Positions 1 through 64,000 of a stretch of DNA of 64,000 nucleotides are shown piece after piece; position 1 is the stretch's first letter, and every line of letters starts with the position of its first letter. Both the position numbers and the translations under genes were made by a program. This DNA comes from Lytechinus pictus (Eukaryota). The stretch covers positions 14,448,001-14,512,000 of the forward strand of contig NC_087251.1 in NCBI RefSeq assembly GCF_037042905.1. Reading direction: 5' to 3'. The notes beneath the pieces are model-generated. The model ran no database searches. It had not been told where the DNA came from and saw only the letters and a list, made by a program, of their open reading frames with translations.

Positions 1-269
1 TTCATAACTTTAATGAAACATATTGCTTAGGGCCTATGTGTTCATCACTTGTGCTCGCATATTGTCTGTTAACTTTAATGAGAGAAATAATCCTATTCAA
101 AGGGAATAAATCGCATTAAAACATTCCGTTTTTAAGTCAATTGAATTGCTCGCACTTCGAGCTTTTATCATTTTATGTAGTAACATCTTTTTCACAACTA
201 CTTAAAGTGATTGCCCCCTTTTAAGGTCTAGTGAATATAAAACATTTCCAACCCGTGCTTACGTTCGTA

Positions 270-312
270 TGTTAAGGTCTTAAAGAGGACCTGAGCTTAA
301 CGCGTAACTCGC
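270..312. repeat. Left terminal inverted repeat, 43 bp
   Basis: 43/43 reverse-complement match to 36666-36708; starts TGT. Confidence 0.95.
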
Positions 313-474
313 TCCCTAGGTTATTGAAAATGTGTCCAGTGTGTGCGCGCAGTGCCTCTGTGTTTGCATCTGTGTTGTTTGGAATGGGATGCACGCACAG
401 GATCCTCTACATGCACAAGCACACGATTGCCTTCGACATGTAAGATTTGCTCTTCATCATATGCTGCACTTTTT

Positions 475-1135
475 TACCAAGTTACTATATGTCCTAAATT
501 TCTTTTTATTTGTATTTTTAGAATGGACTTCAAACCAAAAAGGAAAAACTTATAAAGTGGTTTGTGCGTGGATATTTTACAAATTAGAATAACATGGATT
601 GAAAAGGGAAAGGCGGGGGCAATGCTTAACATATTTTCATTTGGAGGGGGGGGGGGGGGGGCAAGACATAAGGGAACGTATATTCATCTGGTTATTATAT
701 GTCTTGAATTTCTTTTATTTTTATTTTTAGAATGGACTACATACGAAAAAAAGGAGAAAAAAACTTAACCAGAAGCCTATAGAGTGTTTCGTGCGTGAAC
801 ATTTTACAAATTAGAATAACATGGATTCAAAAAGTAAAAGCTGGGGCGGCGCTTAACATATTTTTATTTGGAGGAGGGGGGGGGGGGGGTAGGCAAAGAC
901 AATAGGGTACTTATATTACCAGGTTATAATATGTCTTAAATCTCTTTTTTTAATAAGTATTTATAGAATGGACTACAAACCAAAAAAAGGAAGAAAAACT
1001 TAAGCAGAATTAATAGAGTGTATTGTGCGTGAATATTTAAAAAAATTAGAATAACATGGATTTAAAAAGTAAATCTGGGCCGGCACTTAACATATTTTCA
1101 TTTGGAGAGGGGGAGGCAATAATAAGGGTACATAG
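475..1135. repeat. Diverged tandem repeat, about 3 copies of 210-235 bp
   Basis: tttagaatggact, aattagaataacatggatt and cttaacatatttt followed by a G-run each recur three times. Confidence 0.85.
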
Positions 1136-2599
1136 TTGGTTGTTTTTGTAGTAATTTGTAAGTTGAGGAAAGCCTTTTTGAACTGATTGCTGAGATATAT
1201 ATAGGCTCTTTTTTTCCGCGAGAGAGTAGCGTTTTGGGAAAAATTCAAATCTGAAGTGTCAAAACTCGCTTCATGGTGCTATTCACTGTTGAGATAAAAG
1301 GGCATTAATTCTAATTATTGAGGTCAAATCACGACCTCAAATATTCGGATATCTTGTAATAAGACATGGAAATGAAACATTTCGAGTATTTTTTTAAATA
1401 TTAAAAAAGATGTGTACCTAACTAAGGAATTAATGCCAGCTGTAGGTTCGAGCTGATTTTGTTTCTATATAGGACCTTCTGACCTGAAAAGGAACCTGAT
1501 ATGGTCTGCATTTAGTGACTTATGAATATGATAGGGCTACATATCTCGCCAATGAAATAATGCGAGCCCGAGGCTCGAGTTGAAAGTTTGTGATATCCCA
1601 CCCCTGAAAACTGAAAATTTTAACATTTAACCTTTTAACATTTTTTTAACCAGAAATATATATAATGAACATTTGTTAAAAAATTAATTGATGCCAGCGC
1701 GAAACGCGAGGAAAAATTTGTTATTATTTCAAACTTAGATACTGGACATTCTTAACATTTTGAAAACCATAAACATGATAAGGTATACCTTACTCACTAA
1801 TAATTAATAGAGCGGGAAGCACGTGCCAAAATCAAGTGATTTTCTAACCAAAAATGTATAATTTATTTCTAAAAAAGTATATATTCGTTAGAAAAAGACA
1901 TATTTAATTTTGGAATACATCGTATTTTGGAAAATCATTAGTTTCCTGCGGCTATTATTATTATTTTTTGTGGGGGGGGGGGTAGGGGCAAGGGGGCACT
2001 TGGGGGGTCATGTGTCCCCTGCTCCAAGTACGCGCCTCCCCTGTGATATAGTGATTTCTCAATGTGTGACTAAATGATCAACACAGAACACTGAATTACC
2101 ACTTAAAATATGAATTGGGCAATAGATTATTTCTGGATTTCATTAGCTAATAGCTTAAAGGTTCCCCCAAAGCTTGCTTAGTTTAAACCATAGGTGAAAA
2201 GCATATCGCTTTCCAAATACATAAAACTCAACAGTGATTGACTTGAAGAATTATTATCTTTCTGTCTCTCCCTCTCTTTTTTTTAAAATCTTGCATCAGC
2301 TTTTTCATTTAAATTATTTTTGCACTTTTATATAATATTTATTTGTGCCTCTCATTTGTATTTACATTATTATGTAACATTGTGTAATTGTTCAATATAT
2401 GCAGTTATTCTAAGCAGTGTTGGGCTAATTATATATTGTGATTTTACAAAAAAATATAGTTATAGGCCTATTATTCGTATTTTCGGGATCTAGGGACCTT
2501 CTCCGACTTATTGGACTTAGTTATCGAATACTTAGTTAATTTTCTATACACGTTAACTTTTTGGAATTGACATTTTATTCCAATTATTCTTTGTTTATC

Positions 2600-2712
2600 A
2601 TGTATGTATGTATGTATGTATGAATGTATGTATGTATGTATGTATGTATGTATGTATGTATGCATGCATGCATGCATGCATGTATGTATGTATGTATGTA
2701 TGTGTGTATGTA
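2600..2712. repeat. (TATG)n/(CATG)n microsatellite
   Basis: Directly visible tetranucleotide repeat. Confidence 0.95.
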
Positions 2713-4799
2713 ATATTGTGAATTATAATTCATCCAGTCACGGCAAAGTGTCAGATCAAGTTGTGGGCGGACTTGCTCCAGGGGCGGATTAGCCCCGCTC
2801 TCCCATACCTGATTTGTTCGATGTATTCTATTCATCAGTCACTAAATGCTTGCGCTTCGCGCTTGCGTAAATTCTTTAGTTAGTTAATTAGATTAGACAT
2901 ATTTTTTCAATAACAAATACTGGTCGTAATGTATTTTATTTTCTCTTATTACATAAAATATACAGAAGTTTGAGATGGTGATTCGCGCTTCTAACATCTC
3001 GCAAAAGTGAATTTTTGACATTAATATCACCAAAATTCACCAATAATCGAATTCATTTTTTTCATTTTTTTAATTTTTTTCGGTAAACGTTTGCTCGCAG
3101 ATGAAATAAAGCATACATGTATGTGTAATCAATCACAGATCCCTTCAAAAAGGCTTTGCTCAAATTTAGTACCACAAAACTCACAACTACTTCACTGTAA
3201 ATATTCGTTTGCACCAAATGCCCATTTTGACATATAAGTTCCCTTCTTTGCCCCCCCCCCCCCCCTCAACGAAAATATGTTCCACTGCCCTGATACTTAT
3301 TATCATAGGTTTTTCCGTTCAAATCATTTAGGAGTCACTTAAATTTATTAAAGCGCATTTAAATTCACGCGTTGTCGGTCATTGATAGTTTTTAATCAGA
3401 CAATGGGATTCATTTGAAGGCACTAGAATTCATTTATAATCATTTCAATAATATGTTCATGACTATCTCAAATTTGTCTATTTCAGTGTTTGTCACATGC
3501 TTTTGTTTTCGCTCTAAGACAAAGAGGTTCGCAAATGGTATTAAAAGTTATTGATCGTGCTTTTAAATTCAAAATGTTGAAAAAGGAAATTAAGAAAATG
3601 CGCATTCAATTTAATCAAGAATGACCGATGTGATTGTTTTGATTGTTTGAGCAACCAGTCTCATTTAAAAAAAAAAATTACAAATCAATAATGTAATTCG
3701 TTTGTTTTGTTTGTATGTATGTAATGTCTAAATGTATAAACATATTCATGATAAATTATATTGTTTATACATTGGAGCTAAATTAGATATTTGTTTTTAA
3801 CCAAAATTTCTTCTACAATTCCCATAGTTCTCACCATAAAAACATTTTTTGGCATCTTATGCATGGGTTTTTACGTTTCGTTTACAAAGGTTTTAAGAGC
3901 AATACTATTATATATTTTTTTATTTCAACCGACAATCATGACAATGTTGATTATGTGAGCATTTTCATTGATGCTTACTTTCTTCTTTTCAATGTTCATA
4001 TGTCACAAGGGTACACCAATGATTTTCCAATGGGGGGGGGGCAATTTGTAAGGAAAAAATGACAAGCCCCCCCCCCCCAAAAAAAAAAAAGTGGGGCCTA
4101 ATCGCCCACGCAAGACACATTGCAGTAAAAAAACAAGAAAATTGTGCCTCTCGAAAGTAGATCCGCCGCTGCTGTCCCTTTCAAAAATATTTACAACTTC
4201 ATTAAGTTTCATGGGTGATCATCTGTATGTCAATCATGGCGTATTCGGAAGGGGTGTCTCCATCAACCCTTGTTATTATTTTAGAAAAAATATTCCAGTT
4301 CATTCCATCACATTATTTCAAATATTACTAACAGGAAAAGTTGGTATGCACATGAAATGCAATTGCCGAATAATCACCATGATTTCAAATTCGTTGATTC
4401 TCAACATATAAAAATCGTAATAAAATATTTGAATCTGAAATTGAGCGGGAAAATCTCTATTATCAGCCTCAACTTTCATGGGGTGCACCCCTTTCCCCTG
4501 TGTACTGCACTTGTACTAATTGGTACCTAGTGCACATATAAAAAAGAAATGACTCATTGAACCATTTCCTTTATCAAGCTCTTTCTCTTTCTTATTCCCC
4601 CCCCCCCTGGTTTTGAACTTTTGAGAATAGAGCCAGAGTCTCTTTCGTTACGCCAGTGGGTTGAATCATTAATTAACTGATTATTTTTTCATAATAGTAA
4701 ACAGAGTAGGATTATACGTTGTAAACGTGGGTATTTATTGCCATGTCAGAGGTGAAAGTTAGCATTTGAATTAAATACTAGAAAAAACAAATTCTTATT

Positions 4800-5432
4800 A
4801 AGGGGAAACTATTTGGGAAAACTTGTTTATTTGTAAAAAAAGAAAAACCTAGGCCATCTTGACGATACTTTACTCTGAGCCACGATTTACATGAAATGGC
4901 TTAGGTTTGATTTTTTTATTAATCATTGGCAAGCTTGGGAAAAGTGTGGAGAAACAAGTATTAAATGAAAAATGAAATTTAAACCCACTTTAAATGATAA
5001 AAACTTAGTGAAAAGATTTTGTTGAGATTCAGTAATGACCTCAAATTCAGTTGGCACAAAAAGAGTAGTAAAAGGTTTTGCTTACTAAGTGTTGAAATGT
5101 CAACTTTGGTGGCAAAAGTGTTACAAAATGCTTGAAAAAAAATCCGTTTTATTTCAGTTGACTAAAAGTGCAAGGGAAATGTAATAGAAATATTTCGCAG
5201 GGCAAGTTTGATATCCGCCCTTTCCCATGTTTCCGTTTTACACATGAAAATGATCATTTCTGCGAGCTTTACAGAAATGGAGAGTGCTCACTCTATTGTA
5301 ACATTCTGTCAAAACTTTTACTTTCATTGGAGAGAGAGACCCAAACCCAAGATTGTATGTGAAAATATTATCCACATGTATATATTTTTTAATTTCCACA
5401 CTTTTTTCAAAGTGTAAACTTCTTTTGATACG
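4800..5432. mobile_element. Decayed partial copy of the Tc1/mariner-like MITE at 9617-10596
   Basis: Colinear similarity, e.g. ggccatcttgacgata, caagcttgggaaa, gagacccaaacccaagatt, and a right-end remnant ttttgatacg. Confidence 0.8.
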
Positions 5433-5700
5433 TGATTTAGTGGTTCCGACTCTTGCCTTTGAAACAGAGGGTCGTGGGTTCGAATCGTAATCATGGCGTG
5501 TTTCCTTCAGCAAGAAATTTATCCACACTGTGCTGCACTCGACCCAGGTGAGGTGAATGGATACCCGGTAGGAGTAATTCCTTGCATGCACTGAGCGCCG
5601 GTGATGGTAGCTGGAGCTAAAGCCATGCAGGGTAATAAAAGCAGCGCTTTGTATCCTCTGGCAAAAAGCGCTTTATAATCCAGCTATTATAAATCCAGGC
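5433..5700 (+). mobile_element. tRNA-derived SINE
   Basis: tRNA-like head (tagtggtt...gtcgtgggttcgaatc, B-box), core gctgcactcgacccaggtg, tail agcgcttt...aagcgctttataa then A/T-rich repeats. Confidence 0.75.
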
Positions 5701-6739
5701 TGTCATCATTTTCAAGCTTTACGCTCACGATGGCGGTCCCCTTGCACTCTTTTAAAGAGTTATTTTCTTTTGATTGAATATTGCTTCTTGTTGATATTTA
5801 TTTTTCATTGCTTTATTATGACTATTGCTTTATTACTTTGTAAAACTTAAATGTATCACCTTGATGTTATGTTGCATATATTATCTTGAATGCATAAATA
5901 ATCAAATCAAATCAAATCAAATTATTATCATTATTATTATTATTATATAAACAGATAGTTTTTGTTCAGAACTTGGATAGGAAAAGAAAAGGCAGACCGG
6001 CCCGACTATTCTCGAACTCGCATCTAGCCCTATATGCCATTCAAAGAGTGATGACATTGATGATATCGATGGCCATTGTCATTTTCATAACTAATAAAAA
6101 TGATTAAAAAAGAAAACCGCCTCGCCTCTGGATAGTTATCCGTAAAATTAGTGCATGGGGTGGTAAACGAGAATGTTCCATATCCCGTAAAACCACAACT
6201 TTGTTAAACCAATTAATTTCCCCTTTATTCTAAATTTATTTGGAATATAATAATATTTTCATTGTCCACGTACTCAGTAAAAATAATACTTTCATAAGTT
6301 ATGATTAATCCTTTGCAGTGAATTGTAACTATGTTTAATCTCCCAAAATTTGTTTTTTTTAAATACTTTATTAACGAGACTTTTGTATTTCATTTTTACA
6401 CAAAATTCCTGCCGTGGGAGAGGTCATCATAGGTAGATCGAGGGGGCGAATCAGCGGCCCGCCCCTTATTGGCGGCGCAAAATAGGAAGGTGGAGGAGAT
6501 AAGAAGAAAGATATGACGAGGAAGAAAATTAAATGATAGAAGGGGGAAAGATATTGGGGAAAAGAAAACTTTTAGGTCATAGTATAAAAATAAAAACAGT
6601 CGGGCGCGACACAGCCATCTCTTTATTTCAAAACGTGGTTATTTGTTATCACTTTATAGATCGAAATATATAAAATCAAACAATTATTTAGGAAGATATT
6701 CATCTTTATTTCATAATTAGTTGGTTAAAATCTTTAAAA

Positions 6740-7640
6740 AAATACTCGCTCGCATTGCTTATTGAGGTAGGCTGCTTGTTCTTTGTTTCCAAGGTGTTTC
6801 AAAGATCTATTTTTCAGATCTGAATAAAAAAAATCATTTCGGGCTTGCGCTCGCATCAGTAATATGTTTGAGTCAGAATGTATGTAAATAATTCAAATTT
6901 TTATACCGGAAATTGCATATATTCAGCTTACACTTCGCGTTCGAATCTATTATTGTTTAGTAAAATTCCTATCGTATTCATGATTTGAAAAAGTGTTAGG
7001 TTGAAAATACAAAATTTCAGCTCGCGCTTCGCGCCCACATTGTTCAGATTCCTATCTAGTGCATATTTTTTTTAAGTAAGAATGTCTAGTATTTAGGTTG
7101 GAAACTCAAAAACTATCACCCCTTGCCTTGCGCTCGCATTTTATTGTTTAGATTCCTATCCTGTTCATATTTTTTTAAGTACTAAGAAAAAATAAAAAAA
7201 CTTTCATCTCGCACTTCGCGCTCGCATTAATTGATTAGATTCCTATCATGTTCGTATTCTTTTTGAGGTGCTATGAATGTCCATTTATAGGTTGCAAAAT
7301 TAAAAATTTTCAGCTCGCGCGCGCATCTATTATTTATTTAAATTCCTATCCTATTCATGATATGAAAAAGTGTTACGACGTCCAGTTTTTAGTTTGGAAA
7401 ATCAAAAACCTTCAGCCCGCTGGCGCTAGGGCTAGCATTATTTTATCAAATTCCTATCCTACAATGATTTTTATAAAACTGTTAAGAATGTCCTGTCTTG
7501 GATAAATCAAAACTTTCAGCTCGCATCTATTATTTATTTGAATTCCTATTCTATTTTTGATTATAGAAAGTGTTACGAATGTCTTTTTTATAGGATGGAA
7601 AATCCAAAATTTCATTTCGCGCTCTGCGCTCGTATTATTT
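6740..7640. repeat. Degenerate minisatellite-like array with recurring ctcgcgcttcgcgctcgcat motif
   Basis: Motif recurs about every 90-120 bp with attcctatc and aaaatttcagc. Related motifs occur at 1-270 and 36715-37200, and in reverse at 1430-1830 and 8160-8880. Confidence 0.7.
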
Positions 7641-9616
7641 ATGGAGGCCTTTCATCTTTAGTTAGGAATACCTCCCCTCTTATAAATATGTATTTATTTA
7701 TGTATATATAATAAATACAAATTCACAATGTTGCCTGGAGGTTAATCCAATTTAATTGCCACACTGAGTTTCATGCAACCTACGCGAGGCGCGATCTTCA
7801 GGTAACCGATACAACTTTTCAGTGGTATTAAAGTTTTACCAGCTGCCTTTTGATTTTTCCATTTGTATTTCATTTTTAAATTGACTGCATGAGGTCAGCG
7901 CACTTGCCGAACGCCAAAGAACGTGAATTTTTGATATGTCAAAATTACCAATAAACAGTGGCGTAACAGAGGTCGGTGGCCAAGGGGGGGGGGGGGCAAG
8001 AGCCAAAAATTTCCCTGTCATATCATGGTTTGAACAGGCTCTTTTTATGATTGTGCCCCTAGCATTAGGGCGAAGCTCAATGCGTGCTATATACCCTCCC
8101 CACCAAAAAAAAAGAGGGGACATAGCATGGTGCGCGCAGCAAAGAGTTGCTTAATATATATCCCGATCGAGCGAAGCGTGCGAGAAAAAATGAGCTTTTC
8201 GTGAGAATCTATTTTTTAGATTGATTTTGACATGGTATACAGAAAATAACATTATCTTACATCTTCCTTTCCTGTTCTTTCATCTTTTCTTTTATGTTCA
8301 CGGTTGTAGAATTTTTTTGGGGCCAGTGCTATATGCGGATTGGGGGAGGGGGGCAATGGCGGCCCCAAACTTTTTAATCTCGGGGGAGGCAAAAGAACAT
8401 TTGGGGGACGGGTCAACACACAAATATATTGCCTATTTCTCAAAATCGAGCAAGAAGCGCGAGCTATTTATTTCAATGTAGACCCTACTGACTTGAAAAG
8501 GGACCTGTTAATTAGGACTAGATGTTTGCATTGTGTCCTCAACATGATATCTCACCAAGTAAATTATGCGAACGCGAAGCGCTTGCTGTAAATTTTTAAC
8601 ATCCTGACGTGATAACTGGATGTTTATAAGCAATTTTTAAATGATGAACCGGATGGCTAATTAAACATTTGATGCGAGCGCGTAGCGCGAACCGAAATCC
8701 TTTATGTATGAAAATTATGAATAGGCACAGATGCGTATTTCGCTAAAACGAATAATAAAAACTTTAATCGCGAGAAGCATATTATTGACTTGAACAATGG
8801 ATTTTTAAGCCCCATTTGAACAGATAATTTACTTAGATCAGTCAACAGCTACTGCGAGCGTGTATAGCGCGGGCGACATTTTTAGTTTTATATAATGACC
8901 TGAAAATTTTATGTTAGTGACCAAAATTATTGAGAGCTAACAGTGAATGGATGAGAAATTTTTCAAAATTTAAGGAACGAAAAAGCTCTTTTGGAGCACT
9001 TGGCAGCTTTAGTAGGCCTCCTCCTCCGTGCCGCCACCGGTCTGGGGCGGAGCCCCCGGAACGTCGTGATATTTTTAAACATTGCAGATGGCCACTGTTT
9101 TATCAAATTGCGGGAACATACACGACACCTATAACTTCAACGCAGTTGCGGATAATAAACTAAATATTTAGAGGCAGCATGTAGCTGCAAATGTGAAAAC
9201 AATTTATAAAAGTCGCCAGCGAGCGAAGCAAGCCAGAACATATTGGCCTATAAAACTGTTTTTTGTAATTGAATTCTACTTATGTGATAGTAGCTTTGGA
9301 AATGTAGCCAAAGTAAACAGGCTTTTTACTGCAAATTTAGCCCGCGCAAAGCTTCACCTAGGTTAGGACATAATATTGGGGGATATGACTAGCCCTTGGC
9401 TAACCCTACTTTGGCTAAAGAAATTTCCCGGCATTTTTTGTCCTGATTGTGACCATTATTGCATAAAATTTAGCAAGCTTATAATAGACGCCATTCACCT
9501 TTCTTCCCTTTATAATAGACGCCAACCACTTCTCTTCCCATTCTTTATATTTTACAATACATCTTACCCGGTCGTGTTACTACGTTCTCTTATTTTTCTC
9601 GTCCCTTTTCTCTATA

Positions 9617-10596
9617 CAGTGCGTATCAAAAAAGTTTACACTTAGAAAAAAATCCTGTAAAATTATGCAATTGTAATATCCTGAAGATTTTTCCACATTT
9701 TGACATTGCTACAGATCCATTTAAACAAATGACGATATATCTGTCGAGAAATACATCCGCTTGAGTGAGCACCACTTAGTTTGGAAAAGTTAGTGAAAAT
9801 GATTTGCTCAGAACTTTGAAATAGTTATGCGAATAAAAGTAGACCTTATTCATGAAAAACACGTGTAATTTAGCTAGTAAAATTGGTGTGACGATATCTT
9901 TAATTTTTTAAACTTGTTTTATTGCCCCAAACACTTCGAAGAGTGCATTGCGCCCCCTCCCCACTCCCCCACACACCGAGGCCATCTTGACGATATAAGC
10001 TTTACAATGAGCTGTAAAGGCTTAGGCAGGTTAGGCTTGATTTACATTTTTTTAATCATTGTCAAGCTTGGGAAAGGTGTGGAGAAAGAAGTATCAAATA
10101 AGAAATGAAATGTAAACCTACTTTAAATAATTAAAACTTAGTGAAATAATGCTGGAGAAGTCTGATATAATTTTTGTTCAAATTCAGTTATGTCTTCTGA
10201 TCCAGCTGGTACAAAAAGGGTAAAGGTTGTGTTTACCAATTGTTGAAATTTTCATTTTTGGTGGCAAAATTGTTACAAAAATGCTTGAATGTATCCGTTT
10301 TATTTCAATTGACTAAAAGTACAAGGCAAATGTATGAGAAATTTTGTGCAGGGTAAGTTTGATTTCGCCCTTTCCTCATGACACGGCGTGAAAACAAGCA
10401 TTCCTGCGCAAACAGATGTCTGCGAGCTTTATAAAAATGGAGTGCTCACTCAAGTGCAACTTTTTGTCAAAACTTTTACTTTCATATGATAGATGAGACC
10501 CAAACCCAAGATTATATGTGAAAAAATACCCTTATGTTGTATATATTTAAATTCCTAGGGCTTTTTAAAAGTGTTAACTTTTTTTGATACGCACTG
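9617..10596. mobile_element. Non-autonomous Tc1/mariner-like element (MITE, 980 bp)
   Basis: TA|cagtgcgtatcaaaaaa ... ttttttgatacgcactg|TA; CAGTG termini with TA target duplication. Confidence 0.9.
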
Positions 10597-10954
10597 TATT
10601 TTCTGATTTTCCAATTAAGCGTTTGGTTCTTCCTTCAATTCCCGTTTCTTATTGCCTATTTCTCCCATTTTTCCCGTCATTCTTGCCCGTGCCAATAAGT
10701 CATATCTTTTGATTTTATCTCCCTCTCTTGCTAATCATGCTAGTATACTTGTCATTAGTATTTCCGTTTCTTTTTCCATTTCCCTTTCCTCTTTTTCTTT
10801 CTTTCTTTCCCTTCCCCTTTCTCCCTTTTCTCTTTTCCCACTCTTTTTTACTTTTCCCGGTGAAATCCGCCCGTAACGCCACTTCCAATAAATTACCCCA
10901 AACTGAAGCAGTTATAATGCCGAACAAGTAAGTTTGCATAATCAATACTCAATG

Positions 10955-11087
10955 CAGTGGCGTACCTAGGATTTTCCACAGGGGGGGCAAAACTGTCCGC
11001 CAAAAAATTAGACAAGCAAAAAAAAAAAAAAAAAAAAAAAGGTCTTCGATCACAAATAAAGGATTTCGAACCAGAAAAAAATTGACA

Positions 11088-11132
<45 letters not shown>

Positions 11133-11275
11133 TCAAGCTCGTCAGGGGGGCAAAAAAGGTTTTTCAAGCCCGTCAGGGGGGGGGGGGGCAAAGATACGTT
11201 TTTGCATGGGTTGTGACTCATCAGGGGGGGGCAGTGTGCCCCCCTGCCCCCCCCCCCCCCGTAGGTACGCTTGTG
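10955..11275. mobile_element. GC/homopolymer-rich MITE, hAT-like
   Basis: Imperfect TIR cagtggcgtaccta / taggtacgcttgtg; exact 8-bp TSD actcaatg (10947-10954, 11276-11283). Confidence 0.85.
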
Positions 11276-11921
11276 ACTCAATGTATTTGTATGTCTTAGA
11301 AAAAATGATATTTTGTTCAATGTAGAAAAGGGAAATTGTTTTTGCTTCATTTGATAGAAAGTCAAGGTCAATTTAGCCTAAAGGTGCTTACGTGTCAATG
11401 AAAGTAAATCGTGCACACGATGCAGAGTATAGTAGCGTAAAGACGTAGAGGGCGTGAGAGATGTGAACGTGAACAGATGTGAACCGTATTTCGGTGAATT
11501 ATATTAGTTTATTACAGATTCTGAGAATGAAGTTTACATTACATAAAGGAGTCTTATAACCTATTAGGAGAAATTGACCTTTGAATGAGTACTTAAAACA
11601 TTTTTTTGCATTAATTAATAAACCTTGATGGTGGTGATGTAGCTGGTATTTTATTTAAATTGTGCCAAAGCATGAGGGTGATTTTAGTTGTAGCTTATCA
11701 GCTCTCATAGGATTTGATAAAGACAAAACCATTTAGGACTATTGAGAATGGATGTTAATAATTTTGAAAGCAAATGATATAAGGCGATAATTTACATAGA
11801 ATAAGCCCTATTTTACTGCTCACAGACTCATGAATAATCATAAGTCATCAAAGGTAATGAATTATTTTGAAGGACGTTTACATTTAATATTTAGATAAAA
11901 GGAACTATTTCTGCATGTTAA

Positions 11922-12917
11922 GGTGACAGGTGCCCTATTACCGTGCGGAAACGACTACGGGTATATAATCAAGCATAGGATTCTTACTAAGTACCTGTAC
12001 CCCAACAAACTATATATTTTTGGAAAGCTTATGAGCTGATCTACACAAAAATTTGCACTGTGGCATATTAGCTTTAGGCATAAGCAAAATATGGTCATTC
12101 AAAGTCATGACTTTAAAAATCAAGATTTTTCTCTATATGAACTTTCTATGGTTATAACTTCACAACATAGAGTGTAATTTAAGTTTTGATGGATTAATTT
12201 AATTCTCTGACTTCTTTGTGATGAATTTATGATGGATTTAAGAAATATTCAGAGTAGAATTGTAAAAATTATGGATTAAACAAGCAGTCAGATAATGAGA
12301 AATTCAGAATGGACTTTTATACACAACTCCACCTGTGGGGGTACCATGCACAAAAACTATCATTATTTTGTTGTACTCTTCAAGATACACAATTCTACAA
12401 AATTTCATGCAAATCCAATGATTAGAACTCAAGTTATTACATTTTTCATTTAAAAAACCCTCAATTTTGTATAATATCACGATAAAGAAAGGGCTATAAT
12501 ACTAATAATAACGGAAATTTGTAACGTGCCATGTCTGTCACATAGTGTATGTAACTTGAAGTCGCTGCCATATTGTGCAATACAGTAGCTCTCCCTATTT
12601 GGCCAACAGAGGGTGGTAGTCCACTTTGCTACATGGAATATCTGGGGCTTCAGCCAAAAAAAATCTGGGGAATTTCTGATTTTTTTTAAAGGCAGTATCA
12701 AAGGTTTTGGGGACAGATTTAATCACTTCCGGTGTGTAAAATACTACTTCCGGTTTGAGAATTTTATGAAAATATGTTTTAACCCCCCTCTTATTAAAAA
12801 AAGAGGTAGAATATTGAGATAAAACAAGTTGCATGATGAAGTACACACATGAAACTAGCAAAGGAGACAAAAAAATTGAAATCATTAAAAAAAAAAATTT
12901 TTAGGGCACCTGTCACC
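11922..12917. mobile_element. TTAA-flanked non-autonomous DNA transposon (Kolobok-like GG...CC termini)
   Basis: ttaa|ggtgacaggtgcccta ... tagggcacctgtcacc|ttaa, perfect 16-bp TIR. Confidence 0.85.
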
Positions 12918-13239
12918 TTAAGAGTACACAAATAATTAGTCAATGAAGACTTGATTTCAGTATGAACAAATTTATTTCTAAAGGATAATATAGGAAGGAG
13001 TTATGATAAGGTGTTACATATAAACATAATTCAGTTTACTACATAAAATAGCTGTCATAAAGAGCAAGGCATGGATGTTGAACAATAATTAGATTTAGTT
13101 AATGAAATCGTACATAAATTGAGTCAAATGTTTTTGACAAAATAAGTATATTTTGCAGCATACTTATGATGTTTTCATTTCCTTTTTCGATTATGCAGAT
13201 TGAATAAGATGTATCTATACAGTTATTGGTACTTCTAAA

Positions 13240-13655
13240 GGCGACCGCACACCTTACGACTGGTCTGCGACCCGATTTTGGAACAAATCGCTTTTGCTCA
13301 TTTTCTGAAGATGTGAATGGAACATATCATTTTATTTGAGGTTAAAATTAATTGAAATATTAATATTATAGCCATTTTGAAAGATTACAAGCCCTTACTT
13401 TGGAGTAAAGTCCAAATTAGTTTCAAATAGTAGCCAATCGTACGACTGCTATGACGTCATTACGACTAGATATTAAATTCGCTTTTATTCTAAGAAGGAT
13501 GATAGTATACTAGTCACAAATTTGATCATAGGTATTGGTAAGATGATTTAGAACATTACAGAGTAAGATATTCCAAGTCTCAGTATTAGCATCAAATTCC
13601 ACTACATTTTATTTTAAAATCGGGTCGCAGACCAGTCGTAAGGTGTGCGGTCGCC
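13240..13655. mobile_element. MITE with 40-bp perfect TIR, TAAA flanks
   Basis: taaa|ggcgaccgcacaccttacgactggtctgcgacccgatttt ... aaaatcgggtcgcagaccagtcgtaaggtgtgcggtcgcc|taaa; decayed relatives at ~54421-54822 and ~59370-60158. Confidence 0.9.
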
Positions 13656-14834
13656 TAAACTTCCAGGCTTGAAAATTTCCTTTCTGTGGTGATCCAGTAA
13701 CAAATACTCTACAAATTTGCAGTTTTTATAAAATATATGTACAGACAAAAGAGCAGGAAAAGAAACAAATCTACTAGCAAAATGATGATCTGTTAAGAAC
13801 CAAACCGCAAAACAAAATAGTAAGTATACAGCAACTGAATTCTCCATGTAAGTCCTAAATACAAAATACAAAAGCACTATATCTATGGTGAAAAAAAATA
13901 TATATATGACATAAAACGCTTACAATAAGAAAAAAAATACCAGAGTTGTTAAAAAACAATATTAATATGGCAAGTCATTACTGTATTATATTGCTGTTTG
14001 GGGCGGGGGTGGGACGCAAACCCAAATCCTTGACCACTAAACCCAGGACCCAATCCTGTTACATTCAGAAAACTGAAATTGATGATTGCACAAACATGAA
14101 TATCCATAACATTATGGATTTATACAGGTAAAATATCAGTTACAGACTCAATTTTTCATGTCTTTCTTTCACCAAAATTACCACAAGAATATATATTGGA
14201 TATACAAGTTTTATCAATGAAACTGTAAGAGATATTCTAATTAGAAACGGTTGACTTGAGAACTTGGGTGCAATGTTCACTTCCAAACATTGTCACCAAC
14301 AGGAGATACATACCAGTGATGCCCTGGAATAGATTCTTTTTAATTTACAATAAGAAGTCCTGTAAATTGCATGAAAACCATATACAACATGAATCATTAC
14401 ATGTGACAGGACCCTTGCATAAAATTTGAAACGTTTGTTTTGCAGAGGGTTTATTCTTGTACTAGTATACTTTTGGGCATTAATCAATAATAAAGGGGAG
14501 CTAAAAAAGAAAGAGAAAAAATATTTCCAAGAAACAGGTGCAAAAATAGCTTCTATGAATCAAAGTAATTGTAAAGCAAACCAAGTGGTCTTTATACTTT
14601 TAAAATTCTTCAAAATAATAAAGAAGGAAAAAATTATGGCATAATATGTATATGGTGTAAAAAACTTTTTCATAAAACTGTAAAAAAAATATGAAAGACA
14701 AAAGCCATATTATATCTATGGTTTCAATGGCATACCCTGCACAACCTGTTTAACTCCTACAATAAGAAAGACCAAAAATGTGGATGACAAAGATGACATA
14801 CCCAAGGTGTAAGACAATATTACCCAAAATTCTT

Positions 14835-15435
14835 TTTACCTTGGGGGCAGAGTGGATCTCTGCTTATTTCCATAAAAATGTTTTGAAGAACACGCAAAAT
14901 AAGGCAAAGTATAAAGCAAATCAATACTCCATAAAACTCCTACAATACAAAAGACATAAGCTTGACGCTAAGGTAAATATATATCACCTAAAATGCTTTA
15001 CCTTGGATCTCTGCTTAATCAAAAAAAAAAAGGTTTGAAGAACAAGCAAAATAAAGCAAAGTATAAAGCAAATCAATACTACATAAAACTACAATACAAA
15101 AGATTTACGGTAAGGTAAATATATATGACATGAAATGCTTTACCTTGCATGCAGAGTGGATTTCTGCTTATGTCCATAAAATGTTTTTAAGAACAAGCAA
15201 AATAAAGCAAAGTAAAAAGCAAATCATTACTACATAAAACTCCTACAATACAAAAGACATAAGCTTGACGCTAAGGTAAATATATATCACCTAAAATGCT
15301 TTACCTTGGATCTCTGCTTATTTCCAAAAAAAAAGGTTTGAAGAACAAGCAAAATAAAGCAAAGTACAAAGCAAATCAATACTACATAAAACTACAATAC
15401 AAAAGATTTACGGTAAGGTAAATATATATGACATA
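14835..15435. repeat. Tandem repeat, 4 x ~151 bp arranged as a ~302-bp dimer x2
   Basis: gcaaaataa(g/a)gcaaagta..aagcaaatca recurs near 14895, 15046, 15196 and 15349; copies 1/3 and 2/4 share diagnostic segments. Confidence 0.9.
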
Positions 15436-15851
15436 AAAAAAGTGTTAAGCGATATAAAAGCAAGTATGATGGTATTTCTCAGGTCTACACACCTAATGAT
15501 ATTGTACTAATATTCAACTAGAATATTTTTTTACATTTCACAAAATCTTTCAGTAAATAATGTTCATTATATCCTTATAGTATCTCATTAAAATTTGTAA
15601 TATAAGATTTTCTTGGTAACAAACCTCGGGCAGTCATTTTCAGATTAAAAAAAATAGTACCCATGTCTGCTCATCCATTTATCTGCACATGATTCAGGGA
15701 TTTTGATAAGTAAGGCAGGATTTTCAGGCTATCATATGAAATGCCCAATATTCATTAATTTGCCACAATTTTCAGTCAATTTCTTAATAAATATCTGTCC
15801 TCCTGTCTTTGAAGCATGCATACAGCTCTTGCAATTATCAAGTGCACATAC

Positions 15852-15993
15852 CCAGGGAAGAATGATATCCTTCATTATACAGCCTTGTCACAGTTTCAAG
15901 TGAATTAATCCACTGGAAATTGTCATTGGTGCCGTTCAGCTCCTCAAGTTGTAGACGAAGTTTTGACTTCCATGATGCATGGCTACGTTCAGC
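15852..15993 (-). CDS. Integrase next exon (carries the catalytic E)
   Basis: ttgttttcattttacag| then AERSHASWKSKLRLQLEELNGTNDNFQWINSLETVTRLYNEGYHSSLG |gtatgt; completes QGKAER and the W...YN...HSSLG integrase motif. Confidence 0.88.
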
Positions 15994-16690
15994 CTGTAAA
16001 ATGAAAACAAGAATTATTACAATTCATTTTGTTGCAATAATAGGAAGAAATGTGAAACATTGTTGCCTGATTTCTGACAGGTGGTTTTTAAAACCAAATT
16101 TTGGTGTCAAAAGTTGCACAAGACTTGACAGTAAAAAATCATCAAGTAACACGGTAAAACATTTTGCACAGCAGATTTATCACGTCAATTGAAATATAAT
16201 TGTAAATATACAAGGTTGGTTAGGAAAATAAATGGATTGAATTGAAAATAAAGTATGAAAATATTTGCTTGAGAATACATGTACTCTTTCACCCCATACA
16301 CGTAAATACGTCATGATATGACATATACATGTACCTGTATTGTCCCTAAAAGCTTTGAAAGGTGTAATCTCTTTCTGGCTCATGTATCAATATTGCTTGT
16401 GTGCATTCTATTCTTTTTTTTAAACACATGATGAAATATCTTCTTTCATGCAATTCTAATTCTCCTCATATCAAAACTAATAGTTTAGAAACTAAAATGT
16501 TTTTGTTTCTATTTTACACCTGTTTCCTTTAGTAGAATTACAAGAAATTTGTGATTTTTAAGTATATCATAAAGTTAAACATCATGAAGGCAAGAATCCA
16601 ATTATTATCAAATTTTCTAAATAAACATGGATTGCTGGTGCCCTGACATACCAAACAAAAAACAGAACTTTAATTATAGGATATTCTTAC

Positions 16691-17458
16691 TTTTCCTTGT
16701 GATTCTGGTTTGTAAGGTGCACTGAGGATTATTCGCACACCAAGTCGACTCATGAGCAGTCGAACAGCACCCTTAAATTCCGTCCCTCTGTCTGCTTGTA
16801 AGATTTTGGGGGGTCCAAATACATCATATACATTTCCAAGAACACCAGCTACCTCTTCTGAAGTCTTCGATTTAAGTGCCTTCAGGAACAAGTACCTGCT
16901 AAAGACATCAATCACACTCAAAATATAATTGTAATCACCCTCTCCACCTACGCTCCTCATGTCCACCAAGTCCACTTGATTCCTTTCCATTACGCTGCAC
17001 GCCCCTACAGGAATTAGTGGTGCACAGTTTTGGAATTGGGGCTTGTTCTTCTGGACCGATGGTTTCTTGTTCAACCACTTTTGGATCCCGCTCTTATGTA
17101 GACCAACAAACACCTTTTGAATTCTCTTTGTCAGTTTGAGTGCGCCATCTCCTATAGTTTCACGATAGAAGCTTTCCAATATCTCATCAATTTCATTTGT
17201 CCTGATGATGATTCTGTATGCATCATTAGTGGGAAAAACCAGTCGATCTTCCAAGTTTCTTGTAACTGGGTTGTAAATCTTCTGTATCCGTACACCTGGC
17301 CATTTTCGCAGAAATCTACTCACTCTGTGCCATTTCTGGTTTTCTTCCTTAGCAGTCTTCGTCGCCCCGTGATGTCCACTACTCAATGCATCAAACACCA
17401 GCTTGTAGGTCTCTGGATCCATCGCTGATGGGCGCCTTGACCTTTTGATGATTTTGAC
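16691..17458 (-). CDS. Integrase/transposase (rve core, Ginger/TDD/KRBA2-SCAND3 type), main exon
   Basis: ORF 16670-17422 contains ERNQVDLVDM, YILSVIDVFSRYLFL, FGPPKILQADRGTEF and SAPYKPESQGK. Polypyrimidine+AG acceptor at 17460-17459 with 12 in-frame codons before MDPETY; GTAAGA donor at 16690 in phase 0. Confidence 0.9.
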
Positions 17459-17949
17459 CTTTAATTACAAGGAAAAAAAGAAATGTAAAACATAGCGTAT
17501 GTTGGAAACGAACTACTGTAAAACTGGGTGACATTGAACCTATTCTTATAATTATTCCTTACGAGATGTACCAGATGGTTTGATACAAATTCATGTTCAT
17601 TATAATTTGGAATTGACTCTTTCATGGTACATGTTTGTAGGGGCAAGTTGCTGGAAACTGCTGTTGGGAATTTTTTTTGAGGTTCAAAATCACCTTTGGA
17701 CCGGAGTCAGATTATGATCAGCTTTTTTAAAGGCTGTTATTTAAAAATCCTATTCCCAAAAGTCTTTCTTTGTGTTTTTTTAATAATATAAAAAATATAT
17801 GGCAACAAACAAATTGACATTATATGCTGGTATCGTGTCTTCCAAGGTTATTAGTACATTTCACCACTTACATGTAACCTTGCTGGCAATGTTGGCTGTC
17901 CCCTCCCTGTTCAAGACCACGCCATGTTACGTTTATATATCAACTGCCA

Positions 17950-20900
17950 ACTAATACTTAAATCTTTGTGAAACACCCCCTGAAGAAACCCGTCTTTGTA
18001 GTCTAACCTGGCTTTAATAGGCTTTCAAGTGTGATACCCGTGCTTATGATGTAACCTGTCCTTATAGCTTAACCTCCTTTAAAGAGTTAGCTGCTTAAAA
18101 GAATAATCTTGCTTTCAGGTGTAAACTGGCTTTTAAAATGAATGCTGATCTTATCTGGGAGAGCTAGCAGTAAAAAAAGACATCACTTAACTGGTTGGAT
18201 CATGCCGAGAGGACGCGCACTACTGCGTACGTGATGTACGACTAATATTAAAATCTTTGTGAAACACCCCCTGAAGAAACCCGTCTTTGTAGTCTAACCT
18301 GGCTTTAATACGCTTTCAAGTGTGATACCCGTGCTTATGATGTAACCTGTCCTTATAGCTTAACCTCCTGTAAAGAGTTTAGCTGCTTAAAAGAATAATC
18401 TTGCTTTCAGGTGTAAACTGGCTTTTAAAATGAATGCTGATCTTATCTGGGAGAGCTAGCAGTAAAAAAAGACATCACTGAACTGGTTGGATCATGCCGA
18501 GAGGACGCGCACTACTGCATACGTGATGTACGACTAATATTAAAATCTTTGTGAAACACCCCCTGAAGAAACCCGTCTTTGTAGTCTAACCTGGCTTTAA
18601 TAGGCTTTCACGTGTGATACATGTGCTTATGATGTAACCTGTCCTTATAGCTTAACCTCCTTTAAAGAGTTAGCTGCGTAAAAGAATAATCTTGCTTTCA
18701 AGTGTAAACTGGCTTTTAAAATGTATGCTGATGTTATCTGGGAGAGCAAGCAGTAAAAAAAGACATCACTGAACTGGTTGGATCATGCCGAGAGGACGCG
18801 CACTACTGCATACGTGATGTACGACTAATATTAAAATCTTTGTGAAACACCCCCTGAAGAAACCCGTCTTTGTAGTCTAACCTGGCTTTAATAGGCTTTC
18901 ACGTGTGATACATGTGCTTATGATGTAACCTGTCCTTATAGCTTAACCTCCTTTGAAGAGTTAGCTGCGTAAAAGAATAATCTTGCTTTCAAGTGTAAAC
19001 TGGCTTTTAAAATGTATGCTGATGTTATCTGGGAGAGCAAGCAGTAAAAAAAGACATCACTGAACTGGTTGGATCATGCCAAGAGGACGCGCACTACTGC
19101 GTACGTGATGTACGACTAATACTTAAATCTTTGTGAAACACCCCCTGAAGAAACCCGTCTTTGTAGTCTAACCTGGCTTTAATAGGCTTTCAAGTGTGAT
19201 ACATGTGCTTATGATGTAACCTGTCCTTATAGCTTAACCTCCTTTAAAGAGTTAGCTGCTTAAAAGAATAATATTGCTTTCAGGTGTAAACTGGCTTTTA
19301 AAATGAATGCTGATCTTATCTGGGAGAGCGAGCAGTAAAAAAAGACATCACTGAACTGGTTGGATCATGCCGAGAGGACGCGCACTACTGCGTACGTGAT
19401 GTACGACTAATATTAAAATCTTTGTGAAACACCCCCTGAAGAAACCCGTCTTTGTAGTCTAACCTGGCTTTAATAGGCTTTCACGTGTGATACATGTGCT
19501 TATGATGTAACCTGTCCTTATAGCTTAACCTCCTTTAAAGAGTTAGCTGCGTAAAAGAATAATCTTGCTTTCAAGTGTAAACTGGCTTTTAAAATGTATG
19601 CTGATGTTATCTGGGAGAGCAAGCAGTAAAAAAAGACATCACTGAACTGGTTGGATCATGCCGAGAGGACGCGCACTACTGCATACGTGATGTACGACTA
19701 ATATTAAAATCTTTGTGAAACACCCCCTGAAGAAACCCGTCTTTGTAGTCTAACCTGGCTTTAATAGGCTTTCACGTGTGATACATGTGCTTATGATGTA
19801 ACCTGTCCTTATAGCTTAACCTCCTTTGAAGAGTTAGCTGCGTAAAAGAATAATCTTGCTTTCAAGTGTAAACTGGCTTTTAAAATGTATGCTGATGTTA
19901 TCTGGGAGAGCAAGCAGTAAAAAAAGACATCACTGAACTGGTTGGATCATGCCAAGAGGACGCGCACTACTGCGTACGTGATGTACGACTAATACTTAAA
20001 TCTTTGTGAAACACCCCCTGAAGAAACCCGTCTTTGTAGTCTAACCTGGCTTTAATAGGCTTTCAAGTGTGATACATGTGCTTATGATGTAACCTGTCCT
20101 TATAGCTTAACCTCCTTTAAAGAGTTAGCTGCTTAAAAGAATAATATTGCTTTCAGGTGTAAACTGGCTTTTAAAATGAATGCTGATCTTATCTGGGAGA
20201 GCGAGCAGTAAAAAAAGACATCACTGAACTGGTTGGATCATGCCGAGAGGACGCGCACTACTGCGTACGTGATGTACGACTAATATTAAAATCTTTGTGA
20301 AACACCCCCTGAAGAAACCCGTCTTTGTAGTCTAACCTGGCTTTAATAGGCTTTCAAGTGTGATACCCGTGCTTATGATGTAACCTGTCCTTATAGCTTA
20401 ACCTCCTTTAAAGAGTTAGCTGCTTAAAAGAATAATCTTGCTTTCAGGTGTAAACTGGCTTTTAAAATGAATGCTGATCTTATCTGGGAGAGCTAGCAGT
20501 AAAAAAAGACATCACTGAACTGGTTGGATCATGCCGAGAGGACGCGAACTGCTGCGTATGTGATGTACGACTAATATTAAAATCTTTGTGAAACACCCCC
20601 TGAAGAAACCCGTCTTTGTAGTCTAACCTGGCTTAAATAGGCTTTCAAGTGTGATACCCGTGCTTATGATGTAACCTGTCCTTATAGCTTAACCTCCTTT
20701 AAAGAGTTTAGCTGCTTAAAAGAATAATATTGCTTTCAGGTGTAAACTGGCTTTTAAAATGAATGCTGATCTTATCTGGGAGAGCTAGCAGTAAAAAAAG
20801 ACATCACTGAACTGGTTGGATCATGCCGAGAGGACGCGCACTACTGCGTACGTGATGTACGACTAATATTAAAATCTTTGTGAAACACCCCCTGAAGAAC

Positions 20901-23900
20901 CCCGTCTTTGTAGTCTAACCTGGCTTTAATAGGCTTTCAAGTGTGATACATGTGCTTATGATGTAACCTGTCCTTATAGCTTAACCTCCTTTAAAGAGTT
21001 AGCTGCTTAAAAGAATAATCTTGCTTTCAGGTGTAAACTGGCTTTTAAAATGAATGCTGATCTTATCTGGGAGAGCTAGCAGTAAAAAAGACATTACTGA
21101 ACTGGTTGGATCATGCCAAGAGGACGCGCACTACTGCGTACGTGATGTACAACTAATATTTAAATCTTTGTGAAACACCCCCTGAAGAAACCTGTCTTTG
21201 TAGTCTAACCTGGCTTTAATAGGCTTTCAAGTGTGATACCCGTGCTTATGATGTAACCTGTCCTTATAGCTTAACCTCCTTTAAAGAGTTTAGCTGCTTA
21301 AAAGAATAATCTTGCTTTCAGGTGTAAGCTGGCTTTGAAAATGAATGCTGATCTTATCTGGGAGAGCAAGCAGTAAAAAAAGACATCACTGAACTGGTTG
21401 GATCATGCCAAGAGGACGCGCACTACTGCGTACGTGATGTACGACTAATACTTAAATCTTTGTGAAACACCCCCTGAAGAAACCCGTCTTTGTAGTCTAA
21501 CCTGGCTTTAATAGGCTTTCAAGTGTGATACCCGTGCTTATGATGTAACCTGTCCTTATAGCTTAACCTCCTTTAAAGAGTTTAGCTGCTTAAAAGAATA
21601 ATCTTGCTTTCAGGTGTAAACTGGCTTTTAAAATGAATGCTGATCTTATCTGGGAGAGCTAGCATTAAAAAAGACATCACTGAACTGGTTGGATCATGCC
21701 GAGAGGACGCGAACTGCTGCGTACGTGATGTACGACTAATATTAAAATCTTTGTGAAACACCCCCTGAAGAAACCCGTCTTTGTAGTCTAACCTGGCTTT
21801 AATAGGCTTTCACGTGTGATACATGTGCTTATGATGTAACCTGTCCTTATAGCTTAACCTCCTTTAAAGAGTTGGCTGCTTAAAAGAATAATCTTGCTTT
21901 CAGGTGTAAACTGGCTTTTAAAATGTATGCTGATCTTATCTGGGAGAGCAAGCAGTAAAAAAAGACATCACTGAACTGGTTGGATCATGCCAAGAGGACG
22001 CGCACTACTGCGTACGTGATGTACGACTAATACTTAAATCTTTGTGAAACACCCCCTGAAGAAACCCGTCTTTGTAGTCTAACCTGGCTTTAATAGGCTT
22101 TCAAGTGTGATACCCGTGCTTATGATGTAACCTGTCCTTATAGCTTAACCTCCTTTAAAGAGTTAGCTGCTTAAAAGAATAATCTTGCTTTCAGGTGTAA
22201 ACTGGCTTTTAAAATGAATGCTGATCTTATCTGGGAGAGCTAGCAGTAAAAAAAGACATCACCGAACTGGTTGGATCATGCCGAGAGGACGCGCACTACT
22301 GCGTACGTAATGTACGACTAATATTAAAATCTTTGTGAAACACCCCCTGAAGAAACCCGTCTTTGTAGTCTAACCTGGCTTTAATAGGCTTTCAAGTGTG
22401 ATACCCGTGCTTATGATGTAACCTGTCCTTATATCTTAACCTCCTTTAAAGAGTTTAGCTGCTTAAAAGAATAATCTTGCTTTCAGGTGTAAACTGGCTT
22501 TTAAAATGAATGCTGATCTTATCTGGGAGAGCTAGCAGTAAAAAAAGACATCACTGAACTGGTTGGATCATGCCGAGAGGACGCGCACTACTGCATACGT
22601 GATGTACGACTAATATTAAAATCTTTGTGAAACACCCCCTGAAGAAACCCGTCTTTGTAGTCTAACCTGGCTTTAATAGGCTTTCACGTGTGATACATGT
22701 GCTTATGATGTAACCTGTCCTTATAGCTTAACCTCCTTTAAAGAGTTAGCTGCGTAAAAGAATAATCTTGCTTTCAAGTGTAAACTGGCTTTTAAAATGT
22801 ATGCTGATGTTATCTGGGAGAGCAAGCAGTAAAAAAAGACATCACTGATCTGGTTGGATCATGCCGAGAGGACGCGCACTACTGCATACGTGATGTACGA
22901 CTAATATTAAAATCTTTGTGAAACACCCCCTGAAGAAACCCGTCTTTGTAGTCTAACCTGGCTTTAATAGGCTTTCAAGTGTGATACATGTGCTTATGAT
23001 GTAACCTGTCCTTATAGCTTAACCTCCTTTAAAGAGTTAGCTGCTTAAAAGAATAATATTGCTTTCAGGTGTAAACTGGCTTTTAAAATGAATGCTGATC
23101 TTATCTGGGAGAGCGAGCAGTAAAAAAAGACATCACTGAACTGGTTGGATCATGCCGAGAGGACGCGCACTACTGCGTACGTGATGTACGACTAATATTA
23201 AAATCTTTGTGAAACACCCCCTGAAGAAACCCGTCTTTGTAGTCTAACCTGGCTTTAATAGGCTTTCAAGTGTGATACCCGTGCTTATGATGTAACCTGT
23301 CCTTATAGCTTAACCTCCTTTAAAGAGTTAGCTGCTTAAAAGAATAATCTTGCTTTCAGGTGTAAACTGGCTTTTAAAATGAATGCTGATCTTATCTGGG
23401 AGAGCTAGCAGTAAAAAAAGACATCACTGAACTGGTTGGATCATGCCGAGAGGACGCGAACTGCTGCGTACGTGATGTACGACTAATATTAAAATCTTTG
23501 TGAAACACCCCCTGAAGAAACCCGTCTTTGTAGTCTAACCTGGCTTTAATAGGCTTTCAAGTGTGATACCCGTGCTTATGATGTAACCTGTCCTTATAGC
23601 TTAACCTCCTTTAAAGAGTTTAGCTGCTTAAAAGAATAATATTGCTTTCAGGTGTAAACTGGCTTTTAAAATGAATGCTGATCTTATCTGGGAGAGCTAG
23701 CAGTAAAAAAAGACATCACTGAACTGGTTGGATCATGCCGAGAGGACGCGCACTACTGCGTACGTGATGTACGACTAATATTAAAATCTTTGTGAAACAC
23801 CCCCTGAAGAACCCCGTCTTTGTAGTCTAACCTGGCTTTAATAGGCTTTCAAGTGTGATACATGTGCTTATGATGTAACCTGTCCTTATAGCTTAACCTC

Positions 23901-26900
23901 CTTTAAAGAGTTAGCTGCTTAAAAGAATAATCTTGCTTTCAGGTGTAAACTGGCTTTTAAAATGAATGCTGATCTTATCTGGGAGAGCTAACAGTAAAAA
24001 AGACATTACTGAACTGGTTGGATCATGCCAAGAGGACGCGCACTACTGCGTACGTGATGTACAACTAATATTTAAATCTTTGTTAAACACCCCCTGAAGA
24101 AACCCGTCTTTGTAGTCTAACCTGGCTTTAATAGGCTTTCACGTTGATACCTGTGCTTATGATGTAACCTGTCCTTATAGCTTACCTCCTTTAAAGAGTT
24201 AGCTGCTTAAAAGAATTATCTTGCTTTCAGGTGTAAACTGGCCTTTAAAATGAATACTGATCTTATCTGGGAGAGCTAGCAGTAAAAAAGACATCACTGA
24301 ACTGGTTGGATCATGCCGAGAGGACGCGCACTACTGTGACGTGATGTACGACTAATACTTAAATCTTTGTGAAACACCCCCTGAAGAAACCCGTCTTTGT
24401 AGTCTAACCTGGCTTTAATAGGCTTTCAAGTGTGATACATGTGCTTATGATGTAACCTGTCCTTATAGCTTAACCTCCTTTAAAGAGTTTAGCTGCTTAA
24501 AAGAATAATCTTGCTTTCAGGTGTAAACTGGCTTTTAAAATGAATGCTGATCTTATCTGGGAGAGCTAGCAGTAAAAAAGACATCACTGAACTGGTTGGA
24601 TCATGCCAAGAGGACGCGCACTACTGCGTATGTGATGTACAACTAATATTTAAATCTTTGTTAAACACCCCCTGAAGAAACCCGTCTTTGTAGTCTAACC
24701 TGGCTTTAATAGGCTTTCACGTGTGATACATGTGCTTATGATGTAACCTGTCCTTATATCTTAACCTTCTTTAAAGAGTTTAGCTGCTTAAAAGAATAAT
24801 CTTGCTTTCAAGTGTAAACTGGCTTTTAAAATGTATGCTGATCTTATCTGGGAGAGCAAGCAGTAAAAAAAGACATCACTGAACTGGTTGGATCATGCCA
24901 AGAGGACGCGCACTACTGCGTACGTGATGTACGACTAATACTTAAATCTTTGTGAAACACCCCCTGAAGAAACCCGTCTTTGTAGTCTAACCTGGCTTTA
25001 ATAGGCTTTCAAGTGTGATACCCGTGCTTATGATGTAACCTGTCCTTATAGCTTAACCTCCTTTAAAGAGTTAGCTGCTTAAAAGAATAATCTTGCTTTC
25101 AGGTGTAAACTGGCTTTTAAAATGAATGCTGATCTTATCTGGGAGAGCTAGCAGTAAAAAAAGACATCACTAAACTGGTTGGATCATGCCGAGAGGACGC
25201 GCACTACTGCGTACGTGATGTACGACTAATATTAAAATCTTTGTGAAACACCCCCTGAAGAAACCCGTCTTTGTAGTCTAACCTGGCTTTAATAGGCTTT
25301 CAAGTGTGATACCCGTGCTTATGATGTAACCTGTCCTTATATCTTAACCTCCTTTAAAGAGTTTAGCTGCTTAAAAGAATAATCTTGCTTTCAGGTGTAA
25401 ACTGGCTTTTAAAATGAATGCTGATCTTATCTGGGAGAGCTAGCAGTAAAAAAAGACATCACTGAACTGGTTGGATCATGCCGAGAGGACGCGCACTACT
25501 GCATACGTGATGTACGACTAATATTAAAATCTTTGTGAAACACCCCCTGAAGAAACCCGTCTTTGTAGTCTAACCTGGCTTTAATAGGCTTTCACGTGTG
25601 ATACATGTGCTTATGATGTAACCTGTCCTTATAGCTTAACCTCCTTTAAAGAGTTAGCTGCGTAAAAGAATAATCTTGCTTTCAAGTGTAAACTGGCTTT
25701 TAAAATGTATGCTGATGTTATCTGGGAGAGCAAGCAGTAAAAAAAGACATCACTGATCTGGTTGGATCATGCCGAGAGGACGCGCACTACTGCATACGTG
25801 ATGTACGACTAATATTAAAATCTTTGTGAAACACCCCCTGAAGAAACCCGTCTTTGTAGTCTAACCTGGCTTTAATAGGCTTTCACGTGTGATACATGTG
25901 CTTATGATGTAACCTGTCCTTATAGCTTAACCTCCTTTGAAGAGTTAGCTGCGTAAAAGAATAATCTTGCTTTCAAGTGTAAACTGGCTTTTAAAATGTA
26001 TGCTGATGTTATCTGGGAGAGCAAGCAGTAAAAAAAGACATCACTGAACTGGTTGGATCATGCCAAGAGGACGCGCACTACTGCGTACGTGATGTACGAC
26101 TAATACTTAAATCTTTGTGAAACACCCCCTGAAGAAACCCGTCTTTGTAGTCTAACCTGGCTTTAATAGGCTTTCAAGTGTGATACCCGTGCTTATGATG
26201 TAACCTGTCCTTATAGCTTAACCTCCTTTAAAGAGTTTAGCTGCTTAAAAGAATAATCTTGCTTTCAGGTGTAAACTGGCTTTTAAAATGAATGCTGATC
26301 TTATCTGGGAGAGCGAGCAGTAAAAAAAGACATCACTGAACTGGTTGGATCATGCCGAGAGGACGCGCACTACTGCGTACGTGATGTACGACTAATATTA
26401 AAATCTTTGTGAAACACCCCCTGAAGAAACCCGTCTTTGTAGTCTAACCTGGCTTTAATAGGCTTTCAAGTGTGATACCCGTGCTTATGATGTAACCTGT
26501 CCTTATAGCTTAACCTCCTTTAAAGAGTTAGCTGCTTAAAAGAATAATCTTGCTTTCAGGTGTAAACTGGCTTTTAAAATGAATGCTGATCTTATCTGGG
26601 AGAGCTAGCAGTAAAAAAAGACATCACTGAACTGGTTGGATCATGCCGAGAGGACGCGAACTGCTGCGTACGTGATGTACGACTAATATTAAAATCTTTG
26701 TGAAACACCCCCTGAAGAAACCCGTCTTTGTAGTCTAACCTGGCTTTAATAGGCTTTCAAGTGTGATACATGTGCTTATGATGTAACCTGTCCTTATAGC
26801 TTAACCTCCTTTAAAGAGTTAGCTGCTTAAAAGAATAATATTGCTTTCAGGTGTAAACTGGCTTTTAAAATGAATGCTGATCTTATCTGGGAGAGCGAGC

Positions 26901-29535
26901 AGTAAAAAAAGACATCACTGAACTGGTTGGATCATGCCGAGAGGACGCGCACTACTGCGTACGTGATGTACGACTAATATTAAAATCTTTGTGAAACACC
27001 CCCTGAAGAAACCCGTCTTTGTAGTCTAACCTGGCTTTAATAGGCTTTCAAGTGTGATACCCGTGCTTATGATGTAACCTGTCCTTATAGCTTAACCTCC
27101 TTTAAAGAGTTAGCTGCTTAAAAGAATAATCTTGCTTTCAGGTGTAAACTGGCTTTTAAAATGAATGCTGATCTTATCTGGGAGAGCTAGCAGTAAAAAA
27201 AGACATCACTGAACTGGTTGGATCATGCCGAGAGGACGCGAACTGCTGCGTACGTGATGTACGACTAATATTAAAATCTTTGTGAAACACCCCCTGAAGA
27301 AACCCGTCTTTGTAGTCTAACCTGGCTTTAATAGGCTTTCAAGTGTGATACCCGTGCTTATGATGTAACCTGTCCTTATAGCTTAACCTCCTTTAAAGAG
27401 TTTAGCTGCTTAAAAGAATAATATTGCTTTCAGGTGTAAACTGGCTTTTAAAATGAATGCTGATCTTATCTGGGAGAGCTAGCAGTAAAAAAAGACATCA
27501 CTGAACTGGTTGGATCATGCCGAGAGGACGCGCACTACTGCGTACGTGATGTACGACTAATATTAAAATCTTTGTGAAACACCCCCTGAAGAACCCCGTC
27601 TTTGTAGTCTAACCTGGCTTTAATAGGCTTTCAAGTGTGATACATGTGCTTATGATGTAACCTGTCCTTATAGCTTAACCTCCTTTAAAGAGTTAGCTGC
27701 TTAAAAGAATAATCTTGCTTTCAGGTGTAAACTGGCTTTTAAAATGAATGCTGATCTTATCTGGGAGAGCTAACAGTAAAAAAGACATTACTGAACTGGT
27801 TGGATCATGCCAAGAGGACGCGCACTACTGCGTACGTGATGTACAACTAATATTTAAATCTTTGTTAAACACCCCCTGAAGAAACCCGTCTTTGTAGTCT
27901 AACCTGGCTTTAATAGGCTTTCACGTTGATACCTGTGCTTATGATGTAACCTGTCCTTATAGCTTACCTCCTTTAAAGAGTTAGCTGCTTAAAAGAATTA
28001 TCTTGCTTTCAGGTGTAAACTGGCCTTTAAAATGAATACTGATCTTATCTGGGAGAGCTAGCAGTAAAAAAGACATCACTGAACTGGTTGGATCATGCCG
28101 AGAGGACGCGCACTACTGTGACGTGATGTACGACTAATACTTAAATCTTTGTGAAACACCCCCTGAAGAAACCCGTCTTTGTAGTCTAACCTGGCTTTAA
28201 TAGGCTTTCAAGTGTGATACATGTGCTTATGATGTAACCTGTCCTTATAGCTTAACCTCCTTTAAAGAGTTTAGCTGCTTAAAAGAATAATCTTGCTTTC
28301 AGGTGTAAACTGGCTTTTAAAATGAATGCTGATCTTATCTGGGAGAGCTAGCAGTAAAAAAGACATCACTGAACTGGTTGGATCATGCCAAGAGGACGCG
28401 CACTACTGCGTATGTGATGTACAACTAATATTTAAATCTTTGTTAAACACCCCCTGAAGAAACCCGTCTTTGTAGTCTAACCTGGCTTTAATAGGCTTTC
28501 ACGTGTGATACATGTGCTTATGATGTAACCTGTCCTTATATCTTAACCTTCTTTAAAGAGTTTAGCTGCTTAAAAGAATAATCTTGCTTTCAGGTGTAAA
28601 CTGGCTTTTAAAATGAATGCTGATCTTATCTGGGAGAGCTAGCAGTAAAAAAGACATCACTGAACTGGTTGGATCATGCCAAGAGGACGCGCACTACTGC
28701 GTACGTGATGTACAACTAATATTTAAATCTTTGTGAAACATCCCCTGAAGAAACCCGTCTTTGTAGTCTAACCTGGCTTTAATAGGCTTTCACGTTGATA
28801 CCTGTGCTTATGATGTAACCTGTCCTTATAGCTTAACCTCCTTTAAAGAGTTAGCTGCTTAAAAGAATTATCTTGCTTTCAGGTGTAAACTGGCCTTTAA
28901 AATGAATACTGATCTTATCTGGGAAAGCTAGCAGTAAAAAAGACATCACTGAACTGGTTGGATCATGCCGAGAGGACGCGCACTACTGTGACGTGATGTA
29001 CGACTAATACTTAAATCTTTGTGAAACACCCCCTGAAGAAACCCGTCTTTGTAGTCTAACCTGGCTTTAATAGGCTTTCACGTGTGATACATGTGCTTAT
29101 GATGTAACCTGTCCTTATAGCTTAACCTCCTTTAAAGAGTTTAGCTGCTTAAAAGAATAATCTTGCTTTCAGGTGTAAACTGGCTTTTAAAATGAATGCT
29201 GATCTTATCTGGGAGAGCTAGCAGTAAAAAAGACATCACTGAACTGGTTTGATCATGCCGAGAGGACGCGCACTACTGCGTACGTGATGTACGACTAATA
29301 CTTAAATCTTTGTGAAACATCCCCTGAAGAAACCTGTCCTTGTAGTCTAACCTGGCTTTAATTGGCTTTCAAGCTCATGGTGTAACCTGTCCTTATAGCT
29401 TAACCTGCTTAAACAGTAAGCTACATAAAAAAGGAACCTTGCTTTCAAGTGTAACCTAGCTTTTAAAATCGTATCCTAGCTTTTAAAATCGTAACCTAGC
29501 TTTTAAAAGCGTATCCTGATCTTATCTGGGCCTAG
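17950..29535. repeat. Satellite array, ~40 copies of a 290-292-bp unit
   Basis: aatctttgtgaaacaccccctgaagaaacccgtc at 17961, 18252, 18544 and onward; copies differ by only a few bases; last copy decays into a 20-bp sub-repeat (gta(a/t)cctagcttttaaaa) at ~29450-29515. Confidence 0.98.
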
Positions 29536-29564
29536 TAAAAATTGAATCATGCATTGCAACTCAC

Positions 29565-29688
29565 CATTACTCCAAATTAAAAGAGGGATTTCTTGTTCAA
29601 TGCTGCTAAAAAGCAGAGTGCTTGGACTTCTGCCTCCTTCCAGTCTGTCCTTCTTTCTTTATCTCTGCTCACAATCTGTATGATATAC
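29565..29688 (-). CDS. Candidate upstream exon of the integrase gene (5' UTR plus start ATG)
   Basis: Minus strand ...tactacag|...tttggagtaATG|gtgagt; the ATG joins in phase 0 to the acceptor at 17458; in-frame TAA just upstream. Confidence 0.55.
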
Positions 29689-30791
29689 CTGTAGTATAGG
29701 CAAAACCAAACTTTTATAGCTAACAGAATAAGAGTTTCATTTTTTGGGATAAACTACAACAGAACCCCCTTGTGAAAAAAAATCCTTTATATATTCGTTG
29801 ATATGGGTATTACTCAGTTTCATTGGCTCTATACAGAACTGTGTAAAAATAAATTGTGTCCATGTGCATCAAATGTCTTTTTCAAAGGCCACGATCGCAA
29901 TTTAATATACCTCAAAAATAACATTTTTGTATCCCTTACTAAATGTTTTCCAGATTCATCCACTGCGCAAATTTTTTGAGCGCATCACTCACTGACTCTT
30001 TACTTTTACTTTTTTGGGTGTGGACTTGTAAAAAAAGGTAAATTAACAATCAAAGGACCCTTATTTCAATTTTATCATTTTAACCACTCCATTCCCCCTA
30101 TTGTTTGTGTAATTTGATAAAGAGAGAAAGGAGGTCTGTATTGCTGTACCACATCATTCAATTCCCGAAGGTAGGCTTGTATACTTATCAGCATGATTTT
30201 TTTTAATCATTTATTTTATCTGCAAGGTATAATTAGGAAATAATTTTGCTGCCCCCAATTGGAAAACACACAGGTTTTCGTTGACAAAAAGGCTATTGGA
30301 TCAATTGGCAATTAGACGAAATGTTGATGAACAAAATGGATTAGAAAAAATGGCAGATCATGTGGTGGGTGGACGGGATGGCAGTAGATGATTTGGCACA
30401 ACTGCTAATTGTATGGTTTAAGTTACATGTAGATCCTATTTGTAAAGTATAATATTCCCAAGCAGTTCAAGCATGGTTGGGGTGGAGAACAATATTCATG
30501 CACCCCTTTCTTTAAATATGAAGATGAAAAATTCATAAATTACCCAACATTAAGAGTAAGTGCCCCCTGAAGAACCCCATCAAATCTTTCAGTGTAACAT
30601 GTTATTCAAGTTGAAACAAAGTTTAAGACATACAGCAAGGGTTGTTTGGAAGCAGATTCTTGATATGATGACTTTTGTGACTTAATGGATGAATAAACTG
30701 GAAGAATTAATGGGTTCTTTGGGATGTGGTCTTACTTTGATTTTAAACATCAATGAAAAACTGAGAGGAAATAAGTTTATCTTGCAATTAC

Positions 30792-33133
30792 CTAGTCTAG
30801 TCTTAAACTGGTAAAGGGAAAGGAGGCCGAGATCCGGTGATCAGATAAATGCCTGTAAAAACACAAAAACAAAATGTATCGGTGGTTCTAAAACACATAA
30901 CATACAAATAACAAATAAAAAACAAGACAAAAGAAACTAAGAATAAAAATATCAAGTAATAAAGGTGGAGTGACTCTGGTAGTCTCCCCTGCATCCACGA
31001 TTCAATATAGCACCAGAGCTGACTTTAAAAAAACAACTATAAATTCACTATTCACAAAAACACAATGTTCTTATCTTAATATACTACTACATTTATTAAC
31101 CCTTAATGACATTTGACCTTGATCTAGGAACCTACATGTACATGTTAGACTTGTGCAAGATGAGCAATGATACTAGATTACCCATATGTCCACATTGCAT
31201 TAACAATATCCATTAACTTTATGATGGCAATGAGCTATGATGGTAATTCAATAATTGCCCACAACATGGCCAAAATTTGACACTAAGTGACCTTTCACCT
31301 TATTAATGTGACCTGCAGAGCAGGTTCAGTGATAAATACCTGATTACTCTTATGACCAAGTTTCATGAACTACATCCTTTATCCATAGAGCTATCTCTGT
31401 AAGAGCTCCATGCTTTAACTATCAAAGTTATTATGGTAAATCAACAAAGAAATTGACCAATGTTCATTGACCATAGACCTTAGTCATGTGATCTGTATAT
31501 TGCACAGGATGTTCAGTGATACTTCTTTACTCTTATGTCAATTTTCATGCACCAGTTCCATAAACTTTCAAAGTTGTGGTGGAAAAAACAACTACCCCCA
31601 ACATGATTCAAGGTTCATTGACCTTGGTCATGAGACGTTAAACCATGCCTTTCTAATTGCTCTCTGCTGTACAGGCAAGATAGAAAGAAAAAATCAACAA
31701 GCCTCATAAAAGAAAGATTGGCATGTTGTCAATGATCACGGCAGTATTTTTGATTGAGAGTCACTTGCATTATCTGAGTTTAATTATTTCATAGTATATG
31801 AATTTAAATAATTATTCAAATTCATACACTATGAAATATATTAAACTCAAATACATAAAGAAAATGAAGCTCACAGATAATGTTCAAGAAGCCTGGCATG
31901 AATGGTCCTGTGAGTTTCAGGGCTGGAGCATCTCATCATTACTTTAGATGTTATAGATGAAAAACTTGAATAAAATAAGTTAATTTGGAACTTACCAACT
32001 TTAAGTCTCTACACTAGTCGCATAAAGTGAGGTGAGGTTGTGATTCTGCATTCTTGGAAGTACCTGAAAAAATTGAGTGTAGCAACCAAAACATAAAATA
32101 AGACAAAATATAATAAAACAATAACAACACACTTTTTTAAATAGTGCTTAATTCATCACAACGACATGTCTAAGCGCTTTACAGATATATTATTACCCAG
32201 GTCATCGAATTCAATTGGTAATTCCCGCACACAATGTGTGAACATCCTCCACTCCCATTGAGCAATTCAATGTAGCAGCAGTGCTAAACTTAGAAACTAC
32301 TAGAAAATAATTATTCACAAAAAAAAAACACTACCAGGTACATTCATTTGCCCGAAAAGATATTAGACCATGATCATGTGTAAGACCTAAGTCTTATCAG
32401 AGTTATTGGACCTTGGACCTGAGACCATGGCAAGAGAATCAGGTATACTTTTGTATGTGGAATAATATTAACAAACATAATTTCTTAATTTGAATATCAA
32501 TGTAATGAATTTGATTTACTATTGTTGTGTCAATTCTTAGCCAACACATAGAATAACATCTGTCGCCAGACATTGCAAAACAGTGCATAGATCTGACAGC
32601 TTCAAGTTTGTAATGTATACACACAATGCTTTTCTTTATAATAAACCAAGCAAACTTATTGTGAGCTTAATTAGTACAGTCCATCAGACCCTTGAAATAT
32701 ATATGGCGCAAGAGTGATTCTGTCTGTAGGGGCAAAAGGTTAATGCCTCAATACGCACAACTGCATGCGTACAGTAATAAATTCACCAGACTAAAACCAT
32801 AGATGGAATGACCAAGAATTACAGGCCACTGCCTTCTTCCTATACTAGATAATGATGATGATGAAGATGAACAGGAGCAAAAATAACACTTTTTTCAAAA
32901 TATGCAAATTCTGTGCTTTAATGACTCCATAACAAATCTTGCTATATCCCATGCTTGGATTAGACTTGATAATTTGTATATTGGAAGATTTGATAGGTTT
33001 TCAGGGGGATCTTACTTTAGATGTTATATATCAAAGAAAATAATTAATAAAATAAGTTATTATAGAACTTACCAATTTCAAGTCTCTACACTAGTCGCAT
33101 AAAGGGATGTTGTGATTGCAATCTTGCAAGTTC
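30792..33133 (-). other. Three candidate non-coding mini-exons (30792-30852, 31996-32063, 33073-33133)
   Basis: Each is bounded by a pyrimidine-rich ...cag acceptor and a gtaa donor on the minus strand; the last two share aagtctctacactagtcgcataaag. Confidence 0.55.
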
Positions 33134-33696
33134 CTGAAAATAAATGTGTGTGTGGACAACAAAACATAAAAATAAAATTTAAAAAAGGCGAGCGCATCTG
33201 GCAGTCTCACCTGCATTGCGCAATTCAATATAGCAGCAGTGCTGACTTTGAAAACTACTATAAATAGTTATTCACAAAAAACACCATTCAAATGATTCAA
33301 TACTACATTCATTGACAATAAATGACATTTTACCTTGATCATGTGACCTAAGACTTGTCAGTGATACTTGATTACCCCGATTTCTACGTATTATAAAGTA
33401 TATCTATTACCTTGGAAAGTTATGACAGCAATCTAACAATTACCTCCAACATGGCCCTCGCACATGCCATGTTTTGAAAAAACAGTGAATAATTAATCAA
33501 GTGTGAGGAACTCCATGTCGGCTGTAAATCACCAATTTTGAGGCTGATAGAAGCATGGAAAACAAGTGAAACTTTGTGTAAAGTAAGAATATTAAATTTG
33601 ATTGTTTTTAAAGATCATGATGTTGCATGAATTTTTTATTTTTCACCATAAAATTCCATCTTTGTCAATTGGAGTATCAGAACGAGTTCACGTTCG

Positions 33697-34084
33697 GGTA
33701 ACCCAGGGAGCTCCGGCCCACGAAGCGTGCCGCAACCCAGGAGTCCACCGTGCATTTAGACATAGACACAGGACAAGGGTAGATTGTGGTCATAATAACT
33801 TAGTAGAAAATTGTGTAAACAGAAATTATGCACTTACCACGATTATATGGATGAAGGTCTATCATGTGGCAGTATCCTGACATCGAGGCACAGACTGGAA
33901 CCTCGAAAAAAAAGAAAAGTTCTGTCCTTCTGCCCCAGTCTCGATCGGCCATTTTGTAATGAATTTTGAAAAAATTAGGAGGGGTATCGCAACAGAACTT
34001 TTCGCTTTTTTGAGGTTCCAGTCTACCCTAGTCCCATGTCTAAGTCTGGCTCAGGCCCGCTTCGCAGCCGGAGCTCCCTGGGTA
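33697..34084. repeat. Nested imperfect inverted repeat
   Basis: acccagggagctccggc (~33701) vs gccggagctccctgggt (~34067-34083); agactggaacctc.aaaaa...aaaagttctgt (~33892) vs acagaacttttt...tttttgaggttccagtct (~33992-34024). Confidence 0.8.
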
Positions 34085-34279
34085 AATGTTCGGGTAGGTG
34101 GAGCTTAGCAGTAGTGAAGTGGAGCCTGCACGAACATCACTTGAGGTAGAGGCACACCTACAGTTTTAAATTAAAACAGGTAGAGAGATACACGTACATC
34201 TTTAACTTAAAACCACTCACACATACTGTGAGGTTAATATTACTAACCTTGCATCGTGAACCACGTGCTGCAATCCCAC

Positions 34280-34513
34280 TTCTGGTGTCCACAAGCACAA
34301 CACACGACTTGTACTGCTTGATTTTTCTGTATGCAGCAGCATGTAATGAACCCTTGCGTGACTTAGTTAGAGTTAGATCTATACACAAATAATTATTATC
34401 TGAGAATAGATCAAACTCTAACTAAATCACGCAAGGGTTCATTACAATTTACATGCCGCCGCGCACAGAAAAATCAAGCAATAAAAGTCGTGTTGTGCTT
34501 GTGGACACGAGAA
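34280..34513. repeat. Imperfect palindrome, ~100-bp arms
   Basis: gtgtccacaagcacaacac / gtgttgtgcttgtggacac; tgtaatgaacccttgcgtga / tcacgcaagggttcattaca. Confidence 0.9.
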
Positions 34514-34669
34514 ATAATAGAACCAGAAGTGAATCAACTTGACAGTCAGCATGCATGTATTAAACAATGTTGAGGATAGAACTTGCAACCCAAACACCAT
34601 AACACAGTTAATCAATGGGCATGGCACAAGTGCAGTTTCGCACCGGTCGATTACCACTACCAGTACTAC

Positions 34670-35275
34670 CTCAGGCGATGTTCATGCAGGCTCCACTCCA
34701 ATTCACTACCGCTACACTACGCTACACCTACCCGAACATCGGGACAGTGAACCAATTCGGATATACCAAGTCACAAAAGGTGGGATCAAATGGTGGTTTA
34801 TTGTAAAAAATCTAGGAAAAATATGTAACGAGGGATATGAATGACTTAATATCTTACTCTACACCCATACAATATTTCACTCCGTGTCCATCCTCCAGTT
34901 ATACTCAAAATTGGTGATTTTGGGCCAGTATCTTTTTCCTCACAGTCGCTGATCGATCACGATCGCATGCAATTTTTTTAAATCGGCCGTGAATAATACG
35001 CGTGAGGAAAAAGATACTGGCCCAAAATCACCAATGTTGAGGATAACCGTAGGCGTAGGATGGACACGGAGTGAAATACGGTGTAGAGTAAGATATTAAG
35101 TCATTCATATCCCTCGTTACATATTTTTCCTAGATTTTTTACAATAAACCACCATTTGATCCCACCTTTTGTGACTCGGTATATCCGAATTGGTTCACTG
35201 TCCCGATGTTCGGGTAGGTGGAGCGTAGTGTAGCAGTAGTTAAGTGGAGTGGAGCCTGCACGAACATCACCTGAG
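34670..35275. repeat. Long palindrome, ~270-bp arms, ~60-bp spacer
   Basis: cctacccgaacatcgggacagtgaaccaattcggatatacc...gggccagtatctttttcctcac is mirrored by gtgaggaaaaagatactggccc...ggtatatccgaattggttcactgtcccgatgttcgggtagg. Confidence 0.95.
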
Positions 35276-35454
35276 TTATACCACTACCAGTACCAATACA
35301 ACTTACAAGCATACCTCACCACAACCATAACACTAACATGACTAACTGTTCACAAATGTCCTAGCAAGTCACATTTCAAGGTCAATATACCCACCGCTTT
35401 TCTAAATATCGCGATCAGGAAAGGCTAAATTTCAATATATTATGGCTTCGCTTG

Positions 35455-36086
35455 CATACCATAAGGGCACTAGTATTCAACCCGTTTGGAGAGTTTCCTC
35501 AAATTTATAGAATATATAGAATTTACCTGAATTTCAGACCCGTCTTATTTCCAAGAGCAAATGCTGGTTATTCTTTTTCCGTTATATTTTTCTTCAACCA
35601 GTTGACTGTGTGCGCGGGCGATCGAATTATACGGCGACGGATTTTGGTACTAGTATTCAACCCGTCGGCACTAATATTCAACCTAGCGATGAAAGATGGA
35701 CCTGTCTCTCGATCTGCTCTTGTCCCATCCGACTATGGACTAGACCATTTGAGATGAGACCAAACAGGGAATTAATCAAAGCCAGAGACTTACATAGATC
35801 TAGATCTAATTTAGCAATCTAAACCCTTTTGAGATTTGCTATCAATCCTCACTAGGTTGAATACTAGTAGGCCTACCATTCAGTGCAAAAGGCCATCGCC
35901 GCATAATTCGATCCTCCGCGCATACAGTCGACAGATTGACAAAGAAAATATCGACAACAGATTACCCTGGAATTAACAAAGGTATGGAATTAAGATAAAT
36001 TCCCTATTTCTAAATATTTTGGGGAATATGTCAAAATCTTTGAATTATGCCGGGTTGAATACTAGTAGGCTCTACCCATACGGTAT
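35455..36086. repeat. Diverged inverted repeat with reiterated (t/c)actagtattcaacc motif
   Basis: Motif forward at ~35470, 35648 and 35669 and reversed (ggttgaatactagta) at ~35855 and 36053; gactgtgtgcgcgg..gatcgaattat mirrored at ~35900-35929. Confidence 0.8.
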
Positions 36087-36665
36087 ATAGTCATGCAGAT
36101 CAGTCATGCATCTATGCCTATGGCTGCTTGGATTCGCCATGCATGCACCACAATGTTGATATGGACTGATGTTAGCGACCAAAACTTCAAAAAGACTCCC
36201 CTGCGGCATGCAAGCAGTTAATTTGCAGGATGTTCACATGATTTGGTTGCTAACTTCAGTCCACATATTACCCTAGTCCCGTGTCTATACTGCAGTGTGT
36301 CTATGGCCAAATACACGGTAAGCGCCCTGGGCTCCCGCCAGCGTAGCGGGCGGGAGCTCCCTGGGTTACCTGGGCCTAACTTAGAGCAGCCAAGACTGGC
36401 AAGAGTATTCAAGGCAATTACATACGAATAACGAATGGAATGCGGTAGACCATAGATTGTATAAATTCACGCGCCGAATTATATTACATAAACTGAAATT
36501 GTATTATTCTTTCTGTATTAATACTCACATGTTTTATGGAATATTGATGGTACCGTCGGGGAACAGTGTACTACTGAACTGAAGTGATTTTCTCGCACAA
36601 ACTCCGCATTCGGTGCGCGCGCGTACATTATAATTGCAATTAACACTTTATCGCGAACTTACCCG

Positions 36666-36708
36666 GCGAGTTACGCGTTAAGCTCAGGTCCTCTTTAAGA
36701 CCTTAACA
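36666..36708. repeat. Right terminal inverted repeat, 43 bp
   Basis: 43/43 reverse-complement match to 270-312; ends ACA. Confidence 0.95.
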
Positions 36709-37202
36709 TTCGTATTAGTGGATCGGTGAGATATATCTTGCTCATGAATTCCTTAAAACCTCAAAATGTCCCTTTATTCTGGTCTTAATATAAAAAAGAT
36801 TCAGCTAGCGCGTCGCGCTCGCATCATTTGGTTTGTGAAATACGTATGATCTTAATGAATTCCTACAAAAAAGGCCTTTGCGCTCGCAATATTTCATTAG
36901 AGAGATACGTATGTTATACGTACTATATGTTCATGATTACAGTGACTTCATGTTTTTAGGTGTAATTCTAACAAAACTCTGCACCCGCTTGGCGCTTGCA
37001 TTAGATGACTATGATGAGATATGTATGCTCTTCATGAATTCCAAAAAAATTAGTTCTTAAATGTCCCTTTTTTAGGTCTGAATATAATTTTTTTTTCAGC
37101 TCGCGCTTAATTCTCACTCGCGTTATTTGATCAGTGACATACATATCCTTTTAATGGCTCAGTCCTTAAATGTATTTATTAGGTCAGAATACATTGCGCG
37201 CC

Positions 37203-37360
37203 CACTATACTGTAAAAAATGAAGTGCTTGTATAGTGACTGCACTACGAGTGCTGATTTTGTAGTTCAAATTTAAACTAGAAAATCAGCACTCGAAGCGC
37301 AGTCACTATACAAGCACTGTAAGTGCTAAATTAGCACTTCATTTTTGCAGTGTATAAGTG
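37203..37360. mobile_element. Small palindromic MITE
   Basis: actgtaaaaaatgaagtgct / agcacttcatttttgcagt and agtgcttgtatagtgactgc / gcagtcactatacaagcact. Confidence 0.7.
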
Positions 37361-37567
37361 ACTCCAAAATTTTGCTGGTGCCCCCCCCCCCCCCATGCCG
37401 TGACCCACGATACGCCATTGGGGGCACATCCCCCATCAGGCTCACCCCTGTACGCGCACGGCACTATCGCGCCAAATTTAGCTGGTACACCCCCCCCCCA
37501 AAAAAAAAAAAATGCTTGTGGCTACGGCCCTCTATTGGTCAATACCATCGATATCCTAACTAGGTAT

Positions 37568-38961
37568 CACATGCCTAATTCATTTCCCATAGACTCGTGT
37601 GTTACAGTGGCACTTTAAAAAATTCATAAAAAATAAGGAGGAAATTCGAGGGTTGAATGTTTACTACCAGTGGACAGGATATGTCTGACATTCCATATCT
37701 GACCAGAAAAGGGTACCTCGACTGGCTCGATCATTTTAGAAATAAATCGGCATTTATGAAGACTACACCTGACAGGATCAAATTCATCACTTGAGAGAGT
37801 AAAATGGCCCTAATTCTTCTGCCAGTGAAAAAATAGTGCCAAAGTAGTGATATATCTTTCCGATTTGGAAAAAGGAAGTTCAGTAGATACCCTCCCTAGA
37901 ATCAGTGTTAGACTGTCAATCATATTCATTCATTTTTGTCAATCAGCAATATCAAATTTAAAAATTGAGCTTTGGGTTGGCTCGAATGAATACCTGCCAG
38001 TTGTGGTTAGGCCCGTGTGACCACTACCCACAAAGATGATCATTTCCATGCACTAATGCCCCTGCAAAATAAACAACGCTAGAATGAATTAAGATCTAGG
38101 GATAATATATAGGCCAAATGATTTTATTATAAAAAAGTAGCGATAGGCGGGGATTTAGTGATAGAACGTCATTCTGTGGTCTATTGAAACCACTCAAGAT
38201 CAGTGATTGGAGCTAGCTAGCACAGCGTTTTCTATTAAAATAATTTCCGTGATTTTAGTCAACTATAAGTTGTGAAAAGAGAAACATTGATAGTACTTGC
38301 AAAGCATCATTTTTCACTCAGCGAATTCCAGATGACATAAAGCAGCCAGTGATGATAATGAAAAGATGAAGACCCCCTCCCCACCTCCACCACAATCTGG
38401 CAATCTCCATTGTTCACATGCTCCAACCATGGACCTATTACGTAATACGTCCATGCTCCAACGGACCCACAATGCATGTCTAGCAGTAAACAACGATTGA
38501 AGCGTTGAAGGTTGCACGGGCCTAATCACAACTGGCAGGCCAAAGATATTCATTCGAGCCAACCCATTGCTCAATTTTAAATTTGATATTGCTGATTGAC
38601 AAAAAATGAATGAATATGACTGACAATCTAACACTGATTCTATGGAGGGTACCTACTGAACTTACTTTTTCCAAATTGGAAAGATATATCACCACTATGG
38701 AACTATGCTTTTACTGGCGGAAGAATTAGGGTAATTTTACTCTCTCAAGTGATGAATTTGATCCCGTCAGGTGTAGTCTTCATAAATGCTGATTTATTTT
38801 TAAAATGGTACCCTTTTCTGGTCAGATATGGAATGTCAGACATTTATCCTATCCACTGGTAGTAAACATTCAACCCTCGAATTTCCTCCTTATTTTTTTA
38901 TGAATTCTTTTTAAGTGCAACTTTAACACACGAGTCTATGGGAAATGAATTAGGCCTGTGA
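37568..38961. mobile_element. Foldback-like element, ~450-bp inverted arms around a ~490-bp core
   Basis: gcctaattcatttcccatagactcgtgtgtta...tgccagttgtg.ttaggcccgtg (37574-38017) mirrored at ~38515-38956. Confidence 0.9.
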
Positions 38962-39239
38962 GCCCTGAATGACATCTGCACACAGTGATTATATCTTCAC
39001 TGTACATGACAACATTAAAGAACTAATGCATGTATGTTCTTATTCTGGCGGTCAATATAGATTTTCACCACTCTTGTGCCAGTGAACAAGTATTTTGGAT
39101 AGGGAACAGGAGTATTTGAGATTGAGATATACCAAGGTAAGTTTGATTTATTTTCAATCATCCAAAACTGGTATGTATTGATTTGATTATAGCATTTATT
39201 CCATTCATCATAAAAAAAACAAAGCACGTACAAAGTTTA

Positions 39240-40685
39240 CATAAATTACATGGGAAAATTGCAAATAATACAATGATAAAATCTGGGAAACAGTTGAATA
39301 AAAAAAGAGTGTACATAATTTATGAATAAATGAGGAGGCAACTAGAAAGAGAAAGCCTTATTAGCGCTGCCACCTTTACAAAAATCTGGAAACTGAATAT
39401 ATATATGATATTGTAAAATACATGATGTAATAAATACTGAATACCATATATAAACATTGAACATAAAAGGGGGAAATACAAATTATAACACAATGACAAT
39501 ATATATTTGTATATATATCAACGATAATTACTAAAAAAGAAGGGGAAAGAAAAGAAACCTGATCATACATTATTTGAATATTTACTGAGAAGTTGGGTTT
39601 TATATCTCCTTTTAAAAATATTTAATGATGGACTAGATTTAACAGAAATTGTAACTTGTTCCAGATAACGGGTCCTTTGTAAAAGATACAATTCTTTGCT
39701 AAAGAGGTGCATATTTTGGGTATGTGGAAGTCTGAAGATCCTCGCGTATAATAAGAATGAACATCGGCATTGTAACAAAATATTTCTGAGATATTGTTTG
39801 GAATATAGTTTTTGTAACATAAATACATAAAAATGGCAATTTCATAATCAGAGAAATCATAAACATTCAACAAATTTAACTGACTAAGCAGTGGCTTGGT
39901 ATGGGCAAGAAAATTGGCATGTGTAATGATTCTCACTGCTCTGTTTTGTAGCTGGTATAAACGTTGCATTGAATATGAAGTACAGGAACTCCAGGCAATG
40001 TTACAATATCGAAAATACGGTGAAATAATGGAATTATAAATCATTTTAAGAATCTTTTTTGGAAAAAACTTAAACTTGTTTAGGATACCTATACTTTTCG
40101 AAATTTTCATGCAGATGATATCAAAGTGTTCATTAAATGATAACTATCAATAGTCACACCCAGAAATTTCAAAGAAGTACATCTATTAATAATGTTATCA
40201 TTCATAGAAACAACAATATTATTATAATCAATGATCTTGTTAGAAAAAAATCATGTAATGAGTTTTATTAGTGTTTAAAACCAATCTATTGGAGATCAGC
40301 CATGAATTTATTTTATTGATTTCGTTATTAAAATTAATAATCAGATTTGCGATATTAAAATCACTCAAGAACACACTGGTGTCTTCTGCAAATAGTATAT
40401 ATTGAAGAATGCGATATGAATGACAAATGTCATTCATATAAATTTTAAAAAAAGCGGGCCCAGTATGGATCCCTGGGGTACTCCACATCCAATGACCTGT
40501 AAATCAGACTTTTAACTAAGACATATTGCATACGATTTGACAAATAACTTTTAAAAAGATCTAAAAGAACACCTCGTATACCATAATTATTTAATTTATA
40601 TAAAAGAATTGAATGATCTAAAGTATCAAAAGCTTTGCTTAAATCAAGAAATAATCCAATAAATATTTTCTTGTTATCTATTGAA
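39240..40685 (-). mobile_element. Decayed LINE (CR1/L2 group) 3' part, reverse transcriptase pseudogene
   Basis: Frameshifted pieces F.IYMNDI...ILFAEDT, KISKSIGILNK, YCNIAW, LQNRAVRII, GPVIWN. Confidence 0.85.
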
Positions 40686-40794
40686 TATATATTAAAATAA
40701 ATAAATAAATAAATAAATGTATGAATTTATCATAGACCTATGCCATATCGACATCTGTTTGTGAGCTCTCTTCACTGCATAGTACTACATCGGA

Positions 40795-42912
40795 TGATGA
40801 ATAAGCTGCACTAGAATAACAAGCCAATCAGCGTCTTTAATTGATCACATTTATAGTAATATCAACATAACTAGAATCCATGCGGGAATAATTTTCACCG
40901 ATGTATCAGATCATTTACCAACGTCACGAGATTTTGCAGGGAGGAGGATTCAGCCGATGAATATGGCCTATATGCTCATTATCATAGGGACCTATAGTCT
41001 GACTAACGTATGCTATGTTTGAGAGGAAATCAAGTTATCCTCTACTACAAGATAAAACAAAGCACACAATTTTTAAGCATTTTGACAGGGGCGATTTCTG
41101 TGACAGTCTAAATGCATTGGACAGAAAGATGTCGATATGGCACATTATGAATTTATACAGTTATTCCAAGGAGTATGTGATAAACACGCTCCCTTTGTTG
41201 AAACACATTGTAAAAACAAATATAAACCATGGCTAATTACTCCCGGTCTTACTAAAGCAATAAAGAAGTCCATACAAACCAAGCATAAATAATATTCTAA
41301 GGTCATTCGATCTAACCACAATACAAAGTATAAATATATCCTAATGTTTTGACTACTATATAAAAATGCAAAAGGAAATTATCATATAGAGCTGTTTGAG
41401 ACTCATAGGGGAGACACAGGCCGAAAATGGAAGTGGAAATAAGAAAAATCCCAAAAGACACATGTAGATCATCTTATTTAACAGGAGAATAGACCTGACG
41501 TAATCGTCAATTCAGCCCCTGAAATGGCAGAAACCTTCAACGACTTTTTCGTGAACATATAGGTCTAAATGTTAATTGCTAACAAAATTTCAGATGATTC
41601 TAATAAGAAGACTTTTGACTTTTGATAAATAGGCCTATATTAGTAAAGAAGTAAACAATTTTTTTGTTTTGGACACCAATAACACATTTTGAAGTTAGAT
41701 CCCCTTTTCTCCCTCAGCGCACATAAATCATGTGGTTATGATAATATCTCTGCACGCTTGCTGAAGCACTGGCGGATCAGGGGGGGGGGGTCAAAGCCGG
41801 CCCGTGCCCCCCGCCCCCCTTTGAGAGGCACAATCAAAATTTTTAATGTAAAAATGCCATTAAGACGAAAGCAGTTTCCCATCCCCCCTTTGAAAATTAA
41901 GGCTTTTTTTATTGGGGGGGGGGGGGGGGGCTTGTCAAATTTTTTTTCATGGACGAAATACCCTTAATTTGGTTAAAAAAACTTTTTTTTTGCTTGTCAA
42001 TTTTTTCCTCGGGGAATATGTGCCCCCACCCCTTTTCGAAAATCCTGGATCCGCCCCTGTGTTGAAGTATTGCAAGAATACTCTCTTATATATGCAATCT
42101 CTTATGACATGCAAATTTCCAAATAGTTTGAAGATAGCTAAAGTACAGCAGTTTACAAAAAAGGGAAAAGAATATCTCTAGCAATTATCGACCAATTTCC
42201 TTATTGCCTCTACTAGCAAAAGTATTTGAAAATTAGTTGATAAAAGAATACTTTCTTGCCTCGAGAAAAATTATATATTGTGCAAGCATCAATATGGCTT
42301 TCGTAAACAATAAAGTACAAAATTTTCGCTTACAAATTCAATAAGTGATGTTGTAAAATCTATCGATGAGAGTAAACTAACACTTGGTGTTTTCTTAGAT
42401 TTCAAGAAGGCATTTGACACAATTGACCATTCAATTCAACTCAGGGATCTGTTTTAGGTCCAACATTATTTTTTTTATATACATCAATGATTTACCAAGT
42501 TGTACAGAATATGTCAGTTTCACACTATTCGCTGACGATTCGAATTTGTTTCACACTTCTTCAGTGGGGAACTGCGATTGATTTAGACGAAGCAAATAAA
42601 CATCTTGAAACGGCGTCAAATTGGTGTAATGAAAAAAAATTACAATTAATTTATCAAAAACCAAATTACATGATTATTAGCGGGGTCGAAAAGTTATTGA
42701 AATTATGGGACAGCTAAAATTATCAAATACTTCTTTAAATGAAGTTGCTGTTGCGTCATTTGTTGGTTTGGATATTGATAAGCACTTAACATGGATAAGT
42801 CAGATTGAAAAAGTGTACAAGAACATAAGAAAGAAAATTGGTATCATTTATCGTCTAAGAAGCTGTATTCCTCAAAGGAATTTGGTAGTATTGTACAAAA
42901 CTTTTATTCTCC
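40795..42912 (+). mobile_element. Decayed LINE (CR1/L2 group) ORF2 fragments
   Basis: KSCGYDNIS, FPNSLKIAKV, NYRPISLLP, QYGFR, FLDFKKAFDTIDH, QGSVLGP and LFADD recognisable across frameshifts and an internal deletion. Confidence 0.85.
41767..42059. mobile_element. hAT-like MITE inserted in the LINE
   Basis: cactggcggatc ... gatccgcccctg; flanks tgctgaag / tgttgaag (8 bp, one mismatch). Confidence 0.8.
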
Positions 42913-42949
42913 AGATGCCTTATGGCACATACAGGGCCTCCATCCCCTC

Positions 42950-44245
42950 CGCTGAACGTCTCCACCTTTGCCTATTAAAAGCCACAGCACAGATACTGCC
43001 TGACATTGATCCTTTACAATTTGCTTACCAACCACGCAAATCTGTAAATGATGCTGTGTTATTGTTAACACACTTGATTGCCCAGCACGTTGATAAACTT
43101 GGTTGTTATGTTCGTACCGCCTTTGTCGACTTTTCGTCGGCTTTTAACACAATTCAGCCTCACCTACTGATGAATAAGCTAGCTGACACTAATCTAAAAC
43201 CCTCTCTCATATTATGGCTCCACAACTTTCTGACAGAGAGAATTCAAAGTGTAAAACTAAAAGGTGTTTCGTCGAACCCCCTCATTACAAACACAGGTTC
43301 CCCCCAGGGTAGCGTGTTGTCTGCACCATTATTTATTATTTATACCAATGATTGCATCTCATCAAGCGATGACGTAACAATAATCAAATATGCTGACGAT
43401 ACTGCCATCATCGGCATGATTCGTAACAATAACGAAAGTAAATACCGTGAAGAGTTGTTAATGTTTGAGAATTGGTGTGATAATAATTTCTTGGAACTAA
43501 ACACGGCTAAAACAAAGGAGATGATAACAGATTTTCGTACAAACCGAGGTCAGACAAACCCAATTATGTTCAAAGGAGAGGTTATAGAAAATGTTAACAA
43601 CTTTAAGTATTTGGGTACTATAGTTGATAGTGAAATTTCATGGAAGGATCAGTGTCAGTCTCTATATACAAAGGCCCAACAACGATTATACTTTCTTCGG
43701 AAAATGAATTCTTTCAATGTTGATAGAATTTTGTTAAAGCTTTTCTACAAATCAGTGATAGAAAGTGTTATGCTTTTCAGTTGTGTTGTCTGGTTCGGAG
43801 GGTGCAGACAAGAAGACATGAAGAAATTGCAGAAAATAGCCAATTGTGCTGGGAAGATTACTGGAGAAGTGGCAAATGTGACCAATGAATGCGTTCAAGC
43901 AATCTTGAAACAGGCCTCACAGATCATACAAAATAAGGACCACCCCCTCCACTCATGTTATATTCAAATGCGATCTGGAAGGCGGTATAGATCAATGAGG
44001 GCTCGAACATCGCGTTTCCTTCATTCTTTTGTGCCGCTCTCCATTCGAAAATACAACGAACAACTTCAATCAAGCCTGTAATCTTGCCACTTCGTCAGTC
44101 ACCTACTATATTCTCACACATGTATACAATTTACTAATATTACCCTGATACTATCGACTGAAATGAAAGCATTGAATGAGCAATTGTCTATTTATAATGA
44201 TGATTATGATAATAATGATGAATGATAATGATGATAATGATAATT
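42950..44245 (+). mobile_element. 5'-truncated young LINE (Rex1/Babar-like) with uninterrupted RT C-terminal frame
   Basis: DPLQFAYQ, FVDFSSAFNTIQP, TGSPQGSVLS, IIKYADD, LNTAKTKEM, KAQQRLYFLRK, HPLH; stop at 44081, then a 3' UTR and (AAT/GAT)n tail. The 5' junction is approximate. Confidence 0.85.
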
Positions 44246-44247
44246 AA

Positions 44248-47200
44248 CCCTTTGCGTGCGGACCCGCGAATCCCGATACCTCTCCCTGCGGCGGAGCCGT
44301 TTTGGTACATTGCTGGTATTTGGATCTGTGGCGGTGTTTTCCCAATCAATTGCTAATTTCGCCAAACTGATGTATTTTCAGGATTTTTAGTAAATGTAAA
44401 GATGAAAGATCAGACATTTTTCTTTCTAGAAATACAGGTTTCGCTTCTCAAATCAACAGAATAGTTAAGAAATTTATGAGGAAAAAGTCGTGTTATTTTG
44501 TAAAATCTTCGCTTTTTCCCCAAGTCAATAGGCACTGTGTACAAAAATGCGTAAGGGCAATCAGCACGCGCGGACAGGTCGGGTTCGATCGATACCGCTT
44601 TGTTGTCTGCTCTAGTGCTTTTTTTCATAGCCTATTGTCCCGCTACTCATGAATTGTCTCTTTACCTCCTTGTAGAGAGATCATTTGCAAAGTGTATAAT
44701 TACAACGATAATCCGTTTTGGGTGAAATCACAGCATACCAAATACCTTTATTTTACCAGAATGAACAAAAAAGCGCGAATTTTTCCTTGCAAGTGCGATG
44801 ATGATGATTTAACACCGCGCAACGAAAGTCCGAAACTATTTTGTGATTTTTGGGGGACTTCAAGACGGTGGCCTGAACGTTTCACTAAATATCGTCTTTG
44901 GTATCTTTTCATAGATTATGGTTTGTATTTAAAAAAAAATGTTCCTGAAGATTACATACCAATATTCAAAATGTTTTCCGTTGCAATTTCAAAGAGTGAA
45001 GGTGTAAATAAGTTTCAAATTATATAGTGGATCTGAAATCATACCTCCCAACGCTCTCCTCGTCTCGTTCTACATTTCATTTTTCTTTATCTTCTTTTTC
45101 CCTCCAAAATAACCATGCTACCGACTACTGTTCGTCACAATGAGAGAAAGTAAATTATTTTCATCTAATGAAATTGTAACATCTAAATTAAAAGTGTTTT
45201 ATTATGTTCCTCCATTTTATTTTTTTTAACCGTTCTGGGGTTTTTCACAATCAAAAACAAAATTAATAAATAAATCATGAAAGATTTGTATCACTTTTTG
45301 TCTCTTTCTTTTTAATCGTTCAATTAAAACAGTACAGGGGTGTTGGAGTTGGTAGGAGGCGGGAGTCCACCCCCCCCCCCCCCTTCCCCTTCAGGAAACG
45401 TATACAAAAAGGGGAAGTATTTCTTTTTTTTATAAAGTGCTGTCATGCTCAAGAAGAAAACGTTCTTGTCATTTCTTTAGCGCCTGCATGATTTGTCAAT
45501 AAACAAGTAGACATTTACATTGTTTAAATGTTACTGTCGTAATATGAAAAGCAGTATTCCTAAGAGCTTTTTGTACTGCTAAATACGAAAAGCAGTAGGT
45601 CATCCTGACGAAATCACTAATCTTCATTTTATTCAGGGCGATGGCTATTTGTTCCCTGCTCTTTTTATAAGGGATTTGTTTTAGCGTCCACATGACTTTC
45701 TTTTGTTTGGGGAGTGCCGAGATCAAGAACTACAAGGACGTTTTCATTTTCGAAAGAGAAGAGGATAAACGGTGTTCTAAATTGCTTTATTCTCTGTTTA
45801 TTTCCTTTGAAATATAAAGAAGACAAGATGAGATGAAAGATGAGAGAATGAAAGAACGCAGGGGGGGGTTCAAAGTGCACCAGGGGCACTGGAAAGCTAC
45901 TGAAATCATTCTATGTGACTGGCGGATGTTGTTGTTGTTTTTTTTTTTTTTAGGGGGGGGGGTTATTGCGCATTTGTCAATATAAAGTGTAGTAGTCTAC
46001 ATGTATTTAAAAACGGTACCAAGGGATTTTTTTCGTTTTCCCTTTCCCTGGTTTCTAACCTGTAACTGAATGTATTATCTACCGCTTTCATTCCCTTTCC
46101 TAAATCTAATGTATTTCTATATCCCCTCCCCTCTACACCTTTTTTTCCCCTCTTAGTTCTTCTCATTTAAATGATATATGTATCGTCTTCCTTCTCCCCG
46201 ATTTGGATTACGAGGTATACCCGCCCCATCCCCCTCTATCAATTCTCTCTGATTGATTTCTTCTCAGTACCTGTCATTTTACATTACTGCTACCTCTCTC
46301 TCTCCCTTTCTCTCTCTTCATCGGAAATCGTTTCGAGAGTATGCCTCGATTTTGCCAACTTGTATTGATCAGAGATTGTTGCATTTGTGAGCCTCTCATC
46401 CTATTGCATCGTTGCCATCATGTCGAAAATTTAGGGGGGTTTTCTCCCAGATTCTCAAAAAAAGTCCCGAAAAACCTTTTAAAACTACTTCAATATTGTA
46501 ACTGTCATTTCACAATAAATTCTATATCATCTTCCATTTCCAATAACGTGGGTAGATATCTATCGCAAAAGAAAATGCACGGCACGACTAATCTATTTTT
46601 TGTGAACTTGGGGCTTGAGGATATGGCAAGACAGAGGCCTCCATCTTTCACTAAAAATCATTTTTTTAAAGATTTTTTCGTAAATTATATGTCTCATTTA
46701 ATTCGATTTGCCACGCAGCTATTGTAATAGTAAAATTTTCTTCCTGAAGTTTGCGCACCAGTATTCGATTGGTAATATCTTGAAATTATTTCAAAGTTAC
46801 ACGAGTACGAGTGACTAAAATTGTAAATCTGAAATCATGTCTCCCGACTCTCTCCTTGTCACTTCCTATGTTTCTTTCTTTATTTTACTTTTCCCTCCAA
46901 AAGAGCCATGCTAGCAACTACTAAAAGTAAGAGAAATTATTTTTTCTTAAATAAATTATAACATCTGCAATTAAAAGTGTTTTTTATTTGTTCTTTCGTT
47001 TTGTTCTATTTTTTATTTGTCTCCTTGATTTCACAACCAAAAACACATGAAGTAATAATGTTAATAAATAAATCATTAAAACAAATCATAATAGTAATAG
47101 TATGCAGCGCTTAGAAACATTTATATTAAGCGCTATATAAATGTTGCATATTATTATTATTATTATTATTATATAATTCACTTTTGCCTCTATCGTTTTA

Positions 47201-48916
47201 ATCGTTCAATCTAATAGTACAGAAGCGGCGGAGTTGGTAGGAAGTTTCAGTCCTCTCCCCTTCAGCAAACATGTACAAAAAAATCCGAAGTCTATATAAA
47301 TTTTTAATTTTTCTTTTGGCCGGTCCACTCCCTCCAACTATCGGCTCAACCCCTCCATTATCAAAAACGCTCAGCGGCCCCCGTTTTTTATGTAAGAAAT
47401 AAGATAGTTTGGTTTTGATGCTAACCAGGGTAAGCGACCCAAATGTTTGTTTGCAGTAACGGGAACAAAAACGGGTGGGTTGGATTTTTTCTAAATGAAT
47501 CTTTTCTACCACGCTTTTCGCCGGTTAAAAAAAAAAGAAATTGACGAAAAAAAAACAGAAAATCGGAGAGAGGAGACAAACAAGCAATATTAGAGTGCAG
47601 GTCAGAACATTTCTATCTGGAGGGGGAAGGGGTATGTCAAACAAGAATAATAAAAAAAAGTCATCAGTTTGACAAGGGTCTGAGGACCGAGTTGCGACAA
47701 ACAAACGTTGTGGGATTTTTTTTAGTAATCTATAAGCAAATATAAAGTCATGTTGTTATTCGTTTAAGTGGATATTCATGGATTTTAGCAAAGCGCACTT
47801 GTCTATTAACCCTTTTATTCTCTGTCTCTCATTCTCTCTCGTTCTCCGTGACATCTGAACATTTTTTTCCTACAATTTCCCTAATGGTTCTTATTTCATC
47901 CTTATATGCATCATCACCAAGGGAAAGCGCTTTGAATCACTGACGGATGTCATAAGCACCTACTAGTTGTTGGTAAATGAGACAAAGTTTGTTGTTTTTA
48001 GTTCCGGTATGTTGGTCGAAATAAATAAAAGTATTCATAAAAGCTTTTTGTATTGCTAAGTACGAAAAGCATTCAATAAGTCATCCTCTCGATAAACACT
48101 AATCTTCCTTTTGTTCGGGGCGTTGACCATCTGTATCCTGCTCTTTTCGGAAGGATTTTGTTTGAGTGGCCGCCCTGACCTTCTTTTGTTCGGGTAGTGC
48201 GGATATCGTGAAAAACATGGGCGTTTCCCTTTTGAAAAGAGCATAAGATGAATGGTGCGCTAAACTGCTTTCTTTTCTCTTTTTTTTTACAGAATAGTAG
48301 ACAAAAATAATGAGAAGAAGAGAGATGATCGTATTATGGGGAGTGAAAAAGTTCAAAAGTGTACCGAGATCAGCTCAAAGTACTAAGACATTACTCTCGT
48401 ACAAGCTTTTTTGTTTTTCTGAAAATACAATCGATCGATGAAACCGAGGAGATATCATTCTAGAGTGAAATCTCCTTGCTGAAACAAATAATAAGACGAA
48501 AATGGTGAATAAACGCGTAGCTTATTACGTGACGATCTTGCAGAAAAGATGTTGGTGTACGATATGGATCAAATCACGTGATCCAAACATCTCACGTGAT
48601 CAGGCCTTTTGCGCGCGCGTACGTGCTCGTCACCAAATTTATTCGTCCCCGTCTGAATCCAACGAAAAAATCGGGTAAAGTTGAAATGATTTCCTATTTT
48701 CGGGATTTTTCCCCACGTAGCTGTATATTTTTTTCATTCTGTTATCGAAATAGGTTTATAAAGGAAATAATGGCAGAGGTTTTAGTACATAACAATTACG
48801 AAAAAGCTGAAAAAGTTCATCGAATTAGACCAAAAAAATCTCGGCTTCTGTAGAAGCCCGTCGTAGCTAAGTGAACGACTCGCTGGGCTTCTGTGGAAGC
48901 CCGTCGCACGCAAAGG

Positions 48917-48917
<1 letters not shown>
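44248..48917. mobile_element. Non-autonomous piggyBac-like element (4.67 kb)
   Basis: TTAA|ccctttgcgtgcg ... cgcacgcaaaggg|TTAA (13-bp TIR); no transposase ORF seen. Confidence 0.88.
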
Positions 48918-48958
<41 letters not shown>

Positions 48959-49260
48959 TAATAATGATAGGAAAATTATATTAATGATAATAGTAATAAT
49001 AATATTAATAATAATGATAATGACAATGATAATAATGATATTGAAAATAAATAACAATAACAATAATTAAGAGCAAAGTTGTACCGATTTTGAGTGAAAT
49101 TATTTTATATTATGTATTTTCCCCTTATTTGTATGACTGTATGTAGTTTGTTGTATTTCTTTGTATGTTTTTTTTCTGTATATCCTGTAATAATGATAAT
49201 GATAATAGTAATGATTGATTATTGATAATTGTAATAGAAACAATATTAATAATAATAATA

Positions 49261-49300
<40 letters not shown>

Positions 49301-49425
49301 TAATAACAATGACAATAACAATAATAATAATAATAATAATACAATTAATAATAATAATCATAATGATAATAATAAGATTGATAATAATAATAATGATAAT
49401 TATATCAATAATAACGATGATTAAG
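48918..49425. repeat. (AAT)n-type microsatellite blocks within a ~370-bp local duplication
   Basis: AAT runs at 48920-49065 and 49190-49420, each followed by aagag.aaa.tgt.accgattt...gaaattatttt. Confidence 0.9.
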
Positions 49426-50771
49426 AGTAAAATGTTACCGATTTGATTGAAATTATTTTGTATTATGTATTTTTCTTCAAATATGTGTGATTGTATATAT
49501 ATTCTGTAGAATTTATCTTTACGCTTTGATTTTGTATATTTCTGTGTATATGTAAATGCCAACAAGAATATTTCCTAAATGGACAGAATAAAATCAATTC
49601 TCAATTCTCAATTCTATCCACGTCCTCCATCCAGCCAGCGTCCTTTCTTTTTCTACTGTTCGCTGCCAAGTTGTTTTGGGCCTGCCCCTTTTTCTTTTTC
49701 CCTTCTGGTGCCCAGGTCAATGCTGTGTTTCAGATGGTTGCAGGTTCCCTCCTTAGTGTATGCCAAATAAATTGTATTTATTGTCATGAGATAACCAGTC
49801 ACATATTAACGTTCAGAGACGAACAATTTATGAAAACAATCAAAAGAATCTTAAAATTGTTGGTGCATAAAGCTAGAATGCATTGGCGTAATGTGCCATA
49901 AATTTGAAGGGGCTAGATATTGCGTATTGCATATAAGCTACGAGCGAGCAAAGATTTTGATATTTTTAATACAAAAATCAAATTTTGTGATAGATTTTGA
50001 CATAATATTCAGAAAATATTCAGTCTGTCTATTTTCCAATTCTCTCGAGGTACACATAGCAAGCCAAATTGTCTTCTAATCTTATTTCTTCTATCCAATT
50101 CTGTATTTTGAGAAATCGGATACTTGACATAAAAAATAATATTTCGTGTTAACAAAAAGCAGGACAAAAAGACTATTCTTCATATCAAGGGAACATACTA
50201 GCTGGTGAAAAAGAATAGGTGCTTGCCATTGAATCATTCATATCAAAGTGGGACAATTTGCTGAGAAATGTTATGTTTTCCTGTAGTCGGGCTCAATTAC
50301 ATTATGATTTTTACAACGTAAAAATATCCTTGTCTTGAGCGATTCCTTGATAACTCCAGTCTTTACTTCCTAATAGGTTTTACATGTTCCCCTTATCTAA
50401 TTGAAACCTAACTTATTGAGGGAATCCATAATTAAAATTCATTTTTGCCATGTAAGGTTGCTTTCAATCGGCATTGGCCCCTTACTCTGCGGATGCGTTC
50501 AAATATGTTTGGTCTGTTCTCAATAGAATAAAAAATTGCAAAAACAAGCTTCGAACGCCAAATCATGAACATTTTGAAAAGCGCCTCTGTATTTTTATGT
50601 GGGTTTGGACATGCACTCCGATTTGCCATGTACATGTACTTCCGAGGTCAAACTGTCTGAGCTGCCATGTTCAGTGGGGAGGCTTGAATATATAATTGAT
50701 ATAAGAATATAACATAATCGTGTTTGTGTTTTCGTTATGATTTGTTATTTACAATACGAGAACAGTCAATG

Positions 50772-50902
50772 CAGGGGCCGCGGAAGCGGGGGGCTTCAGC
50801 CCACCCACTTTTTTCCAAAAACGTAAAATTGACCATAGGATTGTGTTTTTTCGCATGGTCAGCCCCCCCCCCCCCACTTTGAAAACCGTTCCGCGGCCCC
50901 TG
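50772..50902. mobile_element. Short GC-rich MITE
   Basis: caggggccgcggaa ... ttccgcggcccctg with caatg on both sides. Confidence 0.8.
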
Positions 50903-50929
50903 CAATGAACGTACCCTTTGTCAACAGAG

Positions 50930-51165
50930 TACCGGAAATGGTGGCTCAGTTGTATAGGTCGTGGACTTGGGTTCGATGCCCGGTCGAGTCATTCCAAAGA
51001 CTTTAGAAATTTGAACTTCTGCCTTGTCAAGCGCTCGACGTATTAGAATGGAGAACTGGAGAATGGTAATAATAACACTATTCTATGGAGGGCCCGCTGG
51101 GAAAACAGTTCGTACTTTTATGAGCTGAAGTGGCTACTCTGGGTAGATAAGAACCTTTGTATGCC
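50930..51165 (+). mobile_element. Decayed tRNA-derived SINE
   Basis: A-box tggctcagttg, B-box ggttcgatgcc, followed by ggtcgagtcattccaaagacttta. Confidence 0.6.
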
Positions 51166-51703
51166 TCTTTAAGAATGCCAAATAATCCATTCCTCTGATT
51201 GGTCAAAATTGCGGTCATGTGTTTGACCATGCCTGCAAAACAACAAACTAAGGTGGTTACCAAGGGCAACAACATTTCCAACATTAAATTCAATTACATT
51301 TTAATTGCCGTAATAATAATAAATGATCAATAACTTGATTTAAAATGATGCTTTTTATATGGTCCCGTTGCAGAAAGAGTTAGGATCAGATGCAACTCCA
51401 AATATCAAACTTGACTTTGAACCAATTTTTCAAGTCAAGTGCAAGCCCCTAATATTAAAATATTAGGGGCTTGCGCTTGACTTGAGTTACATTTACATGC
51501 ACCTCTTTCCTGCAACGGGCCTTTGTAGTTGCATAGAGTCTCTGTTTGGTATATACATTAATGTAGATCACTTTAACCCGATGTCATATGACACCAGTGA
51601 CTTTTGAATGTGATGAGGTAAACATTTCCCACTCGAACTTGTTCATGCTCTCGTTTCATTCCTTTGCTCAGACTTTGCGTACCAAGTCTGGATAGCCTCA
51701 GTC

Positions 51704-52085
51704 ATGTCTGCCCAGCATGACTGCGTCTCCATTAAGCAAGAGCCATATTGTAATGGTGAAGAGGACAACTATCAAAGTCCGAACCAGAATCTTACATCAC
51801 GCAAATCACACTCAAACCATAGCCTTCATGTTTTAGAAGAAGAGCCTCCTCTCGCATGTCTTGAGGTTACAGAACACCAACGTGTTATGCATCGTGCAGG
51901 GATGAAGCACCCCCGATGGTGGAAATACATCGTGCTCTTTGGAACATTCTTGGATTTTCTACTGGTTTTTGGTTTCTTCAAAGGTATCGGTGTGTTCGTT
52001 GTGGAGTGGCAAGAACATTTTCAAATAAGCTCTGTCAAAGCCGGCACCATTACCATTGGGACAGCTTTTGTTATGCCTTTTACAA
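51704..52085 (+). CDS. Monocarboxylate transporter (SLC16 family, MFS), first coding exon
   Basis: RWWKYIVLFGTFL...GFFKGIGVFVVEWQEHF resembles the MCT TM1 region; donor a|gtaagc at 52086 (phase 1); upstream acceptor at 51670-51671 implies a further 5' UTR exon. Confidence 0.85.
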
Positions 52086-53710
52086 GTAAGCATCTTTTGT
52101 AAAACTATTAAATAAAAGTACAGTTAGCACTATTGCTATAGCTCTGCATTTATGTCTTCACTTCTCTTCCATTGTTGTATTTCTTTGTTTAGGGGTTGGG
52201 GTTTTCAAAATATTGTTTATATTTTTATTAATAAATTATGCAAATAAGCGAATGAAATTACCCTAATTTTGTGTGTATGTTGTTGCCTTTAACTCACTTT
52301 ATATACTTTATATTTGTGAAATTGTCAATTTTTACATTCCTCACAAATATCTACGAAAAAAAATGTTACAACATAATTAATTTCTTTTTATTTCTTATGT
52401 ATTTCTTTTTTCAAACCTATGCTCTTGTTGTTTTTCCTGTAAACTATGTCGGGGACAATTTTGCGATCATAAATAGCATAAAATAATTCCACTATTCCAA
52501 CAAAAGTATAACAATTTGCATCGACTTTGTACAAATTTTTTAAAGCAATTTTGGATCTGACATGCGCTTACAAATTGTGTAATTTGGGAACTTCCCGGGC
52601 ATCGCAAAATTATTGGTCTCAAAAAATGCGCAAGACTTGAAAGTAAAACGTCAGAGAGCCTCGCGTAGTGACGAAAATTGTCGAGGGGGTCAATTTGACC
52701 ACCCCTCCCCAGTTTTGTAAGGGTTAACAAATCCATATTAAAACAAAGAGTACATGCCGGATACTTTAACAAATCATCGCGCGTTGTAAGGTACTCGTGT
52801 GAAGTTTAAGTCCACTTCTTTACATGATATGAACTGAAATATAATTGCTTAGAATGAGAAAAAAAGAGTTGATAAGAGAAAAATTCTTAAATGATACAGA
52901 AATCATATTTAATGCTTATGCGGATGATAAGATATTGTATCTTGAAGGTTGAGACGACCAGTTTTGTTTAGAGTTAGGTATTAGGAAGATTAAAATGCCT
53001 TTCTGTGCTAGCATTGAACAAAATATAAATCCAGATTATCAATTTTGGTCAGTATTGGCCGTCGGCCATTGCATTGTCTGGGTTGACAGTCGAATTGGAG
53101 ATTGCATGGGCGGAGGATTTTTTTTTTATAAAATCTTGGTATGAAAAGGGTTTAGTTACACTATTCTTTGATGAGAACGACAGTATTTTTACATCATGTT
53201 CTTTGAGCTCAAAACAGATACAAGTTTGAATGCTATTTTGTAGAATTCAATTCTATGCAAGCAGAAGATAAGATAAATATCCCTAACCAGATGCAATTCA
53301 TATCAACATACAATTTTGAAAACAGAATGAAAGTGACGAGGGTCTGTCGGTATAGTTTGGGTGTTCATCAATTTTTAACTGCCCTAAAACAGCTATGAAA
53401 TGGAATGCTCAATAAAATGCTCCAAAATCAGATTGTACCAAAAAATGTTTCGTACAGGTCTATCAAATATTGTTTATCAACAACACTTAGTTATTTCTAT
53501 GTAAAAACATTAATGCTTCGAAGTCTTATCAATGTCCTTTATGTAACGAAATCTGAGGAGAGCATAAATGATTATGTTTTGATTCGCCAGTTTCTAGAGG
53601 TTTTATTGTCGATGTACAACAATTTATTTTAGAAGGTGAATTTATTTTAAGTAAGAAGTTTCAGCTGTCAGCTTTAATTCATTTTTAATCTATATTCTTA
53701 TCTCTCTTAG

Positions 53711-53851
53711 CACCTTTAGGGGGAGCATTGAGTCAGCGATATGGATGTAGACCTATAGCTATTATTGGAGGCTTGATTTCGTCTGGTGCCACCTTCGGGG
53801 CTGCCTTTAGTCCAAATTTACCTATATTAATCATTCTGATATGTATATGTG
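53711..53851 (+). CDS. Monocarboxylate transporter, second coding exon
   Basis: tctctcttag| PLGGALSQRYGCRPIAIIGGLISS...ILICIC |gtaagt; MFS motif A; phase 1 to phase 1; not in the ORF track. Confidence 0.9.
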
Positions 53852-54420
53852 GTAAGTAATCTAAGCCTTGCTGCCAGTTTCCTATCACATTCACACGTTT
53901 GGTAACATTTTTAAACTAAAGGTGCATGTTTATGCATGAAATTTGTATAAGACATATGAGTTGTAGTTAAAATAACATTTTGAAATGTCATTATGATATC
54001 TGTCTAAATAGTTTCAAATAATGAAAAATCTGAGCCCATATTTGAACACAATTATGATATTGCGATTACCGCGTCAAACTTAAAAAATACCTATGTAAGT
54101 TTATGTGTATTATGGCATCCATGTTTGTAAAAATATTACAGGGGCGGTTTTAAGCGGCTTTTCCCAGGGGGGTGGTGATCGAAAAATTGACAACCCCCCC
54201 CCCCCCAAAAAAAAAAAAGGTTTTCACTACACAATGAAGGTCATTTTTGTACCGAGAAATTTGAAAGCACAAAAAGGGTCAGGCTCCAAAATATAGGTCA
54301 TGACCTGTTTTATTTTGGCAGCCCAAGTGGGGGGGGGGGGGGGGGGGGTTCAAACCTCATCCCCCCGTAGATCCGCCACTAGCTCGTATGAATGTACAGT
54401 ATCTCCTGATCACGTTGCAT

Positions 54421-54822
54421 AAAGACCACCGCACACCTTAGGACTGGTCCACGATCCGATTTTGAAATAAATCGCATTTTGCTCATTTTCTGAATATGTG
54501 AATGAAAAAATATTTTTTTCGGGGTTCAAATTATCTGAAAGAATACTAATTTTTTTTTTTTTGCACGTCTTAATTTTGGAGTAAAGGCACAATTAGTTTC
54601 AAATCGTATCGTACAATTGCTGTAACGTCATCACGACGAGATATTTAATTCGCTTTTATTGTAATTGGAGCTACTGTAAAACATAATAACACATTTGAAC
54701 AAGGGTATTCGTACGATGAACTAAAATATTACACAGTAAGATATTCCATGTGTCAATATTATCATCAAATACTACTACGTTTTAGTCGAAAGGCGGATCG
54801 CAATAAGTTGTGCGGTGGCCTT
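54421..54822. mobile_element. Decayed copy of the MITE at 13240-13655, intronic
   Basis: accgcacacctta.gactggtc, aaatcgc.ttttgctcattttctgaa and aattcgcttttatt shared. Confidence 0.8.
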
Positions 54823-55281
54823 CAGACTATATACATCGCAGGGAAGTAATATTTGTTGGATTACAAAACGTTATTTCCCTGTGTGTAGGTCAAAAGCATT
54901 ATATTTTAAACATTTTTTTGTGGTAAGAAGTTTTGTGCAACGGATTTCAAGTCGGGATATTCCTTTTGAAGTCTCTGTTTATCACGTTTCATTCTTCTCT
55001 TTTTGAAATGATTTTACTGGTTATAAAAACATTATGTTAAATCTATCTATCTTATCGATTATATTTATTAATGTGAGGTAATAACAACATTGAAATGAAT
55101 TTCATAAGGAAATTAACAGAAATGAAGTACAGGCCTGTCACACATGGGCCTACCACTTGTATCAGGAATATATAGTAGGCCTATATACGACAGTATAGGG
55201 CTAAAGAAATATCATGATATCCGCAAGTGTATTCCAACTGCACGAGTGCTAATGCTGTTTCTTTGAATTGTTTCTCAATAG

Positions 55282-56187
55282 GGGTTGGAATGAGTATGAC
55301 TTTTGCCCCTTGCCCTGCCGTCCTTGGTTTCTATTTTGATCGCCATCTTGGATTTGCGAGTGGTATCATGATGTCCGGTGTAGGAGCTGGGATCCTGATT
55401 TTCCCTCCCATCATACAAGCACTCTGCAATAGCTATGGTTGGCAAGGAGCTCTTCTGATAACCTCCGCCATCTTCGCACACTGCTCTATATGTGGAATGT
55501 CATATCGCCCCACACCCGCAGAGAGGTTTAATATTGCCAAGCTCCGTGCCTCGCATTCACGGTCTCCATCTCATGGATCAGATATAGAAAACAAAACTTT
55601 CTTGGATGAAGAAAGCAACAAGCAGGGTGTTGCAGATGAGCAAAATGTCAATAGGACGCTTCCCAAAGGTTGCTTTATGACCATTGCAGACAGGTGTGTG
55701 AAGTATGTTCGTTTGCTCCAAATTAATATCATCTGGACTAACAGACATGTAGCGTTGTTCTATACCAGTATTGTATTCGTGTCCTTTGGATACTATTCTT
55801 CACTCGTTTACATGACTGCTAGGTCGGTATATGACCTAGGTGTTACAAAGCAAGACGCGTCCTATGTCTTGTCCACAATGGGAATAAGCAGTATGCTCAG
55901 TAGGATTGCTCATGGTCCTCTCCTTGATAGAAAAATCATATCAGTCTTTCATCTAGCTCCCATTGCCCTGACCATTAGTGGCCTGAGCTCGCTCTTCAAT
56001 CCCCTCGCAAATTCTTACATCCTTCAGCACCTTCTCGCCATCTCTTTTGGGATTGGAAGTGGAGCGTTCAACGGCTTGTGTCCTATGCTTTTACGCTCCC
56101 TGGTTGATTCGTCCATTGTAGCGAGCTCTTTTGGACTGTACGTGATGATCACTGGATTTGGAAACCTCATCGGTACTTTTACTCTCG
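55282..56187 (+). CDS. Monocarboxylate transporter, third coding exon (gene continues; last exon not found)
   Basis: tttctcaatag| GVGMSMTFAP...YFDRHLGFASG...YGWQGALLI...CGMSYRP...GNLIGTFTL g|gtaagt; MCT motifs and consistent phase. Confidence 0.9.
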
Positions 56188-58351
56188 GTAAGTTTGTATT
56201 GATGCTGGTAATTCCGTAGCATATTGTAACCGGCGTCGGGTTACAATAGCATTATAAATTTCATGTATATTAAATAAATGAAAAATTAAATGAAACCCTT
56301 GAAACTTGTGTGAAAGCGAGAAAAAATAAATAAATCAACAAAAGTTTGAGTGAAATTGAGCAAGAAGTAAGAAAGTTAAAAACATTTGAATGTCGAGATC
56401 ACTATATGTGGATCCTTCCATTAGCAAGATCTTTGATGTCACACAATGGAAATTTACCCCCCAAACATATCTTTGTTGCTCATTCTAACGATATGACAAA
56501 CAATTAGTCTATTAAATACTCTGTCATTAAGAAAATTCCTAATCTTGTAATACACTAGCTTAATTTAGGTAATGGAAAAGTTTTATGTGTGTGACTACAT
56601 TACCAAGTGGGGGATGTACTTAGAATTAGTGATCTAAATATTCAAATGTTCATAACATTCTTATTTTTCATACAACTTCTTTAAGCTTTCATTTTTATTT
56701 TTATTTATTTTTTCTCTTTTATAAAAAAATCAACTTGTTTCAATGATTTAATTCTCCTGTCGCACGCATGAAGGTAAATCGGTTCCAGACACTAGTCAAA
56801 TTATCAACTTCAACCCGGGTTTAAACACTGTACCCTACCCTAAACCTTACATAAAACCCTATTGCAACCCTGACCCTAACCCTATATCTTAGACGAAATT
56901 AAGCCCGGAGCAATTGTCGCAGGAGCAAATATCGTGTCACCAGTAAATCAACCAGTTTGAACTCTGATCTGTTTGTACAATATTACATGAGAGTGCTCTT
57001 CTCAGAATGGATGTAACTCAGGGGCGGCGGGCGGCGATTGGAAAGTGGGGGGCACAGGGAAAAGGGACACCTTTTCTTTCGAAAAATGCACTTTCTTAAA
57101 ACAGAGAAAAAAGGACTTATCTTCAGTGGCGCAATGGGCCAAACTTTTGAGGGGGCTAGATATGTCATATCACGTCAGTTCATAAGAATTTTGACATTTT
57201 TATAACGAAAATCCAATTCTGTGATAGATTTTGACAACTTATATTCAGAAAATAATATATTTCACCCTTCTCTCCTTCCTTTCCTCTTTTTTTCTTGGTC
57301 GTGAAAAAGTTGGCGAGGGGGCAAAAGCTCTCAAGCCCCCCCCCCCTCTATCTGTACGCCTCTGTTTATCTACCCCACTCGTGAAGCTTAAAGCACATAG
57401 GATCATCCTTACAAGTTTTGTAGTAACATATACAAAATTAATGAGAATATTGTTCTCTTGTTTCAAAGGGGCACTCGTTAACACATAAAATAGGTCCTTC
57501 ATGGGTAAAAGGGGCACAGAACACGTTCGTAAGGGGCATTTTTCTAAGGTAAAAAGGGGCACTGATTCGAGAAAGGGCACTTAAGAAGGCAAGGGGGCAA
57601 TAACGGGTCCTCAGTCGAAAGGAGCACAGAACACGTTCGAGAGGGGGCATTTTATTAGCTCGCTAAATAAAATGGCACTTGGTAACATTGGCATTTTTCT
57701 TGAGTAAAAAGGGCACTTTTTCTTTGCTTCAAAAAGTGTGGGGGCACTGTGCCCCCCAGGATCGCCACCCCTAATTTAACTGAATTTTGACAATCATCGC
57801 ATAACCTTGCTTTCCGATTACAGTAACGATTTGTGAAGTGTACTTTTGCTATGCCAGGGAATTTAACTTTTAGCAAAATGCATTTGGGCATAAAGCGTAT
57901 TAGACATTACTTTAGCATTTATAAAATGATAATTATTATCATTGTTATTCAGGGCCGCTTCTGAGCGCGCTTTTCTGTTTATAACTTTGAAAAACTTAAA
58001 AACGAAATGAAATGGGAATATCAATACAAATATCATTTTTTTAAATCAGTTGAGTCTTGAAGCGGCAAATAACAAGTATGTTAGGTTTCGTTGAAATATT
58101 CTTTGATAATCATACGATAAACTAATTTTCTCTGATTGGGAAGTACAAGACTTAGTCTGAACTGCTCTCGTTCATTTTAACGATAATTTTATTAATTTGG
58201 TAATAATAGAATAGTAATACAAATGCAGCTCGCTATTTTCCCAATCAAGCTGATGATCTTTTTAAAAAATCTTCTGAGTTCATTCAGAGAAGTGATGGAA
58301 CCACATTTTGCTTTAACCTAGTATTGCCATTTTACTCAGAGCATTGCACGA

Positions 58352-58930
58352 TAATTCAAGTTCAAGTTCAATTTATTCAAAAACCAGACATATTATGAGT
58401 ACAAATCAATGATCAGATGGTACAAAAGAATACATGATACAATATGAACGGTTTTCTAGGACCCCGAAGAAGCACAGCTTGTGAGTGGGGCCCTATACCT
58501 CTAAATAAGATGTAGATCTAAATGTATAAAATGACAAAGGAGAATACATAATAAACAGATATATCGACTACAAATATGTACAAAATGTACATTAAACGAG
58601 TGTCAGCATAAACACAAACACACTCACACACACACACACGCAAACACACATGACTAGGGTGGCCAACTACGAGATACATGTAAAACATAATAGACTCTAT
58701 GGAAGAAAAAACTTTCTAATTTAACTAAGATAATAGATTGTCAAAGAGGTATTTTTTACATTGCACTTTAAACCGATAAAGAGTTGTACAGTTCCTAATA
58801 TCAGAAGGTAACCTGTTCCACTCCTTGATACAGGTTGTTATGAAAGAATTTAAGGATACATTAGTTCTTACATAAGGTCGGTGGATAAAGTTATGTTGAC
58901 GTGTATTGTAATTGTGTATCAATGGTATAT
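58352..58930 (-). mobile_element. LINE (L2/CR1 group) 3' end fragment
   Basis: HNYNTRQ...CIKEWNRLPSDIR...FK; minus-strand tail aataaattgaacttgaacttgaa. Confidence 0.75.
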
Positions 58931-59527
58931 GCAAACCATACTGCTTGTGTACACAATATACATGTGTTTACAGTGAAATGTTACAGGCTTATCTTCGAGC
59001 TGTTTTTTTTTTTCATTCCAAGGACGGCTATTGTTGGTTATTGAATAAAAAACCCGATGACGTGTGTAACTGTCTTCTGTATACGGATGCATGTGGCGTG
59101 TGTAGGAGCATGGCAGTTAAAAATTACATATTCACTTGAATATTTCACCCTGAGTATCTTGAGGCCGGATGTCCATTTGGATGACAAGAGTAATTAATGT
59201 TACAAAACTGAACATTAAACCAAATCAGATGAAGATAAATGTAGATTTTTACCCTTTTGATGGAGAACAAAGCTGTATCCAACTGACTCGAATTATGCTG
59301 TTCGAAGCTCTTTATTCGTTGGTTTAGTCACATGAAATAAAATCATTTAATTGTTTTTCCCCTTTTATTTAAAGTCCAGCTTACAATGCGATCGATACGA
59401 CGCGATTTTTTTAATAAATCGCATTTTGAATTAAATGTAAAATTTCTAAGAAGTAAAATAATCTTATCTAAAGTTCGGCATAATATTGGGAATAATAAAG
59501 TCATTATTTTGCGTTACGGCAAGTCCT

Positions 59528-59903
59528 TAGTCTGCTGTGCAAACCCTTCACTCGAGTAAAGGGTCTGATTGTGCAGCCTACTCACGCATTGTTTACTGAA
59601 GGCCCTCTCGCTCAGGAATTGAAACAGCAGGTTTTGTATGTGCTAGTCTTTGCGTAGAGACACACTTGTTGATCAAATTAAGTTTCAATCAGGGTCTGTG
59701 CCTGCAGACTAGCAAGCCCTAGTCTGCTGTGCAAACCCTTCACTCGAGTAAAGGGTCTGAAGGTGCAGCCTACTCATGCCTTGTGTACTGAAGACCCTCT
59801 CGCTCAGGAATTAAAACAGCAGGTTTTGTATGTGCTAGTCTTTGCGTAGAGACACACTTGTTGATCAAATTAAGTTTCAATCAGGGTCTGTGCCTGCAGA
59901 CTA
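59528..59903. mobile_element. Head-to-tail pair of 184-bp MITEs (TAG...CTA ends)
   Basis: tagtctgc...gcagacta at 59528-59711 and 59720-59903, separated and followed by gcaagccc. Confidence 0.85.
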
Positions 59904-60431
59904 GCAAGCCCTGTTGTCGGAGTAAGTCCAAATCGGCTTCAAGTCACAGTCGATGATGACGTCATTACGATTTAGAATTCAATTTGCATTTATTCCTACA
60001 GGGAGATTCGAACGAGACTGAATTTCGACTTCAGTAGTCCTAGCACTATTATGAACTCTGATCAGTAAGCTTTCTTAAGTTGGAAAGTGAATATCAAAGT
60101 TTATTACAATTTCTTTGAAATTCGGATCGCAACGAATCGTAAAGTGCGGCGGGCTTTAGAATTAACATTGATTCAGTTCTTCATAAAATCTATAAAATCC
60201 GCATTTCTCCAAATTAATTTCATGCGATTGAGCCATTCTTAATACATCTAAAAAAAGAAGACCCTTTTCATCTCCAAATGCAACATATCAAATTACTCAT
60301 TGCTCATTTACATATGTGTTTATGTATATAACTGTTTCACAAAAAACGTGTAATTTAAAACTGTAACATTATTACAATTTATTTCTTTATCTCGTTTTTA
60401 TGAAAATTTCTTGGTAAGCATCTGATGATCA

Positions 60432-61732
60432 TCATGTGTAAGCATCTGATGGATCACCTAGTGTCCAACTACATCATTACATCTCTAAATCATGGGTTTA
60501 GATCTGGGCACTCGACTGTAACTCAACTTATCACGACTGTTCATGATCTCGTATCAGCATATGACAGACGAAGGCAGATTCATGTGGCAATTCTCGATTT
60601 TTCAAAGGCCTTTGATACGGTTCCTCACAACAAGTTGCTGCACAAGCTAACCTCTATTTCATTGGCTGCAAACATTCCTCACCACTAGATAAATGTCGGT
60701 TGTAGTGGACGGTCATCGATCTACAGCAGTACCGGTTATATCAGGCGATCTGCAGGGCACCGTCCTCGGGGCCTTTGCTCTTCCTCTGCCTCAAGTACGC
60801 CTCTTGCTGATGATTGCCTACTATACTGGCACATTAAATCACAACGAGATCACACGATACTCCAGGATGACCTCAACAAACTGGATGAGTGGTCTGAAAT
60901 ATGGGGCATGACATTTAACACAAGTAAATGCACCATATTAAGTGTCAACACAAAGTCAACCCATTTCTGCACGCTGTGAGGTCAGATCCTAAAACAGGTA
61001 ACAGAGCATCCTTACCTTGGAGTTACCCTGAACGAGAAGTTGAATAGGAGCCCGCATGTTGCCATCACGACTCGTAAAGCAAGTGAAGTACTAGCACTCC
61101 TTAGGCGAAACCTGCGCTTCTGCCCAGAAGACTGCACGAGAACTGCCTACATTGCCCTTGTTAGATCTCTCATGGAATACGGAGCCATTGTATAGGATCC
61201 TTACTTAATGAAAGACATCGATGCCCTCGGAAGGATTCAACGCAGAGGAGCTCGCTTTATCACGAAAGACTACAGATCCAGAGACCCTGGTAGTATGACA
61301 CAGAAAACCTCAAACTGCCGACGCTAGCATCAAGGAGGAAATGTGCAAGACTCTCAACCTACTTCAAAGTGGTTGGGGGTTGGTACCAGCCCTCCCTTTG
61401 AATAATCTCTTTAGACCTACAAGACAAAATAGGCAAATAAAAGCAAAGAAATTTGCTGGGTTTGAGTCAACACACCTAGGTGAAATGCAAGTCCTAGACC
61501 ATAATAACTGTTTTGCAGTCGCGAATTTCAATACTGATCAATATAAGAACTCGTTTTTCGTACAAATAACAGTGGACTGGAACCATCTTCCAGCCACCAT
61601 AGCAACTTCTCAGACAGTCGCAACCTTCAAGGCAGCTGATGTAGACCACCTTCTCCGGTACTGCTAATCTCCATAAGCCCTCTCTCTCACCCGGTGCGCT
61701 CTACCAAAACGGTATACATCCAGATCCAGATC
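60432..61732 (+). mobile_element. Decayed 5'-truncated LINE (CR1-like RT)
   Basis: HGFRSGHST, ILDFSKAFDTVPH, QGTVLG, YLGV, SFFVQITVDWNHLP with frameshifts; tail atccagatccagat. Confidence 0.85.
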
Positions 61733-61789
61733 ATTTGATTGTTCGGTTTTGCTCTATTTATTCAAATCAACTTGATCACAGTTGACTAT

Positions 61790-63836
61790 GTACCTACAAA
61801 ACAACAACGCAAAAAGAAAAAAGACGTTGTGGCTTACAAGGAGAGCACAGAAATAGATTCGCCGCAAACACAGAGCATGGAAGTGATATAAAGCCCAGAA
61901 GACAACTTAAAGATTTGAACAATATAAGCAGTGCCAGAAGGAGGCAAAGCATGAAGTAGAAGTAGCCAAAAGAAGCTTTGAGAAAAGACTAGCTGAGAAT
62001 ATAAAGGAAGATACCAAAAGCTTTTATGCATAATGTGAGAACGAAACAGAATGTAAAGGATTCTGTCGGGCCTCTTAAGAATGAATCTGGCGAAACAATT
62101 AACCCAGGAGTTGATACAGTTAACGCCCTCAACAACTACTTTGCGACATCTTTACAGATGAGAAAGATGAAGCACCCATTCCTGAAACTATATCTCAAGG
62201 ACCTAATGACATGTTTCTCAAAGAGTTCTTGATAACTGATGAATGTGTCAAAAAGAAGTGCTTGATCCAACTGAGGCTGTAAGACCAGATGAGATACATC
62301 CAGTCATTCTCACGACTATGGCAACCCAATTATGTGTACCCCTAGCCTACATCAACAGGTCCTTAGAAGAAGGAATAGTGCCTACAGATTGGAAACTTGC
62401 CCATGTTATCCCAATCTTCAAAAAAGGATCAAGGTCTAAGCCTAGCAACTATATACCAATCAGCCGTATTTCAACGTCTGGTAACGTGATGGAAAGCATA
62501 ATTAGAGACAAGATAACTGAGCACGTTGACAAATATAACCTTATCTATGACACTCAACATGGCTTCCCCAACTGAATGCAAACAACAACGAACCTGCTGG
62601 TGTATCTCGATCGAACTCGTCACAAAGAGAGTGGATGAGGGTACACCACGTCGTATATCCAACGAATTGTTAACCGTGTATTGTATTTCTGTGCGTATAT
62701 CTAGATCTAGCAAAAGCATACTGACACTGTGGCACACAAAAGATTAATCAGGAAAAATTGAAGAACATGGAATCGGTGGTAAGTTACTACAGTGGATCAA
62801 ATGTTGGCTCAGTGATCGTAAACAAAGAGTTAGTACACAGGGAGCAGAATCCAATCGGAGGCAAGTTACCAGCTCCGTTGTTCAAGGCTCTTTGCTGGGC
62901 CCAATCTGTGTTTTTTTTGCACGTAAATGATACGAATATTGGAATCAACAATGACTACAAAAAACAGCAAATTTGCAGATGATACCAAGCTTATAAATAC
63001 ATGCTGTACTAATTGACGATGACACACAATTTATGCAACAATCGATCAATCACCTCGATAGATCGGCAGCAAAATGGCTAATGAGACAAGTGTGGAATTA
63101 TGCACTTTGAATCCAACAACCCTCACCAAATGTATTCACTGAATGGCTCTGCACTAAAAGTAACAGTCGAAGATAATGATCTAGGCATTCCTGTCAATAA
63201 ATCACTAAAAGTTGCTTCCCCGATGTGCAGCAGCGGCCAAGAGAGGTAATAAGGTACTAGGGATGATCGCAATTTTACCTATAAAAACAGACAAGTGATC
63301 CTGAAATTATATAAATCGCTGGACGTCCACATTTGGATAATACAATGCAGACTTGGAATTCATACCTAGCAAATGACAAAAAAATACTGGAGAAGGTCCA
63401 ACCAAGATCTACGAAAATGATCCCTGATATCCATTACCTATCCTATGACAGGCTCGCCAGATTAAACCTTAATACGTTGGAAAGGAGACCTCATTCAAAC
63501 ATACCGAATCATGACACAAATGGACAAATCAAACCCGGACAATTATATCCAGAGAGCATAGTGTACCAGAACAAGAGGACACTCTCTTAAATTTGTCAAG
63601 CAACGATCTAGACTGGATATTAAGGAAACACTTCATCAGCCAATGGGTTGTTGATCAATGGATTAAACCCCCACAGTCCACAGTTGATGCAGCAACAATT
63701 CTGCATTTTAAGATACAATGATCAAAACTGGGTTATTAAATGGGCTCTAAGATCCTTCTTAATCCTGTCACACTCATCTGTACATCCTCGTCGTGAAGAC
63801 AGTGAGATGTAGCCATCAAGGTAACTTTAAGGTAAC
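61790..63836 (+). mobile_element. Decayed CR1-type LINE ORF2 and 3' end
   Basis: VGPLKN, PDEIHP, VPTDWKLAHVIPIFKKG, QHGF, KFADDTK, LEKVQ; tail aaggtaac x2. Confidence 0.85.
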
Positions 63837-64000
63837 AGAATGGTGTTAATGTCTTATACAGGATCCTGCACTGAAATAAGTATTATAACTTAATGTTGGC
63901 TCTGTTGAAATTGATAATGCTTCCTGATTTCTACAGTTCATATTATCATAATTATCATTGGTTGTTATGAAACACTGCCAAAATGTAAAAGTATTGACAA

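What the first reader, a model, noticed from the sequence alone, without database searches (positions are those of the whole stretch)
264..36714. 36-kb giant transposon with TGT...ACA ends, 43-bp TIRs and a 6-bp TSD, apparently driven by a retroviral-type integrase
Seen: a perfect 43-bp inverted repeat 36.4 kb apart, each copy abutted by TTCGTA, enclosing an rve integrase gene. Known: Ginger/TDD elements use such integrases and TGT ends but are typically a few kb with 4-5-bp TSDs; Polintons/Mavericks have 6-bp TSDs and this size but long TIRs and polymerase/capsid genes, none of which I see. Inference: an unusually large, recently inserted (zero TIR/TSD mismatches) Ginger-like element, or an undescribed lineage, that moves tens of kb of satellite and host-like DNA.
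Basis: partly seen in the sequence, partly recalled or inferred. Interest (0 to 1): 0.93.

Follow-up and report, generated by a model that had tools for sequence, protein, structure and literature searches.

The report
Giant integrase-type DNA transposon, confirmed
A 36-kb stretch of this animal genome is a genuine, very recently moved DNA transposon that carries an expressed retrovirus-like integrase gene and an 11.5-kb satellite array, which makes it several times larger than any described relative.

Summary
A perfect 43-bp inverted repeat (TGT...ACA) lies at window 270-312 and 36666-36708, with TTCGTA on both sides. The genome holds a second giant copy (42,495 bp, TSD GACGTT) that is collinear with it. 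The two differ by 27 substitutions in 23,935 non-satellite columns and have unrelated flanks. There is also a 1,315-bp internal-deletion derivative (TSD GACGTA) and a wider family, median about 8 kb, with 6-bp TSDs. The flanking hexamer has CG at its centre in 30 of 33 ends (nACGTn). Three paralogous copies of the host repeat show the empty site with one hexamer.

The only recognisable gene is an rve integrase, present in just the two giants. Transcript contigs of two runs show it spliced (697-nt GT-AG intron). The product is 295 aa with D151, D211 and E246 (DD35E), and its model resembles retroviral integrases. It has no HHCC zinc finger. It also lacks the C-terminal and OTU parts that its 700-880-aa homologues have.

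The giant size comes from a family-internal 291-bp unit expanded to 11.5-18 kb, plus nested repeats. No host genes were found inside. That the integrase drives transposition is plausible but not shown. The features fit none of Ginger1, Ginger2 or IS3EU/GingerRoot cleanly. I call it a new variant of a known kind, of moderate to high interest.

The parts
264..269 (.). left target-site duplication, TTCGTA
   Evidence: Paralogous empty sites carry a single hexamer (TTCGCA) at this point.
270..312 (+). terminal inverted repeat of the 'A' end (43 bp, begins TGTTA)
270..1125 (+). A-end region kept in the 1,315-bp deletion derivative on C5 (first 856 bp, 98.7% identical); candidate cis-acting end
562..1113 (.). 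subterminal tandem repeat, 227-bp unit, 2.4 copies
   Evidence: internal repeats are also seen.
11922..12917 (.). nested 996-bp MITE with TIR GGTGACAGGTGCCC and TTAA duplication; absent from the C15 copy, so it inserted after the giants separated
   Evidence: a transcribed contig of X1 covers 11918-12921.
14835..15438. two diverged units of about 303 bp, placed (by position) as the counterparts of the roughly 75%-identical satellite-like units upstream of the C2 and C17 arrays
15838..15993 (-). integrase CDS exon 2, stop codon included; it encodes the catalytic E246. The transcript runs on to at least 15405
15994..16690 (-). 697-nt GT-AG intron of the integrase gene
   Evidence: the joint 15992|16690 is present in contigs of runs X1 and X5. 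Splice sites were read.
16691..17422 (-). integrase CDS exon 1 (244 codons from the ATG): N-terminal helical domain plus D151 and D211
17950..29469 (.). satellite array, 291-bp unit, 39.7 copies, 96% matches
   Evidence: About 18.1 kb in the C15 copy; shorter arrays in the older C2 and C17 copies.
35457..36088 (.). nested copy of an abundant repeat of about 620 bp (2,847 first-look candidates in the genome)
36251..36708 (-). B-end region kept in the C5 deletion derivative (last 458 bp, 99.6% identical)
36666..36708 (-). terminal inverted repeat of the 'B' end (43 bp)
36709..36714 (.). right target-site duplication, TTCGTA

Best explanation
Window 270-36708 is one intact copy of a TIR-bounded DNA transposon. 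Its family has TGTTA...TAACA ends, an invariant outer 16 bp, and TIRs that are 43 bp and perfect in this subfamily. Insertion goes into nACGTn hexamers with a 6-bp staggered cut.

Shown: the whole unit of more than 24 kb of non-satellite DNA, together with its satellite array, was mobilised very recently. This gave the C7 and C15 copies. A 1.3-kb internal-deletion derivative was mobilised as well.

Inferred: the transposase is the element's own integrase-type DDE enzyme. This is a spliced, expressed 295-aa protein with an HHCC-less helical N-terminal domain and a DD35E RNase-H-like core, from a clade whose full-length members are rve+OTU proteins. It would bind the TGT ends, expose 3'-OH CA ends and join them 6 bp apart across the CG-centred target, as retroviral and Ginger-type integrases do. 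Either this protein acts alone, or a full-length relative supplies the missing C-terminal functions.

The giant size is secondary. A 291-bp family-internal unit expanded into an 11.5-18-kb tandem array, and other repeats nested inside. It is not captured host genes.
For: Transposition as a unit:
- The 43-mer occurs at 8 places. These make three complete elements with different perfect 6-bp TSDs: C7 TTCGTA, C15 GACGTT and C5 GACGTA.
- C7 and C15 are collinear, with 27 substitutions and 18 gap openings in 23,935 non-satellite columns.
- Their flanks share no similarity.
- Each copy has a private nested MITE.
- The empty site is seen in 3 of 3 fetched paralogues of the host repeat, each with a single hexamer.

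Family:
- A ends and B ends pair up on 18 further contig places. Sizes run from 3,034 to 15,746 bp, median about 7,960 bp.
- One of these was verified by sequence: 7,956 bp, TSD CACGTC.
- The flanking hexamer has CG at positions 3-4 in 30 of 33 distinct ends and ACGT at positions 2-5 in 23 of 33.

Integrase:
- Pfam rve, E 2e-12. It is the only Pfam hit among 120 ORFs.
- Only two near-identical copies exist, both inside the giants.
- Spliced contigs are present in runs X1 and X5.
- D151, D211 and E246 are intact with 35-residue spacing.
- The AlphaFold model has pLDDT 86.3. Its best PDB matches are PFV, RSV and HIV integrases, at E 1e-11.
- Homologues at 56-70% identity end at the same point in the alignment, at ...SQGKV. 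I take this to be the same intron position.
- TG..CA ends and 4-6-bp staggers are the known signature of this enzyme class (PMC2836005 and PMC10045372, passages read).
Against: - The gene lacks everything beyond profile position 298 of 826 in its rve+OTU homologues, that is, the SH3-like C-terminal region and OTU. Nothing else in the 64-kb window matches that profile. Retroviral integrases need their C-terminal domain; that statement is from general knowledge, not from a call.
- No other family member examined carries the gene: 31 loci, 102.9 kb, with no profile hit. These include a complete 7,956-bp element and the 96%-identical C17 copy next to its satellite array. No integrase hit falls inside any paired element, although only 145 of 703 candidates were scored there.
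- Raw RNA runs X9 and X10 have depth 0 over exon 1 (about 6% of each run was read).
- No excision footprint, polymorphic empty allele or transposition assay is available.
- The 6-bp TSD disagrees with Ginger1 (4 bp) and Ginger2 (4-5 bp).
- The 5' part of the transcript (366 nt of the X5 contig) was not placed on the window.
Confidence: 0.62

Rival explanations
1. The element is a real giant transposon, but the integrase is a truncated passenger or relic. The family, giants included, is non-autonomous and is moved in trans. The mover could be a full-length rve+OTU integrase encoded elsewhere (for example the intact 799-aa ORF on C14) or an unidentified transposase.
For: - The gene stops at 295 aa and has no C-terminal or OTU region.
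- It is present in only 2 of the 21 or more paired elements and is absent from the 96%-identical C17 copy.
- An intact 799-aa rve+OTU paralogue (37% identity) exists on C14, without TIRs within 8.7 kb.
- The 8-kb relatives have no coding capacity, yet they have clean TSDs.
Against: - The catalytic triad is intact, and the gene is spliced and expressed.
- The two copies differ by one residue.
- Homologues at 56-70% identity keep the same exon end, which points to a maintained gene lineage and not to a random fragment.
- The paralogues' surroundings share nothing with these ends.
- No other transposase was seen in the element.
Confidence: 0.3
2. It is a degenerate Polinton/Maverick. The 6-bp TSD, rve integrase and size of tens of kb would fit, with the polymerase and capsid genes lost.
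For: The 6-bp TSD, the HHCC-less rve integrase and the 36-42 kb size resemble Polintons (PMC10045372 and PMC6839031, passages read).
Against: - No pPolB, capsid, ATPase or protease: 119 of 120 ORFs have no Pfam hit.
- The ends are TG..CA, not AG..CT, and the TIR is 43 bp.
- The relatives are non-coding elements of about 8 kb.
- Integrase homologues carry OTU, not Polinton features.
- A 1.3-kb deletion derivative transposes.
Confidence: 0.03
3. It is a segmental duplication or assembly artefact whose borders happen to lie at two copies of a short repeat.
For: None specific. Only two giant copies exist.
Against: - The borders fall exactly at the TIR ends, with different 6-bp duplications.
- The flanks are unrelated.
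- The A and B ends are distinct and correctly oriented in all three elements.
- Each copy has a private nested MITE and a different array length.
- Paralogous empty sites exist.
Confidence: 0.01

Closest known systems
Ginger1 DNA transposons (Bao, Kapitonov and Jurka 2010, PMC2836005; abstract, sections 5-6 and passages read)
   Same: TGTNR termini. TIRs in the 40-270-bp range. Intron-containing integrase-type transposase gene. Homologues of this integrase carry a C-terminal OTU domain, as many Ginger1 transposases do. The target is CG-centred (Ginger1: CCGG or CCGT).
   Different: The TSD is 6 bp, not 4. There is no H2C2 zinc finger. This copy has no OTU and no GPY/F region. Size is 36-42 kb against 2.6-7.1 kb.
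Ginger2/TDD DNA transposons and their derivatives KRBA2 and SCAND3 (PMC2836005 section 6; PMC3575427 passages)
   Same: TGTNR termini. A palindromic 6-bp target preference (RTATAY in Ginger2, nACGTn here). NCBI names two 35-36% homologues 'KRBA2-like' and 'SCAND3-like'.
   Different: Ginger2 makes 4-bp TSDs (TDD: 5 bp), prefers AT-rich targets, has an H2C2 finger and measures 2.8-6.7 kb. No genuine KRBA2 or SCAND3 sequence was retrieved for comparison.
IS3EU/GingerRoot superfamily (PMC6839031; PMC10045372; passages read)
   Same: 6-bp TSD. Integrase-related DDE transposase without HHCC, YPYY or GPY motifs. Occasional TG..CA ends. Fairly large elements (3.9-12.9 kb). Homologues reported in corals, oyster and fish.
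   Different: Its usual termini are TA..TA and its TIRs are 100-150 bp. No sequence-specific target was reported, only GC-richness. OTU is not mentioned in the GingerRoot paper (0 occurrences). Phylogenetic placement was not tested here.
Polinton/Maverick
   Same: 6-bp TSD, rve integrase, size of tens of kb.
   Different: No polymerase, capsid, ATPase or protease genes. Different termini. Short TIRs.
Other giant cut-and-paste elements, such as Teratorn (piggyBac plus herpesvirus, 41-182 kb) and 16-20-kb CACTA elements (PMC6431247, passages read)
   Same: A DDE enzyme with short TIRs moves tens of kb.
   Different: There the cargo is viral or extra genes and the transposase superfamily differs. 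Here the cargo is an expanded internal satellite plus nested repeats.

Membership tests
Ginger1 | TGTNR termini with TIRs of about 40-270 bp | tested here: met
   The ends are TGTTA...TAACA with a 43-bp perfect TIR.
Ginger1 | 4-bp TSD at CCGG or CCGT | tested here: not met
   The TSD is 6 bp in 4 of 4 elements whose two flanks were read. The target is nACGTn.
Ginger1 | H2C2 zinc finger (with YPYY) N-terminal to the DDE core | tested here: not met
   The window protein has no H..H..C..C pattern. Among 194 retrieved proteins, only two distant Gypsy-type ones (P0017, P0193) have the pattern N-terminal to the core. No PF17921 hit on P0001 or P0004. YPYY was not examined separately.
Ginger1 | GPY/F motif and a C-terminal OTU or Ulp1 domain | tested here: not met
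   Nothing beyond profile position 298 of 826 is present in the window. OTU is present in the 700-880-aa homologues but not in this gene.
Ginger2/TDD | 4-bp (TDD: 5-bp) TSD within AT-rich RTATAY | tested here: not met
   6-bp TSD. The hexamer has CG at its centre in 30 of 33 ends.
Ginger2/TDD | H2C2 zinc finger plus DDE core, clustering with Ginger2, KRBA2 and SCAND3 | tested here: inconclusive
   The zinc finger is absent. Two homologues bear NCBI '-like' names. No bona fide reference sequence could be brought in, so no tree was made.
IS3EU/GingerRoot | 6-bp TSD | tested here: met
IS3EU/GingerRoot | integrase-related DDE transposase without HHCC, YPYY or GPY | tested here: met
   DD35E is present and HHCC is absent. 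The C-terminal motifs cannot be present in a 295-aa product.
IS3EU/GingerRoot | TA..TA termini (occasionally TG..CA) and TIRs of 100-150 bp | tested here: inconclusive
   The ends are TG..CA, the minority type. The TIR is 43 bp here and only 16 bp perfect in the relatives.
IS3EU/GingerRoot | transposase falls in the IS3EU/GingerRoot clade | not testable with these tools
Polinton/Maverick | protein-primed DNA polymerase B, capsid, ATPase and protease genes | tested here: not met
   The only Pfam hit among 120 ORFs is rve.
Polinton/Maverick | 6-bp TSD | tested here: met

The most novel reading that the evidence does not exclude
The HHCC-less rve(+OTU) integrases that are widespread in marine animals define an undescribed superfamily-level lineage of DNA transposons. 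Its marks would be TGT..ACA ends, 6-bp TSDs and strict nACGTn targeting. Within it, a minimal 295-aa 'N-terminal domain plus core' integrase would suffice to move more than 40 kb, and so would seed whole satellite arrays at new chromosomal sites.
Probability: 0.2. Interest if true: 0.75.

Novelty: new variant of a known kind. Interest (0 to 1): 0.6.

Why it matters
It would be by far the largest integrase-type (Ginger-like) cut-and-paste element on record. The sizes I read were 2.6-7.1 kb for Ginger1, 2.8-6.7 kb for Ginger2 and up to 12.9 kb for GingerRoot. The copies are young enough (about 0.1% divergence) that activity may be ongoing.

It also shows directly how a satellite can arise inside a transposon and then be carried as a block of 10 kb or more to another chromosome. 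This bears on how satellite arrays spread.

The combination of features (6-bp TSD, strict CG-centred palindromic target, HHCC-less integrase, OTU in the relatives) cuts across the current definitions of Ginger1, Ginger2 and IS3EU/GingerRoot. The natural 1.3-kb derivative and the compact 295-aa enzyme give a ready-made pair for testing large-cargo transposition.

Tried and rejected
- Polinton reading: rejected, because no viral-type genes are present.
- Segmental duplication or assembly artefact: rejected.
- TIRs around the paralogous integrases: the C14, C8 and C7:14.79M loci share nothing with these ends. No inverted repeat brackets the 799-aa C14 ORF within 8.7 kb.
- The one JGI metagenome relative that was found (L078; 1 of 31 pattern matches confirmed) has no bracketing inverted repeat among the 25 longest pairs. 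A BLAST of its left against its right part gave no output before the script stopped on the empty result.
- Further exons (C-terminal domain, OTU): a profile of 11 homologues run over all six frames of the window found only exons 1 and 2.
- Sequencing-run index: no RNA holder listed. No DNA run was available, so the empty allele could not be sought in other individuals. The left junction was not informative in the laid runs.
- Earlier findings of this scan: three look-ups, nothing found.
So I do not know whether the larger relatives encode a transposase.
- ARAGORN finds no tRNA gene in 1-37000, despite tRNA-like letters in reads at about 5500.
- The third protein search (P0050) returned no genuine vertebrate KRBA2, SCAND3 or GIN1 to compare with.
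- The supplementary alignment of PMC10045372 (Data S3), which holds reference transposase domains, was not opened, because outside sequences could not be used in the tools.
Full report
OBSERVATION

The left end reads ...ACG TTCGTA | TGTTAAGGTCTTAAAGAGGACCTGAGCTTAACGCGTAACTCGC... from window 264. The right end is the exact reverse complement, ending at 36708 and followed by TTCGTA. The repeat finder reports the pair as 70 nt at 84% (pair I4), so weaker complementarity continues beyond the 43 perfect bases.

In the 812-Mb genome the 43-mer, with up to 3 mismatches, occurs at 8 places, against 0 for the reversed control. The first 16 bases occur 43 times against 1 for the control.

IT IS ONE TRANSPOSON THAT MOVED AS A UNIT

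Beyond the 43 bp the two ends differ. I call the window's left end 'A' and its right end 'B'. The 8 places make up the following:
- The window's pair: 36,439 bp, TSD TTCGTA.
- A pair on contig C15: 42,495 bp, TSD GACGTT.
- A pair on C5: 1,315 bp, TSD GACGTA.
- Two solo B ends, on C2 and C17.

The C15 element is collinear with the window's over its whole length. Outside the satellite the two differ by 27 substitutions and 18 gap openings in 23,935 aligned columns. Their flanks share no similarity.

Each copy has a private nested insertion. The window copy has a 996-bp TTAA-flanked MITE at 11922-12917, and C15 shows the empty TTAA there. The C15 copy has a 452-bp MITE that is empty in the window.

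The C5 element is a plain internal-deletion derivative. It consists of the first 856 bp of the A end (98.7% identical) joined to the last 458 bp of the B end (99.6% identical).

The window's insertion sits in a copy of an abundant dispersed repeat (2,014 and 1,133 first-look candidates for the left and right flank). In 3 of 3 paralogous copies that I fetched, the left and right flank sequences are contiguous and share a single hexamer, TTCGCA. This is a paralogous empty site, and it shows that the 6 bp is a true target-site duplication.

THE FAMILY

The first 200-290 bp of the A end has relatives at 83-90% and at about 75% identity. In these relatives only the outer 16 bp and the inner 11 bp of the TIR are kept.

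I paired A-end and B-end coordinates that lie on the same contig in compatible orientation. This gives 18 further elements:
- 3,034; 3,813; 4,325 and 4,865 bp
- 7,359; 7,776; 7,901; 7,926; 7,956 and 7,962 bp
- 8,127; 8,734; 8,761; 8,882 and 9,345 bp
- 13,996; 15,457 and 15,746 bp

The median is about 7,960 bp. These sizes are inferred from coordinates only, with one exception. The C13 element was read in full: 7,956 bp, TSD CACGTC, imperfect TIR. It has no recognisable coding sequence: its few ORFs of 100 aa or more look low-complexity, and it gives no hit to the integrase profile. It shares only the first 3.3 kb or so and the last 157 bp with the giant. One A end on C8 could pair with a B end 29 or 39 kb away; I did not resolve this. 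The two giants are therefore more than twice the size of any other securely paired member.

Over 33 distinct ends, the hexamer next to the TGT has A at position 2 in 26, C at position 3 in 31, G at position 4 in 30 and T at position 5 in 27. CG is central in 30 of 33 and ACGT in 23 of 33. This is a strong palindromic target preference, nACGTn, in a genome of about 35% G+C.

WHY IT IS SO LARGE

The window copy holds an 11,520-bp array of a 291-bp unit. The C15 copy holds about 18.1 kb of the same unit. The rest of each copy is about 24.4-24.9 kb.

The same unit forms arrays of about 3.3 kb and 1.8 kb in the older C17 and C2 copies, whose B ends are 96% identical to the window's. It also occurs as 1-3 units at about 75% identity inside distant relatives of 9.7-15.7 kb (the places fall inside elements paired). 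So the satellite is a family-internal sequence that expanded. It is not captured DNA.

The remainder of the interior includes nested repeats:
- the TTAA MITE;
- a repeat of about 620 bp with 2,847 first-look candidates;
- a very highly transcribed repeat at about 5400-5700.

It also includes sequence shared with the 8-kb relatives. Of 120 ORFs of 55 aa or more outside the array, 119 have no Pfam hit at the threshold used (one further ORF gave a sub-threshold hit that I disregard). I found no evidence for host-gene cargo.

THE INTEGRASE

The 264-aa ORF at 16670-17464 (minus strand) is an rve domain (E 2e-12). The reading frame ends at ...PESQGK followed by GTAAGA. After ...TTTTACAG at 15994 it resumes as AERSH....

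Contigs of runs X1 (depth 74) and X5 (depth 32) join 15992 to 16690. This removes 697 nt with GT..AG on the minus strand, while the intron itself has depth 3-10 in X1. The gene is therefore transcribed and spliced in samples of two studies. Both contigs read on from exon 2 to 15405 and 15536 with no further joint. The product is thus 295 aa and ends ...HSSLGMCT.

D151, D211 and E246 are intact, with the canonical 35-residue D-to-E spacing, and the E lies in exon 2.

An AlphaFold model of the exon-1 product was made with 30 aligned sequences and has mean pLDDT 86.3. It shows helices, a small sheet, a helical bundle and then the RNase-H-like core. Its best PDB matches are prototype foamy virus integrase in intasomes (E 1.1e-11, 212 aligned columns), followed by RSV, visna virus, HIV and SIV integrases. 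'Retroviral-type integrase' is therefore correct.

The genome has only two near-identical copies of this gene, both inside the giants. Their gene regions differ at 3 of 2,301 bases, and one of these changes T214 to M. The next-best matches in the genome are 37-43% identical paralogues that lie elsewhere.

WHAT THE INTEGRASE LACKS

Its longer homologues are 700-880-aa proteins with rve plus an OTU cysteine-protease domain. A profile of 11 such proteins matches the window only at exons 1 and 2, at profile positions 5-298 of 826. The SH3-like C-terminal region and OTU are therefore absent from the element.

No member of the family has an HHCC zinc finger. Of the 194 retrieved proteins, only two distant Gypsy-type ones show the pattern N-terminal to the core.

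Homologues at 70%, 56% and 69% identity (P0020-P0022) end at the same ...SQGKV point. The intron position, and so a gene lineage, appears to be conserved beyond this genome.

The family is widespread in corals, a sea anemone, a hemichordate, molluscs and a fish. NCBI often names its members 'KRBA2-like' or 'SCAND3-like'.

Against autonomy:
- No profile hit occurs in 31 loci (102.9 kb) of relatives.
- The C17 copy has unrelated sequence where the giants have the gene.
- Raw RNA runs X9 and X10 show depth 0 over exon 1.

MECHANISM

Shown: staggered 6-bp target cleavage at nACGTn; precise TGT...ACA ends; recent mobility of a full unit of at least 24 kb (most likely more than 35 kb) and of a 1.3-kb derivative.

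Inferred: a DDE integrase-type enzyme processes the CA-3' ends and joins them 6 bp apart. The element's own 295-aa protein is the obvious candidate. It may need a full-length rve+OTU relative to help it, or such a relative may replace it. I cannot say whether the second copy arose by replicative transposition or by cut-and-paste followed by repair.

COMPARISON WITH KNOWN FAMILIES

- Ginger1 has TGTNR ends, 40-270-bp TIRs, introns, OTU or Ulp1 domains and CCGG/CCGT targets. It makes 4-bp TSDs, has H2C2, YPYY and GPY/F motifs, and measures 2.6-7.1 kb (PMC2836005).
- Ginger2 has TGTNR ends and a palindromic 6-bp target preference. It makes 4-bp TSDs (TDD: 5 bp) and has an H2C2 finger (PMC2836005 section 6).
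- IS3EU/GingerRoot makes 6-bp TSDs, lacks HHCC, YPYY and GPY, sometimes ends TG..CA, reaches 12.9 kb and has homologues in coral, oyster and fish. It usually ends TA..TA and has 100-150-bp TIRs (PMC6839031, PMC10045372).

PMC6839031 gives 6 bp as the Ginger2 TSD. This disagrees with PMC2836005 and PMC10045372, which give 4 or 5 bp.

The element fits none of the three cleanly. I could not make the deciding tree, because reference transposases could not be brought into the tools. I therefore rate it a new variant of a known kind (integrase-type TIR transposons). There is roughly a one-in-five chance that it marks a distinct lineage.

VERDICT

Interest 0.6.

Noticed in passing
window 4785-5980 (peak 5383-5980): A dispersed repeat with very high RNA depth: about 180 reads deep in X9 and contig depth above 14,000 in X1 and X5. 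Loose read ends contain tRNA-like letters (GGTTCGAATCC), which suggests a tRNA-derived SINE nested in the element. ARAGORN calls no tRNA there.
   Followed up: partly
window 13755-15548: In the raw stranded RNA runs X9 and X10 this stretch has depth 3-7 with the first mate on the + strand only, while the integrase exons upstream have depth 0. This is either an independent minus-strand transcript or reads from related copies.
   Followed up: no
window 17458-17463 and beyond: Both spliced contigs stop matching at 17463, just past a polypyrimidine tract and AG. The X5 contig has 366 more letters that lie nowhere contiguous on the window. The gene seems to have an unplaced 5' exon and promoter.
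   Followed up: partly
L016 with L075 and L076 (G000:C14:1128738-1137466): An intact 799-aa rve+OTU ORF, 37% identical to the window's integrase, with an acidic repetitive tail. No inverted repeat brackets it within 8.7 kb. It is either a candidate autonomous relative with distant ends or a domesticated gene.
   Followed up: partly
window 37562-38966: Just outside the element lies a structure of about 1.4 kb with long nested inverted repeats (206 nt at 91%, 54 nt at 98%, 37 nt at 100%). It looks like a separate foldback or MITE-like element (pairs I2, I3, I5, I12, I14, I20).
   Followed up: no
window 34302-35278: A cluster of inverted repeats inside the B side of the element (199 nt at 96%, 52 nt at 92%, 52 nt at 90%). 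These are probably nested palindromic MITEs (pairs I1, I6, I7, I10).
   Followed up: no
window 1-269 and 36709-37000: The insertion site lies in a dispersed repeat with over a thousand first-look candidates in the genome, at about 72-88% identity.
   Followed up: partly
G000:C8:25731459-25770742: An A-type end (73% identical) lies with two B-type ends 29 and 39 kb downstream and with satellite-like units between them. This may be another very large family member, or two elements side by side.
   Followed up: no
window 640-662, 1982 and 11239-11260: Long poly-G/poly-C tracts produce many spurious 'opposite strand' joints in the RNA reads. These are artefacts of homopolymers, not rearrangements.
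   Followed up: no

What the first reader, a model, noticed from the sequence alone, without database searches (positions are those of the whole stretch)
15852..17458. Integrase catalytic triad is split by an intron and is intact after splicing
The ORF track shows a protein ending ESQGKVRISYN without the catalytic E. Splicing 16691 to 15993 (GT-AG, phase 0, 697 nt) yields QVD...QADRG...QGKAERSH, a D..D(34)E triad with no stops or frameshifts. Introns argue for a DNA transposon or domesticated gene, not an LTR retrotransposon fragment. The exon ends HSSLG|gt, so a further exon is expected but I could not identify it.
Basis: partly seen in the sequence, partly recalled or inferred. Interest (0 to 1): 0.72.

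Follow-up and report, generated by a model that had tools for sequence, protein, structure and literature searches.

The report
Spliced, truncated Ginger2 transposase gene
A jumping-gene enzyme gene of the Ginger2 type is spliced, in two public sequencing data sets, so that its three catalytic residues come together, but the message stops before the rear half of the enzyme and no inverted ends flank it, so it is likely a stranded remnant that can no longer jump and only possibly a gene the host has adopted.

Summary
The 697-nt GT-AG intron (16690-15994, minus strand, phase 0) is skipped in contigs of two runs from two studies, and splicing gives D164-D224-x34-E259. Two points change the picture. 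(1) The gene starts 12.1 kb upstream: one contig joins an exon at 29565-29594 to 17458, across an intron holding a 40-copy 291-bp satellite; the ATG is that exon's last codon. (2) The expected third exon is not supported: both contigs read through HSSLG to a stop at 15840, and no downstream exon is found in the window. The 308-aa product lacks the last core helix, the SH3-like domain and the OTU protease of full-length relatives. The core matches Repbase's bivalve-type Ginger2 transposases; some relatives are TGT...ACA inverted-repeat DNA transposons, and 21 of 27 relatives that break off at this site show a splice-donor signature, so the intron is an inherited family trait. Introns in Ginger transposases are known. 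No inverted repeats flank this copy, no orthologue was found, and the closest relatives look like decaying copies. Verdict: a transcribed, immobilised, truncated Ginger2 copy; host domestication is possible (about 0.25) but untested.

The parts
29565..29688 (-). Upstream exon U1 (124 nt); its last three bases (29567-29565) are the ATG, preceded by an in-frame TAA five codons up
17459..29564 (-). Intron 1, 12,106 nt, GT...AG with a pyrimidine tract
17950..29469 (.). Satellite array inside intron 1: 291-bp unit, 39.7 copies, mean pairwise identity 96.9% (93.0-100%) over 39 monomers
16691..17458 (-). Coding exon: N-terminal extension-like domain, zinc-less helix bundle and catalytic core up to SQGK (D164, D224)
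   Evidence: Pfam rve E 2e-12; model pLDDT 90.7; fold matches; covered at full depth by X1 and X5 contigs
15994..16690 (-). Intron 2, 697 nt, GT-AG, phase 0, one codon before the catalytic E; same site as in many relatives
15838..15993 (-). Last coding stretch: catalytic E259 and two core helices, ending HSSLGMCT, stop TGA at 15840-15838
15450..15837 (-). 3' untranslated read-through; contigs run about 45 letters further, into the downstream tandem array; true 3' end unknown
14835..15438 (.). Tandem array (period 152/303) that the transcript enters
30792..33901 (-). Four predicted short non-coding leader exons (30792-30852, 31996-32063, 33073-33133, 33838-33901); two are duplicates of each other

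Best explanation
This is a copy of a Ginger2-type DNA transposase gene whose spliced message encodes a 308-residue protein with all three catalytic residues but without the rear half of the enzyme, and it is likely an immobilised remnant that can no longer transpose. Shown: a leader exon supplies the ATG and is spliced over a 12.1-kb satellite-filled intron to the main exon; the 697-nt intron is removed, bringing E259 to D164 and D224; the message then reads on to a stop four codons after HSSLG. Inferred: the ancestor was a cut-and-paste element with TGT...ACA terminal inverted repeats and a 700-900-residue transposase (N-terminal domains, DD34E core, SH3-like domain, long helix, OTU protease) that already had this intron; the 3' part, with the right end, was lost. 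Predicted: the product keeps its N-terminal DNA-contacting domains and active-site residues but lacks the last core helix and the C-terminal domain, so it would not build a working transpososome. Most likely it persists because it is young enough to be intact and lies under a working promoter, not because the host needs it.
For: Splice joint and read-through in X1 and X5. Homology ends at residue 256 of the 793-aa P0001 and at the same point in four other relatives; in the P0001 model what follows is helix 258-263, a beta-barrel at 342-404, helix 407-476 and the OTU fold at 479-621; P258 is at least 90% conserved in 50 relatives. A profile of the C-terminal part of 57 relatives finds only 15990-15841 in the whole window (next best iE 4). 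OTU in 33 of 34 long relatives scanned. No inverted repeat pairs 5000-15850 with 17460-40000 at E<0.05. Six of 50 related loci of 2.5 kb or more have flanking inverted repeats, three with both TGT...ACA ends visible. Closest relatives (52-70% identity) come as near-identical variants, several frameshifted or interrupted (P0020/P0022/P0073; P0024/P0075-77; P0023; P0085), as transposon copies do. No named orthologue.
Against: The frame is open over 308 codons with three intact splice sites and a good start context; in a crude simulation an unselected frame stays open 34% of the time at 1% divergence, 12% at 2% and 0.25% at 5%, and the intronic satellite's monomers already differ by about 3%, which hints, weakly, at some age and so at selection. 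The X1 and X5 contigs match the window without a coding difference. No other copy at 90% identity or more lay on the exons in those runs, as for a single-copy gene. Two raw RNA runs of the same species label had no read on the coding exons (0 of 8.7 and 8.3 million records read), so expression is not general; X1 and X5 are not on record as RNA. A third coding exon more than 15.8 kb away cannot be excluded.
Confidence: 0.62

Rival explanations
1. A lineage-specific domesticated gene: the host keeps the truncated transposase under selection, most plausibly as a DNA-binding protein or as a dominant-negative damper of its own transposon family (by analogy with truncated repressor forms of other transposases; analogy recalled, not from a call).
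For: Open 308-codon frame with intact triad and splice sites; a multi-exon leader 12 kb away; no terminal repeats; single expressed sequence with no coding difference in two studies; ORF-survival figures and satellite divergence. Ginger transposases have been domesticated before: GIN1, GIN2 (PMC2836005), SCAND3, KRBA2 (PMC3575427).
Against: The protein stops just before a conserved core motif, at what looks like an accidental end. No orthologue among named proteins. Closest relatives look like decaying transposon copies. P0074 and P0081 show an acceptor-like stretch at about the same place upstream, so the leader intron may be the element's own rather than a host capture. No dN/dS could be computed.
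Confidence: 0.25
2. A complete, possibly active large Ginger2 element whose remaining exons and right end lie beyond the window, the read-through form being an incompletely spliced isoform.
For: G|GTATGT after HSSLG fits a donor consensus (sequence); intron 1 is already 12 kb, so a long further intron is conceivable; the triad is intact.
Against: Both contigs pass the site unbroken at full depth and no joint or added depth is seen there (22 loose ends and 46 pieces were not displayed). No downstream exon in 15.8 kb. G-M at this position is also native coding sequence in relatives (LNMSP, IRMTP, IKMSP), so it need not be a donor. Related complete elements are about 4.3-5.7 kb.
Confidence: 0.09
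3. A fragment of an LTR retrotransposon, a Polinton/Maverick or an endogenous large DNA virus that carries a Ginger2-like integrase.
For: Pfam rve and fold matches to retroviral and Ty3 integrases; lack of HHCC is shared with Polinton integrases (PMC10045372); nimaviruses have taken up intron-bearing Ginger2-like integrases (PMC10871703); one weak hit in a 15.6-kb viral contig with terminal repeats (L081).
Against: No Gag, RT, RNase H, polymerase or capsid frame near the gene (the RT frames at 42681 and 62243 are far away and on the other strand). The core motifs match Ginger2 entries rather than the Polinton, Ginger1 or retroviral rows seen in the same alignment (by eye). Relatives are stand-alone genes between terminal repeats.
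Confidence: 0.03

Closest known systems
Repbase bivalve-type Ginger2 transposases (Ginger2-1/2/3_CGi, Ginger2-1/2_CySi, Ginger2-2_TeGr; core alignment Data S3 of PMC10045372, supplement passages and part 11 of 18 seen)
   Same: Same core motifs and the same 34-residue D-E spacing; 63 of 102 aligned core positions outside one loop are identical to Ginger2-1_CGi (counted by eye).
   Different: This copy is truncated after the second-last core helix, has no terminal repeats, and has a 12-kb satellite-filled first intron. Only the cores of the Repbase entries were seen, so their introns and C-terminal domains could not be compared.
Ginger2/TDD as defined by Bao, Kapitonov and Jurka 2010 (PMC2836005, parts 1-3 of 5 read)
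   Same: Integrase-like DDE transposase, no GPY/F or YPYY motif; relatives with TGTNR termini and repeats of about 110-300 bp.
   Different: Defined with an H2C2 zinc finger, which this protein and nearly all its relatives lack; the paper reports OTU only for Ginger1.
Ginger1 transposases with OTU or Ulp1 domains and 1-4 introns (PMC2836005)
   Same: Introns in the transposase gene; C-terminal OTU (33 of 34 long relatives) or Ulp1 (1 of 34).
   Different: No YPYY, H2C2 or GPY/F; core motifs differ from the Ginger1 rows (by eye).
Domesticated Ginger genes GIN1, GIN2 (PMC2836005; PMC3424704 passages) and SCAND3, KRBA2 (PMC3575427 passages)
   Same: Spliced, expressed, repeat-less integrase gene that keeps introns of its parent transposon.
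   Different: Those are conserved single-copy orthologues with whole or fused domains; here no orthologue or selection is shown and the protein is cut short.
Prototype foamy virus and Ty3 integrases (PDB 4bac, 5frm, 7q5b)
   Same: Model aligns over residues 14-256 to PFV 8-222 (Z 13.3, rmsd 8.1, 195 aligned) and Ty3 24-258 (Z 10.2, rmsd 6.5, 216 aligned): extension domain, helix bundle, core.
   Different: No zinc ligands; stand-alone spliced gene; C-terminal domain missing in this copy.

Membership tests
Ginger2/TDD DNA transposons | Integrase-like DDE core that groups with Ginger2 | tested here: met
   rve hit; the family motifs searched in the PMC10045372 alignment fall in Ginger2 rows (DVFSR, SQGKVER, SQGKCER passages shown); 63 of 102 positions identical to Ginger2-1_CGi by eye. 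No tree with the Repbase rows was built.
Ginger2/TDD DNA transposons | H2C2 zinc finger upstream of the core | tested here: not met
   No CxxC upstream of D164 in the window protein; HHCC or CxxC in 4 of 129 relatives; no H2C2 Pfam hit in 34 of 34 long relatives. The helix bundle itself is kept.
Ginger2/TDD DNA transposons | Absence of GPY/F and YPYY motifs | tested here: met
   None in the window protein; GP[YF] after the core in 0 of 35 full-length relatives.
Ginger2/TDD DNA transposons | Terminal inverted repeats of about 50-180 bp with TGTNR ends | tested here: not met
   None around this copy within the window. Met in relatives L009, L012, L031, which belong to the wider, intronless part of the family.
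Ginger2/TDD DNA transposons | 4-bp target duplication, AT-rich target | tested here: inconclusive
   No element ends in the window; flanks of L009, L012, L031 show no duplication, but these are short metagenome contigs that may mix copies.
Ginger1 DNA transposons | YPYY, H2C2 and GPY/F motifs | tested here: not met
Ginger1 DNA transposons | C-terminal OTU or Ulp1 protease domain | tested here: not met
   Absent from this copy; present in 34 of 34 long relatives (33 OTU, 1 Ulp1).
IS3EU/GingerRoot | GingerRoot-type core, TA..TA ends, 6-bp duplication | tested here: not met
   The published query core (PMC6839031) looks unlike this one by eye; rva_4 not hit by the window exon; relatives end TGT...ACA.
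Gypsy LTR retrotransposons / Polintons | Integrase within Pol next to RT and RNase H, or beside DNA polymerase B, ATPase and capsid genes | tested here: not met
Domesticated transposase gene | Spliced transcript with open frame | tested here: met
   (RNA nature of X1 and X5 inferred from the skipped introns)
Domesticated transposase gene | Single copy, orthologous position in several species, purifying selection | not testable with these tools
   No genome is held for this window and no DNA of the closest relatives could be fetched; protein searches gave no named orthologue.

The most novel reading that the evidence does not exclude
A young domestication caught in the act: a zinc-less, OTU-type Ginger2 transposase lost its C-terminal half, came under a multi-exon leader 12 kb away across a satellite array, and is now kept by the host as a DNA-binding or transposon-damping protein with an intact but unemployed DD34E site. 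Its parent lineage (extension domain, zinc-less bundle, DD34E, SH3-like barrel, OTU, sometimes an F-box-like tail, with a conserved intron before the catalytic E) would be a distinct Ginger subgroup that the papers searched do not describe.
Probability: 0.25. Interest if true: 0.55.

Novelty: new member of a known kind. Interest (0 to 1): 0.3.

Why it matters
As it stands it is a well-supported gene model for an expressed, truncated transposase copy and a reminder that an intron in an integrase gene marks Ginger ancestry, not domestication. If selection were shown, it would be a recent, independent Ginger2 domestication in an invertebrate (earlier AI notes call this genome a sea urchin), with a testable role as a damper of its own family. 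The parent lineage mixes features that the defining paper assigns to different groups (Ginger2-type core, OTU tail as in Ginger1, no zinc finger as in Polintons), which bears on how Ginger elements are classified.

Tried and rejected
Search for a third coding exon by tblastn of 19 relatives and by a C-terminal profile: nothing beyond 15841. Exon-2 protein search, longer proteins only: 7 candidates, none at E<=10, weak evidence. Raw RNA runs X9, X10: reads only on short repeat-derived stretches in intron 2 and the 3' region. Terminal repeats around the gene: none. GingerRoot considered and rejected. snoRNA-host idea for the short leader exons: no Rfam match at gathering score in the window, only sub-threshold hairpin matches at 29100-36500. 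The in-frame peptide of exon U1 upstream of its stop matches no Pfam family. The intron site could not be seen at DNA level in relatives: of 81 loci, 43 carry the motif and none shows an intron followed by an ERSH-type exon; L041 breaks there but is decayed. ESM Atlas gave only generic rve/H2C2 clusters. The N-terminal domain was not folded alone, so its fold search is untested beyond the PFV/Ty3 rows. The tree is the quick method, not the finished search. Paper searches for Ginger+OTU+intron, GINO/GINA/GINNY (30), Ginger+domesticated+echinoderm (34), Ginger2+OTU (35), Ginger2+intron (67), Ginger+sea urchin+domesticat (76) and integrase+OTU+F-box+transposase+Ginger (77, 0 papers) gave no description of this gene or of a zinc-less OTU-bearing Ginger2 group; Repbase Reports and Marin 2010 (seen only as a citation) are outside the library and may describe it.

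Full report
Observation. On the minus strand an open frame at 17464-16670 matches Pfam rve (E 2e-12) and ends ESQGKVRISYN. Removing 16690..15994 (697 nt, GT...AG, phase 0) gives an open frame with 34 residues between the second D and the E. Relatives align on both sides of the cut. One lay of four runs on 15450-17940 showed the joint 'skips 697, CT..AC' in contigs of X1 (depth 74, study P1) and X5 (depth 32, study P2), with flat depth on both exons and at most about 6 in the intron apart from short repeat-derived matches. X1 and X5 are not on record as RNA; that they are RNA is inferred from the skipped introns. Two raw RNA runs with the same species label (X9, X10; about 6 in 100 of each read) had no read on the coding exons.

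X1's contig carries 25 loose letters beyond 17463 that map to 29570-29594; with the one mismatch in the piece table this places a junction from 29565 to 17458, an intron of 12,106 nt with GT...AG ends. The last codon of that exon is an ATG in frame with the transposase, with an in-frame stop five codons before it, so the protein starts MVKIIK and the triad is D164, D224, E259 of 308 residues. The intron holds a 291-bp satellite in 39.7 copies. At the back, both contigs pass HSSLG unbroken, so the frame ends GMCT-stop at 15840 and the message runs on into a tandem array at 15438 (22 loose ends and 46 pieces were not displayed). A profile of the C-terminal parts of 57 relatives finds nothing else in the 64 kb. 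The supposed donor is ambiguous: it fits the consensus, but G-M is also native at this position in relatives.

Family. Three protein searches and a profile-free scan of 1.84 billion representatives (220 proteins held) gave a large family of stand-alone integrase-like proteins. I scanned 34 long members (570 aa or more, my choice from the 220) plus 5 others: 33 of 34 have OTU, 1 has Ulp1, 0 have an H2C2 hit, 4 have weak F-box-like tails. D-E spacing is 34 in 80 of 82; HHCC or CxxC occurs in 4 of 129; GPY/F in 0 of 35. In the published alignment of Repbase cores (PMC10045372, supplement passages and part 11 of 18) the family's motifs fall on Ginger2-1/2/3_CGi, Ginger2-1/2_CySi and Ginger2-2_TeGr; 63 of 102 aligned positions match Ginger2-1_CGi, counted by eye. 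Of 81 fetched loci, 50 are 2.5 kb or longer and 6 of these have flanking inverted repeats, three with both TGT...ACA ends visible; no target duplication could be read. The exon-1 model (pLDDT 90.7) matches retroviral and Ty3 integrases, PFV over residues 14-256. So the parent works like a Ginger2 cut-and-paste element. Strict membership is qualified: the H2C2 finger of the 2010 definition is absent, and this copy has no terminal repeats; Repbase nevertheless files the nearest cores as Ginger2.

The intron is inherited. Of 220 proteins, 111 carry the junction motif: 81 continue with the catalytic E, 27 do not, 3 are ambiguous. Of the 27, 25 continue with V and 21 with VS, VR, VC or VG, the translation of common GT donors, against 19% for S/R/C/G after V in these proteins. 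These are gene calls that read into an intron at the same codon, and they include the five closest relatives with the motif. In a quick tree of 108 rows (four short E-less rows left out), 22 of 23 E-less rows lie in one 53-row group (SH-aLRT 99) that holds the window protein. This evidence is indirect: none of the 43 loci with the motif showed the intron at DNA level; they belong to intronless members. Introns in Ginger transposases are in print: 0-4 in Ginger1 (PMC2836005, parts 1-3 of 5), and Ginger2 is called intron-containing in PMC10871703 (passages).

How it likely works. Shown: leader exon, two splices, read-through stop. Inferred from the model of the 793-aa relative P0001 and the alignment: the window protein ends at P0001 residue 256, before helix 258-263 with its conserved proline, the beta-barrel at 342-404, the long helix and the OTU fold. 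From general knowledge of retroviral-type integrases (recalled), the C-terminal barrel is needed for the integration complex. The product would therefore hold the active-site residues and N-terminal DNA-contacting domains but not transpose, and with no terminal repeats the copy cannot be moved. Best reading (0.62): an immobilised, truncated, still-transcribed copy under no particular selection. For it: the abrupt end; no named orthologue; closest relatives (52-70%) that come as near-identical, often frameshifted or interrupted variants; acceptor-like stretches at the same upstream place in P0074 and P0081, which suggest that the first intron is the element's own. Against it, and for domestication (0.25): an open 308-codon frame that a crude neutral simulation keeps open only 12% of the time at 2% divergence and 0.25% at 5%, satellite monomers 3% apart inside its intron (a weak clock, since the array may have grown from already diverged units), no coding difference in two studies and no second expressed copy at 90% identity. 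A full element with far-off exons (0.09) and an LTR, Polinton or viral origin (0.03) fit poorly.

Comparison and novelty. Domesticated Ginger genes are known (GIN1, GIN2: PMC2836005 and passages of PMC3424704; SCAND3, KRBA2: passages of PMC3575427); the tests that define them (single copy, orthology, selection) could not be run because no genome is held. GingerRoot (PMC6839031, parts 1-3 of 7 and the supplement list) is a different group. Seven paper searches found no account of this gene or of a zinc-less, OTU-bearing Ginger2 group, but Repbase Reports, Marin 2010 and the alignment files of PMC2836005 (only one supplement, tree labels, was searchable) were not seen and may cover it. Earlier scan notes had nothing on this locus; one calls the genome a sea urchin (unchecked) and two report similar intron-bearing or captured Ginger integrases elsewhere (unchecked). 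Verdict: real, correctly spotted, a new member of a known kind; interest 0.3, rising to about 0.55 if selection on the truncated protein is shown.

Noticed in passing
window 17950-29469: 291-bp satellite, 39.7 copies, fills 95% of intron 1; monomers 93-100% alike, many with an identical partner, the copy nearest the upstream exon the most diverged; no other copy in the window.
   Followed up: partly
window 29565 (U1 donor): X1's contig begins exactly 30 bases before the U1 junction. With 31-base assembly words (recalled for Logan) this suggests a branch there: U1 also continues into the intron or another exon in that sample.
   Followed up: no
window 31935-32101 and 33009-33175; 30943-31124 and 33166-33340: Old direct duplications (81% and 76%) that include predicted leader exons.
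   Followed up: partly
window 33697-36370: A 2.7-kb stretch bounded by 45-nt inverted repeats (80%), with nested inverted repeats inside and high CpG; the most upstream predicted leader exon lies in it, so another element may supply the promoter.
   Followed up: no
window 37562-38966: Foldback element with long arms (several segments 83-100% complementary).
   Followed up: no
window 42681-44081 (+), 39622-40143 (-), 62243-62575 (+): LINE-type reverse transcriptase frame (RVT_1 E 9e-25, ALKBH8_N) and two shorter frames that look like LINE pieces but have no Pfam hit.
   Followed up: no
window 51617-56219 (+): Exons of a major-facilitator transporter gene (MFS_1 E 2e-25 for 55218-56216).
   Followed up: no
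P0013, P0116, P0143, P0165: Weak F-box-like matches (below Pfam's cut-off) behind the OTU domain in 4 of 34 long relatives; P0095 has Ulp1 in place of OTU.
   Followed up: no
L009:471-4809, L011, L012:87-4541: Complete-looking intronless family members of about 4.3-4.7 kb whose terminal repeats are built of short internal tandem repeats.
   Followed up: partly
L081:1-15597: Viral-collection contig with 123-bp terminal inverted repeats and a weak integrase match, possibly a Polinton.
   Followed up: no

Follow-up and report, generated by a model that had tools for sequence, protein, structure and literature searches.

The window, a stretch of 64,000 nucleotides of the Lytechinus pictus genome (NC_087251.1, positions 14,448,001 to 14,512,000), carries on its minus strand a transposase gene whose integrase (rve) reading frame occupies positions 17458-16691. 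This exon of 256 codons, recognized by domain search, contigs and a structure model, encodes an N-terminal domain without the H2C2 ligands together with D164 and D224 of the rve core. It is followed by a second coding intron of 697 nt with GT-AG ends (16690-15994) and by a last coding exon (15993-15445), of which 51 codons supply E259 before the TGA stop at 15840-15838, the 3'UTR extending at least to 15445. The position of this second intron, just after the QGK motif, is common to relatives, as 28 of the 107 gene calls of relatives displaying that motif run into an intron at the same place. On the 5' side, the minus strand reads GGAGTA ATG|GTGAGT, with the ATG at 29567-29565 and a donor abutting the start codon, while the acceptor AG (in AAG) lies at 17460-17459 after a pyrimidine tract. 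The first coding intron thus delimited (29564-17459, 12,106 nt, GTGAGT...AAG, phase 0) separates the start codon from the integrase body, and splicing of 29565 to 17458 yields the N-terminus MVKIIKRSRRPSAMDPETY. The ATG displays G at both -3 and +4, and an in-frame TAA stands four codons upstream, which makes it the first ATG of the frame.

The exon ending in this ATG (29688-29565) has its acceptor predicted at 29688 or 29675, and its last letters, 29594-29565, are seen in an RNA-like contig described below. Further upstream, sequence signals predict a first 5'UTR exon (33990-33838, with a GTAAGT donor after 33838), a 61-nt exon (33133-33073) that AG/GT signals and self-similarity present as a duplicate of the next one, a 68-nt exon (32063-31996) and another 61-nt exon (30852-30792). 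Summed with 29688-29565, the predicted UTR exons (from 33838 and up) are compatible with the 371 letters found upstream of the junction in one of the contigs. Six upstream ATGs are found within this predicted UTR. An Rfam scan of the whole window gave 0 matches, and the duplicated upstream exon-intron units are therefore not known snoRNA hosts.

A search of sequencing runs with positions 15800-17500 listed 11 runs, among which 8, from two studies, contain the stretch; the word shares of these 8 are 0.71 once and 0.50 seven times, whereas the exons alone would give 0.54. Four of the 11 (X1, X5, X9 and X10) were aligned to 15445-17945, a range outside which the array lies. X1 and X5 consist of assembled contigs, and none of the 8 containing runs is on record as RNA. 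Contig 1 of X1 (1387 nt, word depth 74) matches 17463-16690, and the 25-letter loose end past 17463 corresponds exactly to 29570-29594, a sequence occurring once in the window, with the five letters in between fitting 29565-29569. The predicted junction 29565/17458 is therefore real in X1. Contig 9 of X5, which belongs to the other study (1597 nt, depth 32), has the same structure, with matching ending at 17463, one differing letter on the piece 17463-16690 and 371 letters upstream of the junction; it is compatible with the junction, whose letters are directly visible in one of the four runs, X1. In both contigs, the intron 16690-15994 is skipped at its GT-AG ends. Exons of X1 and X5 show zero differences from the window, and intron depth is 0-6 outside common repeats versus 32-74 on exons. 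The low-depth intron contigs of X1 match the locus at 0-1 difference, including at 17517-17675 within the long intron, and a second exon sequence type is absent from the four runs. The start of the X1 contig falls precisely 30 letters above the junction; in a graph of 31-mers, such a distance points to a possible branch, either a variant or a second acceptor for the donor. Among the raw RNA reads of X9 and X10 (8.7 and 8.3 million records, respectively, or about 6% of either run), no exon read was found, which means that expression is sample-specific or low or that the element is absent from those animals. Since neither X1 nor X5 is recorded as RNA, an intronless DNA copy is still formally conceivable as the source of their contigs. 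Rare isoforms may also drop out of assembled contigs, among them a spliced full-length form.

These contigs bear out the proposal of the first-pass annotation that the start codon is split from the integrase body by a 12.1-kb intron, X1 joining the ATG to 17458 and X5 being compatible with it, and the junction letters of X1 together with the sequence agree with the proposed N-terminus MVKIIKRSRR and its G at -3 and +4. The basic KRSRR is a candidate nuclear-localization signal. A start within 17460-17950 was considered as an alternative; this interval holds two GTRAG sites (17871 and 17562), and no joint from either appears in the four runs. Besides these features, the gene lies within a 36.4-kb element with terminal inverted repeats (TIRs) and a 6-bp target site duplication (TSD), and its transcript encodes a C-terminally truncated transposase, neither of which figures in the first-pass annotation.

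The long intron was also correctly described as almost entirely satellite, as 95-96% of its 12,106 nt is a 291-bp tandem array (17950-29530), whose array-like sequence ends at about 29530, 34 nt short of the donor. TRF counts 39.7 copies of 291 bp over 17950-29469. Unit comparison gives 40 anchors delimiting 39 whole units of 287-292 nt, with a mean pairwise divergence of 3.4% and 19 identical pairs. Variant patterns repeat in blocks, units 4-9 recurring as 17-22 and units 32-34 as 35-37, and such block-wise recurrence is typical of recent unequal exchange. No copy of the unit lies elsewhere in the window. A coding role of the array was considered and rejected, its longest open stretch being 37 codons. 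On the sense strand, each unit contains a TAG preceded by a pyrimidine tract (39 such sites in the intron) and an ATTAAA, and its donor look-alikes are of the GTT type only. The spliceosome evidently skips the TAG sites of the units and uses the AAG at 17459 instead, probably owing to exon definition: the approximately 39 acceptor-like sites are followed by weak GTT donors only, and no false exon would be defined. The array would be transcribed if the mRNA is made by the present copy and not by a sibling with identical exons, and its length might then influence expression or silencing, as the first-pass annotation suggests.

The encoded protein of 308 amino acids keeps an intact D164/D224/E259 triad with D-34-E spacing and matches rve in the domain search with an E-value of 2e-12. 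An AlphaFold prediction for the 256-aa exon reaches a mean pLDDT of 86, and the fold search returns a retroviral-integrase-type fold, with the integrase of the foamy virus PFV as best match (E 1e-10) among retroviral integrases. The H2C2 finger (PF17921) gives no match in the window exon, where the His and Cys positions do not fit, and neither a YPYY nor a GPY/F motif is seen in the protein. Searches returned 205 relatives, the best being fragments with 56-70% identity. All of 23 hand-picked long relatives contain rve, 19 contain an OTU domain and 2 an Ulp1 domain, and the H2C2 finger is found in 0 of the 23, P0003 included. P0003 is 40% identical to the window exon over 178 aa, and its core matches the Ginger2-2_CGi row of the supplementary alignment to PMC10045372. 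P0003 and the window protein fall into the same 33-row group, away from a Gypsy Pol, with a support of 91/86 that is below the starred threshold, in a tree of 58 rows including one labelled Ginger2 anchor. The tree draws on a selection of 33 among the 205 proteins; of 27 selected loci, 3 did not enter it. The motifs R.Q.DL.DM, S.IDVFSR and PY.P.SQGK.ERSH of the core are common to the window protein and the oyster-type subgroup of Ginger2.

The protein ends early. Both contigs read through a donor-like site at 15852 (GTATGT at 15851-15846, minus strand, following ...HSSLG), and the frame terminates as ...HSSLGMCT-stop, about 50 residues after QGK.ER and just past the catalytic core. Among relatives running on past the core, an S/T-P motif comes next in 54 of 64, and the median length beyond QGK.ER is 285 residues. 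The corresponding C-terminal and OTU part was sought in the window with an HMM built from 43 relatives over 3008 six-frame segments (best E 1.1), with tblastn and with a motif scan, none of which found it. Loss of the last core helix and of the C-terminal domain of retroviral integrases should abolish integration. The transposase thus looks too short to move a 36-kb element, and the C-terminal shortening looks like a loss rather than a regulation, as downstream exons are not found.

Gene and array are contained in an insertion of 36,439 bp (270-36708), with the 5' end at 36708 by gene orientation and the gene pointing away from the right TIR. The left TIR (270-312, plus strand, 43 bp) begins with TGTTA and is 100% identical to the right TIR (36666-36708, minus strand, 43 bp), forming a perfect inverted match of the type TGT...ACA. 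The direct repeat TTCGTA flanks them at 264-269 and 36709-36714. This pair emerged when the TG..CA ends flanking the gene were compared exhaustively (997 x 2350 pairs), with a cut-off of at least 16 of 20 bases. Among the 51 end pairs that passed, a single one, the perfect 43-bp pair, is flanked by a direct repeat of 4-6 bp, and the chance of a match of its 6-mer is about 4e-4. When the element is excised in silico, a pairwise alignment matches the rejoined flanks, continuously through the junction, with a host repeat unit nearby; the score is 59 versus at most 46 in 300 random joins, the halves alone scoring 32 and 37. TSD lengths of 4 and 5 bp do not fit, whereas 6 bp does. Perfect TIRs, TSD and rejoined flanks together identify 270-36708 as one insertion with a 6-bp TSD. 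With up to 3 mismatches allowed, the window contains no further TIR copy, and no other coding-looking ORF of 120 aa or more lies between the TIRs.

The interior (313-15400) includes nested MITE-like repeats, one of which has a 75% similar counterpart beyond the element. A 227-bp repeat present 2.4 times stands just inside the left end (562-1113), and a 303-bp duplication with exon-like AG/GT edges (x2, 14835-15438) is entered by the 3'UTR. Regarding other genomes, relatives with DNA context comprise 79 metagenome, 30 viral and 1 genome loci. No inverted pair encloses the gene in the five relatives examined closely (L001, L003, L006, L016 and L110), a TIR-like scan of all 110 relative loci gave 3 unconvincing matches, and a 22-mer of the TIR has 0 matches in viral contigs.

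These features probably describe a giant non-autonomous Ginger2-type element that is moved in trans, transcribed and spliced, that encodes a short inert or repressing protein and that tolerates a satellite in its intron. According to this model, one 36.4-kb Ginger2-type cut-and-paste DNA transposon would have entered a host repeat via an integrase-type 6-bp staggered cut. A promoter located about 2.7 kb inside the 5' TIR would drive a pre-mRNA made of short UTR exons, the ATG-ending exon, the 12.1-kb intron and two coding exons. The 291-bp array would have grown within the first coding intron by block duplication through unequal exchange, being tolerated there because it is spliced out. The mRNA would pass the donor-like site after the core unspliced and then stop, and the resulting protein would be devoid of the last core helix and of the C-terminal and OTU domains of its relatives, being inert or acting as a repressor. 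Since those parts are missing, the 270-36708 copy is probably non-autonomous and moved by an intact sibling. The element is known here from a single copy within the 64-kb window, and both its mobility and the intact sibling are presumed. The old nested repeats in the 15-kb interior are odd for a young element and count against this reading. In an extended version, which we hold to be unlikely, the element would belong to a currently mobile Ginger2-like family of about 36 kb, within a zinc-finger-less OTU-associated lineage with 6-bp TSDs and a satellite in the transposase intron, spreading the satellite genome-wide, with the array length setting the dose of a truncated repressor-type transposase.

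Other explanations, which overlap in part, concern the source and the start of the transcript. The mRNA could originate elsewhere, in a sibling whose exons are identical but whose first intron is short, the present copy and its array being silent. Identical exons would be expected in a young family, and the contig evidence is limited to 15445-17945, outside the array; this explanation is nevertheless fairly unlikely, as the intron contigs of X1 fit the locus itself, including a piece of the long intron, and the runs hold no second type of exon sequence. Alternatively, the intron could be spliced as described with translation starting at the internal Met14 (MDPETY), the upstream exon being effectively 5'UTR. 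Met14, like the first ATG, is flanked by G at -3 and +4, the six upstream ATGs lie within the predicted UTR, and the database calls of the three closest relatives with a complete N-terminus (P0009, P0010 and P0067) begin at the Met14 position, although such starts are machine calls on unspliced DNA. Against it, the first ATG combines the correct frame with a strong context. Moreover, in an N-terminal alignment of 28 relatives (27 of the 34 reaching the N-terminus plus P0001, with 7 near-duplicate or incomplete sequences left out), the Met14 column contains I 8, L 8, V 3, P 3, M 5 and gap 1, i.e., I, L, V or P in 22 of 28, and the non-Met residues favour the upstream start as far as aligned sequences can tell. 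The basic R-K/R-P-S-A stretch before Met14 also recurs in the distant relatives L001 and P0154, at about 38% identity. Initiation at Met14 is thus decidedly unlikely.

The early stop could instead reflect an autonomous element regulated in the manner of the P element, for which there is precedent (PMC7776569), the read-through form acting as repressor and a rarer, germline form splicing at 15852 to the rest of the transposase. The TIRs and the DDE triad are intact, the donor-like CTGG|GTATGT is strong and stands exactly where similarity to relatives ends, and several AG/GT-bounded exon-like units are found at 13.8-15.4 kb. However, the HMM, tblastn and motif searches through all frames of the window detect nothing homologous to the C-terminal or OTU part, and both contigs read through the site, which leaves such regulation improbable. 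Even less credence is given to a host gene domesticated in the manner of Imagin, KRBA2 or GIN1, standing by chance between two transposon ends or carried as cargo between the ends of another family. Genes of that class are characterized by a single copy, the absence of TIRs, conserved synteny and purifying selection. Its intact multi-exon ORF, its presence in 8 runs of 2 studies at shares close to or above those expected from exons, and the old repeats of the interior would suit such a gene. Nevertheless, the block ends in perfect TIRs that show the TGTNR signature known from Ginger elements, its TSD is intact, and the empty site is clean. The best database matches are fragments of no more than 56-70% identity, and the catalytic triad is kept, whereas Imagin has lost both triad and TIRs (PMC12863088).

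Arrays within transposons and within introns are already known. The present locus would represent a transposase gene that serves as a satellite nursery, the array occupying the very intron whose splicing gives the protein its start codon. Array-length alleles would naturally test whether tandem DNA in a pre-mRNA alters output or silencing. The Repbase-labelled subgroup to which the element is closest also appears to be devoid of the H2C2 finger, P0003 being negative, and a clean 6-bp TSD in such a subgroup suggests that at least two lineages are united under the name Ginger2. Non-viral elements of the Ginger2 type would cover sizes up to about fivefold beyond those of the families tabulated in Bao 2010.

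By its sequence, the element is Ginger2-type rather than a plain member of Ginger2, as it groups with the oyster-type subgroup and departs from the published features of a 4-5-bp TSD and an H2C2 finger. This subgroup of Ginger2/TDD includes Repbase Ginger2-1/2/3_CGi, Ginger2-1/2_CySi and Ginger2-2_TeGr (PMC2836005, PMC10045372). Shared with it are a Gypsy-integrase-like DDE core, the window protein being 40% identical to the protein matching Ginger2-2_CGi, the TGTNR termini (TGTTA here), short TIRs (43 bp versus 45-297 bp) and the absence of visible YPYY and GPY/F motifs. The element differs by its size (36.4 kb versus 2.8-6.7 kb for the autonomous families in Table 2 of Bao 2010, PMC2836005), its 6-bp TSD versus the published 4 bp (5 bp for TDD), a target other than RTATAY, the missing H2C2 finger, the truncated product and the satellite-filled intron. 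A 6-bp TSD is given for Ginger2 in passing in PMC6839031. The open-access literature, to which Repbase reports do not belong, yielded no account of a Ginger2 element that is giant or bears a satellite. With Ginger1 (PMC2836005), the element shares an intron-containing transposase gene and TGT ends, and its relatives carry OTU or Ulp1. Unlike Ginger1, it lacks H2C2, YPYY and GPY/F, its TSD is not the 4-bp CCGG or CCGT, its core motifs are Ginger2-like by eye, and the present copy has neither OTU nor Ulp1. IS3EU/GingerRoot elements (PMC6839031, PMC10045372) resemble it in their 6-bp TSD, occasional TG..CA ends, absence of the HHCC motif and large cargo-bearing size, whereas their core is of another type (W.H.D...KL, G.IDG, by eye in the supplement alignment) and their ends are mostly TA..TA. 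A Polinton/Maverick was rejected, as AG..CT ends and a DNA polymerase gene are expected there (PMC6839031), versus TG..CA and no such ORF between the TIRs here.

Beyond transposons of this kind, the Drosophila Y-loop genes kl-3 and kl-5 (PMC6508621) also splice an almost wholly tandem-repeat intron from a protein-coding mRNA, but they are host fertility genes with megabase-sized simple satellites, whereas the array described here has 291-bp units, extends over 11.5 kb and belongs to a transposon. The 66-kDa and KP repressors of the P element (PMC7776569) likewise illustrate how a late donor left unspliced leads to a C-terminally short protein, in an unrelated transposase family and with downstream exons that are not found here. 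The endogenous nimaviruses of sesarmids (PMC10871703) recall the present element by their very large block, 46-bp TIRs and intron-containing Ginger2-like gene, although they are viral genomes of 265-285 kb inserting into (AT)n and the present element has no other long ORF. These nimaviruses indicate that Ginger2-like enzymes can accompany giant elements.

The promoter side of the Ginger2-type element (33697-36370) is filled by nested inverted repeats, including two pairs with arms at 33697-33770 and 36296-36370 and at 34667-34865 and 35080-35278, as well as inverted repeats at 34342-34446 and 35559-35974. An 11-bp motif adjoining the left TIR at 311 recurs at 33701, 34073 and 36356 and is possibly a subterminal binding motif. 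A short way in from the same TIR lies a 227-bp unit repeated 2.4 times (562-1113). MITE-like pieces bearing their own short TIRs are also nested in the element, at 9614-10599, 11918-12921 and 13239-13656, the last of which has a 75% relative at 54420-54821.

Within the transposase gene, predicted UTR exons and adjoining intron pieces are duplicated in tandem at 30790-33340 with a spacing of about 1 kb, 31939-32117 matching 33012-33186 at 78%, and an Rfam search, covering the whole window, gave no matches. The transcript contig of run X1, which carries the junction of the ATG donor (29565) with the acceptor at 17458, begins at 29594-29595, exactly 30 letters above that junction. This start point hints at a graph branch, caused either by a variant or by a second splice partner of the ATG donor. 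Downstream of the stop codon, 13820-15440 holds several AT-rich units with AG/GT bounds, among them a 303-bp duplication (two copies), and these units could be non-coding 3' exons.

Outside the element, a short way beyond its right end, lies a foldback element of 1.4 kb (37562-38966) whose inverted arms are long. On the plus strand, a 466-aa ORF (42681-44081) with RVT_1 and ALKBH8_N matches is a fragment of a non-LTR retroelement, and an MFS_1 transporter exon occupies 55218-56219, another exon of this gene being probable at about 51617-52102.

Elsewhere, a relative of the element's transposase with an OTU-region match is found at 86-1951 of locus L110, whose 8.4-kb contig belongs to a Sedimenticola MAG; this contig is probably animal DNA binned together with the bacterium.
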